DNA from: an uncultured Pseudomonadales bacterium
GTDB taxonomy: Bacteria > Patescibacteriota > Microgenomatia > UBA1400 > PJMF01
Reading direction: 5' to 3'
Assembly: GCA_964455555.1 (NCBI GenBank)
Contig: CAYVXV010000001.1
Span: 149,096 to 213,095 of the forward strand
DNA length: 64,000 nt
The translations under genes were made by a program, and so were the position numbers. Every line of letters starts with the position of its first letter. Within the stretch, counting starts at the first letter, position 1. This document shows, one piece after another, positions 1 through 64,000 of the stretch. Below the pieces are notes generated by a model, which made no database searches, had not been told where the DNA came from, and saw only the letters and a list, made by a program, of their open reading frames with translations.

Positions 1-833
1 CTCCGGAAAACGGGAGGTGGATTCAAGAAACCGACACCTTTGATACTTGGTTTTCTTCTGCCCAATGGCCTGTTGTAGTATTAAAAACCGGCAAACCAGG
101 AGACTTCGAGCGATTCTATCCCACCACCGTTATGGAAACGGGTTATGACATCCTAATGTTCTGGGTAATGAGGATGATGCTTATGGGTGCGTACCTTACC
201 GGCAAAACCCCATTTAAACAAGTTTACCTTCACGGCCTTATCCGCGACAGCAAAGGCCAAAAAATGAGCAAAAGCAAAGGAAACACGATTAATCCTTTTG
301 AAGTGGTTGAGAAGTTTGGTGCAGACGCCCTCAGAATGGCCTTAATAATCCGTTCTACGCCTGGTCAGGACAAAAGCGTCAGCGATCAAGATTTTAAAGC
401 AATGCGCAATTTAACCAACAAAGTATGGAACGCCAGCCGCTATATTATCCTTAAAAATAAAGTTGCTAAAACCCGTCACACTTCTGATACTGTTGGATAT
501 GTTGATAGTAATTTTGATAAAAAATTTCATATGGAACTCGAGGAGAAAGCGGCGTTAATTACCCAAAGCCTGGTACGCCTGAAAATCGGTCTAGCAGCCG
601 AACAAACTTACAACGAATTTTGGCATTGGTATTGCGACGAATGCATTGAAAAAAATAAGGCCGGACAACTGTCCGACGAAGCTCTTCTTGAGGGGCTAAC
701 AGTTTTCCTAAAATTACTCCATCCGTTTATTCCGTTTGTAACAGAAAAGGTATGGCAGGAACTTTTCCACGCAGGAGCTGTGAGTGAAAATCTTTTAGCC
801 ACTGCACCCTGGCCCTCCCCAACCCGCGGTTGA
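1..833 (+). CDS. valS: valyl-tRNA synthetase, C-terminal part (5' end lies upstream of window; frame opens at nt 3)
   Basis: Open frame from window edge: PENGRWIQETDTFDTWFSS...FYPTTVMETGYDILMFWVMRMM, then the class-I KMSKS signature 'GQKMSKSKGNTINP' and the anticodon-binding region; stop TGA at 831-833. Confidence 0.9.
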   Translation, partial: PENGRWIQETDTFDTWFSSAQWPVVVLKTGKPGDFERFYPTTVMETGYDILMFWVMRMMLMGAYLTGKTPFKQVYLHGLIRDSKGQKMSKSKGNTINPFEVVEKFGADALRMALIIRSTPGQDKSVSDQDFKAMRNLTNKVWNASRYIILKNKVAKTRHTSDTVGYVDSNFDKKFHMELEEKAALITQSLVRLKIGLAAEQTYNEFWHWYCDECIEKNKAGQLSDEALLEGLTVFLKLLHPFIPFVTEKVWQELFHAGAVSENLLATAPWPSPTRG

Positions 834-1297
834 TTCAGCACATTCATACTATAATAATAGTATCTGTGAAAGAAAAACTCCGTTTTCGACTATTCCAGCT
901 AGAGCTGTTGCTAAACCTTCTCGGGCTGACCCTACTTAGAGCCCAGCATTCTTTTGATGCCCGCAAGTCTTTTCTGCCGACATGCTTGGTGTTTGCAGCA
1001 ACAGCCGGCATCTTTTTAAATCACCTTTACCCCCCTCAGTCCAATGTTATTCAAGAAATTATCGCTGCCCCTCCCCCACCCTACATAGATATGGTGGAAA
1101 AAGAAGTTGTTTCTGTTAGAGATGTTAAAGAACGCATTACCCGACTTGAGTCTGTGCTGCAAAAACAACCCACTCACTTCGACCTTCTTATCAATCTCTC
1201 ATTTCTTTACCAATCCATAAACGATGATGAAAAAGCTGCTGCTTACTGGCTAAGAGCAGAAGAACTCTACCCCAACCATCCTCTTTTTAAGGATTAG
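830..1297 (+). CDS. hypothetical small protein, C-terminus TPR-like (AAYWLRAEELYPNHPLF); start uncertain (internal Met at ~1093 possible)
   Basis: ORF only; weak TPR-like motif; no recognisable N-terminus; sits in a 650-bp gap between valS and rplY. Confidence 0.25.
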   Translation: MIQHIHTIIIVSVKEKLRFRLFQLELLLNLLGLTLLRAQHSFDARKSFLPTCLVFAATAGIFLNHLYPPQSNVIQEIIAAPPPPYIDMVEKEVVSVRDVKERITRLESVLQKQPTHFDLLINLSFLYQSINDDEKAAAYWLRAEELYPNHPLFKD

Positions 1298-1435
1298 CCG
1301 CCACACCAACCCCTGCTCCTTCCATGGTTAAACCAGTATTAAGTATGCACGCAGTCCATTTGAATTAAATAAAAACATTGCAAGAACTTGGATAAGTGAG
1401 TTGTGCTCTGCTTCTCTCAGATTAGTTTTAAACCA

Positions 1436-1470
1436 GCAAAAAAGCCCTCCGCTGAGCGGAGGGCTTTAAG
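1436..1470 (-). terminator. intrinsic terminator hairpin downstream of rplY
   Basis: gccctccgc-tgag-cggagggc stem-loop at 1444-1464; on the minus strand it is followed by TTTTTTG (plus-strand 'caaaaaa' at 1437-1443); it lies 20 nt after the rplY stop. Confidence 0.6.
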
Positions 1471-1487
1471 ATCAAACTATTTTTTAA

Positions 1488-2183
1488 TTATTCTTCCTGG
1501 GAAGCATTAGTATCCTCAGTAGAGGATGGTCCCTCATCCTTTTCTGCTTTTTCGGTGGTTACCTCAACATCATCAACTGAAACCTCTTCTTCCGGCTCTT
1601 CCTCTTCTTTGACTTCCTGAAGAATCACCAGCGGAGACTCAAGGTCTAATTCTCCCTCAAGAACAATTTCGATTTTTGATTTATCATAACTAAGGTCGCC
1701 AATAGTGATGGAATCACCAAATTCTTTAAGGCCACTGATATCAACCTCAAAGTTGTCCGGTAAATCAGCTGGAAGGGCACTGACCTCAAGAGCGTCCCTA
1801 ACCATAAGCACGGTGGCGTCAGGCACTTCGTTTTCACCTACCAACTCAACAGGAACTTCAGCTGTAATCTTCTCGAGCAGGTTGACGCGGCGGAAAACCA
1901 CATGAGTGGCTGCATTGGAAACCGGATGATAATCGACTTGATCAATAAGGACCGGGATTTCTTTTTTTGATCCCTCAACTACAAGATAAACTAAGCCTGT
2001 ATCACCTTCGGATTCATAGAGTTTGGTGAAGCCGGCATAATCCACTGCAACAGTTTCAGAATCCAAGCCGAGGCCGTAAATATTGGCCGGCAAGCTGCCT
2101 TCCTGGCGCAGTTGTCCTACTTTTTTGCCAACTAGGTCCCGATGCTTAACATGGAAGATGGTTTTCTCATTGCTGGTGGTCAT
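1488..2183 (-). CDS. rplY: 50S ribosomal protein L25 / general stress protein Ctc with acidic C-terminal tail
   Basis: N-terminal 'KTIFHVKHRDLVGKKVGQLRQEGSLPANIYG' and the two L25 beta-barrel domains; glutamate-rich tail. Confidence 0.9.
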   Translation of the reverse strand: MTTSNEKTIFHVKHRDLVGKKVGQLRQEGSLPANIYGLGLDSETVAVDYAGFTKLYESEGDTGLVYLVVEGSKKEIPVLIDQVDYHPVSNAATHVVFRRVNLLEKITAEVPVELVGENEVPDATVLMVRDALEVSALPADLPDNFEVDISGLKEFGDSITIGDLSYDKSKIEIVLEGELDLESPLVILQEVKEEEEPEEEVSVDDVEVTTEKAEKDEGPSSTEDTNASQEE

Positions 2184-2352
2184 AATATTTTTGCCTTATT
2201 TTGTATTTAGGATAACAACAGAGTAGTGATTATACCAGGTAATGAATAAATCTGCTAGCTGAGTGAAAAAGGGTTTTTCGAGGAGATTAGAGAAGGGGAC
2301 TTAACATTTTTTATGCGGGCGAGGGCGAGGATATGGCGTTTTTTCAAAAACC

Positions 2353-5300
2353 CTACTCAAACCTCACACCAACGAAGGAGTGTTTTTCATTTATTTTGTC
2401 AAATACAATAGTGTTGCCAACCACCTCCGCCTGAGGAGCAATTAAGACAGGGGAGTGTTTGCTATTATTGATAATAGTGATGGTTGAAGGCGTTTCATTG
2501 GTACCGGCCTGCTTCTGATTAAAGAAAGCGTACGAGAAAGTGCTGTCCGCTTCAAAGGGAGTAGTGTAGGACACCCTAACTTGCCTGGAGGTTTGAATCG
2601 GCACATCCACTAACACGCCGATGATCATTTTTTCATTCTCAACAGCCAGGGTTAACTGATCCTGGCCAACCACCTGATCATCAATTTTTATCTCAGAAAA
2701 CACTGAGTCTTGAGGTATGTAAAAGCGGATGTAAGTTTTATAGCTGCCCTTAGGCCAGGAGTTGGTTTGCGCGGTGTTTTCCAGCAAAACAGTCCGCTGG
2801 TGGTTGATACGGTCCGGGTTGATAGTGATCATTTGGTCAATAGAGCGCTTAATATAGTAATTGGCCTTATTTACGCCGACATTTGCCTCTACTTGGGCGG
2901 TGGAATCTACTACACAAGTACCATTGCTAAAAAGCGCCGGGCAGTTGGGTTTGATTAGTTCACCCGTCCATCCTAGTGAAGTTAAAGTGAGCTGAGGATC
3001 TGCATTGAATGCCGCAATTGCCATCTGCTGAGTAGAGATGCTTTTGGAAAATGCCCCAAGAAGAGAAGTTATTTTGTCCTCCTGAACGTTTTTTACTTTT
3101 TCGAAAATTTTAGATAAAACAACAGCAGAGTAGTCCTTCGATTCTGAGGTTTCCACCAAAACCACCTCTGAGTGAAATTCCATCCGCTCCTGCAGGTTTT
3201 TGTTCGTCAAAGTCTCGTTGTACTCTTCAAGGTCAACCGGTCCCAGCGCAGCAATAATTTCCTCTAGTGCATAAAGGTTTAAGCCAATTACACCATCAAG
3301 TTTAATGCCCAAGCTCTTATCCATAAACCAAGCCATCCGCTCTGCGGCAACAGGAAAGCTCGGGTCCCAATTGCTGTCGCGGAAATACCAATTTTGTTCT
3401 CCTAAAAACTGCCTGATTTCCTCCGGAGGACTAATTGCGCCGCCAAACCTGCGGTCAATTTCATAACTACTGTAAATCTGATGTGATGAGAGTGAGCCGT
3501 TTTCAAAGCTTAAAATTGCCACTGCTTGAATAAAACCGCCCGTTGGCCTCAACTCTTGATTGTTTTGAAGCACTAGGGCATAGGTGCGCCGGCCGCCTAT
3601 GCCCACAAGGTCATCAAGCACTGTTTCCAGTTGCTGCACTGATACTAGGCCGTCCCTGAGTTTTTTAATTTCCCCAGAATACTGATTAACCAAAGACTCT
3701 TCCTCGCCTAAATCCAAAACAGAATCAACCTGGTCTAAACCAGCCTGCAACAACGAAAGGTTTTCATAGGCTCTTTGGGCTTCAGTATTAAGATTTTGGG
3801 CTAGTACACTAACATCACCATCCTCTCTGCCCAACACTGCTAAAACCAGTTTTTCAGTGCTGCTGCGCGCCGCGTCAACAGAAACAACAGCCTCCCTCAT
3901 CTGCGAGCTAAGCTCCACCAGGAGTGAGGCTTGAGAAAACATTGCGCTGTCGATTAAGCTGGTGTAAGCATTAGTCTGAAACTCCAAGAAGCTATTTCTT
4001 TTCCTCAGGGTTTCCCAGTGCTGGTCGCCCTCAATCTCCGAAACAGACGTTGTTTGAGCATTGACGATGACTCCGACCAGGGCTTTTTTCACGCCATATT
4101 GAGACAAAACAAATACTCCGGCTAAAACCACTATAGAGGCGGCCGCAAAAATACTAACTAACCCCGCCCAGAACATGGTTGTTTTCCGTTTTGATTTCTT
4201 AAAAAACTTCTTTTCCGTTTTGACCAATTTTTTAATATGTTCAACTTTTTGTTCAGTCCTTGTAGCCGTGAAAATTTTTGACAATTCTTCATTTACATCC
4301 AGCGATTTACTGTGGTTTTTTACGGATGCTTCCTGAGTTTTTTTCGGTGGAAAATCGGGCTGCTTGGAGGAGAAGGCAGTGGTTTTTGAGGCCGGCGCTT
4401 CTTGAGTTTTTTGCGGTGTAGGAGAATTAGCAACACTGTTTTCAACCTGGTTGTCTGTGGTTTTTTCAGGCACAACACCACTGCCCACATCTGAAGAAAC
4501 CTTGGCGTCTGGCTCAATTGCTAGTAGTGGGGCTGCAGAAGATAAGGATTCTCGGGTGGGCAATTTCGCAGAAAAAATACTTTTCAACTGTTTTTTTTGA
4601 TTCCCTTGATTTTTATCCGGCTTCTCCAGTTCCTCCTCAAGAGGGGAGGATGCTGCAGAAAATTCGGACACCTTTGGTCGCGGCAGGTTTTGGGCTATAA
4701 CACTAAGTTTTTCCCAACTAATTCCGGTAGAAATTTTTTCAGATACCACAAACGGAACGGGAGGCGACTGCACCTGAGGATAGGGGGATATTTTTAAATT
4801 AAATTGATGATAATGGCCATACTTTTCTTTTATAAAATCTAAAACCCCCGTACTTGGTGATCCGTCAGCCCTGATAAGAACGCTGCCGGAAGATTGGGTT
4901 CTAATCAAATACTCCTTGGCTGCCTTTAGGGCAGAATTAGTATCCTGCAGATACCAGGTTGTCTTCGGATCAACCAAAATCCCTTGCTCAATTAATTTAG
5001 CCGCAAAAAACAGCGGCGAGCTTTCCGGAAGCGGGCTTTCTGTTAAATCGATCAGAAATACAAAGTTGCACCTTGGGAGATGATGACTGCTGTCTAAAAC
5101 GACCTCTTGTTCTATGCGTGCTCTTTTATACCATTGTTGAACTACTTCATGAGTGTTGGTTGAGGCTGAAATCGGGCTTATTAGAGGCATTACCAGAGTA
5201 ACTGGTATAGATACTGATTTTAAATAATTTTTAACTGCCTCATAACCTGTATTTCCAACTCTTCCCGACACCACCCAAATCATTTTATGGGCAGCGGCAG

Positions 5301-5469
5301 CCTGTTGAGGAATAAACCCTCCCAATATATCTTCCGGCTTAACCAACAGCACCCTCAAGCCGCCTGTTTCCAGCAAACCAACTACTTCATCTAGCAGGGG
5401 TGAGGAATCGCCAAGCACAGCAACCACGGGTTGCTCAGCCACAAATTCAGTAGTAAACCGCTGTGACAT
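2353..5469 (-). CDS. large membrane-anchored DUF4012-domain protein (N-terminal Rossmann-like region, P/S/T-rich linker, one TM helix, coiled-coil, C-terminal DUF4012)
   Basis: C-terminal 'LVLQNNQELRPTGGFIQAVAILSFENGSL...NWYFRDSNWDPSFPVAAERMAWFMD' matches the DUF4012 signature; TM helix 'FWAGLVSIFAAASIVVLAGVFVL'. Confidence 0.7.
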   Translation of the reverse strand: MSQRFTTEFVAEQPVVAVLGDSSPLLDEVVGLLETGGLRVLLVKPEDILGGFIPQQAAAAHKMIWVVSGRVGNTGYEAVKNYLKSVSIPVTLVMPLISPISASTNTHEVVQQWYKRARIEQEVVLDSSHHLPRCNFVFLIDLTESPLPESSPLFFAAKLIEQGILVDPKTTWYLQDTNSALKAAKEYLIRTQSSGSVLIRADGSPSTGVLDFIKEKYGHYHQFNLKISPYPQVQSPPVPFVVSEKISTGISWEKLSVIAQNLPRPKVSEFSAASSPLEEELEKPDKNQGNQKKQLKSIFSAKLPTRESLSSAAPLLAIEPDAKVSSDVGSGVVPEKTTDNQVENSVANSPTPQKTQEAPASKTTAFSSKQPDFPPKKTQEASVKNHSKSLDVNEELSKIFTATRTEQKVEHIKKLVKTEKKFFKKSKRKTTMFWAGLVSIFAAASIVVLAGVFVLSQYGVKKALVGVIVNAQTTSVSEIEGDQHWETLRKRNSFLEFQTNAYTSLIDSAMFSQASLLVELSSQMREAVVSVDAARSSTEKLVLAVLGREDGDVSVLAQNLNTEAQRAYENLSLLQAGLDQVDSVLDLGEEESLVNQYSGEIKKLRDGLVSVQQLETVLDDLVGIGGRRTYALVLQNNQELRPTGGFIQAVAILSFENGSLSSHQIYSSYEIDRRFGGAISPPEEIRQFLGEQNWYFRDSNWDPSFPVAAERMAWFMDKSLGIKLDGVIGLNLYALEEIIAALGPVDLEEYNETLTNKNLQERMEFHSEVVLVETSESKDYSAVVLSKIFEKVKNVQEDKITSLLGAFSKSISTQQMAIAAFNADPQLTLTSLGWTGELIKPNCPALFSNGTCVVDSTAQVEANVGVNKANYYIKRSIDQMITINPDRINHQRTVLLENTAQTNSWPKGSYKTYIRFYIPQDSVFSEIKIDDQVVGQDQLTLAVENEKMIIGVLVDVPIQTSRQVRVSYTTPFEADSTFSYAFFNQKQAGTNETPSTITIINNSKHSPVLIAPQAEVVGNTIVFDKINEKHSFVGVRFE

Positions 5470-5565
5470 AGGCAGGCAAAAAAGTGTACTAGTACTTAAG
5501 CCATTGTAGAAAAATTTGAAGGTCTGGGGAAGTGGGGGAACAAGCCTGTCTGATAAAAATAGTTA

Positions 5566-5988
5566 TTAAAGTTCGTAAGCGTCGATGGCTTGGTTAACCA
5601 AGGCGTCTGCCTCAGCATTGTCGCTCCGGCCAATATGGATAACCGTCACATTGGGGAAGGGGAGTACGGTCATTAAGCCCCATGCCTCTACGGCCAACTG
5701 CTTAAGCCTGGGTTCTTTAATTTTCCAGCGCTTATTAACCTGTTCAACCACAAGTTTTGAGTCAAGTTTGCAGGAAACGGAAAAGCCGCTATATTCCCTA
5801 CCATTTTCATTCAGCCATTTCAGGGCTGCAATAAAAGCTTTGTACTCTGCCTCGTTGTTGGTAGCAACTCCAATAAACTCCGAGTGCTCATAAATAACTT
5901 GACCGGCCTCATCATAAATAATCACCCCAATACCCGCGTTGCCAGGATTGCCCCGGGCTCCACCGTCTGTAAATACATTGAGCTGCAT
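5566..5988 (-). CDS. rnhA: ribonuclease HI
   Basis: 'VFTDGGARGNPGNAGIGVII...ATNNEAEYKAFIAALKW' matches the RNase H catalytic D/E motifs. Confidence 0.9.
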   Translation of the reverse strand: MQLNVFTDGGARGNPGNAGIGVIIYDEAGQVIYEHSEFIGVATNNEAEYKAFIAALKWLNENGREYSGFSVSCKLDSKLVVEQVNKRWKIKEPRLKQLAVEAWGLMTVLPFPNVTVIHIGRSDNAEADALVNQAIDAYEL

Positions 5989-5990
5989 AA

Positions 5991-6449
5991 TTAATCTTCT
6001 TTTTTGCGCTGAATTGTCAGTTTTCTATCTCTACCATCACCGTTTGAAACACTTTCAAGGTCTGGAAACTCATCAGAAACAGTGGTGTGGACTACAAACC
6101 GCTCGTGAGAGGGGATGTGATAGGTGAAAGTATAAGGAGAGTTAGTTTCCTGAACCCGTTTAGCGGCGTTACGAGCCATTTCTTTAACTTTTTCTTCTCT
6201 TTGCTGGCGGTATTCGTTAATATTTAGATTGATCCGTTTGTCTGTTTCTCGCTGAAATACAATTCTCAATATTCGTTGGATTGAATCCAGGGTTTCACCG
6301 TGATAACCAATGAACAAGCCTGAGTCGGCTTCAGGAAGATTCATTTGGACGTTTATCGCTTCATCATCTTCGTCGACGATGACTTCAACAGCTGAAGTGG
6401 CGATGCCGCAGTGTTCTGCAAGTTGGGTTAAAAAGGTATCGATAGTCAT
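5991..6449 (-). CDS. khpB: Jag/KhpB RNA-binding protein (Jag_N, KH and R3H domains)
   Basis: Domain pattern 'FLTQLAEHCGI...IGYHGETLDSIQRILRIVFQRE'; classic position immediately after yidC. Confidence 0.75.
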   Translation of the reverse strand: MTIDTFLTQLAEHCGIATSAVEVIVDEDDEAINVQMNLPEADSGLFIGYHGETLDSIQRILRIVFQRETDKRINLNINEYRQQREEKVKEMARNAAKRVQETNSPYTFTYHIPSHERFVVHTTVSDEFPDLESVSNGDGRDRKLTIQRKKED

Positions 6450-6465
6450 AAAAACCTTAAAAGTA

Positions 6466-7260
6466 TTATTTATTCGCTTGTAAAAATCCTAGGGCTCGCT
6501 GCAGGTAAATAGTCAGCCCGCCCCAGCCGGAAACAAAGTATTGTTGAACAACACTAAACACAGTAGTTACTATCCAGTAGAGTGCTAGCCCGGCAGGGAA
6601 GGTATAGGCGAAAAATCCAGTGAACACCGGCATGATATAAATCATTTGCTGCTGCATGGACTGAGCCATTTCAGCAAAGTTTTCTTCTTTCTTATTTGCT
6701 TCCTGAACCGCTTTTTTCTTTGATTTATTCGGTACGATGTCTGGAGTTTCTGCTCCAGGAGCAATCATGACTGAAAGAACCAGCTGCGACAAAGCAGCAA
6801 TAACTGGAAGAACTAGGGTAGATCTACTTTCAACAAGATTGATTCCTAAAAATCTGGTGGTTATCATCTCGCCATTAACCATGATTGTGTCCAAAATTTC
6901 GCCATTATTTCCAAGCTGAGGCTCAAGGAAGCCGATTAAAACCCTATAGAGCAGAATTAGGACAACCAACTGCACTATTTGTGGTAGGCAGCCTGCCAGA
7001 GGATTTACGTTGTATTTTTTATAAAGGTCCATCTGCGCAGCCTGCAAGCCTTTTTTGTCGTCTTTAAACTGCTTTTTAAGTTTATTTAACTCTGGTTGAA
7101 TGGCTTTCATCTGCTTAGCAGCCTTGAGGGAAGGGATAGTAATCGGTAGCAATATCGTCCTGGTAAGAATTGTAAAGGCAATAATAGCTAAACCCAGGTT
7201 TCCTGTTAGGCCATTAAGAAATACTAAAATTTGCAATAAAAATTCTGAAAAAATGCTCAT
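6466..7260 (-). CDS. yidC: membrane protein insertase YidC/Oxa1 (short form)
   Basis: 'MDLYKKYNVNPLAGCLPQIVQLVVLILLYRVL' plus multiple TM helices. Confidence 0.9.
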   Translation of the reverse strand: MSIFSEFLLQILVFLNGLTGNLGLAIIAFTILTRTILLPITIPSLKAAKQMKAIQPELNKLKKQFKDDKKGLQAAQMDLYKKYNVNPLAGCLPQIVQLVVLILLYRVLIGFLEPQLGNNGEILDTIMVNGEMITTRFLGINLVESRSTLVLPVIAALSQLVLSVMIAPGAETPDIVPNKSKKKAVQEANKKEENFAEMAQSMQQQMIYIMPVFTGFFAYTFPAGLALYWIVTTVFSVVQQYFVSGWGGLTIYLQRALGFLQANK

Positions 7261-7346
7261 AACTCCTTCTGTATTAATTCGGTCGGAACGACTAATTGTA
7301 CCATTTTTTATTATTATTAATTATCTGGTTTAATCCCTGTTGTTCA

Positions 7347-7553
7347 CTACCAGCAGGTTAATACTCGTATAATCCCCTTAATGCCGCCCACCAACAACCC
7401 TTCTTTCTCGATTTTTTTAAATGCATATGTACCGCATGTTGGATTGTGCTTGCAGTGACTTATATAACCGAAGGCGCTGTATAGAATCTGGTACCTAAAT
7501 GCCCTAAACACTTGATAAGACTTAAACAAAAATCTAAATATTAATTTATTCAT
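7347..7553 (-). CDS. yidD: membrane protein insertion efficiency factor YidD
   Basis: 68 aa with the conserved 'CKHNPTCGTYAFKKIEKEG' motif (CxxxPTCS-type); overlaps rnpA by 8 nt. Confidence 0.8.
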   Translation of the reverse strand: MNKLIFRFLFKSYQVFRAFRYQILYSAFGYISHCKHNPTCGTYAFKKIEKEGLLVGGIKGIIRVLTCW

Positions 7554-7899
7554 GAGCCTTCAACCGGCTACCAATTTTTAAAAAGGCTTTCTCCATGGCC
7601 TCTGAGATTTCTTGGTGAGAGGAGGAGGAAACCGGATGTTTTGCCACCACAACAATATCCGCAGGCACTCCAGCCACACTTTGAATACTATCAGAAATAG
7701 ACCTACTTATCAATCTTTTTATTCTTATTCTCTCGGCGGCTTTCGCGGCAATTTTCTTAGAAACAACAACTGAGAAGGCTGGGCTACCGTCATCTCTCTT
7801 TACAATGAATAAATTAAATAAGGGATACCTTAAGATCTCCGCCTGCTTAAAAAAATCAGGCTTACTCCTAAGCTGAAGTCTAAATTGTTTTGGCAACAT
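7546..7899 (-). CDS. rnpA: ribonuclease P protein component
   Basis: 'LPKQFRLQLRSKPDFFKQAEILRYPLFNLFIVK...FSVVVSKKIAAKAAERIRIKRLIS' matches the RnpA signature. Confidence 0.85.
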   Translation of the reverse strand: MLPKQFRLQLRSKPDFFKQAEILRYPLFNLFIVKRDDGSPAFSVVVSKKIAAKAAERIRIKRLISRSISDSIQSVAGVPADIVVVAKHPVSSSSHQEISEAMEKAFLKIGSRLKAHE

Positions 7900-7914
7900 T
7901 AAAATTAGCGTACC

Positions 7915-8056
7915 ACTATTTGGCGTTGTCAGTTAAGCGCTTACGCCCTTTTGCCCTGCGGGATTTTAAAACACCTAAATGCTTTTTGGCTCTGTGCAAA
8001 AAACCGTGCTTGCGGGCGCGCTTCTTTTGTTTGGGGTTCCAGGTTCTCTTGGTCAT
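7915..8056 (-). CDS. rpmH: 50S ribosomal protein L34 (46 aa; below the ORF-track length cut-off)
   Basis: Hand translation of the minus strand gives MTKRTWNPKQKKRARKHGFLHRAKKHLGVLKSRRAKGRKRLTDNAK*; canonical position upstream of rnpA. Confidence 0.85.
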
Positions 8057-8092
8057 AAGTTTGACATTATATCACAAGGCTAAAACAGGTAA

Positions 8093-9202
8093 TTATTGAT
8101 TAACTTTAAAAGGCATAATTATGTATTGGTAGGATTGCATCTCTTCTGTTTCAAACGTTGCCGGCTTCAAACTGTCAGACATGCTGAAAGAAATTGTCTG
8201 GCCGGTTGCAGCCTGCAGAAAATCAAGAAGATAGCGGGCATTAAATGCAATATTGCTTTCTTCACCCTCAACAGCAGCCTGCTGAAGATCTCCTGAGAAA
8301 GTTCCCAGGGAAGGGGATGAAGATTTTAATACTGCCTTGCCGCCTTCAAAATGAAATCTGACAATATTCGAGGCGTCCCGAGAAAATATAATCGCTCTTT
8401 TGATGTTGTTTGCCAATTCTTCAGTGTCAAAAGTCACTTTGGTAGTAAAACTGTTGGGTACGATTTTCTCATAAGGAGGATAACTACCTTCAATCAACCG
8501 CACAAAAACTTGGGCGTCGTTCACTGCAAAAAAGACTTGTTTAAGCTCCTCAGAGACCGTAAAACGGACTTGGCCAGTGTCGGATTGACTGAGTATCCGG
8601 AATACCTCGCTAAGAGCCCTTGCCGGCACTAACATTTCTTTTTCAACGGATGCAGGCTCTTCGCTCAGCTGCATTAGCGCCAATCTAAATCCATCTGTAC
8701 TCACAACCTTAAGGCCGCCTTCTGAGAAAGAGAAGAGAACTGATGTTAATACCGGCCTAGCCTGATCGGTTGAGGCTCCAAATACTATATAGCGCTCAAT
8801 TTTCTCCAGGTATTCTTTGGAAAGTTCATACTGTTCACCTTGAACCTCTGGAAAAGGAGGGTACTCATTACTATCTAGGCATTGAAGGGAAGCCTTAGAA
8901 TTTTTTGATTTAATGGTTAGAGTTCCATTTTTATAAACTAAGTCTAGTGCTCCGGGAGGAAGTGAAGCGATGATTTCTCTAAATTGCTTTCCTGGAATTA
9001 CAATTTCTCCTTCATCAATTATTTCAGCTTGAACACTTGATCTCACTCCAAAGTACAGGTCTGTGGCAGCTATAGTGCACTCATTGCCTTTGGCTGAGAG
9101 CAGTACTGAGGATAGGATTGGCAAGGTAGGTTTTGAAGGAATCGCTTTTTGGATGTAATTCAGTGACTGATGAAGGTTTTCTTGTAGGACTTTGAGTTTC
9201 AT
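8093..9202 (-). CDS. dnaN: DNA polymerase III beta sliding clamp
   Basis: 369 aa, 'MKLKVLQENLHQSLNYIQKAIPSKPTLPILSSVLL' N-terminus, three-domain clamp length, directly downstream of dnaA. Confidence 0.9.
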   Translation of the reverse strand: MKLKVLQENLHQSLNYIQKAIPSKPTLPILSSVLLSAKGNECTIAATDLYFGVRSSVQAEIIDEGEIVIPGKQFREIIASLPPGALDLVYKNGTLTIKSKNSKASLQCLDSNEYPPFPEVQGEQYELSKEYLEKIERYIVFGASTDQARPVLTSVLFSFSEGGLKVVSTDGFRLALMQLSEEPASVEKEMLVPARALSEVFRILSQSDTGQVRFTVSEELKQVFFAVNDAQVFVRLIEGSYPPYEKIVPNSFTTKVTFDTEELANNIKRAIIFSRDASNIVRFHFEGGKAVLKSSSPSLGTFSGDLQQAAVEGEESNIAFNARYLLDFLQAATGQTISFSMSDSLKPATFETEEMQSYQYIIMPFKVNQ

Positions 9203-9483
9203 AAACTGTTTCTATTATTAAGAAAAATAGTATTAATTAATAGTTGCATTAGTAGTAGAGCAAAAAATAATCGTGGATTTCCTTAGTATTTCCGCCTGGT
9301 GTTTTAGTGTGGATCGAATGTTGATATTCCCCGCTATCTTTTGTTAATAACATTTGGGGATTGGTGTGGGGCAGGTGTTTGCAACCTTTTTCGTTTCCCC
9401 ATCCGGCAAGAATATTCAACATCTATTAACACCACAATCCTCATTTTTTCAACAGCTTTATCCACAACTGTGGATAAAAACCA
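9203..9483. promoter_or_regulatory. candidate oriC / DnaA-box region in the dnaA-dnaN intergenic spacer
   Basis: Perfect TTATCCACA at 9458-9466 and its perfect inverse TGTGGATAA at 9469-9477; imperfect boxes TGTGGATCG at 9308-9316 and CGTGGATTT at ~9272; AT-rich stretch at 9205-9265. Confidence 0.6.
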
Positions 9484-11052
9484 CTAACTTCCTGCAGCCA
9501 GAGTCATCCTTAGCGCCGAAATATCCCGTTGAACCAATTCATTACTCTTAACCTCACCATTAATTTTATTCACTGCATGAAGTACTGTGGTGTGATCTCG
9601 GTTTGAGAACCACTTGCCAATTTCTGTAAGAGGTAAGTCGAGGTCGGTTTTTAATAAATACATGGCAATATGGCGGGCTTGAACCAGTGATTTAACCCTT
9701 CTTTTGCCCTTAATTGCTGTTTGTTTGAGCCGGTAATGATTGGCCACGGTCTTGATAACCTCGGCCGGAGCGGCTTTAATTTGAGGCCTCTTATCTTGAA
9801 TTTCAACTAAAAGAATGTCATCAATTAGTTCGTTATTAACTTCGCGGTGCTTTAATTCAACTTCTGAACGGATGCTGGTGATAATCCCCTCAATTTTTCT
9901 GGCGCTTTCTACCTGTGAAGCAATGGTTTTAGCCAACTCAATTGGAATATTTAAGTTGGCAGCTTTTGATTTAACCAGCAAAATTGCGGTTCGCAGTTCA
10001 AAAGATGGTTGTTGAATATCTATCATGAGTCCGGCTTCAAACCTCGAGCGCAGCCTGTCTTCCAGTAAGTTTATTTCGTGAGGGGGCCGGTCTGAAGTTA
10101 CGACTATTTGGCTTTGCTGCTTTGTTAAGGAATTGAAAGTGTGAAAAAATTCCTCTTGCACAGCATTTTTTCCAGCAATAAACTGAACATCGTCAATCAG
10201 GAGTACGTCGGCATTGCGGTATTTTGCCTTAAATTGGCTAGCTTTCTTAGTTTGAATGGCATGGACTATCTCATTGGTGAATTCTTCGCCAGTGCAGTAA
10301 ATAATTTTTGCATCAGGGTTGTTTCGTAGGATGTTGTTGCCGATAGCGTGCATAAGGTGGGTTTTGCCGACTCCAACTCCCCCATACAGGAAAAGCGGGT
10401 TGTAAGACTGTCCTGGCCGGTTGGAAACTGCGGTGGCAGCTGCGTGAGCCATTTCATTGGTTGTTGATACAGCAAAGGTTGTGAAGGTGTAGTCAGTGCG
10501 AAGACCCACTTTTCTAGCTATAGCCTCAACCCTATCAACAGCAGCAGACCGCATGTTGTTTTCTGAGAACAAATCTTCTACCCGGGGAGAAGCTGTACCG
10601 CCGTGCCCGGAGTAGGACTGCGGCTGAAGGGTTTGTTGGGGCGAAGACTGAGGCGTGGGTTGAGAAAGCTGTCCTTCATCACTCTTGTTTTGTTCGAAAT
10701 TTGGCGTAAAAGTCTGGCCTATGGTTTTAAAACCTTCGCTGCGCTGTTCTTGCCCGCTTTGAGCTAGGGGGTCACCGACTTTGTAAACAATCTCTACATC
10801 CCGCCCTGTCACCTTATCCACTGCTGACTTTATAAACATATGAAGGTTTTTTTTGAGGTTTGTTGAATGAAAGGCTGTAGGGCTGGTTATGGTTGCCGTG
10901 GCCTTGTCAGCATCCTCAAAAACCAACTCTGTAATTGGATTGGAAATAATCCAGGTGCTGTATACAGCGGGAGACAGCTGTAATTGGAGGTGAGAGCAGG
11001 CTTGCTGCCAGATTTTTTTAGTTTCGGCTGTCGGTAGTGCTGTGGTTTGCAT
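9484..11052 (-). CDS. dnaA: chromosomal replication initiator DnaA
   Basis: Walker A 'GGVGVGKTHLMHAIGN', 'LLIDDVQFIAGK', C-terminal DNA-binding 'HTTVLHAVNKI'. Confidence 0.95.
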   Translation of the reverse strand: MQTTALPTAETKKIWQQACSHLQLQLSPAVYSTWIISNPITELVFEDADKATATITSPTAFHSTNLKKNLHMFIKSAVDKVTGRDVEIVYKVGDPLAQSGQEQRSEGFKTIGQTFTPNFEQNKSDEGQLSQPTPQSSPQQTLQPQSYSGHGGTASPRVEDLFSENNMRSAAVDRVEAIARKVGLRTDYTFTTFAVSTTNEMAHAAATAVSNRPGQSYNPLFLYGGVGVGKTHLMHAIGNNILRNNPDAKIIYCTGEEFTNEIVHAIQTKKASQFKAKYRNADVLLIDDVQFIAGKNAVQEEFFHTFNSLTKQQSQIVVTSDRPPHEINLLEDRLRSRFEAGLMIDIQQPSFELRTAILLVKSKAANLNIPIELAKTIASQVESARKIEGIITSIRSEVELKHREVNNELIDDILLVEIQDKRPQIKAAPAEVIKTVANHYRLKQTAIKGKRRVKSLVQARHIAMYLLKTDLDLPLTEIGKWFSNRDHTTVLHAVNKINGEVKSNELVQRDISALRMTLAAGS

Positions 11053-11210
11053 ACTTAATTAATTGCCGAAAAGCAAATTACACTGATGTGTATGACTTTT
11101 CTGCAGTTTACTGGGGGCAGGTATAAATTACTTAATTGGCGTATTTGTTTATACACAAAGTTTTCCACATTTTACAAGTGGGAAAATATTCCTGTGTGCA
11201 GGGGCGTCCC
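11053..11210. promoter_or_regulatory. dnaA upstream region with near-consensus DnaA boxes (promoter / possible second origin module)
   Basis: TTATACACA at 11149-11157 and TTTTCCACA at 11161-11169 (one mismatch each to TTATCCACA); TGTGTATGA at 11088-11096; 12-nt palindrome cctgtgtgcagg. Confidence 0.45.
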
Positions 11211-13337
11211 TCAAGATTCAGGCGGTGTGTAATCCTGGATTGATTGTTGGCCGTGATATCTTACTCCCTCTCTTCCAAGCGGTTCTTGAGCCGCAGGCGC
11301 AGGGCTACCATTGGATTGGGGATTAGGATTTTCTGACTGGGCCGATGCTTGTTCAGGAGGGTTTTGCCCTGGTTCGCCGTCGCCTTCTGTCTGGTAGTAG
11401 GCTGGAGCCGGCCTGTTTTGTTCGGTCTCCAGTTTTTTTCTGGCTTCAATCTGCCGCCGCTTAAGTATTTCCTCTGGGTTGCTGGTGATAACCTGATGTT
11501 CTTCGTCGCTAGCCACCACTCTGAGGGCTACATGGTTTTGTCCGGCAAAGAAGATCCCTTCCCCAATATCGGAAGAAATTAGAAGTTGGCGCTCTCCCTG
11601 TGAGAGATAAAAGGTCTCTGACAAAACGGGGATTGAAGCGGTTGACTGCTTCATTAAAAATTGTATTGAAGCATTGGTGACAATAGCTTTGCCATAATCG
11701 TTGTGCAAAAAGTCCTCAACATCCTGAGTGATTGTGGTAATGCCTAAATAATATTTTCTTGAACGCTTAACCATTGAATGCAGGAACGAAGCTGAATCCT
11801 GATGCTTCATGAAATACCAGGCCTCATCAACCACGAGGATGCGTTTCTTGAGGTCTTTTTTAATTCTGGTCCAGATAAACTCTAGGATTATATACATAGC
11901 AATCGGTCGGAGTTCTTCCTCCATCTCCTTAACCGAAAAAACCGTAAGTTGGTTGCGGATATCCAGGTTGGAGGGTTGGTCAAAAATACCCCGGAATGAG
12001 CCGGTGATAAACTTCTCCAGCCTTGAAGCAATGTCGTCAGAGTCCTTGTTTTCCATGCCAATTAAAACCTTGTAAACATCTTCCATCAAGGGAGGTTCAT
12101 TGGTTTGGGTGGCTGGATCCGGAGTAATTCCCTTGGCTTTGTAGGCAGCTACCAAGGCGCGGTCAAGGATGGCGTCCTGCTGAGGCGTCATTTCCCCGAG
12201 CATAACTTTTAGCAAGCCATGAAGGGAAATGATTTTTTGGCCCAGCTCATTTTCACCTTCTTCATAGAGATTGGACAGGTCGAAAGGATTGATTTTGGTT
12301 TCGGAACCGAAAGTAAAGTTGATATATTCGCCTCCGGCCGCCTTGCAAAGCTCCTCATACTCTTGCTCTGGGTCAAGGACAATTACTTCTGTGTCAAACA
12401 TGAGCTGCCTGAGGATTTCCAGTTTTACAGTGTAGGATTTTCCTGCACCAGATTTGGCAAAGATAACCATATTGGCGTTTTCCATTTTGAAGCGGTCAAA
12501 AATAACCAGCGAGTCATTGTGTTCGTTGATGCCGTACACAATGCCGGTTTCCATGGTCAGCTCCGAAGAAGTAAAGGGAAAAGTTGTAGCCAGAGACGTG
12601 GTGTCCATGTTTCTGGTCACCATCAGTTTGTCGGTGCCCATAGGTAGGGTGGTTTTAAAACCTTCGTCCATCTGGAGGGTAGCTTTTTTGGAGACAATTA
12701 ATAGTGAACCCAAGGAAGACTGTATGGCCTTAGTCACCTTATCCAGCTGTTCCTTGCTGTCTGCTTGTATAGTTATATAAAGCCCGAATTGATAGAAGCG
12801 CTCTGATCCTTTAGCCAGTTCTTCCCGGATAAAGCGGGCGTCTTCAAGTTTAACTTCTGTATTGATGTTGCTAATCTTTCCCGACCTAAGGTCTGATTGG
12901 ATTTCCGCCTCCATCTCTGTGATTTTTCTTTTAAGATTGTCGAGAATTTCGGCTGAATCAACCGGAAAAATGTACATGGATACATTTATCTGATGGGGAA
13001 AGTTAATCAGCGGTGAAAGCCAGTTGGCCGGGACAGCCCTTGGGTATCCGGCCACAAAAAGCGTTCTTGTGTAGGTGGAATTGATTTTTTGAAAGGTGAA
13101 ATCAACCTCAATTGCTTCTGGGGCAATAATATCTTGAATAGTAACCAGGCCTCGGGAAAACGCTTTTAGCTTTTCTTGGTTGCGCTGATCTAAGTTCTGC
13201 TGAACATTATTTTCAGAAGAACCGCTTTCTTTTGGTTTATTGAGGAATGGTAGTCCTGCAAATAGATTGGGCATCTTGTTTTTTTTGACTAACCGCTGTC
13301 TGCCGCTATCATCATTACTCGGAACATTAACAATCAA
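11211..13337 (-). CDS. VirB4/TrbE/CagE-family type IV secretion ATPase (core; lacks the extreme N-terminal VirB4 motif)
   Basis: Walker A 'FAKSGAGKSYTVK'; VirB4 hallmark Walker B 'ILVVDEAWYFM'; N-terminal CagE_TrbE-like 'YTRTLFVAGYPRAVPANWLSPLI'; P/Q/N-rich C-terminal tail. Annotated start is TTG; an ATG (MPNLF) lies at 13274. Confidence 0.85.
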   Translation of the reverse strand: MIVNVPSNDDSGRQRLVKKNKMPNLFAGLPFLNKPKESGSSENNVQQNLDQRNQEKLKAFSRGLVTIQDIIAPEAIEVDFTFQKINSTYTRTLFVAGYPRAVPANWLSPLINFPHQINVSMYIFPVDSAEILDNLKRKITEMEAEIQSDLRSGKISNINTEVKLEDARFIREELAKGSERFYQFGLYITIQADSKEQLDKVTKAIQSSLGSLLIVSKKATLQMDEGFKTTLPMGTDKLMVTRNMDTTSLATTFPFTSSELTMETGIVYGINEHNDSLVIFDRFKMENANMVIFAKSGAGKSYTVKLEILRQLMFDTEVIVLDPEQEYEELCKAAGGEYINFTFGSETKINPFDLSNLYEEGENELGQKIISLHGLLKVMLGEMTPQQDAILDRALVAAYKAKGITPDPATQTNEPPLMEDVYKVLIGMENKDSDDIASRLEKFITGSFRGIFDQPSNLDIRNQLTVFSVKEMEEELRPIAMYIILEFIWTRIKKDLKKRILVVDEAWYFMKHQDSASFLHSMVKRSRKYYLGITTITQDVEDFLHNDYGKAIVTNASIQFLMKQSTASIPVLSETFYLSQGERQLLISSDIGEGIFFAGQNHVALRVVASDEEHQVITSNPEEILKRRQIEARKKLETEQNRPAPAYYQTEGDGEPGQNPPEQASAQSENPNPQSNGSPAPAAQEPLGREGVRYHGQQSIQDYTPPES

Positions 13338-13472
13338 GCGGCCAACGAGCCTAGCGTTGTCGTTGCAACCATTGTACTGAAAATACTCCGGTCATCAAAG
13401 ACCCAGCTATTCTAGCAGATGAGCACAGGTCTGCGATTTATTAGTTCTAGTTACAGGATTTAGCCGGTCCTC

Positions 13473-14966
13473 TTATTGTTTGTCTGGCTCGGTTGGAGCA
13501 GCGTTGGGCGAAACATTTTGGTCAGGCGTCGTAGATGTTGCGGCCGCAGGGTTAGAGCCAAGTTCTCCCAGTGTCTTATTAATCTCATCTTGAGCTGCTG
13601 TAAGTTCGTCGTCTGCAGGAGGTGGACTGCCGGTTCCTTCTCCGGCTGGTTCTGGGCTTGCGGACGGAGCAGGCGGCACTTCCTGTTTTTGAACCTGTTG
13701 TTCTTGATTTGGCGTCAAGTTAACCTCGTTCGGCGCACCGGTTTGTGCAGCGGGCTGCCCGGAAGTTGGTTCTGTGGTTGCCTCAACCATTGGTGTGGGA
13801 GGGGCAGTGGGCATTGGAAGAGGAGCTTCTTCAGGAGCTGTGTCTGAAGAAGTTTCTCCCTCTGGCTTTTGGATGGTTTGAGACTCTACCGGTACCGGAG
13901 GGACAGCATCACCCTCACTAGGCATAGCTGGAGTTGGGGGAGGTGTAATTGGGTTTGGAGTGGAATCGCCCTGACCCCCATTTTCAACAACAACTTGTTC
14001 GAGTGTCATTGGAGTTGGCGCAGCACTGGCCTGCGGCTCGGTTGGAGTAACCTGGGCACCAGTGTCAGGTGCGGTGGTGTCAGCAATGGGGTTGGGTAGT
14101 TCGGTCGGAGCAGCTTGTTGTTCAGCTGGAGCCGGCTGCTGTGCTTGAGCCGGAGCAGGTTCGACTTGTGGCTGAGTAGGCGGCTGTGTTGGTTGCTCGA
14201 CTGGAGCCAATTGTTCTTCGGTTCCGGGCTGAGTGGCCTGCGTCTCATCCGGGTTGTTGGGTGTATTTTGCGGCATGGCAAATCCTTCAAAACTCGCTTT
14301 TACTAGTGGTGTTGTATAGCTGTTGCTGTCTGCAATTCCTTGCCCTTCCGCAGCTTCGGGATTGTAGCTTAAATAGAATAATTGAATAATTTCTTGAGTA
14401 GTGAGTTGATTTGAATAGAGGCCTATTCTGGCAAATTGAGAAATAATGTGATCCCGTTTGGGTTCCAGAATATTTTGAGCTTTTTCCAGCAAAACGCTTC
14501 TTTCTATTTGTGTTACATCAAATGTTTGCTGTCCCGGAAGCACGCTTTGAGCGGTTAATAAGCCTAGTTCGAGAGGGCCGGCGGGGATAACAACATAAAA
14601 CTTTTTATCAAGCACGTTGCGCTCGTGAATTAAGTTGCTTACAAATTCGCGGTAGCGGCCAATCCGGTGGCGTTTTTCTTGAGTAGAGGCCTGAGCCTCC
14701 TGCTCCTGAAGCCTTCTTAGATAACTGGTTACATCTTTTGTTTGAGAGCGGACCAACACCTGAATTGGATAATTGAGGGAATTCAACAAGCCGGCATAGG
14801 CGTAGATAATGCTGTCCTGTTCTTCCTCGGCTAGAAGGCCGAAGTTCATCGCGTCGACGGTTAGGATGAGTGATGTAGTGCCATCCTTCATAATCACTAA
14901 ATCATTAGTGATATCGTGAATATCAAGGTATTGTTGAGTGGTGGAAGAAATTGTTTGTTCTGCCAT
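13473..14966 (-). CDS. VirB4 N-terminal-domain-like protein with ~270-aa P/T/Q/A-rich disordered tail (putative detached N-terminus of VirB4)
   Basis: 'DLVIMKDGTTSLILTVDAMNFGLLAEEEQDSIIYAYAGLLNSLNYPIQVLVRSQ' mirrors the extreme N-terminal motif of VirB4/TraC ATPases (compare A. tumefaciens VirB4 'IVLLEDGSIMSIARIDGVAFELEEIE...IYAHLVRH', recalled from memory); no ATPase motifs; lies directly upstream of the ATPase ORF. Confidence 0.5.
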   Translation of the reverse strand: MAEQTISSTTQQYLDIHDITNDLVIMKDGTTSLILTVDAMNFGLLAEEEQDSIIYAYAGLLNSLNYPIQVLVRSQTKDVTSYLRRLQEQEAQASTQEKRHRIGRYREFVSNLIHERNVLDKKFYVVIPAGPLELGLLTAQSVLPGQQTFDVTQIERSVLLEKAQNILEPKRDHIISQFARIGLYSNQLTTQEIIQLFYLSYNPEAAEGQGIADSNSYTTPLVKASFEGFAMPQNTPNNPDETQATQPGTEEQLAPVEQPTQPPTQPQVEPAPAQAQQPAPAEQQAAPTELPNPIADTTAPDTGAQVTPTEPQASAAPTPMTLEQVVVENGGQGDSTPNPITPPPTPAMPSEGDAVPPVPVESQTIQKPEGETSSDTAPEEAPLPMPTAPPTPMVEATTEPTSGQPAAQTGAPNEVNLTPNQEQQVQKQEVPPAPSASPEPAGEGTGSPPPADDELTAAQDEINKTLGELGSNPAAATSTTPDQNVSPNAAPTEPDKQ

Positions 14967-15028
14967 GCTGTAAAGAGTATTTTAATAGTAAAGCGTTTGG
15001 ACTACTGGTTCAAGTTCTAACCAGGGAT

Positions 15029-16240
15029 TTAGGCACTCCTTATTTCGAGTGGGGCAACAGGCTCTCCTTTCAAAACTATGGTTTGTGGAGTAAAGCTGAA
15101 ACCATCCTTTTCGACATTTACCAAATATTCACCATTTTTTAGAGGGGTGGTAATGAAAAATTGGCCTAATGCATTTGTTTTAACAGCTCGAACAATTTGG
15201 CCTCCGAGTTGTATTTCTACAATAGCGTTGGTAATTAATTCGTTGTTTTGGGTTAATACCATTCCGACGAGCTTGTTGGCTTCTTCCGGAGGATCCGGGA
15301 AGGGCAGGTCTAAATTAAACGCTGCCTCTGTTGCATTTTGAGTTTCCTGTACTGGGACTGATGTGCTAGTCTCAACATAGGTGTGGCCGGAAGCATTTGT
15401 TTGAGTTTGTTCTGATTCAGCTGCGGCTGATTCCTCTATTATATTTGCTACCTGCTCAACTTCGGGAGGAGTGTTTTCGGGCACATCGACTAAGGTGGCA
15501 GCCTCTTCTGCGGTAAGATCAGCAGTTTTCTTAACCTCAAACTCTTCTTGTTGATTTATCGAAGTAGCCAGGTTTGGAGTCGAAATTTTTTTAATTGGCG
15601 CGTCATCAGCGATGCTGGTGGGAGCGTAAATAGTTACTTCTTCTCTGGTTTTAATAACTGGAGAAGTTTGGCTCCGCATGCTTCTAACTCTGACCTGAAG
15701 ATTTGGTTTGGCAGCAACTTTTTTCTGCGCGGCTGTGGGTGTGATTGGCTCCGGAGCAGCATCAAAGAAAGAAGAGATTTGCTGTATCCTACTAGCTTCC
15801 CAGTCAGTCAGGTCGCTCTGATATTCGGAAGGTGTATTTACCGAAGTGATGTATTCTTTAATCCTAGCTTTTTTTACCGGACTTAAGTCTAGTTCCGGTT
15901 CATATTGTGTCTGGTTAGCTGTGGGTTCGTATAAGAAAGGTTCCGGAATATTGGATGTTCTTTTCCAAAAAAACTTAGTTGGTTTGTAGAGTGTTCTGAA
16001 AAAAGTGATAATCCAGTGATCAAGTGGCCTTTCCTCAATCGGCAAGAAAGCCGCTCCGGCTCCCAGGCCTACGGAGAGCAGTATGAACGCCCACTTAATT
16101 GGTGTAGGCAGGTTGGTGCTGTAAAAAGCGACACCAACAACCACGCCAATGAATATTTCAGCAAACTGCTTGAGGGTCATGCTGCCAATAATATGAAAAC
16201 GGTAGTTGGTGATGTCTTGTGGGATTGGGTGTTCTCGCAT
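15029..16240 (-). CDS. VirB3/PrgI-like two-TM membrane protein fused to a C-terminal CarboxypepD_reg-like beta-sandwich domain
   Basis: N-terminal 'RFHIIGSMTLKQFAEIFIGVVVGVAFY...WAFILLSVGLGAGAAFLPIE' (two TM helices, GxxTxxQ-like motif) in the position typical for VirB3 just before VirB4; C-terminal 'AIVEIQLGGQIVRAVKTNALGQFFITTPLKNGEYLVNVEKDGF' is prealbumin-like; SD 'aggaaag' upstream. Confidence 0.45.
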   Translation of the reverse strand: MREHPIPQDITNYRFHIIGSMTLKQFAEIFIGVVVGVAFYSTNLPTPIKWAFILLSVGLGAGAAFLPIEERPLDHWIITFFRTLYKPTKFFWKRTSNIPEPFLYEPTANQTQYEPELDLSPVKKARIKEYITSVNTPSEYQSDLTDWEASRIQQISSFFDAAPEPITPTAAQKKVAAKPNLQVRVRSMRSQTSPVIKTREEVTIYAPTSIADDAPIKKISTPNLATSINQQEEFEVKKTADLTAEEAATLVDVPENTPPEVEQVANIIEESAAAESEQTQTNASGHTYVETSTSVPVQETQNATEAAFNLDLPFPDPPEEANKLVGMVLTQNNELITNAIVEIQLGGQIVRAVKTNALGQFFITTPLKNGEYLVNVEKDGFSFTPQTIVLKGEPVAPLEIRSA

Positions 16241-16328
16241 AACAAGGCTTTCCTGCCGCTCATCTAATCATATCAGGTCGAGGTATAACCTGAGTAGGGC
16301 GAGTTGGTTCAGTTAAAAATAGGCTAAG

Positions 16329-17369
16329 TTAAAAGCCTGAAGTAGTTTCAATTGCCGGAGTAATGAATGTTAAGAAAACATTATCGAATTCTGAGCCGGC
16401 GCTTTCTCCTTCCGCCTCAATCCGGAAATATGGGTAGTAAGCCTGGGTTCTAGGAGAGTAGCGGTATTCAAGCTCTAGATTATTGACAGTGATGGTTTTA
16501 AGGGAGGTAATCTCAAAGTTGGCTGCAAGGTTTCCCGCTTCAATTATTTCAGCACTGCCGCCGGCGATTTTTTCTCTGATCTTTGACAGCGGCAGAATGT
16601 TTTTGTCTGCTATTTTTGTAGCCATGGGCGGCGGCGGGTAAAACTCTGCTTTTTTAATTTCGTAGTTAAAGCCAACCTGGATTGTTGCAAGTGATTTTCT
16701 GGCAGCTGAGTAGTAGGCGGGATAATTATCAATTAAAAAAGTAAACGGGATTACAATCGTTTCAGCAGTGCCGGCCGACGCAGTCCTGGATTCCTGAGCC
16801 AGGAAGGTGATCTCTCTTCTTAGAGGCGAGAGTTCGGGATAACCGGGAATTTGTTTAATGAAGGCGCTGGCGGCATTAATTGCAGGCTCAATTACAATTT
16901 CCTGATTATCATCTGATATTTCGGGTATCGAAACCACATACATTAGTTTGTTCTCGTGCTCAAGGAAGCTGAGTGAGCGCTTGGTCTCATAATCGGTCCA
17001 CGTACTCACCTGATATGGAGATGTGTCCTGAGGCAGGCTTAAGCTTTCTGCAACTTGTTGGGCAAAATTTCTAGTAGATGAGTAGGAAGGAGTGCCGGTG
17101 TAAACACCGAGGGTTTTGGGAAAGTCAACTTCGTCTTGAGAAATATTCATAACTACCCGTACGTTTTCGGGCGGCTTAGTAATGCCCGAGCTGATTCCTT
17201 CAATTGTCACAGGCGTGCTTTCAGGAGGTTCTGGTGTAAGGATAAGTAATAGGGCTGAACCCACCAGCACAAACCCAAGAAGGATAATGAAGTAGCGCAA
17301 TGGGTTGGCTTTTATCTTTTCCGGAATACTCCGGATTGTTTGCAGTATTTGTTCTTTATTAATTGTCAT
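16329..17369 (-). CDS. N-terminally membrane-anchored extracytoplasmic protein (possible VirB8/TcpC-like T4SS component)
   Basis: Single N-terminal TM 'YFIILLGFVLVGSALLLIL' and ~300-aa ectodomain; only positional and topological support. Confidence 0.3.
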   Translation of the reverse strand: MTINKEQILQTIRSIPEKIKANPLRYFIILLGFVLVGSALLLILTPEPPESTPVTIEGISSGITKPPENVRVVMNISQDEVDFPKTLGVYTGTPSYSSTRNFAQQVAESLSLPQDTSPYQVSTWTDYETKRSLSFLEHENKLMYVVSIPEISDDNQEIVIEPAINAASAFIKQIPGYPELSPLRREITFLAQESRTASAGTAETIVIPFTFLIDNYPAYYSAARKSLATIQVGFNYEIKKAEFYPPPPMATKIADKNILPLSKIREKIAGGSAEIIEAGNLAANFEITSLKTITVNNLELEYRYSPRTQAYYPYFRIEAEGESAGSEFDNVFLTFITPAIETTSGF

Positions 17370-17403
17370 GAGGCAATGTCTTTATCATACACGGTAGAAG
17401 TTT

Positions 17404-20400
17404 TTAATTGCTTGTACCAACTGTTTGAATGAATGCGTTTTTTAAACCTATGTTAACCGGCATGGGCCTGCCTCCGGGCATTGAGAGCGAGTTTGAACAG
17501 AAAGAAGCAGAGCCTCCGGAGTCAAGGAAAATAAATTGGTCGGCACCGCATTGCTGCATAATATCTGCCAAGTCAGAATAGTTGCCCGTTCTGATTGAGG
17601 CAAAAATAATTGCTTCTCCAGTGAAATCGGTGCACTCGCCATTTGCGTTGCCATAACCCAAGGCAACCCTGTTTCTCTCTCCACCTCCGTCCGGATGATC
17701 ACTGAGTACACCGGTAACAGCTTTTTGATAGCCTCCCACTACAAAAGGCATGTCGGTGCGGTTGTACCAGGCAGAAGGGACGGGGTCAATCCGGAAGTTT
17801 CCACTGTTGTCTACAGTGAACATTCTCATAGTTTGTTCCATGTAAGCAGGATCCCGACCGTTGGCATTGGCAAAATACACCGGGGGGTTGGCTCCGCCTA
17901 TACCAATCGGCTGAGTGGGGGTGTTGTAGTAATTGGCATTAATGGCAACATCTAGCTCTGGGTTGTTTCTAAACCAGTCGCAGGTGTATTTTGGAGAGCT
18001 GGCTTCAGCACTATTACTGACAACAAAGTTGTCAGCGGTTTTTGGCCCAATGGCTACATACCCGGATACGCCGGCATCATCGTCATCCTGAGCAGCCGCA
18101 CAATCACGCGAATTAACGCTCATGCCATAAATTGCGCTTTCATCTGCGCGGATGGCGCTTTTTTCAGCTGCCGTAAGCGGCAGGATGTCCAAGACATCTA
18201 TGCCGACTGTTTCAAAGTGAAGGTGGTTTCCAGAAGAGTTTCCTGTGCTGTCAACCCTGCCCAGAAGTTCTCCAGCTTGAACTTGAAGATCGCGGGTAAT
18301 ATTGGACATACTGATTCCTGGTGCAAAGTCGAGTAAGTGGGCAAAAATCATGATATAGCTGCCGGTATCAACAATGACGTGGGTGCCGTACTTATATTGG
18401 CCGTCACTGCTCCTCATTCCTGTGCCATCTGGATAGAACGAGGCAGTTCCGGCATATGGTGTAAATACTGGTGCATTGGCACCACCATCTGAAGCAGAGT
18501 TGTCCCAGGTAGTAATATCAATGGCAACACCGTCTCCAGGGTAAGAGCCATAGCCGCCCCGTATTACAGCATGAGGGCCACCGCAACCCGCGCAAAGCGT
18601 GGGGTCATAATTTTGGTAAGCCCTAATCACCCCAGTGGTTGGCCAGCAGCCTTCAAAATTTGAAAGTGTCCGGTCAAAAGTGCTGCTCTTATATGAAGCC
18701 GGCAGCGGGCCTAAGAAAGCAGCAAAAATAATAAGCAGGGTTATCAGCGAAATTAAAATTGAACCGGCTATGGTACCTGCAGCTGCTGCGGTACCAACAG
18801 GAAGTGTGGACAGATAACTGGCGGCTGTTCCCGCTACATTGTAACTGCCGCCTGCGGTTGCTGTGCCTGTGGCGCCGGTGGTAGCGCCGGCTGTTTGGGC
18901 GCTTGGCGGCAGGGAACTGGATCCTAAGGCAGGATATGAAGAAGTGCCGGTTGAGCCGCCAAATGACGGCAAGCTGAAGCCCCCGCCTCCTATTGCCGCA
19001 CCGGCGTTGGCGCCGACTGCGGCTCCAAGGCCAGCTCCGACAACTGCTCCTACAGGTCCTCCAATCAAGAAGCCAGCAATGCCACCGCCAATGCCTCCAA
19101 CCAGCCCGCCAATAAGGCCGCTTATTCCGGCTGTAAACATTTTTATCAGGCCTTGAACTACAAAAGCTCCGCCCACAGCCAAAGCTCCAAGAATCCACTT
19201 GCGCTTTTTCTTGTCTGCCAGAAGAGCTGCTGCTTTACCCCACGGGCCTGCCGCTGCCAGGGCTTTGGTTGCCAACTTATCACCGCCGGCTTTTTTCAGG
19301 GCACTTAGCGCTTTTCCTCTAGCATCAACCTTTTTGCTGAAGCGGTCAGTGAAGCGGCTTCTGGCCGAGGCGAATCTGCCTCTTATACCCCCCGGCGGCG
19401 GTCTTTGTGCGCCTGGAATGCCGGCTGGAACACCTGCCACATCATCGGCTGAATAAGTTCTATCACCACCCGCCCCGACGGGCGCACCTCCGTGGGATTC
19501 TGAAACAGCGGCCTCATTAGCTTGGATTAGCTCCATTAAGCTTGCTTGGTGGAGAGCCGCTAGGCTTTCATACTCCAATTGCTCGAGAATGCGCTCTCTT
19601 TCCTCTAAGGATGTTTGGGCAATAAATGACTCAACATAGAAGCGGCGCAGATTTTCTATATAGATTGCTTCTTGATGAGCTGTTTCCAGTTGAAAAAGCC
19701 TTTCCTGGTCGATTTCTGCCTGAAGCTGAATGGCTTCCTGTGCACGCATTTGCAGTTCTGCAAAATTGAGCAGATGGATGTTGGTCGGCACCATGTTGCG
19801 GTCGGTAATTTTATCCAAATCGTGGCCCAGGTATTCATAAATGAGTGTTTTTTCATCAGGTGAAAGGGCATTCCATGCAATCAAGTGGCGCTTATGCTGG
19901 TCTTTCACACTATTGGTGACTGCCCTTGCCACGCGTTCTGCACCATGCTCCTGAACAGATGAGCTGGCGCTGCTCAGTGAGGGGAGGAGCCGGCGTTCAA
20001 AAATTTGGTGATTGCCGGCTGCCAGCTCATCAGCTTCTTTGCCGCTCAGGGGCGCCAAACCTGCTGACAGGCTGGTTTTTTCCGCTTCTAAAGCCAGTTC
20101 AACAGCAAAAAGTTGAGCGTATTTAATGAGGAGTTTTCTCAAGCGCCTGATGGCATCTTCGGTTAAGCGGTATTCCTCCGGTATACCCAGCATTAAGAGC
20201 AGGTGCTCATCGCTCATGTGTTGTAGAAGCCAGGCTGCAGTGTGAGGGTGGGTGGCAAGGCTTTGAAGCGAAGCTTGGCTTGAAACATCAATGTTCACAA
20301 ACTCAAACTCAGCCCCTTGGTTAATTAATAGGGACTTTAGGGCAACCTGGATTCGGCCTTCTACTTGAGTGAATTCCCTGGTGCCCAGGCCGACAATGGT

Positions 20401-21540
20401 GGGGCTGTCAGATTTAAGGACATCTTTAAGCTCTTGGCGGAAATTGTAGCCGGTGGTAAAGCCTGAAAGTTCTTCAAGGGCAATGGTATGGTTTTTAAGC
20501 GAATCAACCAATTGAGTAGCGTGCTGAGCAAAAGCCTCGCGCTCTTCTTCTGGCAGACTGAGAGTGTAGTCTTTGTAAAAGTTCTCGAGCGCCGCCACAA
20601 ACTGGGGTGAGCGGGAAATTTTTAGGTAAAGCTCATCGAGGATTTCCAACCGGCGGCGTGGATTAGCAAAAAGCAGGCCAATTTCCGCCTTATCCTTGCT
20701 GAGCATGATTTCCATGACTTCATTGAGCAGCAGATTTTTAAGCTCGGGGTTTGCCTCCAGATAAGCATAACTAATGTCCTTGGAGACAAAAAGCTCGTGC
20801 AAAGCCCGGTTGTAAATCCATGTTGCTTCATACTGCATTTTTTCCAGATCATCTCTGGTGGCAGTAGGTTCGACCTCTTCTTCCTGAGGGGGTAGTTGGT
20901 CAGCCCCTCCGGTCTCCGGTTCCTCTGGAGTTGTTGGAGCGGCTGAAACACCAGTGGGCGCTGGTGGTTCGTTAATTTGTTCATCTAGCTCATCAACCTC
21001 ATCTTCGAGTAGGTCCTGATTGATTTCCTCGGCAGCCTCTGAAAACTCCACTATTGTTGCCCGGGCTACAGCTTGCAGTAGTTTAAGAATTTTATCTCTA
21101 TGGCTATGAGCAATAGTTTCTGATACTAATTTTTCATCATCCCGAGAACCCGCGATTTCTATCAGTAATCGCTTCTGCAGGTCGGAAGACCTGAGAAAAC
21201 TATAAGCATTCAGGCTGGCCTGAGTTTCAGCCGTACCCCTGTGTAACAAAATAGCGGCAGCATCAGAGAGCAGCAGAATAGCGTCGGTATAAAATAGGTA
21301 ATTTTTGCGGTCCTTAGGATCAATTAGGGCTTTATCAGCATCAAATAGTGAAGAGGTGTGAACCTTAAAACTGGGTAGTTGGACCGGTTGCTGATCGAGT
21401 AGTTCGCCGTTAGGTTTAAAGGCGCGGCTGAGGTCAATAACTAAATCACGGACCTTTTCAAGTTTTTCGCTTGGGTCAATAAACTTCACTTGCTGAAGCT
21501 CAGTCAAAGGGACTGATTGATTTTGCTCGTCAGGCGCCAT
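17404..21540 (-). CDS. giant membrane protein: cytoplasmic alpha-helical/coiled-coil N-terminal half, glycine-zipper membrane segment, extracellular M23 (LytM) peptidase domain plus phosphodiester-glycosidase (NAGPA/DUF2233)-like domain
   Basis: M23 signature 'GTHVIVDTGSY...GNSSGNHLHFETVGIDV' (HxxxD and HLHFE); C-terminal 'FIFLDSGGSASF' NAGPA-like motif; Gly-rich 'GGLVGGIGGGIAGFLIGGPVGAVVGAGLGAAVGANAG'. The ORF track starts at TTG 21618; ATG (MAPDEQ) at 21540 is preceded by a 'tataat'. Confidence 0.7.
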   Translation of the reverse strand: MAPDEQNQSVPLTELQQVKFIDPSEKLEKVRDLVIDLSRAFKPNGELLDQQPVQLPSFKVHTSSLFDADKALIDPKDRKNYLFYTDAILLLSDAAAILLHRGTAETQASLNAYSFLRSSDLQKRLLIEIAGSRDDEKLVSETIAHSHRDKILKLLQAVARATIVEFSEAAEEINQDLLEDEVDELDEQINEPPAPTGVSAAPTTPEEPETGGADQLPPQEEEVEPTATRDDLEKMQYEATWIYNRALHELFVSKDISYAYLEANPELKNLLLNEVMEIMLSKDKAEIGLLFANPRRRLEILDELYLKISRSPQFVAALENFYKDYTLSLPEEEREAFAQHATQLVDSLKNHTIALEELSGFTTGYNFRQELKDVLKSDSPTIVGLGTREFTQVEGRIQVALKSLLINQGAEFEFVNIDVSSQASLQSLATHPHTAAWLLQHMSDEHLLLMLGIPEEYRLTEDAIRRLRKLLIKYAQLFAVELALEAEKTSLSAGLAPLSGKEADELAAGNHQIFERRLLPSLSSASSSVQEHGAERVARAVTNSVKDQHKRHLIAWNALSPDEKTLIYEYLGHDLDKITDRNMVPTNIHLLNFAELQMRAQEAIQLQAEIDQERLFQLETAHQEAIYIENLRRFYVESFIAQTSLEERERILEQLEYESLAALHQASLMELIQANEAAVSESHGGAPVGAGGDRTYSADDVAGVPAGIPGAQRPPPGGIRGRFASARSRFTDRFSKKVDARGKALSALKKAGGDKLATKALAAAGPWGKAAALLADKKKRKWILGALAVGGAFVVQGLIKMFTAGISGLIGGLVGGIGGGIAGFLIGGPVGAVVGAGLGAAVGANAGAAIGGGGFSLPSFGGSTGTSSYPALGSSSLPPSAQTAGATTGATGTATAGGSYNVAGTAASYLSTLPVGTAAAAGTIAGSILISLITLLIIFAAFLGPLPASYKSSTFDRTLSNFEGCWPTTGVIRAYQNYDPTLCAGCGGPHAVIRGGYGSYPGDGVAIDITTWDNSASDGGANAPVFTPYAGTASFYPDGTGMRSSDGQYKYGTHVIVDTGSYIMIFAHLLDFAPGISMSNITRDLQVQAGELLGRVDSTGNSSGNHLHFETVGIDVLDILPLTAAEKSAIRADESAIYGMSVNSRDCAAAQDDDDAGVSGYVAIGPKTADNFVVSNSAEASSPKYTCDWFRNNPELDVAINANYYNTPTQPIGIGGANPPVYFANANGRDPAYMEQTMRMFTVDNSGNFRIDPVPSAWYNRTDMPFVVGGYQKAVTGVLSDHPDGGGERNRVALGYGNANGECTDFTGEAIIFASIRTGNYSDLADIMQQCGADQFIFLDSGGSASFCSNSLSMPGGRPMPVNIGLKNAFIQTVGTSN

Positions 21541-21719
21541 GCTTTGATTATAGCGCAGGGTGTGTAGAGAATGGGAGGGTGAAGCGGGTATGTAAACCGC
21601 TGCTTTTCCTTTTTTCAACGTGTATGAAATAATAGAGCTATATTTACCTGCGGAAGGTTTTAAGTGTTAGTAGTTGATGCCAGATGTAATCATCAGGCGT
21701 TTTTGATATAATTCAGACA

Positions 21720-24575
21720 ATGAGCGAAGGAACCCCCATTACCCCCAATCCTGAAAATCAAGAAGAGCGGCCAAATCAAGATGCTGAGAAAGATGCTAAT
21801 GGGTTGGAGGGTGAGACTGGTGGTGAAACTTGGGAAAGTTTTAATAAAGAAATTACAAACAACATAAAGACACTTCTTCTTAGAGTATCAAAATTGAACC
21901 AAAAGGGATCAATTGATCAAAAAGGGACTCAGCAGGCAATAAGAGATTTGCAAGAAGTTCAGGATCGATTAGAACTTGCGATAGTAGATGAGTATTTTGA
22001 TCACTACGATGAGCTCTTAAAAAAACACTCTCTTCTTCAGTTAAAAATAGACCAGCTGATCTCTAGAGTTCAAACTGCAGACACTCCATCACCACAACAA
22101 CAAGATGCAGACGAACAACCGCAGGCCAGGTTTGAAAAGCCTTCTAAAATTAACAACCTTGACTTGCTGTTGGCGGATATCCAACCAAGAATAACCGCTC
22201 TTAAAGGCAGGTTAAGCCGTGATTTTGATCTTGATAATCCCACTGATAAAACAGAACTGGATTCAATTGGCGCTGAGCTAAGCTTAGAACAGCCGAAAAT
22301 TTCTGAACTGAAGTCGGCATTGGCTTGGGCTGAAAGGCATTTGGCAGGTGTAGTCTCAAGAGATTTGCCTGGCATGACTGATGATGAAAAAACTGATTAT
22401 GAGGTTGAATTAACTACCCAAATCGAATTGGCGAGTCAGTTAGCCAAAACTTATCAAGAGCTAATTAATTTAAAGCTGCAGAAGGAGCTTCCAAAACCAG
22501 AACCAGCCCGAGCTTCTTATGACTCTGTCACAGTGGAAAGATGGAGAAAGTTTGATATATATGAACTTTTCCGCATGTGGTATACAGGCAGTATTGCAGC
22601 CGACAGCGAACCCAAGCAAGCTTATGATGTTGTTTTTGAGGAAAAACTTGATGAAATTAGGGCTGATTTCATAGCTAAGGCTTTGGAGGTAGATGCTGGC
22701 AGCGGAAAGACTGAGGAAACTATTCGAGCTGAGGCTGAAAAGAGATATCAAGACTTTAGGTCACTTTGTGAAATGATGAATGACCTGATTGATTTTGGGA
22801 TTATGTCAGCAGCGAGTTTAAACATGGGTCAGTTGACGGCTAAACACGAAACAATTTTAGCCAAAGCAGCGAGCGCTGATGCCATGAACCTAAATAGCAA
22901 ATTTAACACACATGCCTTGGTGCGTTCAGAGGGAGTTGATCAGAAAGAGCAGTACTCTGACGACATGGGTTTGGTTCAGAGGATGGTCTTTGCCATGCTG
23001 CAAGAATTAAAGAAAAAAGGGAATTATCCTAAAGATCCGGGGAATGGTCAGAGCACAGACAGCCGTTTCTCAAGAAACCAGGGATTTTCCGCCAATCTTT
23101 CTGGTGAACTATTAGATATGGTGTCAGGCTTGGATCGAATTAGGACTCACGAAGGTTATGGGGGAAATAGATTAGAAATTTTAAATATCGGGCAGGAACT
23201 TAGGTACTACCCTGAATTAGCGAAAAAACTTCTTAAGCACTTTGCTAAACAAAAAGCCACGCGCGACGACATAGGTTCTGAGGCAGGCATGTATCATCTG
23301 GGCAGAAACAAAGGTGCTTTTAAATTTGCTGATGGAGCTTCCGGAAGACCAGCGGGCTTGCTGCCAGCCATTCTTTATCAGGTTGGAAAAAATTCTGCCA
23401 GGGAGAGCCATGCCGCTATGTTGTGGTTTGTTAACCCAACTAAGGTTGATGCGCTAATGGCCTTCGGCAGACCTGGCCCCGGAGAAGATTTGGATGACCA
23501 TACAACTTGGAAAGATACAAAGATTGAACCAGGGGCTCCCCCAAGAGAAGTACCTGACCCAGAAGCAAGACAAAACAAGGAAGTTGTTAGAGTAAGAAAG
23601 TTGGTTGAAAAATATTTCTTATGGGCAAACCCACAATGGGCAGAGGCAAGAGGGTTTTTACCATACAAACCCACCGAGTGGTATGAAGACTTCCCAAACC
23701 TTTCAGAGTTCTTTAATCAGTCAGAGGCCACAGTACTTTCTCCGGATTATATTCAGTCAAGAGACGCAGTATTAAAAATTATTGAGATGGCAGCTCAGTC
23801 TCCTTTAACAAACCTAAGCACGATCACTACGCAGATGGAGGAGAAAATTCAGGTGCTTGTTAAAACCTTTAACTCTGAAATCGGCAAAGCGATGGCCTAC
23901 ATCGGACCCTATGCTTTAGATACTGAAGAAGAAGATGATACGAAGAAGAAATTTAAGAAAGTTTTGGAAGATATTCGGGAAGTTAAAAAAGAAATTGAGG
24001 ACTCTGGCAAGCCTGAAGATGATCCTGATAATCAGGCTAATAAAGAAAAGCTGAAAGAACTCCAAAAAGAAGAGAGGCGGTTGAGACCCAAATATAGGTT
24101 GCAGCAGAACCAGTATGTTCACGAACTCATCATCGCTTGCTATCAATTTTTCTTGGCAAATATCTTAATGAGTGTTCCCTCAGGTGACATACCGCTGATT
24201 AATCCGGGTGGTGTGCGCACTAGGGAATATGACACTCTCTATGTCAGAGCTGTAAAAACAATGAGAAATACTATTTCACAAAATACCACATTAACTAGAT
24301 ATTGGCCGATGATTATTGGAACAGCGGCGCCTGCAAACAGCAAGCATCCAGCCGTTGACTTCATCGGGCAACCGGAATTAAAGAGGCGGTGGAGAGAAGA
24401 CGCAAGACTTGCCAATGAGTATCTTAGGTGGGTGTTGGAAAATGAACCAGACAGAGCTGAGATGGGTGCATTTGAGCGCGCAAAATACATGAGAGAGGAG
24501 AGACCTCATTCTCCAATAAATGTCAAAGAAGGCTGGAAGTCTTCTTATCAGGATCCCACTGAGCAGAAAATGTAA
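21720..24575 (+). CDS. hypothetical 951-aa soluble protein, coiled-coil-rich N-terminus, no recognisable catalytic motif
   Basis: Long ORF with uniform coding character, divergent from the T4SS-like operon across a 100-bp spacer (21619-21719); no HUH/relaxase, ATPase or nuclease motif found. Confidence 0.5.
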   Translation: MSEGTPITPNPENQEERPNQDAEKDANGLEGETGGETWESFNKEITNNIKTLLLRVSKLNQKGSIDQKGTQQAIRDLQEVQDRLELAIVDEYFDHYDELLKKHSLLQLKIDQLISRVQTADTPSPQQQDADEQPQARFEKPSKINNLDLLLADIQPRITALKGRLSRDFDLDNPTDKTELDSIGAELSLEQPKISELKSALAWAERHLAGVVSRDLPGMTDDEKTDYEVELTTQIELASQLAKTYQELINLKLQKELPKPEPARASYDSVTVERWRKFDIYELFRMWYTGSIAADSEPKQAYDVVFEEKLDEIRADFIAKALEVDAGSGKTEETIRAEAEKRYQDFRSLCEMMNDLIDFGIMSAASLNMGQLTAKHETILAKAASADAMNLNSKFNTHALVRSEGVDQKEQYSDDMGLVQRMVFAMLQELKKKGNYPKDPGNGQSTDSRFSRNQGFSANLSGELLDMVSGLDRIRTHEGYGGNRLEILNIGQELRYYPELAKKLLKHFAKQKATRDDIGSEAGMYHLGRNKGAFKFADGASGRPAGLLPAILYQVGKNSARESHAAMLWFVNPTKVDALMAFGRPGPGEDLDDHTTWKDTKIEPGAPPREVPDPEARQNKEVVRVRKLVEKYFLWANPQWAEARGFLPYKPTEWYEDFPNLSEFFNQSEATVLSPDYIQSRDAVLKIIEMAAQSPLTNLSTITTQMEEKIQVLVKTFNSEIGKAMAYIGPYALDTEEEDDTKKKFKKVLEDIREVKKEIEDSGKPEDDPDNQANKEKLKELQKEERRLRPKYRLQQNQYVHELIIACYQFFLANILMSVPSGDIPLINPGGVRTREYDTLYVRAVKTMRNTISQNTTLTRYWPMIIGTAAPANSKHPAVDFIGQPELKRRWREDARLANEYLRWVLENEPDRAEMGAFERAKYMREERPHSPINVKEGWKSSYQDPTEQKM

Positions 24576-24644
24576 TGTTGCTTCAATAATTTCTGTATTT
24601 AAATTTAGCGTATTGATAAGAGGGGACAATAAAGCTTTCAAATT

Positions 24645-26405
24645 TTATTCCCGAGCTACTGGTGTTGTGAACTCACCTTTTCTTAAGCGCTCTTCTTCCC
24701 AATCAGCTTTTGCTGCCCTCTGTTCTGCTAATTGCCTCCGGGTTCTCCAATCTTCTGAGGATCGGCCTCTCTCACGCCCAAATAAGCCAGTTCGGTTTGC
24801 AATCCGCTGCAACCTAGCCTCATCTGTAAGTGCTGCTGTTCCACTATCGATTCCACTTTCTATATTTCTAAGCAATCCTGGGGAGGTGCCAATCATCGAC
24901 CCAACTCTCCCAAAAGTAGATGAACCTCTTGCAGTAGCATTTGCCATGTGTCTTCCCGTGCTATGACCGATGTTCATAAGCCTGCTTATATTCCAACGAT
25001 CACCCCTTGTCTCCACAACACCTCTTCCAAGTCCTTCGACCGCACCGGTTGCAGCACCCGCACCAGCACCCAATAATTTAGAGCTGACCGGCGCAGCTTG
25101 CCGCGCTGTCGTTGCTGCAGCCCCAGCCACCATCTCACCAAATCCTCCACTCGCCCCCAGCCTCTTCTTCACATCCTTAACAATTTCGGGCAAGGCCAGC
25201 AAAATAGCCAAGCCCATCAAGGAAGTTATCGCATCGGGCATGCCCCGGCCAACCAAGAAGGGTGGCATAAAGCCGCCATCACTGACGTTAACTTGCTGTG
25301 TAAACAGGTAGAACATTACAGCTACTACCAGAACAACAGGGAAAACTGCCAGGTTAGCAATCAGATTCCTAATCCAAGGACCGAAGGCATCTTTGCCTGG
25401 TATTGCACCGACCACCAACTGGATAGGAGCGGTCACCACCGAAATAACAATGGTGGCGTAAGATTTAAGCAGTTCAAAAAACAGCTTAAAGGCGCCGATT
25501 AGCACCGCTATGGCGATTACCAAACCTACAGTGATGCCGGCTGCCCAGCCAAAGGTGTCGCCGATAAGGCTGTTGTTAGTGCCTAGGATGGAGTTGATCA
25601 TTTTCTCAACAATATTACTGCCGGCCGAGAACCCCTCAACAGCCCCTGACTTCATAAAGACCCACGAAAGCTCAAAAATATTGTAATTGATGATGTCAGG
25701 ATTATCTCTGAAGACAACTCCAAACAAACCAATAATCAGGTACATTGATAAATACATTAGGTCGATCATGAAACCAGCTATAGCGTAGGAAAAAGTCACA
25801 AACAACAAGCTGACAATAATACTGGGAATTGCCTGCTGAGCAGTGATTGCCTGTTGATTGACCTTTTTTCTGAACATGATCAGGAAGCCGATGACAATAA
25901 AAATCACCACAAAGAACATGTAGGCAATATTCCTGAAAGTTTTCCAGAGTTCTAGAATGGGGTTAAGGGCTACAAAACCGAGGCCTTGGGCGTATGCCGG
26001 CTGGGCAATGCCAATCCCGGCAGAATTCAAAACATCTGCCACGTAAACATGAGTGTTGGCCGGAGGAGTAGCGTACATCTGGCCGATTAGGTAGGCTAAT
26101 CCCGGTACGATGCCCTGACGCTGGGCAACTGCGGGACTGCCATCTGGATTTTCATTAATCGTGCCGCCGGAAGACAAGCCATTAATCGGGACAATGTTTT
26201 GAGTTAGCTGAATAGCGGTGTAATTGAGTGTGTAATAAATTAAACACTCCAGGGAAGGATCTTCACAATTTTCGGTTGCCGAGAGGTATTCGTTGATTAA
26301 TTCTTGGTCTCTGGCTGCAGTGTTGTCTTGTGCCTGAGCAGTATTCGAAAGCACGCCAAATAGAATTACCACCACTGCTAATATACTCAGGGCACGTTTC
26401 GCCAT
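24645..26405 (-). CDS. VirB6/TrbL-like polytopic membrane protein with signal peptide and Gly/Ala/Arg-rich C-terminal cytoplasmic tail
   Basis: Signal peptide 'MAKRALSILAVVVILFGVLSNTAQA', at least 6 TM helices in the central 300 aa, hydrophilic tail; architecture typical of VirB6/TrbL. Confidence 0.6.
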   Translation of the reverse strand: MAKRALSILAVVVILFGVLSNTAQAQDNTAARDQELINEYLSATENCEDPSLECLIYYTLNYTAIQLTQNIVPINGLSSGGTINENPDGSPAVAQRQGIVPGLAYLIGQMYATPPANTHVYVADVLNSAGIGIAQPAYAQGLGFVALNPILELWKTFRNIAYMFFVVIFIVIGFLIMFRKKVNQQAITAQQAIPSIIVSLLFVTFSYAIAGFMIDLMYLSMYLIIGLFGVVFRDNPDIINYNIFELSWVFMKSGAVEGFSAGSNIVEKMINSILGTNNSLIGDTFGWAAGITVGLVIAIAVLIGAFKLFFELLKSYATIVISVVTAPIQLVVGAIPGKDAFGPWIRNLIANLAVFPVVLVVAVMFYLFTQQVNVSDGGFMPPFLVGRGMPDAITSLMGLAILLALPEIVKDVKKRLGASGGFGEMVAGAAATTARQAAPVSSKLLGAGAGAATGAVEGLGRGVVETRGDRWNISRLMNIGHSTGRHMANATARGSSTFGRVGSMIGTSPGLLRNIESGIDSGTAALTDEARLQRIANRTGLFGRERGRSSEDWRTRRQLAEQRAAKADWEEERLRKGEFTTPVARE

Positions 26406-26508
26406 GCGCTCATTATAACAAGAACTCCAAGTTGAGCATAGGGGTTAGGTTGTGTTTTCCGCCCGGCCAAAACTCCACATATCCGATATACTGTGATATA
26501 CTTTCATC

Positions 26509-27468
26509 ATGATAAATCAAGATATTGTCAGACAACTCCAATCTTTGCTCGAAAATGCCCGCACTATCTTTATTATGTATGGCAGCGACCCTAGCCTCGA
26601 CCAATTGGCGGTTGGCACAGCACTGCATCAGGCTATTTTGTCCTCCGGCAAAGATGCTCAGTTGTTTTCCCCTCAAAAACCAAGCGATGACTTTAGGCTT
26701 GCCGGAGCTGAGGCAACCAAAACCGAGGTCGGCAACCAAAATCTCACTGTCAGCTTTAATTATTCAGAGGAAGCCGTTGATAAAGTCAGCTACCACATTG
26801 GTGAAGAAACCAATAAATTCTATCTGACCATCAAACCCAAGAAGGGCTCTGAGCCGCTTAGTGCAGATGACGTCGAGTTCAGCTACACGGGAGCAGACAC
26901 TGACCTGATTTTTGTTATTGGAGTTGATCAGTTGGAAAACCTTGAGCAGCTTTATTTTGGCTACGAAAACTTATTTAGAGATGTTCCGGTTGTTAGCCTT
27001 AACACCTTTGCTACAGGTTTTGGTACGGTTAAAATTAACACCGGCAGTGCCGGCAGCATGAGTGAGATAGTTGCTAAGCTGCTTTTTGATCTTGGCTTCA
27101 CCCTGGATGACCGCAGCGCCACCAACTTGCTCATGGGCATCGATTGGGCAACTGATTCATTCCAATCTTTCACTTCAACCGCTGAAACCTTTGAGATGGT
27201 TGGAGCATTGATGCGCTCAGGTGCCAGAAGAATCAAACGCCGCGGCCAACTGGATCAAGCTTCAGTATTTCAAGACAGCTTGAGGCAACAATCTAAACCC
27301 CGGTTGGAACAGGCTCCAACCCAGCAGAAACCCAGGGAAATAACTGTTTCAGAAAGAAAACAAAGCCAGGACACCAAAGGAGACGGCCTTTCCAAAAGAA
27401 GGAAAGTTGATGCCACTAAACCAGGTGGTTTAAAACATCAGCCAGGCAAAGACGTTAGCTCAAAATAA
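26509..27468 (+). CDS. DHH/NrnA-fold-like protein with degenerate catalytic motifs and basic C-terminal tail
   Basis: Co-linear pattern match to NrnA ('TIFIMYGSDPSLDQLAVGTALHQAI', 'LIFVIGVDQLEN', 'SMSEIVAKLLFDLGF', 'ATNLLMGIDWATDS'), but DHH and GGGH motifs are absent. Confidence 0.4.
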   Translation: MINQDIVRQLQSLLENARTIFIMYGSDPSLDQLAVGTALHQAILSSGKDAQLFSPQKPSDDFRLAGAEATKTEVGNQNLTVSFNYSEEAVDKVSYHIGEETNKFYLTIKPKKGSEPLSADDVEFSYTGADTDLIFVIGVDQLENLEQLYFGYENLFRDVPVVSLNTFATGFGTVKINTGSAGSMSEIVAKLLFDLGFTLDDRSATNLLMGIDWATDSFQSFTSTAETFEMVGALMRSGARRIKRRGQLDQASVFQDSLRQQSKPRLEQAPTQQKPREITVSERKQSQDTKGDGLSKRRKVDATKPGGLKHQPGKDVSSK

Positions 27469-27525
27469 CTATTTCCTGTTTGTTTGGAAACTTATTCGAC
27501 GGTTTCAAAACTTAAGTCAAGTAGC

Positions 27526-30500
27526 CTAGGGCACCAGGCCGCAGTAAGAGGCTGCAGACCAGGCGTTCCAGTTGCCCCATCTCGTTCTGATTTCAATCAT
27601 TTTTTCAATATTCTTTAATGGGTCGAGCATGGCTGTTTCGCAGGAGTTGAGCAAAGCTTGGTCAGCAACTTGGCATGGTAGGTTCCAGGCGTTATAACCT
27701 GGTGTTCCGCTCACTCGGCCGCTGGCATCAGCAAGCGCCCCCGGACAATGTGCCATAAGGTTAATCTGGAAAAGGCCAATACTGTAGTCAACCGACTGGC
27801 TTGTTAGGCAGCGCTTGTTGACGGCGTCGCTGCCGCCACGGCTTTCTTTATTGCAGATGCGTGAGGCAATCTCAGCTTCTGCTTGAGGGTTGGAGAATCC
27901 AGCTTGCTCAAAGAAGGGAAGTAGTGTTTCAACACTGCAGGGCCCGGTCGGAATAATGTTGCAGCTGCCGTCTCCTGCGCCGGCACCGCTGCCACTGATT
28001 GAGCCAACTACTTCATTAGTGATTCCGCCGGCACATTTTCCAAGCAGGAACTCCTCAGTAGTCGAGCAGGAACTTAGATAGGCATGAGCTTGGCCGTAAT
28101 ATGTGTTGAGGCCCCGCTGCACGTTCCTGAGCCAATATCCCAGGCTTGCGCCCAGAAAACTGATCCCGCCTCTGCCTTCTTCTGTTGTGCCAATCCTGAA
28201 GTTTTTGGAGCAGTCATATTCCACCACCTCAATGGGCGGGTCGAGCGGAACCGGCTCGCCGCCGATAATTTCATAGTATTTTAGGTATCGGTTTTCTTCG
28301 CAGTTACCGCTAGTCGGGTCTTCCTGATAAGTATGGCTGGCACTGCCGCCGCCAAAATTTGCCTGGAAACCACTGCCGTCAAAGCGGTTTTTAGTGTCTC
28401 TCTCTTCTAGCTTGGCAACCTGCTGTTGGTTGAAGAAGGTGTGTTTCATCACTTCAGTCACTGATTCAAGTTCATAGCCAACCGGGTACACCAGGAAAAA
28501 GTCTACTTTAGCGGTTTGGCCGGCCGCGTTGCTCCATTTGCCCCTGACGACATCAAAGATAGTCTTAAGAGGGTTGTTTACAGTAGTTGCTCTTTGCGGG
28601 TTTTGGTTTCCTAAGAAAATATAATTAAAAACATCGGTACCAAAACCGTATCCCTCCCTATACACCCTTGATGAATCATCTGTGCTTGGGGGAATTATGT
28701 TGGCTGCTTCAAATATTTCCCTAACCGGTTCGCTTCCAAGGTTGTCACAACTGGGGGTGTTGCCATTTATCAAGTCTACAACTGACTTGCCCAGGACATC
28801 CTTGCAGGCTGCAGCACCATTCAAGCCGGCTAATTCTGCCGGGGTATTGCCGTCGCCTGCTAGACAATAAATTGTGCTCCCTGATCCTTGGGTTGAAGCT
28901 CCGGTGGCCTGTTGGCCGATAATAGTCCTCCTGTCCCTGGACTGCTTGTCAAAACCCGGGTTTTCCTCGTCTTCAGAAAGCTTGAATTTTTGCGGAACCA
29001 GAATATTTCTGGTCTGGCTGACTGCGTCAGTGAAGAAAAAATGGCCACTTTCTTCTCCGCCGCCTTTGTTCGTCAGTATATCAGGGATTTTAAAGGCAAC
29101 AATCAAAACTTCATGCTTTGGTTGGGCAGACTGGGAAAAAGAGAAGAAGCTAAAAGCATCGGCAACTGATCTTTGTTCGATTGAGGCAACCATAAAAGCC
29201 AGCCGATAGGAGCGGTTGATGTAGAGAGGAGTGTTTAAAATGCCTTTTTTCAGCTTGTCGTATTGAGGGGACGTATTGCCAAAAAGCCGCTGGCAGCCGG
29301 CCGTTTCTCCGCCGCTGTAGTAATCCGGCATGAAGTCGCTGATGTCATCAAGCAAAGTGTCAACAATATAGTCCGTATTGGGGATTGCCTCAGCTCTGGG
29401 AGCGCATCTGTCCCACGCTCCAAGCCGCTCACACATTTTTTGGGTGTTGGTTAGGATGCGAACAGACTGGATGCAGCGTTGTTCTGCTGCCATGAGCGAA
29501 TTAATTGGCGCAGTATTTACTTCCTGCTCAGGATAGCTTGAGGCATAGTAGTCCTCGAAGCCAAAATACTCTTCAAGGGATGAGGTCAGAAACCTTCTGC
29601 CCTCTGTATCCCGGAAGATAGGCACCCTGCCGCTTGAGGAATCAATGGTGTAATTTGATTCTGTTTCCAGCCGGATTCCCTCATAAAGCTCTAAAAAGCG
29701 GTTTATCAGGCCTTCTGTTTCAATATTAAGTTTGATGTTGGTGGGCTCGGCAGCGCAGTGGGCTTCATATCCTTGAGCTGCTAAATCCCCCCTGGTGGTG
29801 CTTACGCTTTGCTGGTCCGGCCGGCTTAGCGGATGAATGCCCCTGATGGGGTGGAGCAGATAGTATGCCGGGTCCACTAAATATTCAGGATACTTGCTCA
29901 GGTCATAGCCGAACACTCCTGATCCGCCGGCTGATAGGGCGCTGCCTCCTGGGGGCGCCTCGCCGATATAGAAAGGTTTGCCCAACTCCTGACTTTGAGA
30001 TAATGCCAGCATGGCGCTTTGTTTTTCTGATTCAGTGTAATAGTGAGCAGAGGTTACTGTAATAGCACCGATGCTGTTTGTATTTTTAAAATCTCCGGGC
30101 CCAGTGCTGTCGCAGCGGGTGGTGTCTTGACTAGCCATCTGGCCATAGCCGACATTTGAAGTTACGCCCCTTAGTTGGCTGCCGATCACTTGCCCCCAGG
30201 TTTTGTAGGCCGGCATAGCTGCAGCATTGCCTCCGCAGTGCGGTTCATTGGCCAGCTCGTAGCCCCAAAGAGCCGGATGAGACCCCAGCGCCCTGACCTG
30301 GCTGACTAAAGCTTGGTACTCTCCCTGATAACCGCTTTCATACCATTCTATTCCTGCTCCCTGAGGTATACCGCCGCCGCCATTGCTGTAATCACCGATG
30401 GCGATGATCATTTTTACACCAGCTTGCTGGGCTGCATTGAGAGCATTTTGAACACCGGCCGCTCCCTCAATCTTGGCAAAAGCTCGGACAACAGAGACAC

Positions 30501-30879
30501 CGCAGGTGTTTTTTAGCCAGGAAAGATGTTCTGCAGCTGTGCCGTCAGCGAACTCAGCGGCTCCAATATTATTAATGTTGACACCCACAAACCTGTCGGG
30601 ATATTGCTCGGCTTTTTCTCTGAGAGCTAAACAAATATCAATATTTGTATCTCTGTACCAGGAGAACTGATCTACCGCGATCTGACGGCCGTTTTGGTCA
30701 CCGCCATATTGCCAAACAAGGTATCCAGATGCTCCGGCTTGAAAAAAATCTTCAATTTCTTGGGAAAGGATGGCGGCATTGCTTTCTTGAGCGTTGGCTT
30801 TGGAAAGGTTTGCTGTTATCCCTGCCAGAAGAAAAATTGTTGCCGCTAGTGCCAGTAGTTTAAACGGGAGTATGCGCAC
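27526..30879 (-). CDS. giant secreted protein: N-terminal GH5-like (cellulase/mannanase superfamily) domain and C-terminal lytic transglycosylase (SLT, VirB1-like) domain
   Basis: Signal peptide 'MRILPFKLLALAATIFLLAGITANLSKANA'; GH5 catalytic-acid motif 'WGYELANEPH'; C-terminal SLT pattern 'CNKESRGGSDAVN...SIGLFQINLMAH...Y'. Confidence 0.7.
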   Translation of the reverse strand: MRILPFKLLALAATIFLLAGITANLSKANAQESNAAILSQEIEDFFQAGASGYLVWQYGGDQNGRQIAVDQFSWYRDTNIDICLALREKAEQYPDRFVGVNINNIGAAEFADGTAAEHLSWLKNTCGVSVVRAFAKIEGAAGVQNALNAAQQAGVKMIIAIGDYSNGGGGIPQGAGIEWYESGYQGEYQALVSQVRALGSHPALWGYELANEPHCGGNAAAMPAYKTWGQVIGSQLRGVTSNVGYGQMASQDTTRCDSTGPGDFKNTNSIGAITVTSAHYYTESEKQSAMLALSQSQELGKPFYIGEAPPGGSALSAGGSGVFGYDLSKYPEYLVDPAYYLLHPIRGIHPLSRPDQQSVSTTRGDLAAQGYEAHCAAEPTNIKLNIETEGLINRFLELYEGIRLETESNYTIDSSSGRVPIFRDTEGRRFLTSSLEEYFGFEDYYASSYPEQEVNTAPINSLMAAEQRCIQSVRILTNTQKMCERLGAWDRCAPRAEAIPNTDYIVDTLLDDISDFMPDYYSGGETAGCQRLFGNTSPQYDKLKKGILNTPLYINRSYRLAFMVASIEQRSVADAFSFFSFSQSAQPKHEVLIVAFKIPDILTNKGGGEESGHFFFTDAVSQTRNILVPQKFKLSEDEENPGFDKQSRDRRTIIGQQATGASTQGSGSTIYCLAGDGNTPAELAGLNGAAACKDVLGKSVVDLINGNTPSCDNLGSEPVREIFEAANIIPPSTDDSSRVYREGYGFGTDVFNYIFLGNQNPQRATTVNNPLKTIFDVVRGKWSNAAGQTAKVDFFLVYPVGYELESVTEVMKHTFFNQQQVAKLEERDTKNRFDGSGFQANFGGGSASHTYQEDPTSGNCEENRYLKYYEIIGGEPVPLDPPIEVVEYDCSKNFRIGTTEEGRGGISFLGASLGYWLRNVQRGLNTYYGQAHAYLSSCSTTEEFLLGKCAGGITNEVVGSISGSGAGAGDGSCNIIPTGPCSVETLLPFFEQAGFSNPQAEAEIASRICNKESRGGSDAVNKRCLTSQSVDYSIGLFQINLMAHCPGALADASGRVSGTPGYNAWNLPCQVADQALLNSCETAMLDPLKNIEKMIEIRTRWGNWNAWSAASYCGLVP

Positions 30880-30931
30880 GGGTTCATTATATCAGCAGAA
30901 CGAGCGCCAGGGACTTTTCCTTAATTAGTTC

Positions 30932-31363
30932 CTAATATTGAAAATCAGAAGTGGGAATGCCGAATTGGGTAATAATGCTGACGCCGGTAAACTGAGAAAT
31001 TAGATTTAGGATAATAAAGGCGCTTAGAGATACAACCAAACCGATTACCGCATAGGTCATCATGCCTTTGGCACTTTGCACTTGTTGGGTGCTGCCACCT
31101 CCGGAAAGCATGTAGCGGAAGGCTCCGACAATAAACATCACAAAGCCCGCCAGCCCGATAACGGTAATGATTACCGTGAACACATTGGCAATCAGGCACT
31201 CCAATCCTTGGAGGGTGGCTACATCGCCACTGCCGTATTCTGTATCAGCTACGCAGACACCAGACCAAGATGAAGTTTGGGCAGAAACAGGTGCTGCGCC
31301 GGCGAAGGCCCCAACCAGAACAATTAAAAATAAGATTGCAGAGTGTTTAAGGCTTTTTAGCAT
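30932..31363 (-). CDS. T4SS pilin-like (VirB2/TrbC-type) paralogue P1
   Basis: Signal peptide (MLKSLKHSAILFLIVLVGAFAGAAPVSAQ), then C-terminal two-helix module 'VIGLAGFVMFIVGAFRYMLSGGGSTQQVQSAKGMMTYAVIGLVVSLSAFIIL'. Start trimmed from 31447 to the internal ATG to remove overlap with P2. Confidence 0.6.
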   Translation of the reverse strand: MLKSLKHSAILFLIVLVGAFAGAAPVSAQTSSWSGVCVADTEYGSGDVATLQGLECLIANVFTVIITVIGLAGFVMFIVGAFRYMLSGGGSTQQVQSAKGMMTYAVIGLVVSLSAFIILNLISQFTGVSIITQFGIPTSDFQY

Positions 31364-31391
31364 TAATTTAGTATAACAATTTGCGGCAGGA

Positions 31392-31967
31392 TTAGCGATT
31401 ATTAATGTTGGAGCTATTGATAAGCTCTTCCAACGAAGAATAGCCAAGGAAGTTGAGGATGATAATTAGAATAGCATAGCTGGCTGCCAAGATGATTATT
31501 CCCACAACGGCAGCTACGATGGTGCTTTGAGCAGCCTGAGTTTTGCCTTTGTCACCTCCTGAAGTTATCCATCTGAAGGCACCCAAGATTAAGTAGAAAA
31601 AGACGAGTAGGGCGGCAATTACAAAAACGAATTGCAGCAGGCTGTTAAAGAGTTCACTAAAGCTGCGGAAAAAACCTTCCGGCAGGTTGATGTCTACCCG
31701 CTGAGGTGAAACAGGAGCCTCTTCCTCTACAACAATTACTCTGTCGCCCGAATCCGTGACTACCCGAGTGCCGTCCTCCAGAATAATTACTTCTGAATCA
31801 GTCAGTGTAGCTTCATCAATTTCGGTGCTCAAATATAAAACACCGTCTTGGCCGCGGACCAAACGAACTTCGCCATCAGTGGAATCGGCGGATACAGCCT
31901 GGGAAAAGTTGAACGCCATGAAGGAAAATACAATTATTATTAGGATGCGGGATAATAGTTTAATCAT
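31392..31967 (-). CDS. T4SS pilin-like paralogue P2
   Basis: Signal peptide 'MIKLLSRILIIIVFSFMAFNFSQAVSA'; module 'FVFVIAALLVFFYLILGAFRWITSGGDKGKTQAAQSTIVAAVVGIIILAASYAIL...NFLGY'. Confidence 0.65.
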   Translation of the reverse strand: MIKLLSRILIIIVFSFMAFNFSQAVSADSTDGEVRLVRGQDGVLYLSTEIDEATLTDSEVIILEDGTRVVTDSGDRVIVVEEEAPVSPQRVDINLPEGFFRSFSELFNSLLQFVFVIAALLVFFYLILGAFRWITSGGDKGKTQAAQSTIVAAVVGIIILAASYAILIIILNFLGYSSLEELINSSNINNR

Positions 31968-32007
31968 CTATAACAACTATTATAGCGCAAAATCAGGCAA
32001 AAGTCAC

Positions 32008-32040
32008 TAAAAAAGCCCTCGATAAGAGGGCTTTTTTATT
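32008..32040. terminator. bidirectional intrinsic terminator inside the pilin array (between P2 and P3)
   Basis: aaaaaa-gccctc-gataa-gagggc-tttttt at 32009-32037; A-run and T-run on either side. Confidence 0.6.
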
Positions 32041-32059
32041 ATTCAAATGATTTCCCGGT

Positions 32060-32452
32060 TTAAACGCTTTGCAGTAAGCCTTCGAGGCCCTGTTCATAGC
32101 CGAGGAAGTTAAGGACGATCTGTAGAATAGCCCAAGCTGCTGCTAGGACGATGATGCCGACTACAGCGTTGGTGATCATGTTTCTGGCGTTTTCTGTTTT
32201 GCCTTTGTCACCTCCTGAGGTAATCCAAGTGATGGCACCTAGGATCAAGTAGAAGAAGACGAGTAGGGCTGCGATTACAAAAACAAAATTTAGGATGCCA
32301 TTGATTAGGTCACCGATGTTGCCGAAGAAACCGGTTGGAACATCAATGTCGATGTCTCCCTGGGACTGGGCAAATGCGGGTGTAATTGTTGCAACCATTG
32401 CCGAAGCGGTCACGGAAGCGTAGGCGGCATATTGTTTGAGGGATTTTATCAT
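32060..32452 (-). CDS. T4SS pilin-like paralogue P3
   Basis: Signal peptide ending 'TPAFAQS'; module 'FVFVIAALLVFFYLILGAITWITSGGDKGKTENARNMITNAVVGIIVLAAAWAIL...NFLGY', about 85% nt identity to P2 over the module. Confidence 0.65.
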   Translation of the reverse strand: MIKSLKQYAAYASVTASAMVATITPAFAQSQGDIDIDVPTGFFGNIGDLINGILNFVFVIAALLVFFYLILGAITWITSGGDKGKTENARNMITNAVVGIIVLAAAWAILQIVLNFLGYEQGLEGLLQSV

Positions 32453-32608
32453 ATACTCCTTTTCCTAAATTTTTAGATACACATAGCTAAAAAATTATAC
32501 TCATACTTCGAGTGTTGCGTCAAGTTTCGAAAATATCTTATAGTTAACATTATAACTTGGTCAAAATAGGCCGTCAAGTTGCTTGGCCTGGATGTTCTAA
32601 ATTACCAG

Positions 32609-33082
32609 TTAATCAGAGATGGTAATTCCCTCAAGGTTGAGGAAGTTAAAGAGAAGCTGCAGTATGGCGAGGACTGCTGCCAGGACAATAATGCCAATAA
32701 CAGCATTGAGCATTCTGGTACGAGCTTTTTCGAGCTTGCCACTGTCGCCTCCGGCAGTTATCCAGCCAAGTGCTCCCAAAACCAAGTTTAGAAGTACCAG
32801 AAAGGCTGCGATGGCCAGGATAATTTGCAGAATTCTGCTGATGAGCGATCCGAATTCACTACCGGGGTCGTCTTCATCTACACTGACTATTTGAGGCAGT
32901 TCGCTGGCGCCTTCATTGAGAATATCTAATCGAGGTGCGTTTTGAGTGCTACTTCCTCCGCCGCCTCCACCGCCGCCAGCGCCGGCGTCATCGGCTGCCA
33001 TGATGCTTGGGGGTGAAATAAGTAGTAGTCCGGCCAAAAGAAAGGGCAGTGATTTTTTGAGAAGGTTTTTTAATGATGGCAT
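32609..33082 (-). CDS. T4SS pilin-like paralogue P4 (Gly-rich ectodomain)
   Basis: Signal 'MPSLKNLLKKSLPFLLAGLLLISPPSIMAADD', 'GAGGGGGGGGSS' linker, module 'ILAIAAFLVLLNLVLGALGWITAGGDSGKLEKARTRMLNAVIGIIVLAAVLAIL'. Start trimmed from 33187 to the internal ATG. Confidence 0.6.
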   Translation of the reverse strand: MPSLKNLLKKSLPFLLAGLLLISPPSIMAADDAGAGGGGGGGGSSTQNAPRLDILNEGASELPQIVSVDEDDPGSEFGSLISRILQIILAIAAFLVLLNLVLGALGWITAGGDSGKLEKARTRMLNAVIGIIVLAAVLAILQLLFNFLNLEGITISD

Positions 33083-33086
33083 TAGC

Positions 33087-33515
33087 CTAATCTCCTGTAT
33101 TTGCAAATGGCAGTATTGGTGAAAGGATGCTGAATTCATCTCCGAAGAACAACCGGCTGATAAAGGCAATAATGGTAAATGAAGCAACTAGGATAATGAT
33201 GCCTATAATTGCATTAGTGAGGCGGCGCTGGGCTGCCTGCACTTTGCTGGCGTCATCTCCAGAGGTAATCCACTGCACGGCTCCCATGATAAACATCACT
33301 ATTACTACAATGGCACCGATCGTAATAGCGGCATTCCAGACAAGAACGAAGTATGAAACAAATAGCTCGCCAGAACGGGCTTCTTCCAGGCTTTCCTTGC
33401 TGCCAAGTTTTCCGGTCACAGGGTTTTCAATTTGAGCAAAGGCTGTAGATGCCTGAAAAAGTAAGGCAGAAATTGCTGTTAAAATTGAAGAAACTGCCGG
33501 CTTTAGTTTGTTCAT
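33087..33515 (-). CDS. T4SS pilin-like paralogue P5
   Basis: Signal peptide '...QASTAFAQ'; module 'ITIGAIVVIVMFIMGAVQWITSGDDASKVQAAQRRLTNAIIGIIILVASFTII'. Confidence 0.6.
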   Translation of the reverse strand: MNKLKPAVSSILTAISALLFQASTAFAQIENPVTGKLGSKESLEEARSGELFVSYFVLVWNAAITIGAIVVIVMFIMGAVQWITSGDDASKVQAAQRRLTNAIIGIIILVASFTIIAFISRLFFGDEFSILSPILPFANTGD

Positions 33516-33520
33516 GGGCT

Positions 33521-33898
33521 TTACTGTGCTCCCGGAATAATTTGTAAGAGCATCCTGCCTGGTTCGAGTAGGTTCAGGCCGACAATGCTGCCAATTAGGC
33601 CGATGATGGCATAGGCGGCAACCAAGATAATCAGGCCGATAACTGCATGAAGAATTTTTTGCTGGGCACTGGCAACTTTACTGGCGTCCCCGCCGGCGCC
33701 GATAATTTGGAAAACGGCTGTCAAGAAGTAAAAGATAAAAAATAGGCTGGCCAGGATTGTCAAGAAACCAATGACATTTGAGATAATCAACTCTAGATTA
33801 GAGAGCGCTCCTTCCTGGGTAGCGGAATCTTCACTAAAAGCAGGGCTGACAGGCTGAAATTCGCCAAGAGATTTGGCAATCATAACGGGTAGTGACAT
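33521..33898 (-). CDS. T4SS pilin-like paralogue P6
   Basis: Module 'LTILASLFFIFYFLTAVFQIIGAGGDASKVASAQQKILHAVIGLIILVAAYAII'. Confidence 0.55.
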   Translation of the reverse strand: MSLPVMIAKSLGEFQPVSPAFSEDSATQEGALSNLELIISNVIGFLTILASLFFIFYFLTAVFQIIGAGGDASKVASAQQKILHAVIGLIILVAAYAIIGLIGSIVGLNLLEPGRMLLQIIPGAQ

Positions 33899-33968
33899 AG
33901 CCTAAGTATTTTAACCTTTTTTTAATTACTACTCTAGTAGTGTGTCATTTATACCGGGCAAACTCCGT

Positions 33969-34502
33969 TTATTGCTCTAATGCCCCTTTTATTGTTGGCT
34001 CAAGTATAAAAGTTGCATCTCCAAAAAAGATTAAACCAACAATAGCGGCTATTGTATATGCAGAAACAATAACGAGCAGGCCGATTACACTAAAAGTAAG
34101 TTTTTCGCGGACTTGGGTGTTGGCTTGAGTATTTCCCATGCTGGTAATGTAGATGAAGCCGGCAGCCACGAAGTTGAGCATGGCTAGAATACCGCCAACA
34201 ATGGCAACAAGCCTAATAATGATGCTCAGGAAAGCGATAATACCGACACCATCACCAAACCTGGTTCTGATGGCAGCAGGAGGAACGACCGCCCCCACAA
34301 CTTTTGAACCAACGTTGGAGCCACAGGGCATACCTGAATCAGCCACAATCACGTTGCAGCTCGCATCAAGACACCTACAGGTTGAGCCGTTGTCGCACTG
34401 GCCCTCATACTCGCAGACAGCATTGGCCTTTTCCGGAGCAACCGCCATGGATGCTCCAACCAAGAAAACTAAGACAATGAGTGCTGCGGCTATTTTTTTC
34501 AT
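33969..34502 (-). CDS. T4SS pilin-like paralogue P7 (Cys-rich ectodomain)
   Basis: Signal 'MKKIAAALIVLVFLVGASMAVA'; eight Cys in ectodomain; module 'IVGGILAMLNFVAAGFIYITSMGNTQANTQVREKLTFSVIGLLVIVSAYTI...FFGD'. Confidence 0.6.
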   Translation of the reverse strand: MKKIAAALIVLVFLVGASMAVAPEKANAVCEYEGQCDNGSTCRCLDASCNVIVADSGMPCGSNVGSKVVGAVVPPAAIRTRFGDGVGIIAFLSIIIRLVAIVGGILAMLNFVAAGFIYITSMGNTQANTQVREKLTFSVIGLLVIVSAYTIAAIVGLIFFGDATFILEPTIKGALEQ

Positions 34503-34516
34503 GTTTTTGTTTCTTT

Positions 34517-35023
34517 TTATATGGTCGGGTTTAAGATGTAGCTGGCATCACCAAAGAAAACTAGGCCGATGATTCCTCCTAATGTGTAGAACGAAACAAT
34601 TAAAATTAGGCCAACCAAGCTTGATGTCAGCAGATTTCTAACCTTGGTATGGGTGCCGGGATCTCCTGAGCCAGTAATGTAGAAGAAGGCGGCCAATAGT
34701 ACATTAATCACAACCCAAATACCCCCGATTACGGTGGCAATCCCAATCAGCCTTGAGATAAAGAAAATTATTGCTGTTTCGCCTTCTGAGACTCCGGCAG
34801 CTTGGTTATAAACATCTGTGCCCGGAGGAGATTCTATTTGCCCGATACCAAATTCACAGCCCGCATCATTTCGGTCGCAGACATCAGATTGTTCCGGAAT
34901 AACTGTTGGTGCCGGCGATTGAGCAGCGGCCAGGGCAGCCATGTTCAGAAATATGGCAAATACCAGGGTGTAAAATACTATTTTTGTCAGAATCAGGCGG
35001 TTGTTCTTTATAAAAGTCAGCAT
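34517..35023 (-). CDS. T4SS pilin-like paralogue P8
   Basis: Module 'TVIGGIWVVINVLLAAFFYITGSGDPGTHTKVRNLLTSSLVGLILIVSFYTL...FFGD'. Confidence 0.6.
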   Translation of the reverse strand: MLTFIKNNRLILTKIVFYTLVFAIFLNMAALAAAQSPAPTVIPEQSDVCDRNDAGCEFGIGQIESPPGTDVYNQAAGVSEGETAIIFFISRLIGIATVIGGIWVVINVLLAAFFYITGSGDPGTHTKVRNLLTSSLVGLILIVSFYTLGGIIGLVFFGDASYILNPTI

Positions 35024-35025
35024 TT

Positions 35026-35397
35026 TTAGATTGGAATATTTACTCCGGTAATCATTTTTACAATCTGAACAACCCAGTAGGCAGTGAACATAATGATAAA
35101 ACCGATAACCGCTGTGGTAATAATGCTTTTAGCATCTTCCGCACCTTTTTTTCCTCCTGAAATGAATTTAAAACCGGCAAATACGATTAAAAAAAACAGG
35201 ATAATGCCTGCAAGTACAAAAAGGTTGCGGACAATTAGGTTTACAAGAAAAGCTGGATCGGAATAAAGTTGGCTGATTGGGGTATCGTCGTTGAGTCGCA
35301 GGCAGTCTCCTAGAGAAATTCCTGCACCATCAACTCCTCCGCTGCCGGGATCACAGTCAGTCTGAGCGTACGCAGTAGGCACAAGCTTGCTTAGCAT
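35026..35397 (-). CDS. T4SS pilin-like paralogue P9 (first gene of the tandem array)
   Basis: Module 'FVLAGIILFFLIVFAGFKFISGGKKGAEDAKSIITTAVIGFIIMFTAYWVVQIV'. Confidence 0.6.
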   Translation of the reverse strand: MLSKLVPTAYAQTDCDPGSGGVDGAGISLGDCLRLNDDTPISQLYSDPAFLVNLIVRNLFVLAGIILFFLIVFAGFKFISGGKKGAEDAKSIITTAVIGFIIMFTAYWVVQIVKMITGVNIPI

Positions 35398-35469
35398 CTC
35401 AAGTAATATCTTACAGCAACCCGGTGAAAAATGCCAACAATGGGCTTGTTAAGGTATACTATCACTGTT

Positions 35470-36012
35470 ATGAAAAAGCAGACCTCGGATGAAGCCTTAT
35501 TGGAGCAGCTCAGAAAAGGTGAGCCTAGGGCAGTAAATGAGTGGTTCAACCTGTATCATGACCGCCTGCTTGCCTCGGTTATCTTAAGAGTAACCAGTAT
35601 TAAAGATGCTGAAGAAATTGTTCAAGAAACTTTTTTAAACTGTTTAAAGCATTTGCCGCTCTTCCGCGGTGACGCCAGTATATGGACCTGGATGAATACA
35701 ATTGCCAGGCATGAAATAGCTGATTATTTCCGGAAAAAATATGCCCGCAAGGCCATCCAAACCCTTCCATTGCACGAGTGGCTGCTGGCTAAAAATGTCC
35801 ATGATTCTCATGAGGTTGCCGAGCAGGTTTACTTTATTTTAGACAAAATGCGCAAGTCATACCGAGACCTATTGCTGCTTAAGTATGTCGAAGGCAAAAA
35901 AGTGTCGGCAATAGCAGAGGAGCTAGACCGGAGCATTAAATCTATAGAATCTGATTTGTTTAGGGCCAGGGAGGAATTCCGGGTGCTCTGGGCGGCAGAG
36001 TATGGCGTATAA
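35470..36012 (+). CDS. ECF-type RNA polymerase sigma-70 factor
   Basis: Region 2 'EEIVQETFLNCLKHLPLFRGDASIWTWMNTIARHEIADYFRKK' and region 4 'YRDLLLLKYVEGKKVSAIAEELDRSIKSIESDLFRAREEFR'; divergent from pilin P9. Start moved to the ATG at 35470. Confidence 0.8.
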   Translation: MKKQTSDEALLEQLRKGEPRAVNEWFNLYHDRLLASVILRVTSIKDAEEIVQETFLNCLKHLPLFRGDASIWTWMNTIARHEIADYFRKKYARKAIQTLPLHEWLLAKNVHDSHEVAEQVYFILDKMRKSYRDLLLLKYVEGKKVSAIAEELDRSIKSIESDLFRAREEFRVLWAAEYGV

Positions 36013-36049
36013 TTTGCCAGATAGTTTGCCGGCCGGCTATGGCTAACTT

Positions 36050-36244
36050 ATGAGCAACAGCGAACAAACCCAACAATTTTTAGAGCGGCTTCAAAAGGAA
36101 GCTGCTTTGCAATCTAGGCTTCACAGAGAGAGGTTGTTGCCGCAGCGATTGGACAGCCTAACTTCTCTGGTGGGCAATTACCCCTGGCAAGTGATTTTAT
36201 TATTGTCCGGCGTATCAGCATTTCTTCTGGAGATGATGAGATAA
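36050..36244 (+). CDS. small protein with C-terminal TM helix (candidate anti-sigma factor)
   Basis: 64 aa, immediately downstream of the ECF sigma; TM helix 'PWQVILLLSGVSAFLL'. Positional inference only. Confidence 0.3.
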   Translation: MSNSEQTQQFLERLQKEAALQSRLHRERLLPQRLDSLTSLVGNYPWQVILLLSGVSAFLLEMMR

Positions 36245-36246
36245 CA

Positions 36247-36591
36247 ATGCACATTGGTCAACTAATTATTTCAGCTGTTTACTCGCTCTCGCAAATAACC
36301 GGGGGTTTGTTGCTGCATCCTTACCAAACTATGCAGTCTCTAGTTAGGGACAAGGTCTTTGTTTGGATGACCTTGCTGCCAACAGGGGTTCTGGCACTTT
36401 TGACTTTGGCGTGGAAGTTGGCGGTGGTGCCGCTGGTCAGCCTTTTTTTTTCCTGCAACACAACCGGATTTATCGGCTGCCAGTGGCTAACCTTTATTTC
36501 CAACTGGATTACTTTCTTTTGCATTTATTGGCAGGTCCTGTTGTTTTATTTATTAATCCGCTTCTCCAAAATTTATTCATTTAACAATTAG
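36247..36591 (+). CDS. hypothetical polytopic membrane protein
   Basis: Three or four hydrophobic helices; 2-nt spacing to the upstream ORF. Confidence 0.3.
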   Translation: MHIGQLIISAVYSLSQITGGLLLHPYQTMQSLVRDKVFVWMTLLPTGVLALLTLAWKLAVVPLVSLFFSCNTTGFIGCQWLTFISNWITFFCIYWQVLLFYLLIRFSKIYSFNN

Positions 36592-36605
36592 TTCAGGATG
36601 TTTAT

Positions 36606-37238
36606 ATGGTTTCTGATGAAGTTGTTTTGGTAAGAAGTTCCGATGAGGTGCAGGGTGTTATGGATAAGCATCAAGCACATCGCCACCCAGCCCAGCTGCA
36701 CCGGGCCTCATCCGTGTGGTTGATTAATGATGCAGGTGAAATATTGCTTCAAAAACGTTCGGATAAAAAAATAGTCGGTGCTGGCTGGTGGGCCAACACT
36801 GTTTGCGGCAATCTAGTTGATGGAGAAAGCTATGAGCAGGGAGCTTTAAGGCGCTTGAAAGAAGAGCTTGGAATCGAAAATGTTCAACTGGAAGAATTGT
36901 ACAAGTTTTCCTATCGCGCATACTGCAATGGCGAATATGGTGAGCACGAGATTGACACTGTTTTTCTAGCCAGAGGCACTGCGGATTTTTATAAAAATGA
37001 AATAAAGCCAAATGCTGACGAGGTAGCTGAGATTGCCTGGGTGCAGGCCGAGGATTTAGCCCGCCAGCTAAAAGATGTGCCTTATGTTTTGCCGGCAGCA
37101 ACTCTAGAATTGAGTCTGGTTCAGTTGGCGGAACAAACTCCACCTATGAATGTTAAAATTGGCGGCAGGGCAGTTGGCCTGGCCCCATGGACGGTGATGA
37201 TGCTTCAAGATTCTCGGCTGCTTAATTCTTTATCTTAG
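36606..37238 (+). CDS. idi: isopentenyl-diphosphate delta-isomerase, type 1 (Nudix)
   Basis: 'SVWLINDAGEILLQKRSDKKIVGAGWWANTVCGNLVDGESYEQGALRRLKEELGI' contains the Nudix box and IDI-1 Cys/Glu. Confidence 0.85.
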   Translation: MVSDEVVLVRSSDEVQGVMDKHQAHRHPAQLHRASSVWLINDAGEILLQKRSDKKIVGAGWWANTVCGNLVDGESYEQGALRRLKEELGIENVQLEELYKFSYRAYCNGEYGEHEIDTVFLARGTADFYKNEIKPNADEVAEIAWVQAEDLARQLKDVPYVLPAATLELSLVQLAEQTPPMNVKIGGRAVGLAPWTVMMLQDSRLLNSLS

Positions 37239-37307
37239 AAAATAGTTAGTTTGCATGATTTTAGCCGTTTTTGCGACTAATATACTGCTTTAGTATCGGA
37301 CAAACCT

Positions 37308-38336
37308 ATGAAACACAACACCGTAACAGCTTCTGCACCCGGCAAACTGATGCTTGCTGGAAGCTATGCAGTGGTTCACGGCTATCCCGCAGTTGTAACT
37401 GCTGTTGATCAGCGTTTGTATGTAACCGTGACCAAAAATGGAGAGGATGTGTTCCAGCTTTCTGCTCCTGATTTGGGTTTGCATGCTTATTCAAAGACAA
37501 TTGATGATTTAGCCAGAAAAGAACTGCCCAAGGGAGTGCGGTTTATCGAGCACCTTTATAAGCGTTTTTTAGAGTTATACCCCCAGGATCATGGTATTGT
37601 AGTCACTTCCCGCAGTGATTTTTCTTCGTCTTTCGGATTTGGTTCCAGCAGTGCTGTGACGGTTGCCTTTGCTAAAGCTCTAATGACGCTTTATGAAATT
37701 GAAATGACCCCCAAAGAGCTTTTTGATTTTTGTTATCAGGTGATTTTGGATGTTCAGGGAGTGGGCTCAGGGTTTGACCTGGCTGCTGCAATTTGGGGCG
37801 GGACAATTTTTTATCAAAAGCCGGCCGCGGTTGTGGAACAAGTCCCTCTTGATTATGTAGAGATTGTAGTTGGCTACACTGGTATTAAGGCTGATACACC
37901 CACACTTATTCACATGGTTAATTCTAAGCTTAAAGAAAATCCGGAAAAAATTAAGCGCATTTTTAAACAAATCGGTTCTGTTTCCTCAACTTTAAGAGAG
38001 CATTTGATTCAAGGAAACCTTCAAAAGGCCGGCCAATGTTTAACTGAACACCAAAAGCATGTTGAACAGTTGGGGGTCAGTACCGCGATGCTAAACCTAA
38101 TGACCCGTCGTGCAGTTGAGGCTGGTGCCAACGGTGCCACCCTGTCAGGAGCAGGCGGCGGCGATTGCATGGTGGCCTTTGTTGAACCGCATACCAAGGC
38201 AGCAGTTCAAAACGCCATTGCCGCGGTTGGAGGCGAAGTAATTCCGATTTCCTGCGACCAGGAGGGTGTCAGGCTCGAAGCAACAAAGACTAGAATCAGC
38301 AAGCATGAAGAAATGTACATTTCAAGCTTCCAGTGA
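37308..38336 (+). CDS. GHMP-family kinase of the mevalonate pathway (mevalonate kinase or phosphomevalonate kinase)
   Basis: 'SAPGKLMLAGSYAVVHG' N-terminal motif and GHMP ATP-binding loop 'SSSFGFGSSSAVTVAFAKAL'; adjacent to mvaD. Confidence 0.8.
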   Translation: MKHNTVTASAPGKLMLAGSYAVVHGYPAVVTAVDQRLYVTVTKNGEDVFQLSAPDLGLHAYSKTIDDLARKELPKGVRFIEHLYKRFLELYPQDHGIVVTSRSDFSSSFGFGSSSAVTVAFAKALMTLYEIEMTPKELFDFCYQVILDVQGVGSGFDLAAAIWGGTIFYQKPAAVVEQVPLDYVEIVVGYTGIKADTPTLIHMVNSKLKENPEKIKRIFKQIGSVSSTLREHLIQGNLQKAGQCLTEHQKHVEQLGVSTAMLNLMTRRAVEAGANGATLSGAGGGDCMVAFVEPHTKAAVQNAIAAVGGEVIPISCDQEGVRLEATKTRISKHEEMYISSFQ

Positions 38337-39294
38337 TATAGCCCTAATTAAATATTGGGGAAAAAAAGATGCTCAAAACCGGCTGCCGGCCAACGGCAGT
38401 ATTTCTATGGTTCTTGAGGGATTGGATACTGTTACAACTGTTGAGTTCTCTCCATCCCTGGCTCAGGATATAGTTTTTCTAGATGGGGTTGAAGTAGTTG
38501 TCGGGAGCAGGGAGGCTGCCAGGGTGTCAAAACACTTGGATAGGATTCGTTCCCTGGAAAACACTGATTTAAAAGCCAAAGTTTACTCAAAAAATAATTT
38601 TCCTAAAAAAACTGGCCTGTCCAGCTCCAGCTCAGGTTTTGCGGCATTGACCCATGCTGCCTTGGGAGCTTTGGAAATAGAACTTTCAGAGAAGGAAATC
38701 AGTATTTTAGCCAGACAGGCTTCGGGCTCCGCTTGCAGAACGGTTTGCGGCGGTTTTGTTGAATGGTTTGCGGGCGACTCGCCGGAAACTTCATATTCAG
38801 AAACAATTGCTGAGCAAGGTCATTGGGATCTGCGGGACATTATTGCTGTTGTCGGCAGCGAGGAGAAAAGGGTTTCTTCAACCGGCGGACATGAATTGGC
38901 TCAAACCAGCAAATTTTTCTCAGTCAGGCAGCAGCATATTCAAGAAAAACTGGAGAAATGCAGGCAGTTTATCAGCGAGAGGTCTTTTAGCGAATTGGGG
39001 CAGTTGGCAGAAGCTGAGGCGCTTGAATTTCACAGCATAATTTTTACCAGCTCACCACCGCTGCTGTTTTGGCAGCCGGGTACAGTTGCGGTCATGAAAG
39101 AAGTGGAACAGTTGCGCTCTGAGGGCATTGAGTGCTACTTTACGCTCAATACAGGCTTCAATATTCATGTTATTGCCCTTCCGGAAAATGAAAAAATTGT
39201 CGCTGAAAGGATTCAGGCTTTGCCATTGGTTGAAGAAATACTGACTGCAAAAGTAGGCAGCAAGCCGAAAGAGCTGCCGGAACACTTATTTTAA
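38305..39294 (+). CDS. mvaD: diphosphomevalonate decarboxylase
   Basis: 'SSDIALIKYWGKKDAQNRLPANGSISMVLEGL' and GHMP loop 'TGLSSSSSGFAALTHAALGA'; start placed at second Met. Confidence 0.85.
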   Translation: MKKCTFQASSDIALIKYWGKKDAQNRLPANGSISMVLEGLDTVTTVEFSPSLAQDIVFLDGVEVVVGSREAARVSKHLDRIRSLENTDLKAKVYSKNNFPKKTGLSSSSSGFAALTHAALGALEIELSEKEISILARQASGSACRTVCGGFVEWFAGDSPETSYSETIAEQGHWDLRDIIAVVGSEEKRVSSTGGHELAQTSKFFSVRQQHIQEKLEKCRQFISERSFSELGQLAEAEALEFHSIIFTSSPPLLFWQPGTVAVMKEVEQLRSEGIECYFTLNTGFNIHVIALPENEKIVAERIQALPLVEEILTAKVGSKPKELPEHLF

Positions 39295-39301
39295 GGAAAT
39301 T

Positions 39302-40012
39302 ATGATTAAAGACACGACTCCACAGCACGTAGCAATCATTTGTGATGGCAACCGCCGCTGGGCAAGAGGCAAAGGCTTGCCGGTTTTTAAAGGCCATGAA
39401 TTTGCGGTCAAGAATACGATGGAGGAGTTAATTGATGCGGCTTCAGAAATTGGTATAGATTATCTGACCTTTTGGATCTTTAGTACGGAAAACTGGAATA
39501 GGGATAAGAAGGAAGTAGAAGGCTTAATGAATTTATTCCGCTACATGTTTGATAAGCAGTTGGAGCGGCTGCACAAGAAGAATTATAAAGTCAAGCTTAT
39601 CGGCAACCGAGCCGGTTTGGCAGATGACATTCAATCAAGAATTGAAAAAGGTGAGGAACTGACAAAAAATAACACCGGAATGACGGTGATTTTTGCCATG
39701 AACTACGGCGGCCATGATGAATTGGTTCGAGCCGTTAAGAAAATTACAGAAAAAGTCCAATCGGGAAAGCTAACTACTGATCAAATCACCGAGCAGTTGG
39801 TGGAAGCTCATCTCGACACTAATGGAACCCCAAGCCCTGATATGATCATCAGGCCCGGCGGCGAACAGCGGATGTCAGGTTTTATGTCCTGGCAAAATGC
39901 CTATTCAGAATATTTTTTCACAACTTTTGCTTTTCCGGAATTTACCAGGGATAAGCTTGTTGGTTTAGTGGATGAATTTAAACAGAGAAACAGGCGTTTT
40001 GGCGGGAATTGA
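39302..40012 (+). CDS. uppS: isoprenyl transferase / undecaprenyl-diphosphate synthase
   Basis: 'HVAIICDGNRRWARGKGLP...YLTFWIFSTENWNRDKKEV...RPGGEQRMSGFMSWQNAYSEYFF'. Confidence 0.9.
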   Translation: MIKDTTPQHVAIICDGNRRWARGKGLPVFKGHEFAVKNTMEELIDAASEIGIDYLTFWIFSTENWNRDKKEVEGLMNLFRYMFDKQLERLHKKNYKVKLIGNRAGLADDIQSRIEKGEELTKNNTGMTVIFAMNYGGHDELVRAVKKITEKVQSGKLTTDQITEQLVEAHLDTNGTPSPDMIIRPGGEQRMSGFMSWQNAYSEYFFTTFAFPEFTRDKLVGLVDEFKQRNRRFGGN

Positions 40013-40055
40013 GCTGAAATCAATCGGCGCGAAATCAGAGCGCCAGCGAATAAAG

Positions 40056-40589
40056 TTATAAAATCGCAACGCCAAAGATAGTTTCCAGAATCTGGAATAG
40101 CCAATAGGCAACAAATAAGAGAATGAACCCAACCACAGCTGCGCCGATGCGCTGTTTGCCGGCATCGACTGTTTTCTTGGTAGCAGAACCGGCTAAAACC
40201 TCAAACCCCCCCCAAATCAGCATGACAAATAGGACCAAGCCTGCCATTGGCAGCAAGAATGCCAGCAGCCTGGTAACAATGGCTCCCGGAGTAACCAGGT
40301 TCTCGCTTAAGCCGGATTCACCATAGCGTTTGAGCGGATTGAGTTCGTCAAAAGTTTCGTTGGACGGTCCTGCAACAACGTCAAAGCTGTCGTCAGTAGT
40401 GCCTGTCTGAGCTGTAGTTGGGCAACAGACATAGCCGCTGACGCATTGGTCGCTTCTGACTTTTCTATAATCAGCACCGCAGTTTAAGTTTTCTGGGGCA
40501 CAAATTCCTCCGGCACACATTTGTGCTGAAGCTTCCTTTGGCAGCATGACGAGGAGTGCAAATGATAAAAGTAGTACGATTTTTTTCAT
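40056..40589 (-). CDS. T4SS pilin-like paralogue P10 (Cys-rich ectodomain), unlinked from the main array
   Basis: Signal 'MKKIVLLLSFALLVMLPKEASAQ'; module 'LLPMAGLVLFVMLIWGGFEVLAGSATKKTVDAGKQRIGAAVVGFILLFVAYWLF'. Confidence 0.6.
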   Translation of the reverse strand: MKKIVLLLSFALLVMLPKEASAQMCAGGICAPENLNCGADYRKVRSDQCVSGYVCCPTTAQTGTTDDSFDVVAGPSNETFDELNPLKRYGESGLSENLVTPGAIVTRLLAFLLPMAGLVLFVMLIWGGFEVLAGSATKKTVDAGKQRIGAAVVGFILLFVAYWLFQILETIFGVAIL

Positions 40590-40591
40590 TC

Positions 40592-41914
40592 TTAGCCTCC
40601 AAATCCTGGTATTTGCAAGACTGAGTAACCGATAAATTGCAGAATGGCTACAGAGAAGATTATAAAGATAAGCCCGGTAACTGCTGCTACCAGCATTTCT
40701 TTGGCTTCACCAGTGCGTTTGGGATCGCCTGCTGAGACACTGATGATAAACCCGGAGCCAAGGATCATGAGTAGAGAAATGCCTCCGCCCATGGTAAGTC
40801 CAAGTCTGATGAATGTGCCGATAATGTCTTTGGGCGAGCGGTTTATGCAGCCGACTGCTGTCCAAACACCAGCCCGGCCTTCTTCACCTTCATCGCCGCC
40901 TTCGCCTCCGCTTGCACATTTCAAGCAATTGTCTTTGGCCTGAGAACCTTCCGGTAATTGATCACAAAGATAATAAGGCGTGCTCCCGCCGTCCTCAGTC
41001 GAGGTAGTAATCGAGGTAGATGAGGTGTTGCATTGGTCAGCACTGCAGCCGTCTTTTGTAGAAACACCTTTTAACTCGCAGCCGGCAAAGTCTGTTGTCC
41101 GCGGTAATGATTGCGAATTATAAGCCATCATTTTGAAATCATATTTAGCATCCCGGGCCGCACTATTTAAAGTGATGGTTGTATTTACTACACCATTAAC
41201 TGAGTCAGCATGAACGTTGGCCTCACCTCCTAGCCCCGCTTGCTTTATGTCGATTTCTACCCGGCCGTTATAGGGGTTGCCTGCATGCTTCAGACCGCTA
41301 ACTGATAAAGTAATGGGATTGCTACTTCCATGTGCCAGACAGGAATTTCCGGTGTAGTAGCAGGTATTGCCGCTGTTTTGTTGTGAGATTGTCCAGTTGC
41401 ATGGTCCTGAATATTGATCGCTTGAAGTGTTGTATGTGCCGAGTTCACACTCATTTGCAAATGAGCCCAACAGTGCTTTTCGTACTAAGACTACATAATT
41501 TTTATTGTCACCGCTGGTTGGAACAAGCGCACCCATGTCTTTGATGGTGAAGGTGGCTACATAGTTTGTTACCTTAACACAAGCTGAGTTGTTGGGTTGG
41601 CACAACTCGCTAACATTGCCGCCGGCGTCGAGCCTAAAACTGGGGCTTTTGACTAAGCTAGTGGAATATGCATCTAGAACTTTGGCAGCAAAGACCTCAA
41701 GGTGGTAGTCTCGGCTGGTGTCGAATCCTTGGCTCATGTTTATAGTAACCACATGATTGGCACCGGCCGTATAGGCTGGCAAGGTTATTCCTGTTCCGGT
41801 TACATTTGAATATGCCGGACAAGCGCTGGCTGCAAAGACAGGTGTGGGGGAAAGCACTAAACCACTAATAGCAACAAAGGTGACTACCAGCAGAATCAAG
41901 AGCGCTTTTTTCAT
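40592..41914 (-). CDS. large pilin-like protein P11: ~330-aa Cys-rich secreted ectodomain fused to the C-terminal VirB2-like two-helix module
   Basis: Signal 'MKKALLILLVVTFVAISGLVLSPTPVFAAS'; C-terminus 'GGGISLLMILGSGFIISVSAGDPKRTGEAKEMLVAAVTGLIFIIFSVAILQFIGY'; ~20 Cys in ectodomain; Gly/Glu-rich linker. Confidence 0.55.
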   Translation of the reverse strand: MKKALLILLVVTFVAISGLVLSPTPVFAASACPAYSNVTGTGITLPAYTAGANHVVTINMSQGFDTSRDYHLEVFAAKVLDAYSTSLVKSPSFRLDAGGNVSELCQPNNSACVKVTNYVATFTIKDMGALVPTSGDNKNYVVLVRKALLGSFANECELGTYNTSSDQYSGPCNWTISQQNSGNTCYYTGNSCLAHGSSNPITLSVSGLKHAGNPYNGRVEIDIKQAGLGGEANVHADSVNGVVNTTITLNSAARDAKYDFKMMAYNSQSLPRTTDFAGCELKGVSTKDGCSADQCNTSSTSITTSTEDGGSTPYYLCDQLPEGSQAKDNCLKCASGGEGGDEGEEGRAGVWTAVGCINRSPKDIIGTFIRLGLTMGGGISLLMILGSGFIISVSAGDPKRTGEAKEMLVAAVTGLIFIIFSVAILQFIGYSVLQIPGFGG

Positions 41915-42058
41915 GAATTAATTTTCTTATCAATAGTAACCGGACAGTATCGATATTGTAACCTACGCGTAATTTTAATGCTACAATCGTCTGGAGGAAC
42001 GGGTACAATGTGAGGTGGTATAGTACAGTGGCCTTTACTTAGCCACCAGCCAAGAATT

Positions 42059-43798
42059 ATGTTCTGCCCAGATAAAATTTTTACCATTTTTTCAAGCAAA
42101 ATATTATATTTGCTGGGTTTGCTGTTAGTTGTCTTTGTTGTGGGGGCGCTCAGCCCCGGCAAATATATTCTGGCGGACGAAGTAAAAGAACTGCAAAAAC
42201 AAATTGACGACCTGGAACACCTAAAAAAACTTTCAGAAGATGCCACCACTCCACTTGAGGCAGAGGTGGCCAGCCTTGACCAAAAAATCCAAAATGCCAG
42301 AGCTGGCATTGTTAGGGCCAGGCAGCAGAGCGCTGAGCTGGCCATAGAGATTGAAAAACGCGAAGCGGAAATGTCCTACCAGTACACCATTCTTTCTAAG
42401 CGGATTGCCGAGCAGTATAAAAAAGCCCGGACTTTTTCTCCGCTTTTAATGCTGCTTTCCAGCAATGATGCCAAAGAGCTTACAAAAGATTTGGCCTATC
42501 GAAGCTCAGTCAAGGCTCAAGACAACAGGATGATTCATGCACTTAGTGAAGACATAGCCAACTTGGAGAGAGATAAAAGGACGCTTGAAGAAAATCAAGT
42601 TACGCTAGCCAGATTGGAAAGACAACTCGATGAGCAGGCAGCGTTCTTTAAGGGGGAAATTGCTAAGGCTAGGGATTATCAAAAGGATTTGACAGGAAAA
42701 ATTGCCGAGCTGTCCGCCCGCCAGCAGGAAATTATTAATGCCAGGAGCGGCGGCTTTACCGTGAGCGGAGACAGTGAGTTGGCAGATGATCGCCTGGCTT
42801 CTATTGTGGGTTTTCGCGAGTCTGCTCCAGGCGGTTATTTTGCTGTATTTTCTTTTGGAGCATATACACACCGCAATGGCATGAGCCAATATGGGGCCTT
42901 AGGCAGAGCTAAGAGCGGCCAAAATTATGAGCAGATACTTAAGGCTTATTATCCCAATACTTCTATCAAAAAAGATTACAGCGCAATGAGTCAAATCAGT
43001 GTGGATGGCCATGGATCCGGTTCGTTTGAGGATTGGTACCTGATGAGAATCTACGAAGTTCCTGCCAGCTGGCCAGCCGACGTGCTCAGGGCACAGGCAA
43101 TCGCAGCCAGGACATATGCTATCCGCTACACCAACAATGGCCAGAAATCGATTTGCGCTACTGAGAAGTGCCAAGTTTTCAAAGACTCACCAAAAGGAGG
43201 GGCTTGGGAGCAAGCCGTTAAGGATACCAAAGGAATGGTATTGGTTGATGGGGGCGGAAGCCCTGTGTCCACTCAGTATGCTTCGACTCACGGAGGCTTT
43301 ACCAATACATCCGGTTGGGATACCACCGATGGTTCCGGCGGCTCGAATTTTATGGATAAAGCCTATGACAAAATTGGCGGCTCTCCTTGGCTATACAAAG
43401 CTTGGTGGAGAGAGGGTTACAGTAGCGGCGGCAATACCTGCGGCCGATCCAACCCATGGTTAAGCCCGGAAGAAATGGCGGATATAGTCAATGCCCACTT
43501 GGTTTTGTCCAAGGGTTCGTCCAGTGAGGCAGAGCGGATTAGCCCAGTGACGACTTCATGCTGGGGAGGTAATCCTTACAGCCATGGGGAGTTAAGAGAC
43601 GTAGCTCAAAAATACGGGGGAATTTCTTCCGCCAATAGTGTTTCGGTCACCCAGGGAAATGGCACAACTTCCAAGGTGACTATCAACGGCGTTAGTATGA
43701 GCGGCAGTGAGTTTAAAAAAGCCTACAACCTAAGGGCGCCGGGAAATCTCCGTATTCCTCAGAGCAGTTTTGCCTTCTTCAACGTTGAGCGGAAGTAG
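42059..43798 (+). CDS. SpoIID/LytB-domain protein with N-terminal TM and ~200-aa coiled-coil region (EnvC-like coiled coil)
   Basis: 'VLRAQAIAARTYAIRYTNNGQKSICATEKCQVFKD...KGMVLVDGGGSPVSTQYASTHGGFT' matches SpoIID/LytB conserved blocks. Confidence 0.8.
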   Translation: MFCPDKIFTIFSSKILYLLGLLLVVFVVGALSPGKYILADEVKELQKQIDDLEHLKKLSEDATTPLEAEVASLDQKIQNARAGIVRARQQSAELAIEIEKREAEMSYQYTILSKRIAEQYKKARTFSPLLMLLSSNDAKELTKDLAYRSSVKAQDNRMIHALSEDIANLERDKRTLEENQVTLARLERQLDEQAAFFKGEIAKARDYQKDLTGKIAELSARQQEIINARSGGFTVSGDSELADDRLASIVGFRESAPGGYFAVFSFGAYTHRNGMSQYGALGRAKSGQNYEQILKAYYPNTSIKKDYSAMSQISVDGHGSGSFEDWYLMRIYEVPASWPADVLRAQAIAARTYAIRYTNNGQKSICATEKCQVFKDSPKGGAWEQAVKDTKGMVLVDGGGSPVSTQYASTHGGFTNTSGWDTTDGSGGSNFMDKAYDKIGGSPWLYKAWWREGYSSGGNTCGRSNPWLSPEEMADIVNAHLVLSKGSSSEAERISPVTTSCWGGNPYSHGELRDVAQKYGGISSANSVSVTQGNGTTSKVTINGVSMSGSEFKKAYNLRAPGNLRIPQSSFAFFNVERK

Positions 43799-43828
43799 TT
43801 TGCCGGGTGAAAGAAAGTTTCCGGCAAA

Positions 43829-44491
43829 TCAAGCTAATAAGCCCAACAGATAGGCTTCAAAAAGGTGTTGAACCAAGGTGTCTTTCTTTTCAACCGGCAG
43901 CATGCCAGGAATTTCAAAAACATAACCGCGTTGGATTAAGCCATTGTCCAGGGCATAATCAGTAAACATGCCGCTATTAGGGCTAACTTTTACCTCAGCG
44001 CTATAGTAACCATCAACAATCTTGTTTCCCAAGACGGGGTCGCTCGGGTCATCAATTCCGTTGTAGAGCTCGACCCCTGCAGCCTCAACCATTTGCTGCA
44101 GAACCAGCCGATTGGGCTTTTTCATTTCGTGGCTGTCATAAAAATAAAACTCGGTGCGTTCATAGTCCTCATGAAAATTCAGGCAGAGATCAAAATTGTG
44201 GTTCGCTAAAATTTGCCGGTTGGCAATGATTTCCGGTTCATTGCTTTGGCTGGTAAACAGCCGGTTAAGATCCTGACCAGCCTGATTGTGGCGCGTCTTT
44301 TGCGCCACTGCTGACGGACTGATCTCAGGTATAAAAAGATAACTACCTAAGTCTTGATTGTAGCGCTCAATATTTTTGTAAATACTGCCGATAACCTCAT
44401 GCTCATCCCCGTGAGTGCCCGAGATTATTAGCAGTTTTGGAGATTCCCCTTGCTGGATATAAGGCACGCTGCCTATTTGACCGGAAAACAT
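43829..44491 (-). CDS. M14/AstE-AspA-family zinc carboxypeptidase-like protein (possible murein peptide carboxypeptidase)
   Basis: 'KLLIISGTHGDEHEVIGSIY' zinc-binding HxxE motif and short length. Confidence 0.5.
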   Translation of the reverse strand: MFSGQIGSVPYIQQGESPKLLIISGTHGDEHEVIGSIYKNIERYNQDLGSYLFIPEISPSAVAQKTRHNQAGQDLNRLFTSQSNEPEIIANRQILANHNFDLCLNFHEDYERTEFYFYDSHEMKKPNRLVLQQMVEAAGVELYNGIDDPSDPVLGNKIVDGYYSAEVKVSPNSGMFTDYALDNGLIQRGYVFEIPGMLPVEKKDTLVQHLFEAYLLGLLA

Positions 44492-44575
44492 TTACGGCAT
44501 TATGCACTATGGCCATAAAAAAATGCAACAGTTTGATTTGGTGTTTCCCTCGGGCTGTCATACAATACCACCAGA

Positions 44576-45676
44576 ATGAAAATTAGCGGTTTAGCTCTGC
44601 AAAATGTTAGAGGGCACAGCTCTCTAGTTCTTAAGTTTCCGGAAATGGCTACGGTAATTGTCGGCCCAAATGCCAGTGGTAAGACAACAATCATCGAAGC
44701 ACTTTCTCTTTTGGCAACCGGAGAGAGTTTCAGGGCTGGAAAAATTGAAGAAATGATCAATTTTGATGCTGAGCTGGGCAGGATAAAAGCTGTGGTTGCT
44801 GACTTGAGGGACAGTGAGTCCGGCAAAGATGAAATTGAGGCTGTTTTAACCAATGGAGAAGTGCAAGGCAAAAGAACAGCCAAGCGGCTGTTCTCAGTTA
44901 ATGGAATCAGGCGCCGTAAAAAAGACGCCATCGGGAAGTTTTACGCCGTGGTTTTCCGTCCGGAGGATATGCGTTTGATTGAAGGTTCTCCGGGGAGGCG
45001 GCGCAACTTTTTAGACGCGCCGCTGCTGGCGCTTCATCATGAGTATGCCCGCTCAGCCAAGGAGTATGATCAAGTGCTGCGCCGCCGCAATAAACTTCTG
45101 CTGCAGGTTCGGGAAGGCGAGCAGCCCAGGACTTCGCTGCAATATTGGAACTTGTCGTTGGTTAAACATGGCGAAATTGTTCAACGTTACCGGCGCCAGT
45201 TTTTGCAAACTTTCCGCGAAGTCAGTTTCCCTTTGGATTTTTTGATTGAGTACAAACCTTCAGTGATTTCGGAAAGCAGGATTGGCCAGTATTTAGACCG
45301 GGAAATTGCTGTTGGTCACACTCTGGTAGGCCCGCACAAAGATGATTTCGTGGTCACGCTGCCCATAAATTCGGATTTCCGTGACATTGCCGTTTATGGT
45401 TCGCGCGGCCAGCAGCGGCTGGCTGTTTTATGGCTTAAGTTTTGTGAAATTGAGTATGCGTCGGCTCAGTTAAACGAAAAACCCCTGCTGCTTTTGGACG
45501 ATATTCTGTCTGAATTAGACAACGACAGCCGTAAATTAGCGTTGGCGGTAGTACCTGAGTATCAGACAATAATAACCACCACCCAACGCCAGGTCGTTAA
45601 AAATATTGCCAAGAAAATTTCTCCAGCTCAGCTGCTGGAGTTTCAAGATGGCAAACTCACCGGCTTTAAAGGATAA
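44576..45676 (+). CDS. recF: DNA replication and repair protein RecF
   Basis: 'MKISGLALQNVRGHSSLVLKFPEMATVIVGPNASGKTTIIEAL' Walker A; 'YGSRGQQRLAVLWLKF' signature; 'LLLDDILSELD' Walker B. Confidence 0.9.
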   Translation: MKISGLALQNVRGHSSLVLKFPEMATVIVGPNASGKTTIIEALSLLATGESFRAGKIEEMINFDAELGRIKAVVADLRDSESGKDEIEAVLTNGEVQGKRTAKRLFSVNGIRRRKKDAIGKFYAVVFRPEDMRLIEGSPGRRRNFLDAPLLALHHEYARSAKEYDQVLRRRNKLLLQVREGEQPRTSLQYWNLSLVKHGEIVQRYRRQFLQTFREVSFPLDFLIEYKPSVISESRIGQYLDREIAVGHTLVGPHKDDFVVTLPINSDFRDIAVYGSRGQQRLAVLWLKFCEIEYASAQLNEKPLLLLDDILSELDNDSRKLALAVVPEYQTIITTTQRQVVKNIAKKISPAQLLEFQDGKLTGFKG

Positions 45677-45689
45677 TCGGAGTGCCAAA

Positions 45690-46550
45690 ATGGAAAAGAC
45701 TGTCAAACCCTATTTTAAGCAATTGATTTTACCCAAGGCCTCATCCCACAAAGGCCAGAATGGCAAGCTGCTCATCATCGGCGGCTCAGAACTGTTTCAC
45801 GCAGCCAGTAAATGGAGCCTGGATATTGCTTCAAAATTTGTTGATATGGTTTTTTATTCTTCAGTGCCAGGCAATAACAAACTGGTGCAAGAGGCAAAAA
45901 AGGAATTTTGGAACGGCATAGTCATTCCGAGGGAAGATTTAGAAAATTATATTGATGAGGCTGACTGCATTTTAATCGGGCCCGGAATGACCCGCGCACT
46001 TGCTTCTGCAGATGGAGAGCCCTCAGCTCTTACTCAAACAAAGTGGGACACTGACACAAAAAAAATAACCGATTATTTGCTAAAAAAATACCCTGACAAA
46101 AAATGGGTGATTGATGCCGGTGCGCTCCAGATGGCAGACCCCAACATCTTAAACAATAACTGCATAATTACACCGCATACCAAAGAACTATCTCAGCTTG
46201 AAAAGAGCATATCAAGGAAAAAACTATTGGATAAAGGCCTGACGATTGTCCTGAAAAGTGAGGTTGATTTGATTATGCAGGGCAAAAAAACTGTAGAGAT
46301 AACGGGAGGAAATCCCGGTATGACCAAAGGCGGCACGGGGGATGTTTTAGCAGGCTTGATAGCTGCTTTGTATTGCACTCACGATATGTTTGCAGCATCA
46401 GTGATGGGAAGTTATGCCAATAAAGCTGCTGGGGACTCTTTGTTTAAAAAAGTTGGGCCTTATTATAATGCCACTGACCTGGTTGAAAAATTGCCGGAAG
46501 TATTTTGGAAATTGGCTCGGGAAGCTGGAGCTACCCCTCAGCATGGCTAG
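45690..46550 (+). CDS. nnrD: ADP-dependent NAD(P)H-hydrate dehydratase (YjeF C-terminal family)
   Basis: 'GQNGKLLIIGGSELFHAASKWS', 'GGTGDVLAGLIAALY'; start placed at the Met after the recF stop. Confidence 0.8.
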   Translation: MEKTVKPYFKQLILPKASSHKGQNGKLLIIGGSELFHAASKWSLDIASKFVDMVFYSSVPGNNKLVQEAKKEFWNGIVIPREDLENYIDEADCILIGPGMTRALASADGEPSALTQTKWDTDTKKITDYLLKKYPDKKWVIDAGALQMADPNILNNNCIITPHTKELSQLEKSISRKKLLDKGLTIVLKSEVDLIMQGKKTVEITGGNPGMTKGGTGDVLAGLIAALYCTHDMFAASVMGSYANKAAGDSLFKKVGPYYNATDLVEKLPEVFWKLAREAGATPQHG

Positions 46551-46551
46551 C

Positions 46552-46935
46552 CTATTTCTTTTTATGTCTTTTTGTTAGCGGGGTAACTGTGCCTTCATGG
46601 TCAATCTCAACGTAATCGCCTTTGTGATTCTTCATGACCCGTACGCTGATTTTCTCCAGTCGCCGCTGCATAGTAGCCAGCTGCATGGTGACCAATACAG
46701 CCAGGGCGGTCATCAGTAAAGCATAAATAAACAGGGAAATCATGGTGCCGTCTTTGCCGAGATAGGGGTCAACATAACCGGCCACAAAGCCCTTAATCAG
46801 TTCGTTCCAGGCCAAAGCTACTACGACACCAAAACCGCTTGTAGCCAGCGTAACCATGTTTTTTACCATTGCTAAGGGCAGCTCTTCAAATTTTTCCGGT
46901 GTTTCAATTTTTGCCATGCCGATATTGTAAGTCAA
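46552..46935 (-). CDS. hypothetical small membrane protein
   Basis: Two hydrophobic helices; no recognisable motif. Confidence 0.35.
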   Translation of the reverse strand: MTYNIGMAKIETPEKFEELPLAMVKNMVTLATSGFGVVVALAWNELIKGFVAGYVDPYLGKDGTMISLFIYALLMTALAVLVTMQLATMQRRLEKISVRVMKNHKGDYVEIDHEGTVTPLTKRHKKK

Positions 46936-47046
46936 ATCCTGGCAAAAGTTAAGTTTAGCTAGTTATTGTTGTTTATTGGCTGATTTTCTTTGCAGTTTAT
47001 GCAAAAATTACTGATATAATAAGAGACATAAAGCACAAGGACGTAT

Positions 47047-48135
47047 ATGTATAAAGCCAATTTCACCATCACCAACAACCTTCTCACTTACATAGCAAAA
47101 ATTGAGTCTGCCAAGGCTTTAATCGAGAATGCTCCGTTGGTTCCAGCATGGGAAGCTAAGTTCCGTGATGAGGCTATGACCAGGACTGTTCACTATGGCA
47201 CAAAAATTGAAGGCAATGACCTGACTGAAGAGCAGGCTCAGCAAGTAGTCCGCCTCAATGATGTGGTTGATACACACGAGATGATTAAGCGGACAGGAAT
47301 CATGGCCCGCGAACGGGATATTCAGGAAGTAATCAATTACAGAAATGTTTTGGCTTGGATTGACCGCCAGCAAAACCCTCAGTTTACCAAGGTTTTTAAC
47401 GAGGATACCCTTAAAACAGTTCATAAACTCACAGTCAACCGTTTAGTTGAGGATGAATACCAAGGAGAGTTTAGGGACAAGCAAGTAATCCTGAGGAGCC
47501 CTGTGGGAGACGTGGTCTTCCGGCCGCCGGTTTCAGTTGAAATTCCATATTTAGTCAGCGATTTTTTTGAGTGGTCGCAGACGGATGAGGCCAAGCGGCT
47601 GCATCCGGTTATCCGGGCGGCAATTACCCACTATCAGTTGGTTTATATTCATCCGTTTATTGAAGGCAACGGCAGGACAGCTAGAGCTATGGCCATGCTG
47701 CTGCTTTATGCCTCTGGTTATGATTTTAAGCGCTTTTTCTCGATTGAACAGTATTTTGACAGCGATGTCCAAGCTTACTATCAAGCCCTGCTTTCCGTAC
47801 AGCACACTCCGAGTAGTGACCTAACTTACTGGCTGGAATATTTTTGCTATGGATTAGCTATTGAAATTGATAAAGTTAAACAGCAGGTGCTTAAGCTTTC
47901 CCGCGACCTCAAACTTAAAAAAGAACTTGGCAAGCAAGTGGCACTCTCAGAGCGTCAAATCATCTTGTTGGAGCTGTTCCAGCAAAAAGAAGAGGTGACA
48001 TCCGACGAGATGCAGAAAGTTCTGCCCAATGTTTCCGTTGACACCATTTTGCGCGATGTCAAAGATTTGATTCAAAAAAATGTAATCGAAAAGCGGGGCG
48101 TAACTAAAGGAGTGACGTACCAGCTTGCAGATTAA
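47047..48135 (+). CDS. fic: Fic-family protein (AMPylase-type) with C-terminal winged-helix domain
   Basis: Canonical Fic motif 'HPFIEGNGRTARAMAMLLL'; N-terminal 'TKIEGN' resembles the inhibitory-helix motif. Confidence 0.85.
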   Translation: MYKANFTITNNLLTYIAKIESAKALIENAPLVPAWEAKFRDEAMTRTVHYGTKIEGNDLTEEQAQQVVRLNDVVDTHEMIKRTGIMARERDIQEVINYRNVLAWIDRQQNPQFTKVFNEDTLKTVHKLTVNRLVEDEYQGEFRDKQVILRSPVGDVVFRPPVSVEIPYLVSDFFEWSQTDEAKRLHPVIRAAITHYQLVYIHPFIEGNGRTARAMAMLLLYASGYDFKRFFSIEQYFDSDVQAYYQALLSVQHTPSSDLTYWLEYFCYGLAIEIDKVKQQVLKLSRDLKLKKELGKQVALSERQIILLELFQQKEEVTSDEMQKVLPNVSVDTILRDVKDLIQKNVIEKRGVTKGVTYQLAD

Positions 48136-48153
48136 TTTGTTAGACTATAGATC

Positions 48154-49956
48154 ATGACCTTCTCTCAATTTTCAGAATACCTGCAAACGATGGAGCAGTT
48201 GTCTTCCCGCCTGGAGATGACCGATGTTTTGGCAGCACTTTTCAAAGAGCTTGGCACTGATGAAATCAAGCCGGCCACATATCTGATGCAGGGCAGCCTG
48301 GTTCCTCCCTATCAATCGATGGAATTTCAGCTCTCCAGCAAAATGGTAATCCGGGCATTGGCTAAGCTGCCAAAAGAGGAAGAAAAATCTCACGAAACCA
48401 TCAATCTTTTTGGTGAAACCGACAGCAGCGGTGATGAGCAAGCAGTAAATAAAAAATTTAAGCAACTTGGTGATCTGGGTTTGGTGGCCCAGGAACTAAC
48501 TGCCGCTGCCGGCCGGAACGAAGACCGCCTTAGGCTGCTGGAAGTTTATGAAAAATTGGTAGAAATCGCCTGCTTTTCCGGCAGCGGCTCGCAGTCGCAA
48601 AAGGTTGAGGGTTTAGCCGCTTTACTGAAGCAGCTCAGTCCTTTGGGAGCTAAGTTTGTGACCAGAATAGTTATTGGCAAGCTCCGGCTGGGCTTTTCTA
48701 CCATGACTATCCTGGATGCGCTTTCCTGGGCTGCTACCGGGGGAAAAAGTCACCGGGATCTTTTGGAGCTGGCTTACCAAAAGCGGGCAGATGCCGGCGA
48801 GTTGGCTCAGTTTTATCTTTCCAACCGCAGTAATCTTCAAAACGGCAGCAGTGCTGAAAAATTGCTGGCAGAGTACACGGTAGAAGTTGGAATTCCCGTA
48901 GTTCCGGCTTTGTGCCAACGCTTGAACACCGCCGGTGAAATTATCGAAAAAATGGGCTGTGTTATTGCCGAGCCCAAATATGACGGCCTTAGAATTCAAA
49001 TCCACTTTCTCCGTCATCCGGCTGAAAACCAGCAAGCCATCACTGCTTATACCCGCAATTTGGAAGACATCTCGCACATGTTTCCGGAGCTGCAGGAAAT
49101 AGGAGAAAGCCTGAATTGTGACAGCTGTATTCTTGATGCTGAGGTAATCGGCTTTAATCCTGAGACAGGCAAGCTCTTGCCGTTTCAGCAGACAATCACC
49201 AGAAAACGCAAGCATGGCATTAGCGAAGCAGTTACTAAGGTCCCGGTCCGGTTCTATATTTTTGACGTTATTAAGGTTGATCATCGGCCTCTGATTGCTG
49301 AGCCGCTGCGTTCCAGGAAAACTACCTTGAGGGAAGTGCTTCATCACAGTGAAATATTTGTTTATACGCCAACTTTGGAAACCTGCGATCCGGTAGAACT
49401 TCATAATTTCCACGAAGAACTGCTTAAAGATGGTTTAGAAGGCGCAGTTATCAAGAAGGTTGACGGCGATTACCAAGGCGGCCGCAAAGGCTGGAAGTGG
49501 GTAAAAATTAAGGAAACAGAAGGGGCCTCGGGAAAACTTTCTGACACTCTTGACCTGATTGTTCTAGGTTACTATTCAGGCAGGGGAAAGCGGGTGGCTT
49601 TGGGCATCGGCGCTTTCTTAGTCGGCACTTTGGTTAAAGAAGGGAATGATGTTGAGATTAAAACAGTCGCCAAAATTGGCACAGGCTTGACGGATGATCA
49701 ATTCAGGGAGATGAAGCTGCGGATAGATAATCTGGCAGCAGAGAAAAAACCCAAGCAATATGATGTCCCCAAAGGCTTGATTCCTGATGTCTGGGCTGAA
49801 CCGGAGCTGGTTGTAGAAATTGCTGCGGATGAAGTGACACAGTCGCCGCTGCATACAGCTAAAGTAGCCTTGCGGTTCCCCCGGTTGGTTAAATTCAGGG
49901 AAGATAAAACTTGGGATCAGGCTACTACGGTCGAGGAAATAAAGTCTTTAAAATAA
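48154..49956 (+). CDS. lig: ATP-dependent DNA ligase
   Basis: Motif I 'EPKYDGLRIQIH' (KxDG), 'EGAVIKK', OB-fold C-terminal region. Confidence 0.85.
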   Translation: MTFSQFSEYLQTMEQLSSRLEMTDVLAALFKELGTDEIKPATYLMQGSLVPPYQSMEFQLSSKMVIRALAKLPKEEEKSHETINLFGETDSSGDEQAVNKKFKQLGDLGLVAQELTAAAGRNEDRLRLLEVYEKLVEIACFSGSGSQSQKVEGLAALLKQLSPLGAKFVTRIVIGKLRLGFSTMTILDALSWAATGGKSHRDLLELAYQKRADAGELAQFYLSNRSNLQNGSSAEKLLAEYTVEVGIPVVPALCQRLNTAGEIIEKMGCVIAEPKYDGLRIQIHFLRHPAENQQAITAYTRNLEDISHMFPELQEIGESLNCDSCILDAEVIGFNPETGKLLPFQQTITRKRKHGISEAVTKVPVRFYIFDVIKVDHRPLIAEPLRSRKTTLREVLHHSEIFVYTPTLETCDPVELHNFHEELLKDGLEGAVIKKVDGDYQGGRKGWKWVKIKETEGASGKLSDTLDLIVLGYYSGRGKRVALGIGAFLVGTLVKEGNDVEIKTVAKIGTGLTDDQFREMKLRIDNLAAEKKPKQYDVPKGLIPDVWAEPELVVEIAADEVTQSPLHTAKVALRFPRLVKFREDKTWDQATTVEEIKSLK

Positions 49957-49971
49957 AACTGCCACAAGGTT

Positions 49972-50703
49972 TTAACGGTAACGGTCATCCATAGGGTAAA
50001 GCTTATTTTGTTTTTCGCTGGAAAGCCTCACCCCGAGCAAATGGGCTAAGCCTACTTGAGCCTGATCAACAACACTTTTCAGTGAGCCGCGCTTTTCAAT
50101 CCTTCTCATGTGCATCGTAAAAAACAGCTTGTCAAAAACCCGGAATTTGTATCCTTGGGCTACGCCCCTTTCCATAAATTCACTGCCTTCATTAACTCTT
50201 AGGCTCGTGTCAAAACCTCCAAGCAGATTGAATTTCTCCCGGTTGCAGCCAAACAACCCCTCTGTCACGAAAGGCTTAGCGGTATGTTCCATTATTTTGC
50301 TGTACCAAAACACCGCCACCAGCATCAGAGTATAAATTATTTTTGGAGGGTAAGGTTTATCGTTTGTGCTGAAGAAATCTGCCTTGGAGCGGCTGATCTC
50401 TGCTGAAAGTTTTTCCAGAAAATCTTTTTCAAGTCTAATGTCAGCATCCATGAAGAGCAGCCATGGGTTTTTGGCCTGGCCAGCCCCGACATTGCGCTGA
50501 AAGCTGGGGCTGCGCACATCTACGGTCAAGGTTCTCAGGTTAAGCTGTTTCTTGAAGCTCGAGGCAATCTCAACGGTTTTATCCGCAGAGTTGGCATCAA
50601 TATGAATCACCTCAAACTCCCGGTAGGTCTGCTCAGCCAGGTTATTCAGCAGTTTAGGGAGGTATTTCTCCTCATTTAGTGTTGGTATGATGATTGAAAA
50701 CAT
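49972..50703 (-). CDS. family 2 glycosyltransferase
   Basis: 'FSIIIPTLNEEKYLPKLLNNLAEQTY...EVIHIDANSADKT'. Confidence 0.8.
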   Translation of the reverse strand: MFSIIIPTLNEEKYLPKLLNNLAEQTYREFEVIHIDANSADKTVEIASSFKKQLNLRTLTVDVRSPSFQRNVGAGQAKNPWLLFMDADIRLEKDFLEKLSAEISRSKADFFSTNDKPYPPKIIYTLMLVAVFWYSKIMEHTAKPFVTEGLFGCNREKFNLLGGFDTSLRVNEGSEFMERGVAQGYKFRVFDKLFFTMHMRRIEKRGSLKSVVDQAQVGLAHLLGVRLSSEKQNKLYPMDDRYR

Positions 50704-50775
50704 ATTTGCTCTATAATTCTAGCAATGATTCGCTCAATCACAACAACAGACCAGTAGAGGATAGTTTATGCGGTT

Positions 50776-51561
50776 TTGCCTGCCTTTATTGAAAAAAAAG
50801 TAAGAAAGAAAAACGAAACAGTAGTTTTGCTTCATGGCCTTGGTGGTGACCTGAGTGTTTGGCAGCCTCTGGTGAAAATTTTAAATCAGTTGGGTTATTC
50901 ATGTATAAGTTTAGATTTAAGAGGCCACGGCAAATCTTCCCGTCCCGGCAAGCTTATTGACTATGATTTTGACCGCCTGGGCCAGGACGTTATAGAGGTG
51001 ATGGAAGCAGAAGGAAGCACTTCTGTCATTTTAGTAGGCCACTGTTTGGGGGCAATTGTGGCACAACACGCGGCAATTGCCCGCCCGGAAAAAATCAGCA
51101 AACTAATCCTACTGGCACCCACCTATAAAACTTATGCCTGGGCCAAGCTGATCAACAGTAAAAATCTGCTGATTCGGATTGGCGGCCGGATAGCTGAATT
51201 ATTACCAAGCAGCCATTATCAGCGCCGGTTCGATTCGCATCAATTTTGGAGGGGAACCACAGATTTTTCCGGCCGCCGCCTTGCAGGAGATTTGGCCAGA
51301 ACTTCGCTGAGGAGCTACAGTTTCCTGACGCTGAATGTGCTGAAATTGGATATAGCAGACCGCTTGGTTAGTGCTGCCGGGGTTAAATCACTGATCATTA
51401 TGGGCAAAAAAGATCACGTTATTCCTCCTTCAATCGCAGAAGAGTACCGGCTTTACTGGCCGCAAACTGAAATTCATTATTTAGAAAAAACCAATCACCA
51501 ATTGCTGTTCAACAACTTTAATTTAGTGGCAAAAAAACTGGCCGTTTGGATAGAAAAATAA
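50776..51561 (+). CDS. alpha/beta-fold hydrolase with Cys in the nucleophile elbow
   Basis: 'VVLLHGLGGDLSVW', nucleophile elbow 'VGHCLGAIVA' (G-H-C-L-G instead of GxSxG). Confidence 0.75.
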   Translation: MPAFIEKKVRKKNETVVLLHGLGGDLSVWQPLVKILNQLGYSCISLDLRGHGKSSRPGKLIDYDFDRLGQDVIEVMEAEGSTSVILVGHCLGAIVAQHAAIARPEKISKLILLAPTYKTYAWAKLINSKNLLIRIGGRIAELLPSSHYQRRFDSHQFWRGTTDFSGRRLAGDLARTSLRSYSFLTLNVLKLDIADRLVSAAGVKSLIIMGKKDHVIPPSIAEEYRLYWPQTEIHYLEKTNHQLLFNNFNLVAKKLAVWIEK

Positions 51562-51562
51562 A

Positions 51563-52456
51563 CTAATTGATTTCCAACTCTTTGAGTGAATTAAAAACCT
51601 TGCGGGCATGTTGAAGCTGCTTGGATGACGCGCTTCGGATATAGCGGTTGAGCTGGGTTAATATGGAAACTGCATCATCATCGTAGTAGCCGCCGCCTTT
51701 CATCACATACCCGAAATCATCAGTGCTAAAATCAGCTCCCTGAATATATTTAAGCAAGAGTGTGCCGGTTGACCGAGCCATTTTTAAGGTGCCTTCTTTC
51801 TTCATTCTTCTGAGTGAATAATAGTATCTTGGCTCGCGGAAAACAAAGTAAGTGAAGCCGGAATCAACGGCTTGATGTAAAAATCTTGCGTCTTCATATA
51901 CCTTTTGTGACTCGTCAAATTTAATGGTATTGAATACTTTTTTTTGTGCTCCGATCATTGCCCCGAAGGCAGCCTCCTGGCCTATGCTCTTAAATAGTTC
52001 AAAGCTGAAGTTAATTGACTTTTCTATTGCTTGATCCAGCCTCGCCCCATTGTCATTTATTTTGACCCAGGTAGTGAACACATCAGTTTCGGGATGTTTG
52101 GCAAGTTGGTACTTAATGCCGTCTAAAAAGTAAGCTGGCAGGCGGTTGTCCGCATCCATAAAAATTACCCATTGGGCTGCAGCTTTGGTTACACCGTGAT
52201 TGCGCTGATAACTAACATTCTGCACCTCGGTGGAGAGGATTTTCATGGGCATAATTGAAGAAAATTCTTTGGCTTTGGCAAGGGTGCTGTCAGTTGAGCT
52301 GCCATCGACAACTATTACTTCGAAAGCCTGATTGGTTTGGTTGGCAAGGTCTGAGAGCAGCCTCGGCAGCCTTTTTTCTTCATTCAGCGTGGGAATAATA
52401 ATTGAAAAATAAGGCTGGTTTTGTAATTCCTTTGACTTAGTCATTGCAGCAGCCAT
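51563..52456 (-). CDS. family 2 glycosyltransferase
   Basis: 'FSIIIPTLNEEKRLPRLLSDLANQT...EVIVVDGSSTDST'; start trimmed to an internal Met to avoid antisense overlap with pth. Confidence 0.8.
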   Translation of the reverse strand: MAAAMTKSKELQNQPYFSIIIPTLNEEKRLPRLLSDLANQTNQAFEVIVVDGSSTDSTLAKAKEFSSIMPMKILSTEVQNVSYQRNHGVTKAAAQWVIFMDADNRLPAYFLDGIKYQLAKHPETDVFTTWVKINDNGARLDQAIEKSINFSFELFKSIGQEAAFGAMIGAQKKVFNTIKFDESQKVYEDARFLHQAVDSGFTYFVFREPRYYYSLRRMKKEGTLKMARSTGTLLLKYIQGADFSTDDFGYVMKGGGYYDDDAVSILTQLNRYIRSASSKQLQHARKVFNSLKELEIN

Positions 52457-52483
52457 TATACCGCAGATGGTACAATCTAAACT

Positions 52484-53035
52484 ATGAAAGTAGCAATTGG
52501 CCTTGGAAACCCTGAGCCAACCTATCGGAATACCCGACATAACGCCGGAAAGATGTTTGTGGACCGTTTGGCCAGAGAGTTTCTTTGCAGCCAATTTGAA
52601 ACCAATACCAGGATCGAGGCCTCTGTTTGTAAGGCAGGCAATTATGTTTTTGCTAAGCCGCTAACATATATGAACGAGTCCGGCCGGCCGGCCAGGGCGC
52701 TGATAGATTTTTATAAGATAGAAACCAGTCAGGTGTATGCCATTCATGATGATTTAGACCTGGAACTGGGTCAGTATAAAATCCAGTTTGGCAAAGGACC
52801 GGAAGGCCACAATGGCCTGCTTTCCTTCTACCAGCATTTAGGTACTAAAAACATCTGGCACGTTCGGATTGGGGTTGATGGCCGGGAAGGCGACCGGTCC
52901 ATGAGCCCCAGCGGGTATGTTTTGCAGCAGTTTACTCCGGCTGAGTTGAATATATTTGATTCGATGAGCAATGAACTGGTCAAAGAACTCTCCTCACATC
53001 TCAAAATGAACCACTCCAGCCAGCCGCTTTCTTAA
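52484..53035 (+). CDS. pth: peptidyl-tRNA hydrolase
   Basis: 'KVAIGLGNPEPTYRNTRHNAGKMFVDRLA'. Confidence 0.9.
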   Translation: MKVAIGLGNPEPTYRNTRHNAGKMFVDRLAREFLCSQFETNTRIEASVCKAGNYVFAKPLTYMNESGRPARALIDFYKIETSQVYAIHDDLDLELGQYKIQFGKGPEGHNGLLSFYQHLGTKNIWHVRIGVDGREGDRSMSPSGYVLQQFTPAELNIFDSMSNELVKELSSHLKMNHSSQPLS

Positions 53036-53088
53036 CCCTAGCCAATCATTTCCCCGACTAGCTCTTCATTGGTAAGTTTAATTAGGGT

Positions 53089-54330
53089 ATGCTAGATTTC
53101 ATGCCCCGTTATAGAGAGCATCATTTATCTTTGCCTTTTTTTAATGTAGATCGCAGCCGGAACATGAGGTTGCTGCATTTGCTGCGAGTTACCCGTGATT
53201 TAACCAACAAATTTGCCCTATTTTTCCTGCCAATTTATCTTTTTCAGCTTGGCATGGAGACTAGCCTGCTGCAATTTTTGCCGGTCAGCCCTCTTCAACG
53301 CGGCTTGTTGACGATTGCGTTTTACTATATTTCCACCGGCATAGTCGGTATTGCGCTCAGCATTCCTTTTGGCAGGCTGGTTTCAAAGATAGGTTATCAG
53401 CGGGCCCTGGTGCTTTCTGATGCCATGAGGCTTGTTCAATTTTTAGGTTTGTTTTACCTGCACTCAAATCCATTTTTTATGCTTTTTGTGGCTGTAGCCT
53501 TAATAGATGGCGCCAACTCACTGTTTTTTTGGAGCAGTTACTGGACTATCCTGAGCAAACAGGCTAGGAGAAACCGCATGGGTGGAGACTTGGGGCTGCT
53601 GCAGCTGCTGCTGCAGATTGTAGCGGTAGTCACGCCTGCACTCAGCGGTATTTTAGCTTTGCTTCTCGGTTTAGAAATGCTTTTCTTGGCTGGAGTGGCC
53701 TTTGCTTTAATTTCAATGATTATTGTGCTGTTTATGGACACCGAAGAGGTTAAATATACGGTTAGCTGGAAGGAATTCAGGCGTTGGCTGCACGAGCGCC
53801 GGTATGAGCGTTTGGCTCTATCTATGGCTGGCAAATATATCAATGACGCAACTGTATTTATCTGGCCTCTTTATGTTTTTCTGCTGCTTGGTTCTGTGGA
53901 CAAGGTGGGCTACCTTTATACGATTTCACTGTTTTTGGCTATGATAGTAGTCTTCTTTACCGGAACATATCTAGATAAATCAAAGAATAAAAAACCGTTT
54001 TTCTTGTCCGGGGGTCTACTGGCGGCGGTTTGGCTGGCCAAAACCCAAGTGGTTACTGTCTGGGGTATAGCTATATCGGATGCAGTTGAGCGGCTGTCTT
54101 CAAACGTTCATGGGCTTTACTTTGATGTAGCCGTTCTAAAGCGGGGCAAAGGCTCCAAGGCAATCTGTTATTTTATTTACCGTGAGCTGCTAATAAGTGG
54201 AGTCAAAGTAGTTTTTTGGTCTCTTTTTGCTATCTTTTTCCTCTTATTTGGAGAATGGAAGGCGCTTTTTGTTTTTGCCAGCCTTGGTGTTATGTTGAGC
54301 TTGCTGATTAAAGAATCTAAATTAGATTAA
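53089..54330 (+). CDS. MFS-type polytopic membrane transporter (putative)
   Basis: About 12 predicted TM helices; 'GRLVSKIGYQRALV' loop resembles the MFS loop 2-3 motif. Confidence 0.5.
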   Translation: MLDFMPRYREHHLSLPFFNVDRSRNMRLLHLLRVTRDLTNKFALFFLPIYLFQLGMETSLLQFLPVSPLQRGLLTIAFYYISTGIVGIALSIPFGRLVSKIGYQRALVLSDAMRLVQFLGLFYLHSNPFFMLFVAVALIDGANSLFFWSSYWTILSKQARRNRMGGDLGLLQLLLQIVAVVTPALSGILALLLGLEMLFLAGVAFALISMIIVLFMDTEEVKYTVSWKEFRRWLHERRYERLALSMAGKYINDATVFIWPLYVFLLLGSVDKVGYLYTISLFLAMIVVFFTGTYLDKSKNKKPFFLSGGLLAAVWLAKTQVVTVWGIAISDAVERLSSNVHGLYFDVAVLKRGKGSKAICYFIYRELLISGVKVVFWSLFAIFFLLFGEWKALFVFASLGVMLSLLIKESKLD

Positions 54331-54358
54331 ATACAGCTTGCTATAATAGAACAACTCC

Positions 54359-54724
54359 ATGTCCGCACAGGATAAAACACCATCAGCTAAAAAGCGGGGC
54401 GCTGAAGAAGCAGCTTCCCTGGAACAAATCTTTTCCGGTTATCAAATTAAGGAAGACAAAGGGTATATTACCCAGGAATTCCAAGACTTTGGTTACCGCT
54501 TAGCTTTAGAATTGAACGACCTCAAGCACAAAAGTTTATATATAAAGATGGCTAAGGATGAAGACAGGGGCATTCTTGAGAGAGCGCTTTCGTTTGTAAG
54601 CGATGCCAATAATGCGAAAAGCAAGGCTCGGCTTTTTATGTGGAAAGTCAAGGAGCTCAAAAAGGAAAAAGCCAGCCGTATTAAGGAACAAACTCCGGAA
54701 GAGGAACAACCGCCGCTTTTCTAG
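54359..54724 (+). CDS. hypothetical charged protein
   Basis: ORF only. Confidence 0.3.
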   Translation: MSAQDKTPSAKKRGAEEAASLEQIFSGYQIKEDKGYITQEFQDFGYRLALELNDLKHKSLYIKMAKDEDRGILERALSFVSDANNAKSKARLFMWKVKELKKEKASRIKEQTPEEEQPPLF

Positions 54725-54736
54725 TACAATACACCC

Positions 54737-56002
54737 ATGGCTAATAACCGCGGAACAAACATTTTTATTGCCGCTCTGTTTCTTTTAACATTGTTAATGG
54801 GCTACAACTATTTTGCCCGGCCGTTTGGCAGCCCGGCTGATACCGTTGGTAGCCAAGAGGATTTAGAACCGTCTGCCCAAGAGGTTCAGGAAACCAACCC
54901 CCAAAGCATCTTTGCTTTATTGTCTCCCCACCAAAAAGTAGTGCAGATGATTGCGGCACCCGCCACCGTGGCAAATACATCCGGCACCAGCGCCGCAGCA
55001 GCCGCAACACCCAGCGCCGCCACTGAAACGGCAACTTCGCGCCAGACAAACCCAACTGCCTCAGGATCAGCTGAGGCTTGGATAGAGAAGAACAACCCAG
55101 GATTCATCACTCTTTTTGGCGATAATATTGATAGGCAGGCAGCTGAGGATGCAATTGGCAGGTATAAGTCGCTGGCCAGGCTTTGGCAGCAGCCTTTGGT
55201 TAGCGCAGTTGCCGTAGATCACGAAGGCGGCAATGTTCAACGCTTAAGCGGGACTGGATTTACCAAATTGCCAAGCTGGCAGGCTTTTTGCCGTTTGGAT
55301 GTGGTAGAGCGCGATGGGCTGCTGCAGCTTTCAAGCCAGGAACTAAACTTAGTGAAGGTTGACTTAGTTTTTGCCCCAATGCTGGATGTGGCAGCCAATA
55401 ACCCAGCCCTAGGATCAAGAGCCTGCAGTGGAGAGTATGAAACTGTGTTGGAGCATGCTACTGAGTTTACAGCTGCATTTAATGGCCGTGGCATTACCAC
55501 TGTTTTTAAGCATTTTCCGGGCATAGGGGCAACAACCCGGGATTTGCATTTCAGCTTTGACCGCATAGAGGTTAAGCAGCAGGACAGCCAACTTTACCGC
55601 GTACTCTTGGACACGTTTCAAGACTCTGCTGTGATGGTAAGCCATGCAGGTGTAATTAATCAGTTTCCGAATGTGCCTTGCTCCCTAAGCAAGCAGTGCG
55701 TCGGTGAATTGTATGCGGTATTTCCAGAAGTGATAACCTTTACAGATGCTCTGAACATGCGTTCGGCTGCTTATTCCTCAACCGGGCCAGAAAAAGAACT
55801 GCTGCAAGTAGCAGAGGAGGCAGTGCTGGCGGGCAACTCAGTCCTGGTTTTTGAAAAAGGCATGACAGAAGCCAGCTTGGAAGAACTCACTGAAGCTTTG
55901 ACTCAGAGATATCTGGACAGCCCTGAGTTTAGGCAGGCAGTTGATAAGAGTGTGATGAAAATAATCGAGTATAAGTTTTCCCGCAATCTTACGATACAAT
56001 AG
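54737..56002 (+). CDS. membrane-anchored glycoside hydrolase family 3 (NagZ-like beta-N-acetylhexosaminidase)
   Basis: 'FAPMLDVAANNPALGSRACSGEYE...ITTVFKHFPGIGATTRDLHFSFDRI' GH3 catalytic region; N-terminal TM helix. Confidence 0.8.
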   Translation: MANNRGTNIFIAALFLLTLLMGYNYFARPFGSPADTVGSQEDLEPSAQEVQETNPQSIFALLSPHQKVVQMIAAPATVANTSGTSAAAAATPSAATETATSRQTNPTASGSAEAWIEKNNPGFITLFGDNIDRQAAEDAIGRYKSLARLWQQPLVSAVAVDHEGGNVQRLSGTGFTKLPSWQAFCRLDVVERDGLLQLSSQELNLVKVDLVFAPMLDVAANNPALGSRACSGEYETVLEHATEFTAAFNGRGITTVFKHFPGIGATTRDLHFSFDRIEVKQQDSQLYRVLLDTFQDSAVMVSHAGVINQFPNVPCSLSKQCVGELYAVFPEVITFTDALNMRSAAYSSTGPEKELLQVAEEAVLAGNSVLVFEKGMTEASLEELTEALTQRYLDSPEFRQAVDKSVMKIIEYKFSRNLTIQ

Positions 56003-56028
56003 AGGCAGCAGAATCGGATTATAGCTTT

Positions 56029-56559
56029 ATGAAACGCATTAACCGGATCTTTTTAACACAGCTTATTTTTCCCTTAATTTATGGGTTGGTTTTTTATTTC
56101 TTTTCTGCAATAGAAGAACCCAATCCGGTGCTTTCCCTATTTTTATTTACTGCTGGCCTATACATTGGACAAGCAATTTTATGGCTGGATGCCAAATGGT
56201 TTTACCAGTATTACAATCCTCCCAGTGATGTTGAGCCCTTAACTGCTGAAACAGAAGAACTGCCGCCCACTTCGGATATACCGGAGCTGATAACCCGCTC
56301 ACTGCTATTTATGCTGTCACTTATTCCTTTGAGTATCTACATTCTGACCTCGACCGGCAGTACTCTGGGTGTAGGTGTATTGCTGGGTATTTTAGTGGGT
56401 TTGTCTATTGAAATAATTGTCCTGAAAAACGACCTACTGTTATTTCAACAGCACTTTTTCTTCCAGCTTAGGCGGGTGGCTTCAGAAAAAGAAACTGACC
56501 GCTTCATTTATGGCTTTGTCATATTTACTGCTTTGGTGAGTGCTGTGGTATTACTCTAG
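56029..56559 (+). CDS. hypothetical membrane protein
   Basis: Four hydrophobic helices. Confidence 0.35.
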   Translation: MKRINRIFLTQLIFPLIYGLVFYFFSAIEEPNPVLSLFLFTAGLYIGQAILWLDAKWFYQYYNPPSDVEPLTAETEELPPTSDIPELITRSLLFMLSLIPLSIYILTSTGSTLGVGVLLGILVGLSIEIIVLKNDLLLFQQHFFFQLRRVASEKETDRFIYGFVIFTALVSAVVLL

Positions 56560-56565
56560 GTTCTT

Positions 56566-57846
56566 ATGGAAATTGCCATTTTCGGTATTACTTTTCACCT
56601 TTATGGCTTAATTATTGGTGTGGCGGCGGTTGTTGCCTTATTGTTGATTGAGTACCGCGCTAAGCTGCATGGCATTTCAGCGAGGTGTGTTTGGACCGCC
56701 GCCGCCGCTGTTGTTGGCGGTGGGGTAATAGCTGCCAGGCTTTGGCACATTGCTACAGACTTTCAGCTTTATGGCAAGATTAGCCCGAACATGCTTTTTA
56801 CTTGGCAGGGAGGGCTGAGCATTATCGGTGGAGTAGTTGGGGGAATATTAGTTTTGGCATTTGGACTGAAGTATTTATCTGCCTGCAAAGGCGTCTCACG
56901 CTTAGTGTTGGCAGATTTGGCAATTTTTGGTTTGCCGGTGGCTCAAGCCATTGGTCGGCTTGGCAATTTTGCCAATCAGGAGCTTTATGGTTTGCCAACT
57001 GCATTGCCTTGGAAACTTTACATTTCTCCCGAGAGGCGCCCGCCTGGTTTTGAGAACTCGGAATATTTTCACCCCCTATTTGCTTATGAGATGGCCTTTA
57101 CCGGTTTATTTGCTCTTGGCGTATGGTGGTATGACCGTAAATATTTGTCCGCATCAGAGCGGAAGCAAAGAATTGGGAAGGGAACTTATTTCTTGGTATA
57201 TCTGGCTTATTACAGTGCAGTTAGATTTGGCTTAGACTTTTTTAGAATCGATAAAACAATCGCAGCCGGCACCGGGCTGGGTATTAATCAACTTGCACTG
57301 GTTCTGGGCCTAGCTGTTATTGCCTTTGCTGCCTACCGGTTAAAACTATTAAAAAGAACTCAGACCACAGCAGCTGCAGCCTTAATTATTATCGGTTTAG
57401 TCATTTATTCTGTTGTATTTATCAGGCTAAATAATCTCAGCAGCACCCCAAATGTGGAACAGGCAGTAGTGCAGGAAAATCTTAGAGAAATAGTTGTTGG
57501 TTCTAATACTTTAACAGTAGAGTTGGTAGATTCACCAGAAACACTTAGCCGGGGATTGGGGTACAGGGATGAAATTGGCAGTGACGGCATGCTTTTCTTG
57601 CTTCCCGAACGAAAAACACCGGTATTTTGGATGAAGGGAATGAGGTTTGCCATCGATATTGTTTGGATTGATGCTGGTGCGGTAGTTGAAATCACCCGCA
57701 ATATTCCCAACCCTCCATCTGACAAGTTGCCGGATAAAAATTTGCCCCGTTATTCTCCTAGCACACTGGTTATGATGGTGCTCGAATTGCCTGCCGGTGA
57801 GGCGGAGAGGCTGGGTATAAAAATCGGAGACCAAGTCTCTTGGTGA
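56566..57846 (+). CDS. lgt: prolipoprotein diacylglyceryl transferase fused to a C-terminal DUF192 (COG1430) domain
   Basis: Lgt signature 'AQAIGRLGNFANQELYG'; C-terminal 'RGLGYRDEIGSDGMLFLLPERKTPVFWMKGMRFAIDIVWIDAGAVV...LELPAGEAERLGIKIGDQV' matches DUF192. Confidence 0.85.
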   Translation: MEIAIFGITFHLYGLIIGVAAVVALLLIEYRAKLHGISARCVWTAAAAVVGGGVIAARLWHIATDFQLYGKISPNMLFTWQGGLSIIGGVVGGILVLAFGLKYLSACKGVSRLVLADLAIFGLPVAQAIGRLGNFANQELYGLPTALPWKLYISPERRPPGFENSEYFHPLFAYEMAFTGLFALGVWWYDRKYLSASERKQRIGKGTYFLVYLAYYSAVRFGLDFFRIDKTIAAGTGLGINQLALVLGLAVIAFAAYRLKLLKRTQTTAAAALIIIGLVIYSVVFIRLNNLSSTPNVEQAVVQENLREIVVGSNTLTVELVDSPETLSRGLGYRDEIGSDGMLFLLPERKTPVFWMKGMRFAIDIVWIDAGAVVEITRNIPNPPSDKLPDKNLPRYSPSTLVMMVLELPAGEAERLGIKIGDQVSW

Positions 57847-57880
57847 ACCCTTCCAGAGATGGTATCATAAGGGATAGTTC

Positions 57881-58594
57881 ATGAACGACACTGCCCAAAC
57901 CTCTTCCAGCATGATGGACAGGCTGAAAAGTTCCTTTTCTCCTGGACAACCGTCAGCAAGCGACCATCAAACCAATAATGGAGGGGCTAGCACGCAACCT
58001 TTTCCACCAACTGCAACCGAGACCTTAGACAAGCAAACACCACCTTCTAGTCTTTCCGACAATGATAAGCTAGACATTTTCAATGAGGTATTAGATCAAG
58101 TTGAAAGCCAATCGGCGGGCGATTCTCTTCACGCTGATTCCGGCCAAGATCCTTCAATGCTCCGCCAAGCGTTGCCCCAAGCTGTGGATTATGCAACTGA
58201 TACTCTAAACCCTGCCTACACCTCAAGATCTGGAGCCAAAGAAGCAATAGATGGCGGTTCATCCATAGATCAGGGAATTGCCGAAACTCCAGGATTGCAA
58301 TATGTGGAGACAGAGAAAAATCCTGAAATTCCGGTAGAAGTGGAAGGTTTTATCAAAAGAGTAGAAAGCCAGTCACAAGACAATCCTCCGGAGATTATAA
58401 TTGCCGATGGCAGCGGTGAATCAGATGCGGTTGATTATCCCAGCCGGCCGGTTATTGTTTTGCCGATTACTGAAGAAATTGAAGATCAAGGCCTAAAAAA
58501 GGGCCCGGCTTATAGTGTCCGTTGGCTGGTTGAGTGGAGTCATAAAATTATTAAGATGTTTGCAGGCAAAGTTGTTTACAAAACAGATAGCTAG
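57881..58594 (+). CDS. hypothetical acidic, S/T/Q-rich protein immediately upstream of the coupling ATPase
   Basis: ORF only. Confidence 0.35.
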   Translation: MNDTAQTSSSMMDRLKSSFSPGQPSASDHQTNNGGASTQPFPPTATETLDKQTPPSSLSDNDKLDIFNEVLDQVESQSAGDSLHADSGQDPSMLRQALPQAVDYATDTLNPAYTSRSGAKEAIDGGSSIDQGIAETPGLQYVETEKNPEIPVEVEGFIKRVESQSQDNPPEIIIADGSGESDAVDYPSRPVIVLPITEEIEDQGLKKGPAYSVRWLVEWSHKIIKMFAGKVVYKTDS

Positions 58595-58629
58595 CCGATA
58601 TATACTAGTATCATGCCTGCGCAATTATT

Positions 58630-60969
58630 ATGAGAAATCTTGCAGAAATAAATCTAGCCAGCACCGGCCTTCAGCTGATAACCAGCCTGGTTATGCTGTT
58701 ATTGGTGATAGCGGTCTTGGCTGTTTTTGGCTACATGCTGTTTCAATGGTGGAAACACCGCAATCGAGAAAAATATGCCCTGAACTTTGTTACTTTGTTG
58801 GTCCGGTTGCCTAGGGATAGTGAAATTAAAATTGATGCTGCCGAACAGTTGTTTGCCGGCCTTCACTCCCTCAAGAAAAGCGGCTTTTTTGCTTGGGCTA
58901 AACCGGAAGATGTCTTTGCCTTTGAAATTGTTGCCTTGAAGGAAGAGTTGTCATTTTATGTAAGTTGTTCGCGCAAAATAAGGGATTTAGTAGAAAAGCA
59001 GGTTCACGGCGCCTATCCTAATGCTGATATCAAAGAGGTAGACGAAGTCAATATTTTCAATGAAAAAGGCCGGGTAGAATTTTCTTCGCTTAAATTGGAC
59101 AAGGCCAACTATTTCCCGATTAAGACATATAAAGACTTACCGACTGACGGTTTATCTCTGATTACTTCAGCATTATCCAAAATGAATACCGGAGAAGGCG
59201 CCATCCTGCAGATTTTGCTGCACCCGGAGGGCAGCAAATGGAAAAAACAAGGCAGAAAATATGTTTCCGGGGAAAAGAAGCGCGAATCCGATCCGGAAAA
59301 GGCTACTTATGCCCATGACCCCAAAGAAATGGAGAATGTTGGTAACAAGGTTGAAAAACCCGGTTTCAGAATTTCCCTGAGAATTGTTGTTTCTGCTCCG
59401 GAGCAATATCAAGCAGAGGCGCACTTGAACAATATTAAAGGTGCTTTTGCTCAATTTACTTCTGCCTACAATTCTTTCAAAAGGGGAAGAATTTTCTTTA
59501 AACATCTGTTCATGATTGATTTTATTTACCGGTACATGCCGCTGTTAAACCGAAATACCTTTATTTTAAATACTGAAGAATTGGCCACGGTTTTCCATTT
59601 TCCCAATAAAACAGTGGAGACTCATCATATCCGCTGGCTCAATGCTAAAAACGCACCTGCACCGCAAGAAATTCCTACAGAAGGCCTGTATTTGGGGACT
59701 TCAAATTATCGTGGGGAAAAGAGGAAAATATTTATCTCCGATGATGACCGTCGCCGGCACATGTACATTGTTGGAAAGACCGGTACAGGAAAATCAGAGT
59801 TCCTCAAGGAAATGATTCTTCAGGATATAGAGGCAGGCAAAGGTGTTTGTGCCATTGACCCCCATGGAGAATTTGTTGAGGATATTTTGCAACTGATGCC
59901 GCCAGAGCGGGCTGATGATGTGATTTACTTTAACCCCTCAGATTTAGTGCGGCCGATGGGGCTGAATATGATGGAGGCTGAGACCGAGGAACAACGCCAT
60001 TTTGTGGTCAGTTCAGTTATTGGCCTTATGTATAAGTTGTATGACCCGCACCGGACAGGTATTATCGGACCTCGGTTTGAACACGCAATCCGCAACGCCA
60101 TGTTAACGATAATGTATGTAAAAGGCACTACTTTTGTGGAATTGGTGCGGATTTTGACTGACTCCAAATATGTTGAAGAACTGCTGCCATATGTCAAAGA
60201 TCCGGTGGTCAGGCGATACTGGACTGATCAAATTGCCCAGACATCCGATTTCCATAAATCAGAGGTTTTGGACTATATTGTCTCAAAATTTGGAAGGTTT
60301 GTGACCAATAAGACCATGCGCAACATCATTGGCCAGCCTCAAAGCGCCTTCAGTTTCCGCCAAGCTATGGATGAGCAGAAGATTGTTTTATGCAACCTCT
60401 CTAAAGGAATTTTGGGCGAAGAGGATGCAAAATTCCTAGGTTTGATTTTGGTCCCCAAGGTGCTCACCGCTGCCATGAGCCGTCAGGATATGGCTATGTC
60501 AGAGCGCAAGGATTTTTATCTTTACGTAGACGAGTTTCAAAACTATGCCACTGAAGATTTTGCCGTGATTTTGTCGGAGGCAAGGAAGTACCGCCTTAAC
60601 CTAATTGTGGCCAATCAGTTTGTTTCCCAAATTGATGAAGAAGTGAAAAACGCAGTTTTTGGCAATGTCGGCACTATGGTATCTTTCCGGGTTGGTGTGC
60701 CCGATGCCAACTTCCTTCAGCATGAATATGCCCCGACCTTCAATGAAACTGACCTGACCAATATTGAAAAATACCATGTTTACATCAACACCATCGTAAA
60801 TAATGAGCCAGTGCCGCCCTTCAGCATGTCGCTTTATAAAGACATGGACAAGGTTAAAGCCAGGATGAACCCAAGGCAAGCGGAGATGATTAAACAGCTT
60901 TCACGCTTGAAGTACGGTAAAGACCGGGACATGATTGAGGCGGAAATTAAGAGCCGCTCAAACCTATAA
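58630..60969 (+). CDS. type IV coupling protein-like ATPase (VirD4/TraG/TraD family; FtsK/HerA-like alternative not excluded)
   Basis: N-terminal membrane helix 'LQLITSLVMLLLVIAVLAVFGYMLFQWW'; Walker A 'HMYIVGKTGTGKSE'; Walker B 'FYLYVDEFQNYA'. Confidence 0.75.
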   Translation: MRNLAEINLASTGLQLITSLVMLLLVIAVLAVFGYMLFQWWKHRNREKYALNFVTLLVRLPRDSEIKIDAAEQLFAGLHSLKKSGFFAWAKPEDVFAFEIVALKEELSFYVSCSRKIRDLVEKQVHGAYPNADIKEVDEVNIFNEKGRVEFSSLKLDKANYFPIKTYKDLPTDGLSLITSALSKMNTGEGAILQILLHPEGSKWKKQGRKYVSGEKKRESDPEKATYAHDPKEMENVGNKVEKPGFRISLRIVVSAPEQYQAEAHLNNIKGAFAQFTSAYNSFKRGRIFFKHLFMIDFIYRYMPLLNRNTFILNTEELATVFHFPNKTVETHHIRWLNAKNAPAPQEIPTEGLYLGTSNYRGEKRKIFISDDDRRRHMYIVGKTGTGKSEFLKEMILQDIEAGKGVCAIDPHGEFVEDILQLMPPERADDVIYFNPSDLVRPMGLNMMEAETEEQRHFVVSSVIGLMYKLYDPHRTGIIGPRFEHAIRNAMLTIMYVKGTTFVELVRILTDSKYVEELLPYVKDPVVRRYWTDQIAQTSDFHKSEVLDYIVSKFGRFVTNKTMRNIIGQPQSAFSFRQAMDEQKIVLCNLSKGILGEEDAKFLGLILVPKVLTAAMSRQDMAMSERKDFYLYVDEFQNYATEDFAVILSEARKYRLNLIVANQFVSQIDEEVKNAVFGNVGTMVSFRVGVPDANFLQHEYAPTFNETDLTNIEKYHVYINTIVNNEPVPPFSMSLYKDMDKVKARMNPRQAEMIKQLSRLKYGKDRDMIEAEIKSRSNL

Positions 60970-60987
60970 ATTGGTTTGCTGAATTTT

Positions 60988-61341
60988 CTAATTTGCTTCT
61001 CTAGATTCGTAATCTTCAACTACTTGTTGGCAGTAGATGTAGCGGCCATAGTCTATGGCTCTTTCATGGATTGGCTGCTTCTCTTCATTAACCTCTATAG
61101 TAGACCCCAAAACGTTTTGGGCATGCTCGCCAACCTCTTTGCTCCGCTCAGAGATAATTTTCAGTTCCTCGGAAGCGGTGCTGGTAAATTTTTCCAGTTC
61201 TGCCTGGTCCAGCTGAAAAACAGTTTCTGAAAAGGGCAGCTGGGTTAACATTTCTGGGTTAACTTTAAGCAGGTAATATCCTGCTGCAATGATTAGAAAA
61301 ATCACTAGGAGGAGGATTTTAACAACCTTCATTATTTTCAT
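60988..61341 (-). CDS. hypothetical N-terminally anchored small protein
   Basis: 'VVKILLLVIFLIIAAGYYLL' TM helix; ORF only. Confidence 0.3.
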   Translation of the reverse strand: MKIMKVVKILLLVIFLIIAAGYYLLKVNPEMLTQLPFSETVFQLDQAELEKFTSTASEELKIISERSKEVGEHAQNVLGSTIEVNEEKQPIHERAIDYGRYIYCQQVVEDYESREAN

Positions 61342-61370
61342 AAGTAAACTTAGTATAGCCTATGGTGAAA

Positions 61371-62585
61371 TTATTCGTAACGGAGGGCTTCGATCGGGGA
61401 AAGCTTGGCAGCTTTGTTGGCCGGTGCCGCTCCGAATATCAGCCCGACAATAGTTGAGACGCTAAAAGCTAAAATTACCGCCTGGGTGGTAACAGTTGCC
61501 GGGAAGTAAGCCTTCAATACTTGCACTCCTCCAAAAGCAATCAGCAAACCAATTAAACCTCCGATCACTGATAGCAGGGCAGCCTCAATCAAAAATTGAA
61601 GCAGGATCATCCTGGGAGTTGCTCCCAAGGCTTTTCTAAGGCCGATTTCCCGTGTTCTTTCAGTAACAGAGACCAGCATTATGTTCATAATGCCTATGCC
61701 TCCTACAACTAGGGAGATGGCTGCAATGCCACCTAATCCGGTAGTTAGTGCTCCGAGAATTTGATTGATGGTATCAAGAAGTTGAGTTTGGTCAAAAACG
61801 GAAAAGTCATTTTCATTTATGTCCTGAATTAAAATATTCTCAATTGCAGCTTTGGCCGCTACCAAGTCTTCCTGAGAATTGACTTCAAAGATAAATGAAT
61901 CAATAAAATTAGCGTCAAAATGTCTGAAAGCTGTTTCCAGAGGCACATAAATATAATTGTCAAAACTCGGGCCGCCAAAGCCGCCCCCCTTTGGTTCCAG
62001 CACTCCAAGTACGGTGTAGTTTTGCCCATTTAGTTTCATTTGTTTATTTACGGGGTCAACTCTGCCAAAAAGCTCCTCTGCTATTTCCGGTCCAAGCAGA
62101 ACAACCCGTTCGCCGCTCAATTCCTCGCTGCGCGTAAACCATCTGCCGGCTTCTGCCTTGGTATTCTGCACATTTTCGTAAGCCGGCATGACACCGTATA
62201 GGGTCACTTTTTTGGTATTTTCTCCAAACTTAGCCTCTGCTATAGCAACTGTAGTGGCAGTTCCGCTTGAAAGGAGGTCGCGGTGGTTGCGCATAATGCG
62301 GTCAAATTGCTGCCTTTTTAAGGTTGGCCGGGTTGATTCAATAAAAGCCTGTTCTTGATTGCCAAAGCCGCCTTCTTCGCCAAAGGGGTTGCCAGGAACC
62401 ACATAAAGTGTATTGGTGCCGAGGTTGGCAAACTGTTCAGAGACATATGCTTGCAGTCCCGTGCCGATGCCCGTAAGCATAACCACTGAGGCAACGCCTA
62501 TGATTACACCAAGCATAGTCAAAAATGACCTCACTTTGTTGAGCATAATCGATTTGATGGCTAGTGAAAAAATTGCACTGGTCAT
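61371..62585 (-). CDS. ABC transporter permease, FtsX/MacB family
   Basis: N-terminal TM, large periplasmic domain, C-terminal FtsX-like 3-TM bundle 'REIGLRKALGATPRMILLQFLIEAALL'. Confidence 0.85.
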   Translation of the reverse strand: MTSAIFSLAIKSIMLNKVRSFLTMLGVIIGVASVVMLTGIGTGLQAYVSEQFANLGTNTLYVVPGNPFGEEGGFGNQEQAFIESTRPTLKRQQFDRIMRNHRDLLSSGTATTVAIAEAKFGENTKKVTLYGVMPAYENVQNTKAEAGRWFTRSEELSGERVVLLGPEIAEELFGRVDPVNKQMKLNGQNYTVLGVLEPKGGGFGGPSFDNYIYVPLETAFRHFDANFIDSFIFEVNSQEDLVAAKAAIENILIQDINENDFSVFDQTQLLDTINQILGALTTGLGGIAAISLVVGGIGIMNIMLVSVTERTREIGLRKALGATPRMILLQFLIEAALLSVIGGLIGLLIAFGGVQVLKAYFPATVTTQAVILAFSVSTIVGLIFGAAPANKAAKLSPIEALRYE

Positions 62586-63280
62586 TTTACTTTGCGCCTT
62601 TTCTTTTTTCTGGTGTCGCTGACAATTTTGCCGTCTTTAAAGACTATCTTTCTATTTGCTATAGCAGCGACATAGTCTTCATGAGTTACCATAATTATTG
62701 TTTTGCCTTCATTGTGAAGATTAATTAAAAGCTTTTGAATTTCTTTGCCGCTTTTAGAATCAAGGTTGCCGGTTGGTTCATCTGCAAAAATAATAGAAGG
62801 GTTATTAACCAGGGCCCTGGCTATTGCTACGCGCTGTTGTTGACCCCCTGAAAGTTGGGCTGGAGCATTATTAAGCCGATCTCCTAATCCGACTTTATCA
62901 AGCATTTCTTTAGCCAGTTTCTGCTGCACAGAATGGCTTTTTCTGGCATAAATTAGGGGAAGGGCAACATTGTCGAGTGCAGAGGTCCTGGGAAGCAAAT
63001 TAAACTGCTGAAAAACGAAACCTATTTCCTGATTTCGTAGCCTTGCCCGCTCAACTTCATCATAATTAGTTACATTTTTTCCCTTGAGGAATATTTGACC
63101 TTTGGTTGGTTCAGCTAAGATACTGGCAACTTGCAAAAAAGTTGATTTGCCGGAGCCTGACGGGCCCATTACCGACAAAAACTCACCTTCTTCAACTTCA
63201 AGTGAAATATGATCAAGTGCTTTGATGGTAGAGCCTCCAAGCGCATAGTGTTTGGAAACATCCTTGAGTTTTAAAAGCAT
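62582..63280 (-). CDS. ABC transporter ATP-binding protein (MacB/LolD-like)
   Basis: Walker A 'GPSGSGKST', signature 'LSGGQQQRVAIARAL', Walker B 'IIFADEPTGNLD'. Confidence 0.9.
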   Translation of the reverse strand: MLLKLKDVSKHYALGGSTIKALDHISLEVEEGEFLSVMGPSGSGKSTFLQVASILAEPTKGQIFLKGKNVTNYDEVERARLRNQEIGFVFQQFNLLPRTSALDNVALPLIYARKSHSVQQKLAKEMLDKVGLGDRLNNAPAQLSGGQQQRVAIARALVNNPSIIFADEPTGNLDSKSGKEIQKLLINLHNEGKTIIMVTHEDYVAAIANRKIVFKDGKIVSDTRKKKRRKVK

Positions 63281-63288
63281 TTAGAACC

Positions 63289-64000
63289 TTAATCCGGAAT
63301 CAACACCCAGTCTTCCTCTGAAAGCCCGCTGACAACCTCCACCAATTCATCGGTTTGCAAGCCCAAAACTATTTCGCGTTCCTCGAGTTGATTGTCTCCT
63401 GTTTTCACATCTACGTAAACCTTGCTGCCTCGTTCCCGGGTGGCAATAAGGGGGATTGTCAGGGCATCATCTTTGCTGTCCAGCTCAATTCTGACATCTC
63501 CGTTCATGCCAATCCTAAAGGTGTTGATATCGGGGTTTAAGATAGGTAGTTCAACCAGGAAAACAGTGCCTGTGGCTGTGCTGCTGCTGGTAAAGGAAAC
63601 ATAACTTACCTCTGAGTTAAATTCAGTGCCGCGGTACGCATCCAGCTCAATCGTTGCCCTTTGCCCAGTCAGTACTTCTGCAATATCTGTCTCATCAACG
63701 GCCGCTCTAAAAACCAAGGTATTGGGATTAACAATTTCAAAATAATCAGTTGGTGCAAGCTGAACTCCTGCGACCGAAGCTGGGGCAGCAGTCAACACTC
63801 CGGCAAATGGGGCATAAACCACTGTGTCACTGATAGAAATTTGCTGAATTTCCACGTCCAAAACAGAATTATTAAGCCTGAACTGCTCTTGTTCGACTGC
63901 CCGTCGTTCATTGTCATCAAGGCTTTCGCCCTCAATGTTGTCCTGGGTTGTTTCCCAATTCCAGCGTTCAATTAAGTAGTTGTTGAGGGTTTTTTCCTGT
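63289..64000 (-). CDS. HlyD/MacA-family periplasmic adaptor (membrane fusion protein), C-terminal part; gene continues beyond window end
   Basis: Frame stays open to nt 64000; beta-barrel/MP-domain pattern 'VEIVNPNTLVFRAAVDETDIAEV...RATIELDAYRG'; forms an operon with the ABC ATPase and permease. Confidence 0.7.
   Translation of the reverse strand, partial: QEKTLNNYLIERWNWETTQDNIEGESLDDNERRAVEQEQFRLNNSVLDVEIQQISISDTVVYAPFAGVLTAAPASVAGVQLAPTDYFEIVNPNTLVFRAAVDETDIAEVLTGQRATIELDAYRGTEFNSEVSYVSFTSSSTATGTVFLVELPILNPDINTFRIGMNGDVRIELDSKDDALTIPLIATRERGSKVYVDVKTGDNQLEEREIVLGLQTDELVEVVSGLSEEDWVLIPD

Follow-up and report, generated by a model that had tools for sequence, protein, structure and literature searches.

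Gene neighborhood of the dnaA-dnaN spacer

The window, by which we mean the whole 64-kb stretch of DNA analyzed here, carries a gene for the replication initiator DnaA (522 aa) on the minus strand at 9484–11052, with the Pfam domains Bac_DnaA (1.4e-68) and Bac_DnaA_C (7.4e-25) and the stop codon TAG at 9484–9486. On the same strand dnaN, which codes for the beta clamp and shows three Pfam DNA_pol3_beta domains, is located at 8093–9202, directly downstream of the candidate origin. As the Pfam assignments identify the flanking genes as dnaA and dnaN, the interval 9203–9483, which an earlier note on this DNA had put forward as a candidate oriC, is exactly the dnaA-dnaN spacer. It comprises 281 bp with a GC content of 35%. 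The minus strand carries every gene from 2353 to 21618. Downstream of dnaN, Pfam searches identified rnpA, yidD, yidC and genes for a KH/R3H (Jag/KhpB) protein, RNase H and a DUF4012 protein, and rpmH (46 aa, about 7916–8056) was found by translation. The gene immediately preceding dnaA codes for a VirB4/TraG-like ATPase. With dnaA adjacent and dnaN, rpmH, rnpA and yidC close by, the spacer shows the gene context that serves as one criterion for oriC. Should replication start from this spacer, the rightward fork would run head-on into transcription of dnaA and of type IV secretion genes spanning about 12 kb, which we counted against an origin at this site.

Among named genomes, Candidatus Paceibacterota/Pacebacteria MAGs (L001–L004) come closest, with DnaA identities of 55–62%; the automatic labels on some related records are evidently not reliable. 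Closer relatives were obtained by protein search (L162 and L165–L170, DnaA identity 70–80%), and scanning metagenome contigs with DnaA yielded no relative closer than those from the genome scan. The comparison set therefore consists of 12 genomes, the window and 11 relatives. All 11 share a gene order that begins with the type IV secretion-like genes PrgI, TraC-like and VirB4 and continues with dnaA, dnaN, (rpmH), rnpA, yidC, jag, RNase H, DUF4012 and L25. The VirB4/TraC-like/PrgI cluster beside dnaA, dnaN, rnpA and rpmH has already been noted for Paceibacteria, in a study that inferred the origin solely from closeness to dnaA (PMC12102498).

The origin elements described below are found at aligned positions in L162, L165–L170 and L001–L004, while the intervening sequence varies. 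We aligned the spacers of the eight closest genomes (alignment A1) and found conservation in discrete blocks only, separated by variable sequence, in the order F1/R1, R2, reverse TGTGAA-type sites, a variable middle part, F2–F4, CCAG..AAA, F5, box-to-trio spacer, trios and AT-rich DNA. Two open reading frames in the spacer, of 57 aa (9249–9422, minus strand) and 65 aa (9354–9551, plus strand), were judged spurious, since conservation is confined to box- and trio-type blocks, and the sequence between these is variable and contains indels.

DnaA boxes in the spacer

Two perfect DnaA boxes are located next to the dnaA stop codon. Box F1 (9469–9477, minus strand) reads TTATCCACA on the dnaA-sense strand and TGTGGATAA on the plus strand and lies 6 nt past the stop codon. 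Box R1 (9458–9466, plus strand) is again TTATCCACA, in opposite orientation and 2 nt from F1. Including the separator AC at 9467–9468 the two boxes form a 20-bp palindrome. The perfect inverted pair with its 2-nt gap had been reported in the earlier note, and both boxes are indeed exact; the box nearest to the dnaA stop, which had been placed at 9458–9466, is actually that at 9469–9477. Apart from F1 and R1, the 64-kb window contains no perfect DnaA box. Shuffled sequences contained a mean of 0.40 perfect boxes and at least two in 9 of 100 cases, so that the count by itself is unremarkable. The non-random aspect is that both perfect boxes fall within 20 bp inside the dnaA-dnaN spacer.

A further box, R2 (9446–9454, plus strand, TTTTCAACA), shows two mismatches and is located 3 nt from R1. 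It is kept in the relatives as TGTTGAAAA, TGTGAATAA or GGTGGATAA. At the aligned position of F1 a box is present in 10 of the 12 genomes, and TCCACA/TGTGGA of the F1/R1 pair is invariant in A1. Since R2 is conserved at a distance of 3 nt from the pair, the conserved unit is a triad, in which a forward box is followed after 2 nt by a reverse box and, 3 nt further, by another reverse box; this arrangement was seen in 10/12 genomes.

The position of the palindrome, 6 nt past the dnaA stop, would also suit an element that mainly acts on transcription at the 3' end of dnaA, either as a terminator or attenuator hairpin or as a DnaA roadblock controlling read-through into dnaN. The RNA hairpin reaches -10.6 to -13.1 kcal/mol, the z-scores ranging from -3.3 to -5, and its arms often change together in relatives (L162, L004). 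However, no U-tract follows the hairpin on either strand, a terminator scan gave no hit in the spacer, and the hairpins of L162, L166 and L168 are no better than those of shuffled sequences (z = -1.2 to -1.8). The DnaA-box sequence itself is conserved, the invariant TCCACA/TGTGGA exceeding what mere pairing ability calls for, and the third tandem box follows at box spacing. As to the paired changes, the first two boxes of the triad stay palindromic in several lineages, with TTTTCCACA/TGTGGAAAA in L162 and TTATGCACA/TGTGCATAA in L004. TGCACA-type boxes occur throughout the spacer of L004, so a lineage-specific box preference could account for its paired arm change, and a shift in box preference would explain the paired changes at least as well as selection for pairing. 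We therefore regard a primarily transcriptional role of the palindrome as improbable. An intrinsic terminator in the strict sense was rejected, as the stem is AT-rich with 3–4 G-C pairs, a T-run is missing on either strand and the scan of 9203–9483 was negative.

The palindrome had been treated as the core of the origin. In our analysis it is more likely to represent a distal high-affinity DnaA anchor about 200 bp away from the unwinding site. We also considered that the conserved triad might be a functional module of its own, namely a roadblock or cruciform that depends on DnaA occupancy or a nucleator of two divergent DnaA filaments, and judge this to be unlikely. If it were true, a roadblock or cruciform would insulate the origin from dnaA read-through and couple both dnaN expression and origin firing to the DnaA level, and the triad module would, together with the CCAG motif described below, define a regulatory layer specific to Paceibacteria origins.

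The triad opens an array of reverse-oriented boxes, which faces away from a forward array leading to the trios. Weaker reverse-oriented, box-like sites were read from the sequence at 9413–9443 on the plus strand (TGAGGATTG at 9435–9443 and TGTTGAATA at 9413–9421). They are spaced at about 11–12 bp or multiples thereof from R1 and R2, and the relatives show a conserved TGTGAAnAGnTGTGAA block at these sites as well as TGTGAA-type reverse sites, suggesting that DnaA may bind here.

The forward array is located on the minus strand. Boxes F2 (9342–9350, TTATTAACA), F3 (9319–9327, ATATCAACA) and F4 (9308–9316, CGATCCACA, also given as TGTGGATCG) are all forward-oriented with two mismatches each, and an ATCAACA-N-ATCCAC block of this array is conserved in A1. 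The trio-proximal box F5 (9272–9280, AAATCCACG, also given as CGTGGATTT) has three mismatches and an invariant TCCAC core; at the aligned site the relatives carry TTTTCCACG, TTATCCACG, TAATCCACA or TTCTCCACA, mostly with one or two mismatches. The earlier note had listed the boxes at 9308–9316 and about 9272 as near-consensus. Both are present and their ATCCAC cores are conserved at aligned positions in the relatives, but with two and three mismatches, respectively, their quality had been overstated. Between F4 and F5 we noticed a weakly conserved CCAG(R)GG..AAA motif (9289–9299, minus strand; columns 201–212 of A1). A hairpin around this motif was discarded, as it appeared inconsistent by eye across the relatives.

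Measured from start to start, neighboring sites of the reverse array lie 12, 11 and 22 bp apart in the window, and those of the forward array up to and including the trios 23, 11, 36 and 22 bp. These can be read as multiples of about one helical turn and may reflect helical phasing. The layout suggested by the box predictions is that of two arrays facing outward, whose strongest sites are remote from the unwinding element.

DnaA-trios and AT-rich DNA next to dnaN

The basal unwinding system (BUS) of B. subtilis oriC has reportedly been described by Richardson 2016. A BUS is defined by at least three trios within 16 bp of a DnaA box, the commonest spacer being 13 bp (PMC8287927). In its single-stranded form, the DnaA-trio motif, a 3'-GAT-5' repeat, binds the DnaA filament (PMC10721633). 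We used the BUS criteria of Pelliciari 2021, which ask for at least three 3'-NAN-5' trios, preferably with 3'-GAT-5' nearest to the box, and for a correctly oriented box with at most two mismatches no more than 16 bp away.

In the window, box F5 is followed by a spacer of 13 nt (9259–9271, minus strand) and by DnaA-trios at 9238–9258 on the plus strand. TAGTAGTAG at 9250–9258 provides the 3'-GAT-5' repeats, and degenerate trios continue to about 9238. This is the sole perfect copy of TAGTAGTAG in the 64-kb window. Read on the dnaA-sense strand, CTA CTA CTA ATG corresponds to four consecutive NAN trios of which the first three are GAT, compared to the minimum of three for a BUS. The plus strand is predicted to be the one bound by the DnaA filament. 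Beyond the trios an AT-rich putative DNA unwinding element (9203–9237) abuts the dnaN start codon. The 30 nt following the trios have a GC content of 13% in the window and 10–23% in the relatives, in agreement with the AT-rich DNA of a BUS. For 9203–9249 we determined 17% GC compared to 45.5% for the window, as is looked for in the AT-rich element of an oriC, and 9177–9280 shares first place for AT content among the 50-mer regions of the window, being one of the top two. The AT-rich stretch at 9205–9265 that had been described upstream of dnaN was likewise recovered, with 21% GC against the 45.5% of the window.

The module in the window has the order box, 13-nt spacer, CTACTACTA and 13%-GC DNA, and this succession of box, spacer, trios and AT-rich DNA is conserved in all 11 relatives with the same gene order. 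The distance between box and trios is 13 nt in nine of the 12 genomes, 14 nt in two and 4 nt in one. In every one of the 12 genomes the dnaA-dnaN spacer closes with CTACTACTA..ACAACTA, with very AT-rich DNA between this run and the dnaN start, which agrees with BUS loci of Firmicutes. The first trio is located 45–57 nt from the dnaN ATG, in the same arrangement, in 11/12 genomes.

In the BUS table, the 3'-AATAGGTGT-5' box strand runs on into the GAT repeats (PMC8287927). The window shows the same orientation, with 5'-TTATCCACA-3' followed by 5'-CTA-3' repeats on the same strand. It is also seen in dnaA-dnaN spacers of Firmicutes, for example in Peribacillus (L014) with TTATCCACATATCCACAAGACCTACTACTATTACTACTA (TTATCCACATATCCACAAGAC-CTACTACTATTACTACTA) and then AT-rich DNA. 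The proximal box conforms to the BUS rule in orientation and 13-nt spacing, although AAATCCACG has three mismatches compared to the limit of two in the published program. The aligned proximal box shows at most two mismatches in 10/11 relatives; L002 has three, and in L003 the box is found at the 4-nt spacer. A less thorough look at dnaA-dnaN spacers of other CPR groups also revealed box-plus-CTA-trio runs in Amesbacteria (L006, L021), Magasanikbacteria (L030) and Saccharibacteria (L071, L080).

We also compared the DnaA protein with B. subtilis DnaA of the BUS cryo-EM entry 8BTG, to which it aligns with E = 7e-97. The trio-contacting Asn187 is kept as N260, Ile190 is replaced by Val263, and the arginine-finger motif LRSRF (B. 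subtilis R264) is identical. The roles of the trio-contacting Asn, of the Val/Ile in the single-strand binding motif and of the arginine finger are taken from PMC10721633. According to this alignment the protein has the ssDNA- and trio-binding residues and the arginine finger that belong to a BUS.

The trios, which were absent from the earlier note, are the most diagnostic origin element of the spacer. Judged by every sequence criterion tested, and with a marginal proximal box, the locus can be assigned to the class of DnaA-dependent oriC with a BUS of the B. subtilis type.

DnaA-box density and GC skew

We determined a mismatch-weighted cluster score for frames of 281 bp. The top score in the window was 14 for the frame 9296–9576, the spacer itself scored 12, and the runner-up, with a score of 6, was the region just upstream of dnaA. 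Only 0.24% of the window positions score as high, all of them overlapping the spacer locus or its edge. Within its 281 bp the spacer contains both perfect boxes of the window and six boxes with at most two mismatches, and ATCCAC cores were observed four times compared to 0.07 expected from the window average. A DnaA-box cluster well above background, one of the characteristics of oriC, is therefore present. An analysis of box density had been suggested as a check of the candidate, and within the 64-kb window it singled out the spacer as the densest locus, with no perfect boxes anywhere else.

The other suggested check, cumulative GC skew, likewise pointed to the spacer. In the 64-kb window, about 9 kb of which lie left of the site, the minimum is reached at 8848 and is followed by a near-steady rise to 61.5 kb. 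At third codon positions, plus-strand genes show a plus-strand skew of -0.215 left of 9.3 kb and +0.055 right of it; the corresponding values for minus-strand genes are +0.004 and +0.221. These values fit a constant transcription term together with a replication term of about +0.13 whose sign switches. A weighted change-point scan of the strand-corrected GC3 skew placed the best position at 9343, with 7996 and 5518 almost as good, and the minus-strand genes left and right of the site differ in skew (Mann-Whitney p = 0.012). Because the genes on both sides of the spacer are encoded on the same strand, a change in gene orientation cannot account for the switch. Within the window the skew thus changes sign as at an oriC, and its polarity, negative to the left and positive to the right, is that of an origin and not of a terminus. 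In four of the seven close relatives (flanks of about 10 kb) a local minimum of the cumulative skew was located at most about 500 bp from the spacer; it was ambiguous in the other three (L165, L168, L169) and in L001–L004 with their short flanks. As the window extends only about 9 kb to the left of the site, the skew evidence is local and a deeper minimum may be located elsewhere.

DnaA-box clusters outside origins exist in other bacteria, and the spacer could accordingly be a DnaA-regulated promoter or a box cluster that serves as reservoir or regulatory site for dnaA/dnaN, the real origin being located elsewhere on the replicon. In line with this idea, boxes with one mismatch are found at chance level across the whole window (15 compared to 14.4 expected), and the 64-kb window is part of a contig of at least 226 kb. 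A regulatory cluster would, however, have no need for trios at a fixed distance of 13 nt or for AT-rich DNA, yet both are conserved across 12 genomes. In addition, the strand-corrected skew switches sign locally at the spacer, which shows no sigma-70-like promoter consensus. We consider it very improbable that the spacer is a regulatory site only.

A scan for promoter and terminator consensus sequences over 7800–11400 found none in the spacer or at the box pair upstream of dnaA, and an Rfam scan of 7000–12000 at a permissive E-value gave no match in the spacer. An RNA gene in the spacer was dismissed, the sole Rfam matches being mir-2567 and AsdA (inside dnaA) at chance level (E about 0.8–0.9).

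DnaA boxes upstream of dnaA

About 100 nt upstream of the dnaA start, a tandem pair of boxes with one mismatch each is located at 11149–11169 on the plus strand (TTATACACA, 3 nt, TTTTCCACA). The pair is near-identical (TGTGGAAAACTTTGTGTATAA) in 10 of the 11 relatives. We examined whether it lies inside a -35/-10 promoter and rejected this, as the putative -10 element TATAAN lacks the invariant final T and the consensus scan was negative. Since the final T is missing, we call the pair only a likely autoregulatory site; from its sequence and position it is likely to be either such a site or a second DnaA-box cluster.

The latter would extend the assignment of the spacer as oriC to a bipartite origin, in which the spacer represents one half and 11149–11169 the second box cluster, both interacting by looping out dnaA. 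By cluster score, the region upstream of dnaA ranks second in the window, and the TGTGGAAAA-CTT-TGTGTATAA pair is almost invariant in 10/11 relatives. Origins flanking dnaA are known as well, such as incA/B plus incC of B. subtilis (PMC6669920) and oriC1/oriC2 of Helicobacter pylori. On the other hand, there are two good boxes only, with neither trios nor strongly AT-rich DNA beside them, and a position about 100 nt before the dnaA start is equally suited to simple dnaA autoregulation. The short stretch examined in L002 contains no such pair. We therefore put the bipartite arrangement forward tentatively, as a possible but not a probable extension.

Proposed function and significance of the probable origin

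The spacer 9203–9483 is very likely the chromosomal replication origin (oriC), more precisely its unwinding part, of a Paceibacteria-type (Patescibacteria/CPR) bacterium. The earlier proposal of an oriC between dnaA and dnaN is backed by box density, the unwinding module, conservation in 11 relatives and the local skew, and no RNA, terminator or promoter emerged as an alternative. What we observed are the individual elements, how they are ordered, spaced and oriented, that they are conserved in relatives, the enrichment of boxes and the local switch in skew; from these we infer that DnaA occupies the sites and in which sequence it does so, where the DNA actually melts, and that the origin fires.

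In the mechanism that we propose, DnaA would first occupy the perfect boxes F1 and R1 beside the dnaA stop, which would serve as high-affinity anchor. Starting from this anchor, the reverse array of weaker sites (R2 onward, spaced at about 11–12 bp) would be filled next. About 100 bp further on, the forward array F2–F5 points to dnaN, and ATP-DnaA at the last box (9272–9280) would oligomerize over the 13-nt spacer onto the trios. The resulting filament is expected to capture the 3'-GAT-5' strand, which is the plus strand of the window (TAGTAGTAG, 9250–9258), so that the adjacent AT-rich DNA at 9203–9249 could open for helicase loading as in the B. subtilis incC BUS.

A literature search retrieved no description of the anatomy of Patescibacteria oriC and nothing specific on head-to-head DnaA-box pairs. 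Among the listed rows of the BUS supplementary table, as far as available, there was no CPR entry (PMC8287927). Origin databases may already list predictions of this kind. In summary, the locus is very probably a clean, well-formed and conserved yet conventional origin similar to the well-studied one of Bacillus, and the current understanding of how bacterial origins function is unchanged. Features that depart modestly from the usual are the palindromic triad abutting the dnaA stop, a proximal site made up of one degenerate box, the CCAG motif, and the fact that dnaA and the type IV secretion genes would run head-on to the predicted rightward fork. The analysis provides a base-level origin map for an uncultured Paceibacteria (CPR) lineage, for which genome papers usually assume an origin "near dnaA", and indicates that the module of box, 13-nt spacer, GAT trios and AT-rich DNA described in Bacillus is conserved in a Paceibacteria clade. 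Such a map can be used to anchor replication-rate estimates of the iRep type, to set genome start points and to check CPR assemblies, and to plan DnaA/oriC biochemistry for organisms that do not grow in isolation.

Comparison with known origins

The genomic context differs from that of E. coli oriC, which lies between gidA and mioC and not between dnaA and dnaN, and no IHF or Fis sites were identified here. The arrangement of boxes is nevertheless alike. In E. coli oriC and epsilonproteobacterial oriC2, opposed DnaA-box arrays form two DnaA sub-complexes, and two outward-facing arrays are common in origins (PMC5043019). The spacer likewise combines a reverse array (R1, R2 and weaker sites) with a forward array (F2–F5) facing outward. 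In both cases strong boxes are located at the far end, weak sites, which are predicted ones here, are phased at 11–12 bp, and the DUE-proximal box is oriented toward the DUE. The extra box F1, which forms a head-to-head palindrome with R1, is no described feature of E. coli or epsilonproteobacterial origins.

Compared to the Paceibacteria described in PMC12102498, lineage and gene neighborhood are alike; in our case the origin elements were mapped to base level and their conservation was demonstrated.

The closest comparator is incC of B. subtilis, where the BUS consists of DnaA-box#6/7, DnaA-trios and an AT-rich 27-mer between dnaA and dnaN (PMC6669920, PMC8287927, PMC10721633) and the boxes are organized in a distal and a proximal subregion (PMC6669920). 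Both loci share the location between dnaA and dnaN and the order of distal boxes, proximal box(es), spacer, 3'-GAT-5' trios, AT-rich DNA and dnaN. Strand and orientation relations are alike with a spacer of about 13 nt, and DnaA keeps the trio-binding Asn, a hydrophobic ISM residue and the arginine finger. The proximal site in the window consists of one degenerate box, AAATCCACG, and an AT-rich spacer, whereas in B. subtilis two boxes in tandem precede a GC-rich cluster. The run of trios is broken here by a clade-specific CAA/ATG trio (CTACTACTA-AYA-CAA-CTA), unlike in B. subtilis, and the distal anchor is a perfect inverted pair plus a third box, the whole directly abutting the dnaA stop. The upstream cluster resembling incA/B is reduced to two boxes, and rpmH-rnpA-yidC, which precede dnaA in B. 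subtilis, follow dnaN here.

DnaA boxes and motifs in and around the predicted origin spacer

Two tandem DnaA boxes with one mismatch each (11149-11169) lie in the region 11053-11210, some 100 nt before dnaA begins, and read TGTGGAAAA-CTT-TGTGTATAA in dnaA sense. A near-identical copy of the pair is found in 10 of the 11 relatives compared; it is preceded by a conserved ACTTG and accompanied by a -10-like TATAAN without the usual final T. This candidate element probably either serves in the autoregulation of dnaA or forms a second cluster of the origin.

Within the dnaA-dnaN spacer, the predicted origin, a weakly conserved CCAG(A/G)GG..AAA motif is located between the forward-oriented box-like sites F4 and F5 (9289-9299; columns 201-212 in alignment A1 of the eight closest spacers) and is present in most relatives; neither a structure nor a known binding factor could be matched to it. 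Two relatives showed peculiarities of their own. At locus L165 (11800-11913) an insertion of about 95 bp carrying the GC-rich inverted repeat CTTGATTCATCCACGGGCTAATGCCCGCGGATATATCAAG separates the AT-rich region from dnaN, so that the distance from the DnaA-trios to dnaN is 149 nt compared to the usual approximately 50 nt. Boxes of the TGCACA/TTCACA type apparently occur throughout the origin of L004 (5450-5723; TTATGCACA, TGTGCATAA, TTGTGCACA, TGTGCAGAA), and suggest a shift in DnaA-box preference specific to this lineage.

Gene neighborhood and strand composition

Immediately upstream of dnaA a type IV secretion-like cluster is located on the minus strand (11211-21618), encoding a VirB4/TraG ATPase, TraC-like and PrgI-like proteins, as well as a giant Peptidase_M23 protein roughly 1400 aa long. 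This cluster is kept next to dnaA in all relatives, an arrangement known from Paceibacteria (PMC12102498). If the origin lies at 9.2-9.5 kb, the rightward fork would meet the transcription of both the 12-kb secretion-like block and dnaA head-on.

In the gene-level table for the whole window C exceeds G at third codon positions of the coding strand, giving a transcription term of about -0.09, which is superimposed on a replication term in GC3 skew of about +0.13. Because of this superposition the minus-strand genes at 27-35 kb display a very strong plus-strand GC3 skew of 0.26-0.63.

Several close relatives of the window's CPR DnaA carry the public labels 'uncultured Pseudomonadales', 'Gammaproteobacteria' or 'Vitreimonas'. 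Since both gene order and DnaA similarity group them with Paceibacteria, these records are probably mislabelled MAGs.

Between dnaN and rnpA we found rpmH on the minus strand (7916-8056), encoding ribosomal protein L34 of 46 aa (MTKRTWNPKQKKRARKHGFLHRAKKHLGVLKSRRAKGRKRLTDNAK). The classic rpmH-rnpA-yidD-yidC-jag block therefore sits 3' of dnaN and is co-directional with it, whereas in most bacteria this block is divergent from dnaA.

Follow-up and report, generated by a model that had tools for sequence, protein, structure and literature searches.

Type IV secretion systems (T4SSs) of Patescibacteria have been described in print between 2023 and 2025. According to Quiñonero-Coronel et al. (2025, PMC12102498), the patescibacterial VirB4 clade is nested in MPF_FATA, TrsD adjoins virB4 ('split TrsD'), and the systems, which are found close to dnaA/dnaN/rnpA, feature PrgI/VirB3 and VirB2 arrays of 2–11 genes, have their coupling protein (T4CP) remote from virB4 and are devoid of relaxases. 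A homologous system is essential in the Saccharibacterium S. epibionticum (Wang et al. 2023, PMC10633639). PMC12857230 is a further contribution to the literature on these T4SSs, and tubular structures at a parasite–host interface, suggested to be T4SS pili, are described in a 2026 preprint.

The locus described here is located in a 64-kb stretch ('the window') of a contig that is at least 226 kb long, and it matches these published systems in all features, i.e. the TrsD split, the pilin array, the absence of a relaxase, a T4CP gene far from virB4 and the proximity to dnaA. With a probability of roughly 0.9, we regard the region as a chromosomal, origin-proximal and relaxase-less T4SS typical of Patescibacteria (CPR), which is equipped with a VirB2-like pilin array and derived from MPF_FATA, i.e. 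from the conjugation machinery of monoderms. Since T4SSs of this kind have already been described, the finding holds but is not novel, and the statement in a first-pass annotation of this DNA that the architecture is 'not a textbook system' no longer holds, with this architecture being reported in PMC12102498. What is added here is a VirB6 candidate for this lineage (p586), promoter and terminator signals of its own for the pilin gene pil3 in three species, one-to-one orthology of pilins between species, a conserved p237–T4CP gene pair and a membrane protein (p346) that is YycI/PepSY-like and not VirB8-like.

Locus layout and inheritance

The first-pass annotation had called the machine 'dispersed'. 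This applies only to two pilin genes (pil10 and pil11, 40056–41914) and the T4CP-like gene, which are separated from the rest by core genes; positions 11211–35397 (11.2–35.4 kb) form a single contiguous conserved cluster that ends 158 bp upstream of dnaA. The order M23-giant, p346, PrgI, TrsD-like, VirB4, DnaA, DnaN, (RnpA), YidC, Jag, RNaseH, DUF4012, L25 recurs in eight long loci, and the block from the pilins to VirB4 is conserved in three further genomes. When the neighbourhood of VirB4 was compared across 80 species-level genomes, DnaA was found beside it in 76, the TrsD-like p497 in 74 and PrgI in 70, with PrgI and TrsD-like genes adjoining each other in 70 of the 80 loci. VirB4 is more conserved than DnaA (median identity 79% in 79 species loci versus 58%). 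Also the similarity in base composition to core genes, previously judged by eye, is borne out by the numbers: GC3 is 0.454 for T4SS genes and 0.450 for core genes, and the RSCU correlation between the two sets (0.88) falls inside the spread of core gene halves against each other, i.e. codon usage of the T4SS genes is native. Thus, conserved gene order extending into dnaA, a VirB4 more conserved than DnaA and native codon usage support a resident, vertically inherited system, and together with the literature they fit the earlier proposal of a Gram-positive/CPR-type machine near oriC.

As had been stated before, mobility functions are missing from the 64 kb: relaxase, integrase and transposase families had no match among the 58 ORFs scanned, and the window contains neither tRNA genes nor direct or att-like repeats flanking the locus. 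These searches covered the 64 kb, and a relaxase gene may be present elsewhere in the genome. The earlier view that the machine probably does not serve conjugation agrees with the sequence results and with the literature.

Machine components and giant wall hydrolases

Profile searches proposed in the first-pass annotation were run on the ORFs (Pfam, NCBIfam) and matched T4SS families. Besides the pilins, the contiguous cluster contains the following genes:

11211..13337, minus strand: VirB4 ATPase (NCBIfam CD1110 above cut-off, Pfam, PDB 4ag5)
13473..14966, minus strand: TrsD-like protein p497, 497 aa (NCBIfam VirB4_plasma, TrsD and CD1110; PF26593)
15029..16240, minus strand: PrgI/VirB3-like protein (Pfam PrgI PF12666)
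16329..17369, minus strand: p346, bitopic membrane protein (one N-terminal TM segment, extracellular tandem alpha/beta domain)
17404..21618, minus strand: giant envelope protein, M23 and NAGPA-like (Pfam Peptidase_M23, NAGPA, TM prediction, conserved position)
21720..24575, plus strand: p951, large protein of no recognisable family (conserved position in cluster)
24645..26405, minus strand: VirB6-like polytopic membrane protein p586, candidate (structural match, predicted topology)
26509..27468, plus strand: p319, DHH-like protein (PDB 4ls9)
27526..30879, minus strand: secreted giant hydrolase, GH5-like and SLT_3 (Pfam SLT_3, GH5, signal peptide)

The VirB4 ATPase had been recognized by its DEAW Walker B motif, and the translation indeed shows both motifs, Walker A (KSGAGKS) as well as Walker B (VVDEAW). 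It matches NCBIfam conju_CD1110 over model positions 176–733 (1.9e-114, 383.6 bits; equivalog cut-off 325), the Pfam families P-loop_TraG (2.5e-23), AAA_10 (8e-15) and CagE_TrbE_VirB (1.7e-4) as well as the VirB4 C-domain (PDB 4ag5, 5.3e-49). The ORF comprises 708 aa from a TTG start; the ATG at 13274 is the likelier start, giving 687 aa, and a 687-aa product is called on a Logan contig. In turn, p497 aligns with full-length VirB4 models only in their N-terminal part (VirB4_plasma positions 102–233, 1.6e-6; CD1110 positions 2–103, 0.02); it also matches TrsD NF041427 (1.4e-4) and has a precomputed Pfam match on record to TraC-like PF26593. As p497 and the 708-aa protein match complementary parts of these models, VirB4 is split, as had been suggested, with residues ~1–225 of p497 corresponding to its detached N-terminal piece. 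This N-terminal domain shows 66% median identity (72 loci); the tail beyond is rich in Pro, Ala and Gln and not conserved.

The VirB3-like two-TM protein of the first-pass annotation is a PrgI protein (6.9e-7, 30.2 bits; gathering score 27), with an N-terminal hairpin of two predicted TM segments (17–35 and 48–66) and a C-terminal CarboxypepD_reg-like domain (Pfam 3.9e-7). Likewise, the VirB6/TrbL-like polytopic protein was found where it had been placed: p586, our candidate for the VirB6 of the system, has no Pfam match, but TrwI/VirB6 is its best structural match in two independent programs, and ~7 hydrophobic helices and a cleavable signal peptide are predicted. A VirB8-like component was sought and not found in the region; the fast-evolving p346 was considered for this role and rejected, its tandem alpha/beta domain being YycI/PepSY-like.

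Of the two giant murein-remodelling proteins postulated previously, one with an SLT domain, both carry the expected domains. The M23 giant, whose position in the locus is conserved in relatives, begins with ~800 cytoplasmic residues, followed by a TM region rich in Gly, the M23 metallopeptidase domain (Pfam 3.1e-8, residues 1069–1137; weak M23 matches in PDB) and, at the C-terminus, a NAGPA-like (phosphodiester glycosidase) domain, which is matched over the full model length (3.7e-4, 21.2 bits; below the gathering score of 25). Its activity is uncertain, because by eye the first zinc-ligand motif looks non-canonical. The second giant, with a predicted signal peptide, has an N-terminal Cellulase/GH5 match (1.6e-4, 21.7 bits, below the threshold of 23.5; PDB 3ziz, a GH5 mannanase, 5.7e-5) and a C-terminal lysozyme-like SLT_3 domain (residues 992–1108, 1.7e-6, 28.8 bits; gathering score 27), which points to a putative VirB1-like role. 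Its orthologue directly follows the pilin array in three relatives.

Two genes in the cluster are on the opposite strand. The probably cytoplasmic p951 has no match in Pfam, NCBIfam or PDB and only 31 matching clusters among 1.84 billion representatives, with a conserved core at residues ~265–732; it is a conserved cluster resident, with counterparts of 979–1266 aa in identical position and strand in three relatives. For p319, there is no Pfam match, and the similarity to PDB 4ls9 (DHH family, 6.6e-4) suggests a probably degenerate DHH-like domain. It is tied to the T4SS only by its conserved position, which is shared, along with the strand, by a counterpart of 309–328 aa in three relatives.

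Pilin array and proposed assembly

Eleven VirB2-like pilin genes had been counted before, and eleven there are, nine of them in the cluster and two ~5 kb away:

30932..31447, minus strand: pil1 (PF18895 3.6e-9)
31392..31967, minus strand: pil2 (PF18895 7.7e-6)
32060..32452, minus strand: pil3 (PF18895 3.2e-10; TrbC/VirB2 PF04956 3.5e-4)
32008..32577, minus strand: pil3 flanking transcription signals (consensus scans only)
32609..33187, minus strand: pil4 (PF18895 1.1e-7; hairpin alignment)
33087..33515, minus strand: pil5 (PF18895 4.4e-7)
33521..33898, minus strand: pil6 (PF18895 1.5e-5, 25.4 bits, slightly under gathering score)
33969..34502, minus strand: pil7 (PF18895 8.2e-5; hairpin alignment)
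34517..35023, minus strand: pil8 (PF18895 2.3e-4)
35026..35397, minus strand: pil9, first gene of the array (PF18895 6.8e-5)
35431..36012, plus strand: ECF-type sigma-70 factor (Pfam Sigma70_r2, Sigma70_r4_2, Sigma70_ECF)
40056..40589, minus strand: pil10, detached pilin (PF18895 3.1e-5; hairpin alignment)
40592..41914, minus strand: pil11, 440 aa (PF18895 3.2e-3; custom HMM)

All eleven have a signal peptide and a two-TM hairpin. Ten match PF18895 outright (five of these above the gathering score), and pil11 is recognized by a custom HMM of the remaining ten (9.2e-10). Orthologues are collinear and one-to-one, with the best match being the positional counterpart in 17 of 18 cases; identities are 55–69% for pil1, 58–69% for pil3, 43–50% for pil5, 49–52% for pil6 and 58–62% for pil9. 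Likely starts are the Met at ORF residue 29 in pil1 (MLKSLK...) and Met36 in pil4. The hairpin of pil2 is 67% identical to that of pil3, that of pil8 46% identical to that of pil7. N-terminal extensions are present in pil2 (~85 aa), pil4 (Gly-rich), pil7 (with cysteines visible in the sequence) and pil10 (both Cys-rich). In pil11, a signal peptide is followed by an extracellular domain (~340 aa) rich in Cys, and the pilin hairpin (TM 378–396 and 407–425) is at the C-terminus; this combination makes it a candidate pilus-borne adhesin.

The shortest pilin with the strongest match to pilin models, pil3, is preceded by two sigma-70-like promoters (11/12 consensus, 32577–32549 and 32523–32494) and followed by a terminator-like site with a 13-bp stem (32038–32008). 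Consensus matches reveal the same arrangement for its orthologues in L084 and L085, i.e. in three species in all. The ECF sigma factor gene, which is divergent from the pilin array and occupies the same position in L085 and a JGI 3300072015 contig, may encode a regulator. Downstream of it come a 64-aa ORF (36050–36244), whose C-terminus is hydrophobic by eye, and p114, for which TM segments are predicted.

In a working model, Sec would insert the pilins into the membrane, where they would be cleaved, about half of them at AxA↓Q sites, and VirB4, TrsD and PrgI on a VirB6 platform would extract them for polymerization into a tube. Its major subunit would probably be pil3, whereas the other pilins, individually conserved and with variable, often Cys-rich N-terminal extensions, would probably be minor or surface-decorating adhesive subunits. 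For this structure, the M23/NAGPA and GH5/SLT giants would make a passage through the wall of the cell itself and possibly also through that of a host. The most likely function is host-cell contact and macromolecule transfer across this contact, in which proteins would be exported or host material taken up, as opposed to an export of DNA by conjugation. The use for DNA uptake or host contact that was considered in the first-pass annotation is speculation here as it is in the literature.

The distant VirD4-like ATPase

58630..60969, plus strand: VirD4/T4CP-like ATPase (Pfam TrwB_AAD_bind, DUF87, TraG-D_C)
57881..58594, plus strand: p237, acidic protein directly upstream (conserved pairing)

The proposed VirD4-like coupling ATPase is supported at the superfamily level, with its sequence suggesting a distant member. 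TrwB_AAD_bind is matched above the gathering score (1e-7, 31.6 bits; gathering score 20.5), along with DUF87 and TraG-D_C (1.3e-3), DotL (5.8e-5) and TrwB (5e-3) in PDB, and, in NCBIfam, SXT_TraD (9.6e-12) and the VirD4-like CD1115 (5.1e-10), with every NCBIfam T4CP match being under its cut-off. A single N-terminal TM segment is followed by a ~310-aa cytoplasmic domain without known family and the P-loop ATPase. This ATPase may not belong to the machine, because its scores remain below all NCBIfam cut-offs, one TM segment is predicted rather than two, the gene is 45 kb from virB4 with core genes in between, and a homologue is reported to be non-essential in S. epibionticum (PMC12102498). As a T4CP-like gene, it is 64–89% identical in 26 related loci, and its chromosomal neighbours are kept in the closer ones. 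There is no family match for p237; in 20 of the 34 metagenome loci, a p237 homologue is encoded ahead of the T4CP gene.

A resident machine at the replication origin

With a probability of roughly 0.9, the genes described here encode a chromosomal type IV secretion system (T4SS) of the Patescibacteria clade. The window is a chromosome stretch of an ultrasmall CPR/Patescibacteria bacterium with the replication origin at its centre, and Pfam scans covered 58 ORFs of its 64 kb. These identified valS (its C-terminal part), L25, a DUF4012 protein of 1038 aa and, within 1-11 kb, RNase H, Jag/KhpB, YidC, RnpA, DnaN and DnaA. Further housekeeping functions include an ECF sigma factor, Idi, mevalonate kinase, diphosphomevalonate decarboxylase, UppS, SpoIID, RecF, a Fic protein, an ATP-dependent DNA ligase, two GT2 glycosyltransferases, Pth, an MFS transporter, a GH3 hydrolase, an Lgt-DUF192 fusion and a MacB-type ABC exporter. 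The components of the machine are the following:

11211-13337, minus strand, VirB4 ATPase (Pfam P-loop_TraG 2.5e-23, AAA_10, CagE_TrbE_VirB)
13473-14966, TrsD-like protein p497
15029-16240, PrgI/VirB3 (PF12666, 30.2 bits against a gathering score of 27), two-TM hairpin
16329-17369, bitopic membrane protein p346
17404-21618, 1404-aa protein with an M23 domain (M23 giant)
21720-24575, opposite strand, p951
24645-26405, VirB6-like protein p586
26509-27468, opposite strand, p319
27526-30879, 1117-aa protein with an SLT domain (SLT giant)
30932-35397, array pilins pil1 to pil9
40056-40589, pilin pil10
40592-41914, 440-aa pilin pil11
58630-60969, 779-aa ATPase resembling type IV coupling proteins (T4CPs) (TrwB_AAD_bind, 31.6 bits against a gathering score of 20.5; TraG-D_C, 1.3e-3)

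The stop codon of virB4 lies 158 bp from the start codon of dnaA. DnaA boxes occur at 9458-9477, as a perfect inverted pair in the dnaA-dnaN spacer, and at 11149-11169; counted over the whole window such boxes show no excess over chance, and only the inverted pair at 9458-9477 is notable.

This arrangement recurs in related genomes. Among 416 VirB4 relatives found, the best 80 (70-88% identical), all from species-level genomes, were used for synteny, and in the 80 genomes compared the order M23 giant, p346, PrgI, TrsD-like protein, VirB4, DnaA, DnaN, (RnpA), YidC, Jag, RNase H, DUF4012 and L25 is fixed. Homologues of the VirB6-like protein led to three more genomes, which extend this order upstream with, in sequence, a divergent ECF sigma factor, a pilin array (seven genes in one, nine in two), a counterpart of the SLT giant, an opposite-strand DHH-like gene, the VirB6-like gene, an opposite-strand gene of 979-1266 aa and a counterpart of the M23 giant, with one contig alone extending on to PrgI, a TraC-like protein and VirB4. 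Given this conserved order in relatives, the stretch at 11.2-35.4 kb is a single conserved locus. The first-pass annotation had described a dispersed machine, which is apt for the T4CP-like gene and for pil10 and pil11 at 40.1-41.9 kb, all of which stand apart, but not for the contiguous main cluster.

Most of the closest VirB4 relatives (70-88%) are labelled as Pacebacteria, Woesebacteria, Microgenomates, Paceibacterota or Patescibacteria group MAGs, and the NCBI phylum of the Pacebacteria relative behind locus L025 is Minisyncoccota. The remaining relatives among the best 80 have labels such as 'uncultured Pseudomonadales', TM6 or Limisphaerales, which we take to be mislabels; the labels of the majority are an indirect sign that the VirB4 of the window would fall within the Patescibacteria clade. 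Public labels are unreliable here in two respects: many of the Patescibacteria MAGs (L002, L004, L013, L062 and others) are titled 'uncultured Pseudomonadales', 'Limisphaerales' or 'TM6', and homologues of the VirB6-like protein (P0082, P0114) go under the names 'phage tail tape measure protein' and 'ABC transporter ATP-binding protein'.

Sequence conservation is graded along this block. Median identities across the best 80 genomes are 79% for VirB4, 66% for the N-terminal domain of the TrsD-like protein and 65% for the PrgI hairpin, as compared with 58% for DnaA, 53% for YidC, 46% each for DnaN and L25, and 24% and approximately 24% for p346 and the M23 giant, respectively. Thus, the cytoplasmic motor is constrained more strongly than the replication initiator itself, whereas the exposed parts diverge fast, a pattern that would be expected if the machine is essential and its exterior is in contact with another organism.

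Several features of the neighbouring genes may be recorded alongside. The DUF4012 membrane protein of 1038 aa (2353-5469) is fixed in the origin-proximal block of about 56 related genomes. The mevalonate genes at 36606-40012 (Nudix-type IPP isomerase, mevalonate kinase and diphosphomevalonate decarboxylase) adjoin UppS, and in one relative HMG-CoA reductase lies near the corresponding genes. The ATP-dependent DNA ligase (600 aa, 48154-49956) has the N-terminal, adenylation and OB domains found in archaea and eukaryotes, and no NAD-dependent ligase was seen in the window. Lgt, the prolipoprotein diacylglyceryl transferase, carries its DUF192 fusion at the C-terminus (56566-57846). Three antisense ORFs (26413-26739, 41911-42345 and 44500-44931) face real genes and are probably spurious; two of them were scanned and matched no family.

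Motor, membrane and wall components

Pfam, NCBIfam and PDB searches agree on VirB4, in the translation of which Walker A and a DEAW Walker B are readable. Against the NCBIfam model conju_CD1110 it scores 1.9e-114 and 383.6 bits, over the equivalog cut-off of 325, which places it in the monoderm MPF_FATA type, and it matches the solved VirB4 C-domain 4ag5 at 5.3e-49. It has been considered that the ATPases of the locus might instead belong with FtsK/HerA or with the type II/IV-pilus ATPases, the small proteins being unrelated membrane peptides. Both ATPases do have DUF87/HerA-central-domain matches, and the T4CP-like protein matches FtsK_SpoIIIE at 9.8e-4, under threshold. The VirB4 models score far higher, however, T4CP families are best for the second ATPase with TrwB_AAD_bind over its gathering score, T2SS/T4P ATPase families gave no match, and the small proteins match T4SS_pilin and TrbC families. 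The first-pass annotation had itself named such ATPase hits as a finding that would overturn it; the HMM searches refute this case for VirB4, and we regard the alternative as a whole as scarcely credible.

The VirB4 of the window covers positions 176-733 of the CD1110 model. The upstream p497 (497 aa) aligns to the N-terminal part of VirB4 models only, i.e. to VirB4_plasma positions 102-233 at 1.6e-6, to TrsD at 1.4e-4 and to CD1110 positions 2-103 at 0.02 (all NCBIfam), and it has a precomputed match to the TraC-like family PF26593; its C-terminal 270 residues form a low-complexity tail without conservation. The gene adjoins virB4 in 74 of the 80 loci, as expected of TrsD. When the p497 family was aligned by hhalign with the family of the window's VirB4, there was no significant match (probability 0.8%, with shallow alignments), which fits complementary parts of VirB4 rather than paralogues. 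The N-terminal domain alone matched nothing in a Pfam copy that probably lacks PF26593. A split VirB4, as first proposed from the sequence, is thus borne out by the different stretches of the NCBIfam VirB4 models that the two proteins cover, and the same applies to the DEAW-bearing VirB4 ATPase and to the VirB3-like protein with two TM segments, which passes the Pfam PrgI threshold with a predicted TM hairpin.

A VirB6-like polytopic protein is present as p586, which was picked out by structure and has weak NCBIfam matches to TM proteins from the conjugation systems of Mycoplasma ICEs and pLS20. The family profiles of p586 and p346 had no match among PDB sequences. As the missing VirB8, i.e. 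a VirB8/NTF2-like fold of the PrgL/TraM/TcpC type, p346 was ruled out by fold comparison. It is surface-exposed, its structure model, built on five sequences, is YycI/PepSY-like, and an identical 346-aa protein was found on a 226-kb NCBI contig as well as in Logan run SRR9016294.

Of the two opposite-strand genes in the cluster, p951 (21720-24575) has no family or solved relative in Pfam, NCBIfam and single-sequence PDB searches and belongs to a family of very limited extent: at 50% identity, no more than 31 clusters of related sequences turned up in 1.84 billion representative proteins, and the conserved core is at approximately residues 265-732. The other, p319 (26509-27468), is weakly DHH-like in a PDB search, lacks a recognisable DHH motif and is conserved in its position in the middle of the T4SS cluster; it appears degenerate.

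The two giant murein-remodelling proteins, one with an SLT domain, were both recovered as the first-pass annotation had them, and with additional domains. The M23 giant (1404 aa) combines its M23 domain with a NAGPA-like domain just under threshold, and the secreted SLT giant (1117 aa) combines a GH5-like with an SLT_3 domain; the middle region of the latter, scanned as an isolated sub-domain, had no Pfam match. Both carry Sec signals or TM segments.

The gene for the T4CP-like ATPase lies 45 kb from virB4. Its translation contains GKTGTGKS and VDEFQ as Walker A and B motifs within a P-loop/T4CP domain. Its top NCBIfam matches are T4CP families, all of them under their cut-offs (SXT_TraD 44.1 bits against 366, CD1115 38.8 bits against 250). 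A simple hydropathy scan gives one TM segment (20-38) rather than two TM segments followed by a nucleotide-binding domain, and the domain of approximately 310 aa ahead of the ATPase module, scanned in isolation as an N-terminal domain, had no Pfam match. The earlier designation as a VirD4-like coupling ATPase therefore stands at the level of the T4CP superfamily, with TrwB_AAD_bind over its Pfam threshold, but not at that of any NCBIfam T4CP model. In 20 of 34 metagenome loci, the T4CP gene is preceded by a homologue of p237, an acidic protein of 237 aa without a Pfam match (the pair occupies 57881-60969 in the window), and closer relatives keep the order Pth, MFS, p121, GH3, Lgt, p237, T4CP, p117, MacB, ABC and HlyD. 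In the related loci (L086-L111) the T4CP-like ATPase is 64-89% identical and far more conserved than its neighbours, compared with 37-48% for the neighbouring Lgt and 29-40% for GH3, and no relaxase occurs among the window-homologous genes of this conserved housekeeping neighbourhood in the related loci.

This last finding bears on whether the locus might be a degraded or cryptic MPF_FATA integrative and conjugative element (ICE), with a relaxase and integrase that lie outside the window or have recently been lost. The membership of VirB4 in the CD1110 conjugal-transfer family and the presence of a T4CP-like ATPase would suit such an element, as would the relaxases reported for a small minority of Patescibacteria genomes (PMC12102498). 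In the 58 ORFs of the 64-kb window, however, relaxases, integrases and transposases had no family match (Pfam, for relaxases also NCBIfam), and the window holds no tRNAs or flanking repeats. The attributes of a conjugative element, i.e. a relaxase with oriT, an integrase, att site or tRNA, and a mobile composition or distribution, were thus not found in the window; instead, the 64 kb examined show a relaxase-less system near dnaA. Moreover, the codon usage of the T4SS genes is indistinguishable from that of core genes, the cluster is syntenic with dnaA, dnaN and yidC across the best 80 species-level genomes, VirB4 is more constrained than DnaA, and the T4CP gene, too, resides among housekeeping genes. 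The first-pass annotation had listed the same absences (relaxase, integrase, transposase, flanking tRNA, direct repeats) and a base composition similar to that of core genes, and the scans and the native codon usage concur. Synteny, codon usage and the missing mobility genes largely refute the ICE reading, to which we assign a very small probability, and conjugative DNA export is unlikely.

The pilin array

Ten of the eleven small genes match the pilin family PF18895, whereas pil11 (440 aa) reaches 3.2e-3 with this model and 9e-10 with an HMM built from the other ten. All eleven VirB2-like pilin genes counted at first reading are thus real members of a divergent array. A C-terminal two-helix hairpin is present in 11/11 and an N-terminal hydrophobic leader in all except pil6; about half have an AxA|Q cleavage site. 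Hairpin identity within the window averages 26%, matching the published figure of approximately 25% for VirB2 arrays (PMC12102498), with a maximum of 67% between pil2 and pil3, the paralogy of which also accounts for the only direct repeat longer than 31 nt in the window.

The array pilins (30932-35397) are collinear with those of two other species, i.e. loci L084 (727-5402) and L085 (1430-5647), and for the nine array pilins the positional counterpart is the best match in 17 of 18 cases, at 33-69% identity. These collinear one-to-one orthologues indicate that the paralogues are old and that each has been kept individually, which argues for distinct roles over interchangeable variants.

The shortest pilin, pil3, is the best match to pilin models and also matches TrbC/VirB2 (PF04956). 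It is flanked by the region's two best promoter-like sites (11/12 each to a sigma-70-like consensus) and its best terminator-like hairpin, the whole spanning 32008-32577, and the same bracket encloses its orthologues in L084 (3725-4298) and L085 (4035-4551). Promoter-like and terminator-like sites of its own in three species suggest that pil3 is separately and highly expressed, and from these sequence features we infer that it is the major subunit. The other pilins are extended at the N-terminus by about 30-350 residues, and several of these extensions are Cys-rich. In solved conjugative pili such as the F-pilus and the T-pilus the termini point outward; by this analogy, the extensions would decorate the exterior of the filament.

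A more comprehensive proposal is a fixed heteromeric pilus with pil3 as the major subunit and the rest as minor or adhesive ones, in which p951, p346 and the p237-T4CP pair are true subunits of the machine. In this joint form we hold it only tentatively. The eight orthologous paralogues together with pil10 and pil11 may then be the minor or adhesive subunits, and the whole may be a Patescibacteria variant of the T4SS in which VirB8 has been replaced and a cytoplasmic giant protein added.

Next to the array and divergent from it, at 35431-36591, lie the ECF sigma factor, an ORF of 64 aa whose C-terminus looks hydrophobic by eye, and a 114-aa membrane protein, a layout conserved in two relatives; these may include a sigma/anti-sigma pair controlling the pilin array.

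Known relatives and possible functions

Systems of this kind are already known, and for the Pacebacteria/Microgenomates-like portion of the phylum the window is a clean and complete example. In 2023, Wang et al. reported a Gram-positive-like T4SS with a series of pilins and without a relaxase (SEML1_0006-0019 in strain ML1) as essential for epibiotic growth of Southlakia epibionticum, with essentiality determined by Tn-seq and the requirement established for this species only (PMC10633639). Surveying 3,035 genomes, Quiñonero-Coronel et al. (2025, Microb Genom) found a monophyletic Patescibacteria VirB4 clade inside MPF_FATA, TrsD-like proteins adjoining virB4, PrgI/VirB3, M23-bearing VirB1-like proteins, and 441 arrays in which 2-11 VirB2 genes are grouped. 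VirB6 was scarce in Microgenomatia, where extreme divergence was suspected, VirB8 was nearly absent, T4CPs lay mostly far from virB4, relaxases were absent, and the loci were near dnaA, dnaN, rnpA and rpmH, with Microgenomatia and Paceibacteria loci adjoining dnaA among them (PMC12102498). A 2025 review lists a new T4SS subgroup and speculates on a pilus conduit (PMC12857230).

From the surveyed systems the window does not differ in kind. It shares their MPF_FATA-like VirB4, TrsD-like gene next to virB4, PrgI/VirB3, M23 hydrolases, distant T4CP, lack of a relaxase and position near dnaA, dnaN and rnpA, and its eleven pilins fall within their range (2-11); by contrast, its VirB6-like protein was found by structure, and p951, p319, p346 and the p237-T4CP pair are missing from the survey's list (PMC12102498). 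The resemblance to S. epibionticum, at the level of the parts list, extends to a chromosomal Gram-positive-like T4SS with pilins in the cluster, peptidase and lysozyme genes by virB4 and no relaxase; this species belongs to the class Saccharimonadia and has six pilins, as opposed to eleven here. According to Wang et al. its cluster has no recognisable coupling protein, and in the window as well the T4CP-like gene lies outside the cluster. The interpretation that the first-pass annotation had offered, a resident, relaxase-less T4SS of CPR type, is therefore supported and matches the published systems (PMC12102498, PMC10633639). Since the lack of a relaxase, the split VirB4, the pilin repertoire, the giant hydrolases and the position at oriC are all in print, the window confirms rather than extends this picture.

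With conjugative MPF_FATA systems, i.e. CTn2 (CD1110 family), pGO1 (TrsC/TrsD/TrsE) and pCF10 (PrgF, PrgH, PrgI, PrgJ, PrgK, PrgL), the locus shares a CD1110-family VirB4, PrgI and accompanying wall hydrolases, and its TrsD-like/VirB4 split resembles TrsD/TrsE of pGO1. Unlike these systems, it has no relaxase, oriT, integrase, PrgB-type adhesin or detectable VirB8-like protein (PrgL/TraM/TcpC), and instead of one pilin on a mobile element it has eleven paralogues at a fixed chromosomal site by oriC. For ordinary Gram-positive T4SSs, too, VirB2-like pili have been proposed in a 2025 preprint, with PrgF of pCF10 as a VirB2-like pilin. Rickettsiales rvh and the VirB2 arrays of Bartonella and Anaplasma are alike in being chromosomal T4SSs of obligate host-associated bacteria with duplicated components, several VirB2 paralogues that have diverged, and genes in scattered islands (noted in PMC12102498), but they are MPF_T systems of diderm bacteria in eukaryotic hosts and have VirB7/9/10 outer-membrane cores. 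The stable one-to-one orthology of the pilins fits fixed distinct roles better than antigenic variation.

The Patescibacteria T4SS is nearly universal in its phylum, essential in the one species tested and apparently forms a pilus in a monoderm; it ranks among the most intriguing open problems of ultrasmall episymbiotic bacteria. To this the window makes modest additions: a VirB6 candidate identified by structure where few had come out of HMM surveys, a candidate for the major pilin, ancient and individually conserved pilin paralogues, the conserved T4CP partner p237 and the negative result on VirB8. Such a sharper parts list could guide cryo-ET, proteomics or genetics.

In mechanistic terms, Sec-inserted pilins would be extracted and polymerised by VirB4, TrsD and PrgI upon the VirB6 platform, the hydrolases would open the wall, and the filament would touch the host cell and support macromolecule transfer. 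As to the direction of this transfer, we weight export and uptake about equally. The machine might be an import device like ComB of H. pylori or the archaeal Ced system, its pilus serving as a feeding tube for host DNA, RNA or nutrients, a possible but doubtful role. The absence of a relaxase from the 58 ORFs is in keeping with this, as are the lack of nucleotide synthesis in Patescibacteria, for which reviews propose the T4SS as uptake route (PMC12857230 among them), a 2026 preprint on host RNA acquisition and tubular structures at the parasite-host interface, and the DHH-like protein within the cluster. This support is wholly circumstantial, however: the DHH-like protein appears degenerate, no ComEC-type uptake component was identified in the window, and VirB4 scores far too low for CedB (64.8 bits, cut-off 700) or CedD (29.4 bits, cut-off 600). 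With scores so far under these cut-offs, a Ced-like importer with a CedB/CedD-type ATPase was rejected. Import bears on direction and substrate only and is compatible with the anatomy of a Patescibacteria T4SS as described here.

Equally tentative is the export of protein effectors, the hydrolases included, into or onto the host, in the manner of antibacterial or effector-translocating T4SSs and with the T4CP-like ATPase as substrate receptor. Here, no effector/immunity pairs were recognisable in the window, and the T4CP homologue of S. epibionticum is not essential, whereas its T4SS is (PMC12102498). Moreover, the hydrolases already have Sec signals or TM segments, and thus the T4SS is not needed for their export. 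On the other hand, the T4CP-like ATPase is well conserved (64-89% identity) together with its partner, the GH5-like, SLT, M23 and NAGPA-like domains could be directed against the wall of another cell, and Wang et al. lean towards protein export or some other role not involving DNA (PMC10633639).

Follow-up and report, generated by a model that had tools for sequence, protein, structure and literature searches.

A probable two-piece VirB4 ATPase in a chromosomal type IV secretion cluster of a Microgenomates-type Patescibacterium

The window (the whole 64,000-nucleotide stretch of DNA analysed) carries two adjacent genes, ORF A and ORF B, that very probably encode a two-piece VirB4 of a conserved chromosomal type IV secretion system (T4SS) in a Microgenomates-type Patescibacterium. 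VirB4 is the signature ATPase of such systems. ORF A would supply the first subdomain, about 200 residues long, of VirB4's N-terminal domain, known as 'TrsD' in pGO1-class Gram-positive systems, and ORF B would supply the second half of that domain together with the RecA-like ATPase domain. This reading draws on observed homology in both parts, on the way the parts complement each other, on a split that is conserved among relatives and on the occurrence of natural fusions. The preliminary description of this DNA had likewise seen VirB4 in two adjacent genes, and both ORFs are present with complementary coverage of the VirB4 profiles.

ORF B (11211-13274, minus strand; 687 aa from a conserved ATG) is a VirB4 ATPase without the first N-terminal subdomain. 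It matched positions 176-733 of the 752 positions of conju_CD1110 (NCBIfam NF045971; E 1.9e-114), with 383.6 bits against a curated cut-off of 325, as well as positions 280-893 of VirB4_plasma, and the Pfam domains CagE_TrbE_VirB, P-loop_TraG, AAA_10 and DUF87 were found on it. Positions 1-175 of conju_CD1110, part of a complete N-terminal domain in the same polypeptide, are missing, the match of ORF B beginning at 176. ORF B keeps the latter half of this N-terminal domain (aa 56-258; 12564-13172, minus strand), including CagE_TrbE_VirB (PF03135, aa 156-232) and a SCO6880_fam match at aa 86-234; it precedes the region that aligns with the solved C-terminal domain. This region is the RecA-like ATPase domain (aa 259-619; 11481-12563, minus strand), aligned by phmmer to 4ag5_A, the Thermoanaerobacter VirB4 C-terminal domain, at E 5.3e-49. 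It contains both Walker motifs, namely Walker A, GAGKS (aa 297-301; 12435-12449, minus strand), and VVDEAW (aa 502-507; 11817-11834, minus strand), which was first read as Walker B. The remainder of VirB4 that had been ascribed to this ORF, from the CagE_TrbE_VirB region through GAGKS and VVDEAW, is thus borne out by a profile match running from about position 176 to the end. A C-terminal extension (aa 620-708; 11214-11480, minus strand), low-complexity from about aa 640, falls outside every profile match.

ORF A (13473-14966, minus strand; 497 aa, as given in the ORF list) comprises a folded TraC-like domain (aa 1-215; 14322-14966, minus strand) and a long tail. By sequence, its similarity to full-length VirB4 profiles is weak (E 0.02 to 1.6e-6): residues 8-127 matched positions 102-233 of the 894 positions of VirB4_plasma (E 1.6e-6), and residues 11-116 matched positions 2-103 of conju_CD1110 (E 0.02). 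The resemblance of its start to the VirB4 N-terminus, proposed from the sequence, therefore held, the first 100-170 or so positions of full-length VirB4 profiles being matched. Residues 9-125 also matched positions 14-140 of the 201 positions of the NCBIfam TrsD/TraD family NF041427 (E 1.4e-4), but the score of 21.7 bits is far from the curated cut-off of 200, and ORF A is a remote homologue only of this family. Its setting is nevertheless of the TrsD type, directly upstream of a short TrsE-like VirB4 and homologous to the part missing there.

More than 1,130 homologues of ORF A were found as stand-alone proteins, with PF26593, the Pfam family "TraC-like", on every match listed. With more than 1,000 of such proteins the domain shares 65-89% identity, and PF26593 is annotated on all of the at least 120 listed homologues at 65-83% identity. 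Neither ORF A nor the isolated domain gave a match on scanning with Pfam, the copy used being blank for annotated PF26593 carriers as well. An identical ORF A sequence, unnamed, is found in NCBI/Logan. A PDB sequence search returned nothing meaningful with the ORF A domain or with its 42-sequence profile; VirB4 was recovered for this domain by fold comparison. As the fold searches give no matched TrwK residues, it is by collinearity that the domain is placed in the first half of the VirB4 N-terminal domain. ORF A corresponds to the opening subdomain of that N-terminal domain, followed by a disordered tail.

The two proteins cover complementary, non-overlapping parts of VirB4. On the conju_CD1110 profile ORF A accounts for 2-103 and ORF B for 176-733, with about 70 positions (104-175) unmatched in both, and on VirB4_plasma the ranges are again separate (102-233 and 280-893). 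Full-length VirB4 of the CD1110 family and TrwK of R388 are single polypeptides; ORF A and ORF B jointly span positions 2-733 of the CD1110 profile, but as two polypeptides, each with a low-complexity extension. A model of a chimera joining ORF A residues 1-214 to ORF B residues 70-635 matched full-length TrwK chains (E 1e-26, TMq 0.66, TMt 0.65); its confidence is moderate (pLDDT 68.6, pTM 0.52), and the single chain forces the parts into proximity. In the solved R388 machine, VirB4 dimerises through its N-terminal domain, which is also where VirB3 and VirB8, both membrane proteins, are bound (PMC9259494). We infer that the ORF A domain may dock in trans on ORF B, which would rebuild the complete N-terminal domain.

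Alternatively, ORF A might be an independent accessory protein, such as an adaptor, chaperone or regulator derived from an ancient paralogue of the VirB4 subdomain, with ORF B acting as a self-sufficient short VirB4. In the chimera model the order of secondary-structure elements in one half of the N-terminal region is repeated in the other, which hints at an old duplication, and the long tail of ORF A with its conserved short motifs suggests extra partners. In addition, Quiñonero-Coronel et al. (2025, PMC12102498) describe TrsD homologues of Gracilibacteria that are not associated with virB4. We consider this explanation unlikely. ORF B lacks the first 175 or so positions of every full-length VirB4 profile, and a second copy of the ORF A domain was not detected in it (hhalign probability 3.7% over 45 columns). 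At the sequence level this result rejects ORF A as a paralogue of the VirB4 part kept in ORF B, and together with the profile match starting at 176 it shows that ORF B has no complete N-terminal domain, whose presence would have overturned the original proposal. Natural fusions that place the domain at the VirB4 N-terminus and match the profile end to end, and the interleaving of fused and split forms in close relatives, also argue against an independent accessory protein.

Between ORF A and the likely start codon of ORF B lies a spacer (13275-13472, minus strand) with stops in all frames on three-frame translation, so that read-through or frameshifting across it was rejected. The ATG at 13274 (MPNLFAG...; MPNL in relatives L003 and L004) is the start that the closest relatives conserve, and with it, instead of the TTG at 13337 that the ORF finder chose mechanically, the spacer measures 198 nt and ORF B 687 aa. 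A gap of 135 bp had been reported earlier, and this value is correct for the TTG start and not for the conserved ATG. A sigma-70-like site, TTGATG-16-TACAAT, lies in the spacer at 13398-13371 and is conserved in L003; such sites are no more numerous in the region than expected by chance.

The analysis of related species genomes revealed a separate virB4 downstream of the TraC-like gene, on the same strand, in 73 of 80 genomes and no fused form; every one of the 73 loci holding both genes is split. These data exclude a frameshift or sequencing error, which had already been judged unlikely, and refute the reading of the pair as one virB4 gene broken by pseudogenisation, a frameshift or misassembly. 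That reading, to which we attach practically no weight, has in its favour the unusual look of the two ORFs and nothing further, and is also contradicted by the spacer, by the abundance of closely similar stand-alone proteins and by the occurrence of both exact proteins in independent public assemblies. The linkage is loose in two loci, with virB4 not found within 6 kb downstream in L058 and 5.6 kb from the TraC-like gene in L060, which indicates that the TraC-like domain may function without tight coupling. Relatives in which both genes stand in one frame with a single stop between them are accounted for by very short intergenic gaps and not by read-through; in the split relative L084 a 198-aa TraC-like gene overlaps virB4 by 4 nt.

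Fused TraC-like-VirB4 proteins, single chains of 783-897 aa, were found in several Microgenomates clades and carry the TraC-like domain exactly at VirB4's own N-terminus. One of them, P0217 (787 aa), matched conju_CD1110 positions 3-735 in one stretch with 388.5 bits and occurs on contigs of at least two different samples; among its best 120 matches, 43 are fused. Both portions of the Amesbacteria-like fused proteins (P0217, P0272 and others) are orthologous to the window's proteins (46-58% identity), and the neighbours agree, with PrgI upstream and dnaN/dnaA nearby; these proteins differ in being one chain with no tail at the junction, whereas the window has two polypeptides. In a rough neighbour-joining tree the fused proteins form seven clades, fused and split forms are interleaved among close relatives, and Fitch parsimony gives 'split' as the root state.

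The preliminary description had interpreted the pair as a local gene fission with an acquired disordered linker. Fusion and fission clearly occur in the Microgenomates group, as the comparison of relatives showed, and both the tails (189-282 aa) and the spacers are unusually long in the window and its closest relatives. A recent, lineage-specific fission is nonetheless very improbable. Among Microgenomates-type Patescibacteria the split is the norm, occurring in Pacebacteria, Woesebacteria, Gottesmanbacteria, Beckwithbacteria, Curtissbacteria and others, the parsimony reconstruction puts it at the root, and the TrsD/TrsE pairs of Firmicute plasmids are divided at the same point. Likewise, tail length varies from 2 to 340 aa among the 73 related loci and many split relatives have tails of just 2-12 aa. 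Since a long tail is missing in so many of them and its length is so variable, the tail is not part of the fission itself: it is a lineage-variable disordered extension, unnecessary for the split, and the idea of a linker gained in the process is not supported.

The breakpoint shared with Firmicutes was seen in pGO1/pSK41-class MPF_FATA plasmids, where, as in the window, TrsD (also TraD) lies immediately upstream of a short VirB4, TrsE or TraE (627 aa in Bacillus cereus pH308197_73). Residues 142-304 of the Bacillus cereus TrsD correspond to conju_CD1110 positions 17-171 and residues 21-602 of TrsE to positions 177-732, which places the break at approximately 172-177, as in the window. The similarity is remote (22-31% identity by tblastn), and these genes belong to a plasmid conjugation system, whereas those of the window form a chromosomal, origin-proximal cluster. 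Unlike ORF A, the Bacillus TrsD has an extra N-terminal region of about 130 aa with two hydrophobic segments and lacks a Pro/Thr tail; Pfam gave no support for regarding this region as VirB3/PrgI-like, and we do not claim it. The 'TraD' of the pELF plasmid paper is a VirD4-type protein and is irrelevant to ORF A.

The gene order in the window is PrgI, ORF A, ORF B, dnaA, dnaN. The gene directly upstream of ORF A (15029-16240, minus strand) encodes a PrgI/VirB3-like membrane protein whose C-terminal part is a CarboxypepD_reg-like domain (Pfam PrgI, 30.2 bits with a cut-off of 27, E 6.9e-7), and dnaA (9484-11052, minus strand) and dnaN (8093-9202, minus strand), both identified from their translations, lie immediately downstream of ORF B (8093-11052). 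The order is PrgI, TraC-like, VirB4 in L084 and PrgI, fused VirB4 in L001, and both loci have dnaN and dnaA, with their Pfam domains, at the equivalent position. The secretion cluster is therefore located beside the replication origin. No relaxase or coupling protein was found among the neighbouring ORFs scanned, a selection of the larger ones.

These features are those of the Patescibacteria-clade T4SS: a FATA-like VirB4, flanked by homologues of TrsD and PrgI/VirB3, near dnaA. In PMC12102498 this clade is described with a TrsD-like gene adjoining virB4, a PrgI/VirB3-like gene adjacent and dnaA/dnaN beside the cluster, without relaxase or coupling protein and with VirB2-like pilin arrays nearby. 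According to the same paper, TrsD homologues are more abundant in Patescibacteria than any other T4SS component, with 2,272 counted, of which 1,664 are VirB4-associated, and show a remote similarity to the VirB4 N-terminus. The T4SS of Patescibacteria is reported as essential for epibiotic growth (PMC10633639, PMC12102498), and one TrsD homologue of Southlakia epibionticum is listed as essential in PMC12102498. The two-piece layout is thus already published, as the 'TrsD homologue next to VirB4' in PMC12102498 and as the TraC-like family PF26593, and, being also conserved, is not the notable new variant it was first taken for. The main-text passages of PMC12102498 present TrsD as a component in its own right, with its function unknown, and make no mention of the region missing from the partner VirB4, of natural fusions or of variable tails; the main text of Guglielmini 2014 (PMC4027160) does not mention TrsD.

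If TrsD is read as the missing first subdomain of VirB4, it gains a concrete role, namely restoring the domain through which the ATPase is anchored and dimerises, and its being the most abundant component detected would be accounted for. The natural fused and split variants of close relatives are ready material for testing this role. For annotation, the ORF A/ORF B pair should not be marked as a broken gene.

The detached TraC-like subunit might further be a separately dosed docking module that links the PrgI/VirB3 anchor to the ATPase and recruits partners through its tail, a proposal that we regard as rather improbable. These partners might include substrates, given the apparent absence of a nearby coupling protein, and repeated fusion and fission in Microgenomates would then represent switching between constitutive and regulated assembly. 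The tail of ORF A (aa 216-497; 13476-14321, minus strand), described at first as about 270 aa of P/T/Q/A-rich low complexity, measures 282 aa from residue 216 or so, in good agreement, and contains 20% P, 13% A, 13% T, 10% Q and 10% E; model pLDDT is below 50 from about aa 216 onward. It has conserved short motifs (hN.TL.ELG-like, a C-terminal PPLPEI and F.EEI.PLQ), for which partner tethering is a speculative role. The motif INKTLGELG (aa 462-470; 13557-13583, minus strand) is one such conserved stretch of the tail, and motifs of this type, defined post hoc after the data had been seen, were present in 15 of the 48 long tails that relatives carry, compared with 0.2 in shuffled tails.

The VirB4 genes of the window belong to a minus-strand series transcribed in the order PrgI/VirB3-like membrane protein (15029-16240), ORF A (13473-14966, 497 aa), ORF B (11211-13337 according to the ORF finder), dnaA (9484-11052) and dnaN (8093-9202). 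To compare ORF A and ORF B with VirB4, both were aligned to family profiles. The first ~125 residues of ORF A match positions 102-233 of the 894-position VirB4_plasma profile (E 1.6e-6), and its N-terminus matches positions 2-103 of the 752-position conju_CD1110 profile (NCBIfam NF045971, hereafter CD1110; E 0.02) and positions 14-140 of 201 in the TrsD/TraD model (E 1.4e-4). ORF B matches CD1110 only from position 176 to the end (E 1.9e-114; 383.6 bits, above the cut-off of 325 bits) and VirB4_plasma only from position 280 to the end. Because these matches cover different VirB4 positions, the two ORFs are complementary and non-overlapping; this comparison is the check that the preliminary description had proposed. 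ORF B contains the Pfam domains CagE_TrbE_VirB, P-loop_TraG, AAA_10 and DUF87, a Walker A GAGKS and a VVDEAW motif, and its residues 259-619 match the solved C-terminal domain of Thermoanaerobacter VirB4 (4AG5, E 5.3e-49). The TraC-like family showed no significant similarity to the N-terminal region kept in ORF B (hhalign probability 3.7%), and therefore ORF A is not a detectable duplicate of anything that ORF B already has. Past all VirB4 profile matches, ORF B carries a C-terminal extension of ~90 aa (11214-11480) rich in Pro, Gln, Glu and Asn.

The ORF B start shared with the nearest relatives lies at the ATG of 13274 (MPNLFAG; MPNLL in loci L003 and L004), which gives a protein of 687 aa and a spacer of 198 nt. 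The two ORFs are separate as first described; the 135 bp gap is replaced by this longer spacer. The spacer has stops in every frame, and virB4 is a separate gene in all 73 relatives' loci that hold both genes, none of them fused, so the split is not an artefact. A sigma-70-like TTGATG-16-TACAAT site in the spacer (13371-13398, minus strand), inside a block conserved with L003 (~7380-7440), suggests that virB4 may have its own promoter in the lineage of the window; promoter-like sites are not more numerous in the region than expected by chance.

The best homologues belong to Patescibacteria of the Microgenomates type, among them Pacebacteria and Woesebacteria, and the nearest genome locus is L003 (Patescibacteria bacterium UBA1370), with an ORF A domain 89% identical. 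With this domain as query, a word-indexed search returned over 1,130 homologues; the 120 listed, at 65-83% identity, are all stand-alone proteins 224-408 aa long and all annotated as PF26593, a family named "TraC-like". An exhaustive HMMER search gave 1,781 clusters (50% identity), and among the 150 best, whose total lengths are 158-787 aa, almost every match begins at the protein's N-terminus or close to it. A scripted survey of gene order in 80 species-representative genome loci found virB4 downstream on the same strand in the 73 loci, its conserved part starting within ~700 nt of the ORF A stop in 70 of them, usually after 60-150 nt. In L062 and L064 the virB4 ORF also opens beside the ORF A stop but has a large insert, and in L060 virB4 lies 5.6 kb from ORF A. 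The other seven loci gave no virB4 match, most of them ending soon past ORF A; in L058 virB4 was not found within 6 kb downstream. The insert, ~2.5 kb long in some Microgenomates VirB4 genes, is annotated as an intein with a LAGLIDADG homing endonuclease (PF14890, PF14528) and occurs in L062 (~6752-10426), L064 (~5301-8909), and P0307, P0308, P0311, P0317 and other database proteins (1158-1215 aa). In both loci the match to ORF B picks up again at aa 301, so the insert lies at or just after Walker A (aa 297-301).

Natural fusions of the two parts were also detected. In the database protein P0217 (787 aa) a TraC-like domain runs directly into a VirB4 body, and the protein matches CD1110 positions 3-735 in one stretch (388.5 bits). 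It occurs on contigs of two or more samples, downstream of PrgI, and the longer contig also has dnaN and dnaA nearby. Among its best 120 matches, 43 are fused (783-897 aa) and the remainder are split VirB4 (573-667 aa) or intein-bearing. In a rough neighbour-joining tree of the VirB4 part, without support values, the fused proteins form seven separate clades among split forms, and Fitch parsimony on this tree gives at least seven changes with a split root. L084, a relative beside a fused clade, is genuinely split, with a TraC-like gene of 198 aa overlapping virB4 by 4 nt.

P0217 residues 157-376 match positions 244-476 of the actinobacterial SCO6880 family model (477 positions), and ORF B residues 86-234 (window ~12636-13082) match positions 326-476. 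This similarity suggests that in Actinobacteria a separate protein may make up the entire N-terminal domain of VirB4, which would be a different split point.

In the structure of the R388 machine, residues 15-400 of VirB4 make up its N-terminal domain, which forms the entire dimer interface; VirB3 wraps this domain in the central subunit, and in the outer subunit the domain binds the VirB8 tails (PMC9259494). Position 237 of TIGR00929 corresponds to P0217 residue 228 and ORF B residue 85, and collinearity identifies the TraC-like domain as the predicted first half of this domain. The ORF A domain would bind ORF B in trans, completing the N-terminal domain, and could help to link the ATPase with the PrgI/VirB3-like anchor, whose gene lies directly upstream.

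A good AF2 model of the ORF A domain (pLDDT 85) was compared with the PDB by Foldseek: the top 14 matches are all R388 TrwK/VirB4 chains (probability 0.97-1.0, E 4e-3 to 5e-2) and all others have probability below 0.25. We also modelled a chimera of ORF A 1-214 and ORF B 70-635, its junction placed as in the natural fusions and aligned with 31 of them. Its model (m1c79802d9e21; pLDDT 68.6, moderate quality) behaves like a full-length VirB4 in fold comparison, aligning over 790-860 columns with TrwK chains of full length (E 1e-26, TMq 0.66, TMt 0.65). The proposal of a split VirB4 is essentially right structurally, given the complementary profile coverage, the natural fusions and this alignment. 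Chimera residues 16-201 (ORF A) and 221-374 (ORF B aa 76-229) present secondary-structure elements in the same order, common to both N-terminal halves: three strands, helix, strand, two helices, strand, helix, strand, helix. The model hints that the N-terminal domain may be an ancient tandem duplication, the split falling between the repeats; hhalign detected no sequence similarity between the halves.

In ORF A the tail spans aa 216-497 and contains 20% Pro, 13% Ala, 13% Thr, 10% Gln and 10% Glu, and tails past the domain in 73 relatives, also Pro/Thr/Ala/Gln-rich, measure 2-340 aa (median 101). Fused proteins have no such tail at their junction, and the tail is therefore dispensable for the split. 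The tails (window 13476-14321; orthologues L003-L082) are otherwise unalignable yet have common short motifs. Of 48 long tails, 15 carry an hN.TL.ELG-like motif (0.2 expected from shuffled tails), 22 a C-terminal PP[LV][PA]E[IL] (0.01 expected) and 7, in another subclade, F.EEI.PLQ (0 expected); these motifs were defined post hoc from the same, mutually related sequences, and their strong enrichment is a lead, not a result. ORF A of the window keeps INKTLGELG (aa 462-470) and has lost the terminal PPLPEI retained in L003.

The preliminary description regarded a two-piece VirB4 as a notable variant; it is instead the standard, conserved and published layout of Patescibacteria T4SS and pGO1-class Gram-positive systems. 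Quiñonero-Coronel et al. (PMC12102498) report TrsD homologues, remotely similar to the N-terminus of VirB4, as the T4SS component most abundant in Patescibacteria; they count 2,272 of them, 1,664 of which adjoin VirB4, describe the location near dnaA, note that the Southlakia epibionticum homologue is listed as essential and state that the homologues have no assigned function. A plasmid tblastn with the ORF A domain returned 92 records; most are from Bacillus and Clostridium, and some carry a TrsD annotation. The Bacillus cereus plasmid pH308197_73 encodes TrsD (345 aa) and, 15 nt further on, TrsE (627 aa); TrsD aa 142-304 match CD1110 17-171 and TrsE aa 21-602 match 177-732, the same breakpoint as in ORF A/ORF B. 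The explicit complementarity of ORF A and ORF B, the breakpoint common to the window and Firmicute TrsD/TrsE, and the repeated fusions and fissions among Microgenomates may go beyond the literature found. Firmicute TrsD (pH308197_73, L083 2320-2710, aa 1-130) differs in an N-terminal extension with two hydrophobic segments before the TraC-like domain; a VirB3/PrgI-like anchor was suspected there in pH308197_73, and Pfam gave no match.

Among the ORFs scanned in the window, no VirB6-, VirB8- or pilin-like genes were identified, and four sizeable ORFs around the secretion cluster (16329-17369, 21720-24575, 24645-26405, 26509-27468) had no Pfam match; 16329-17369, the only one of the four also scanned against NCBIfam, had no match there either. 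The PrgI/VirB3-like protein (15029-16240) is unusually long (403 aa), with a C-terminal CarboxypepD_reg-like beta-sandwich domain (E 3.9e-7, slightly below the Pfam cut-off), a combination also present in L084. Near the cluster, two very large minus-strand ORFs each contain a single cell-wall hydrolase domain, Peptidase_M23 (17404-21618, 1404 aa) and the lysozyme-like SLT_3 (27526-30879, 1117 aa), and possibly have a VirB1-like function; in L001 a giant Peptidase_M23 protein also follows virB4.
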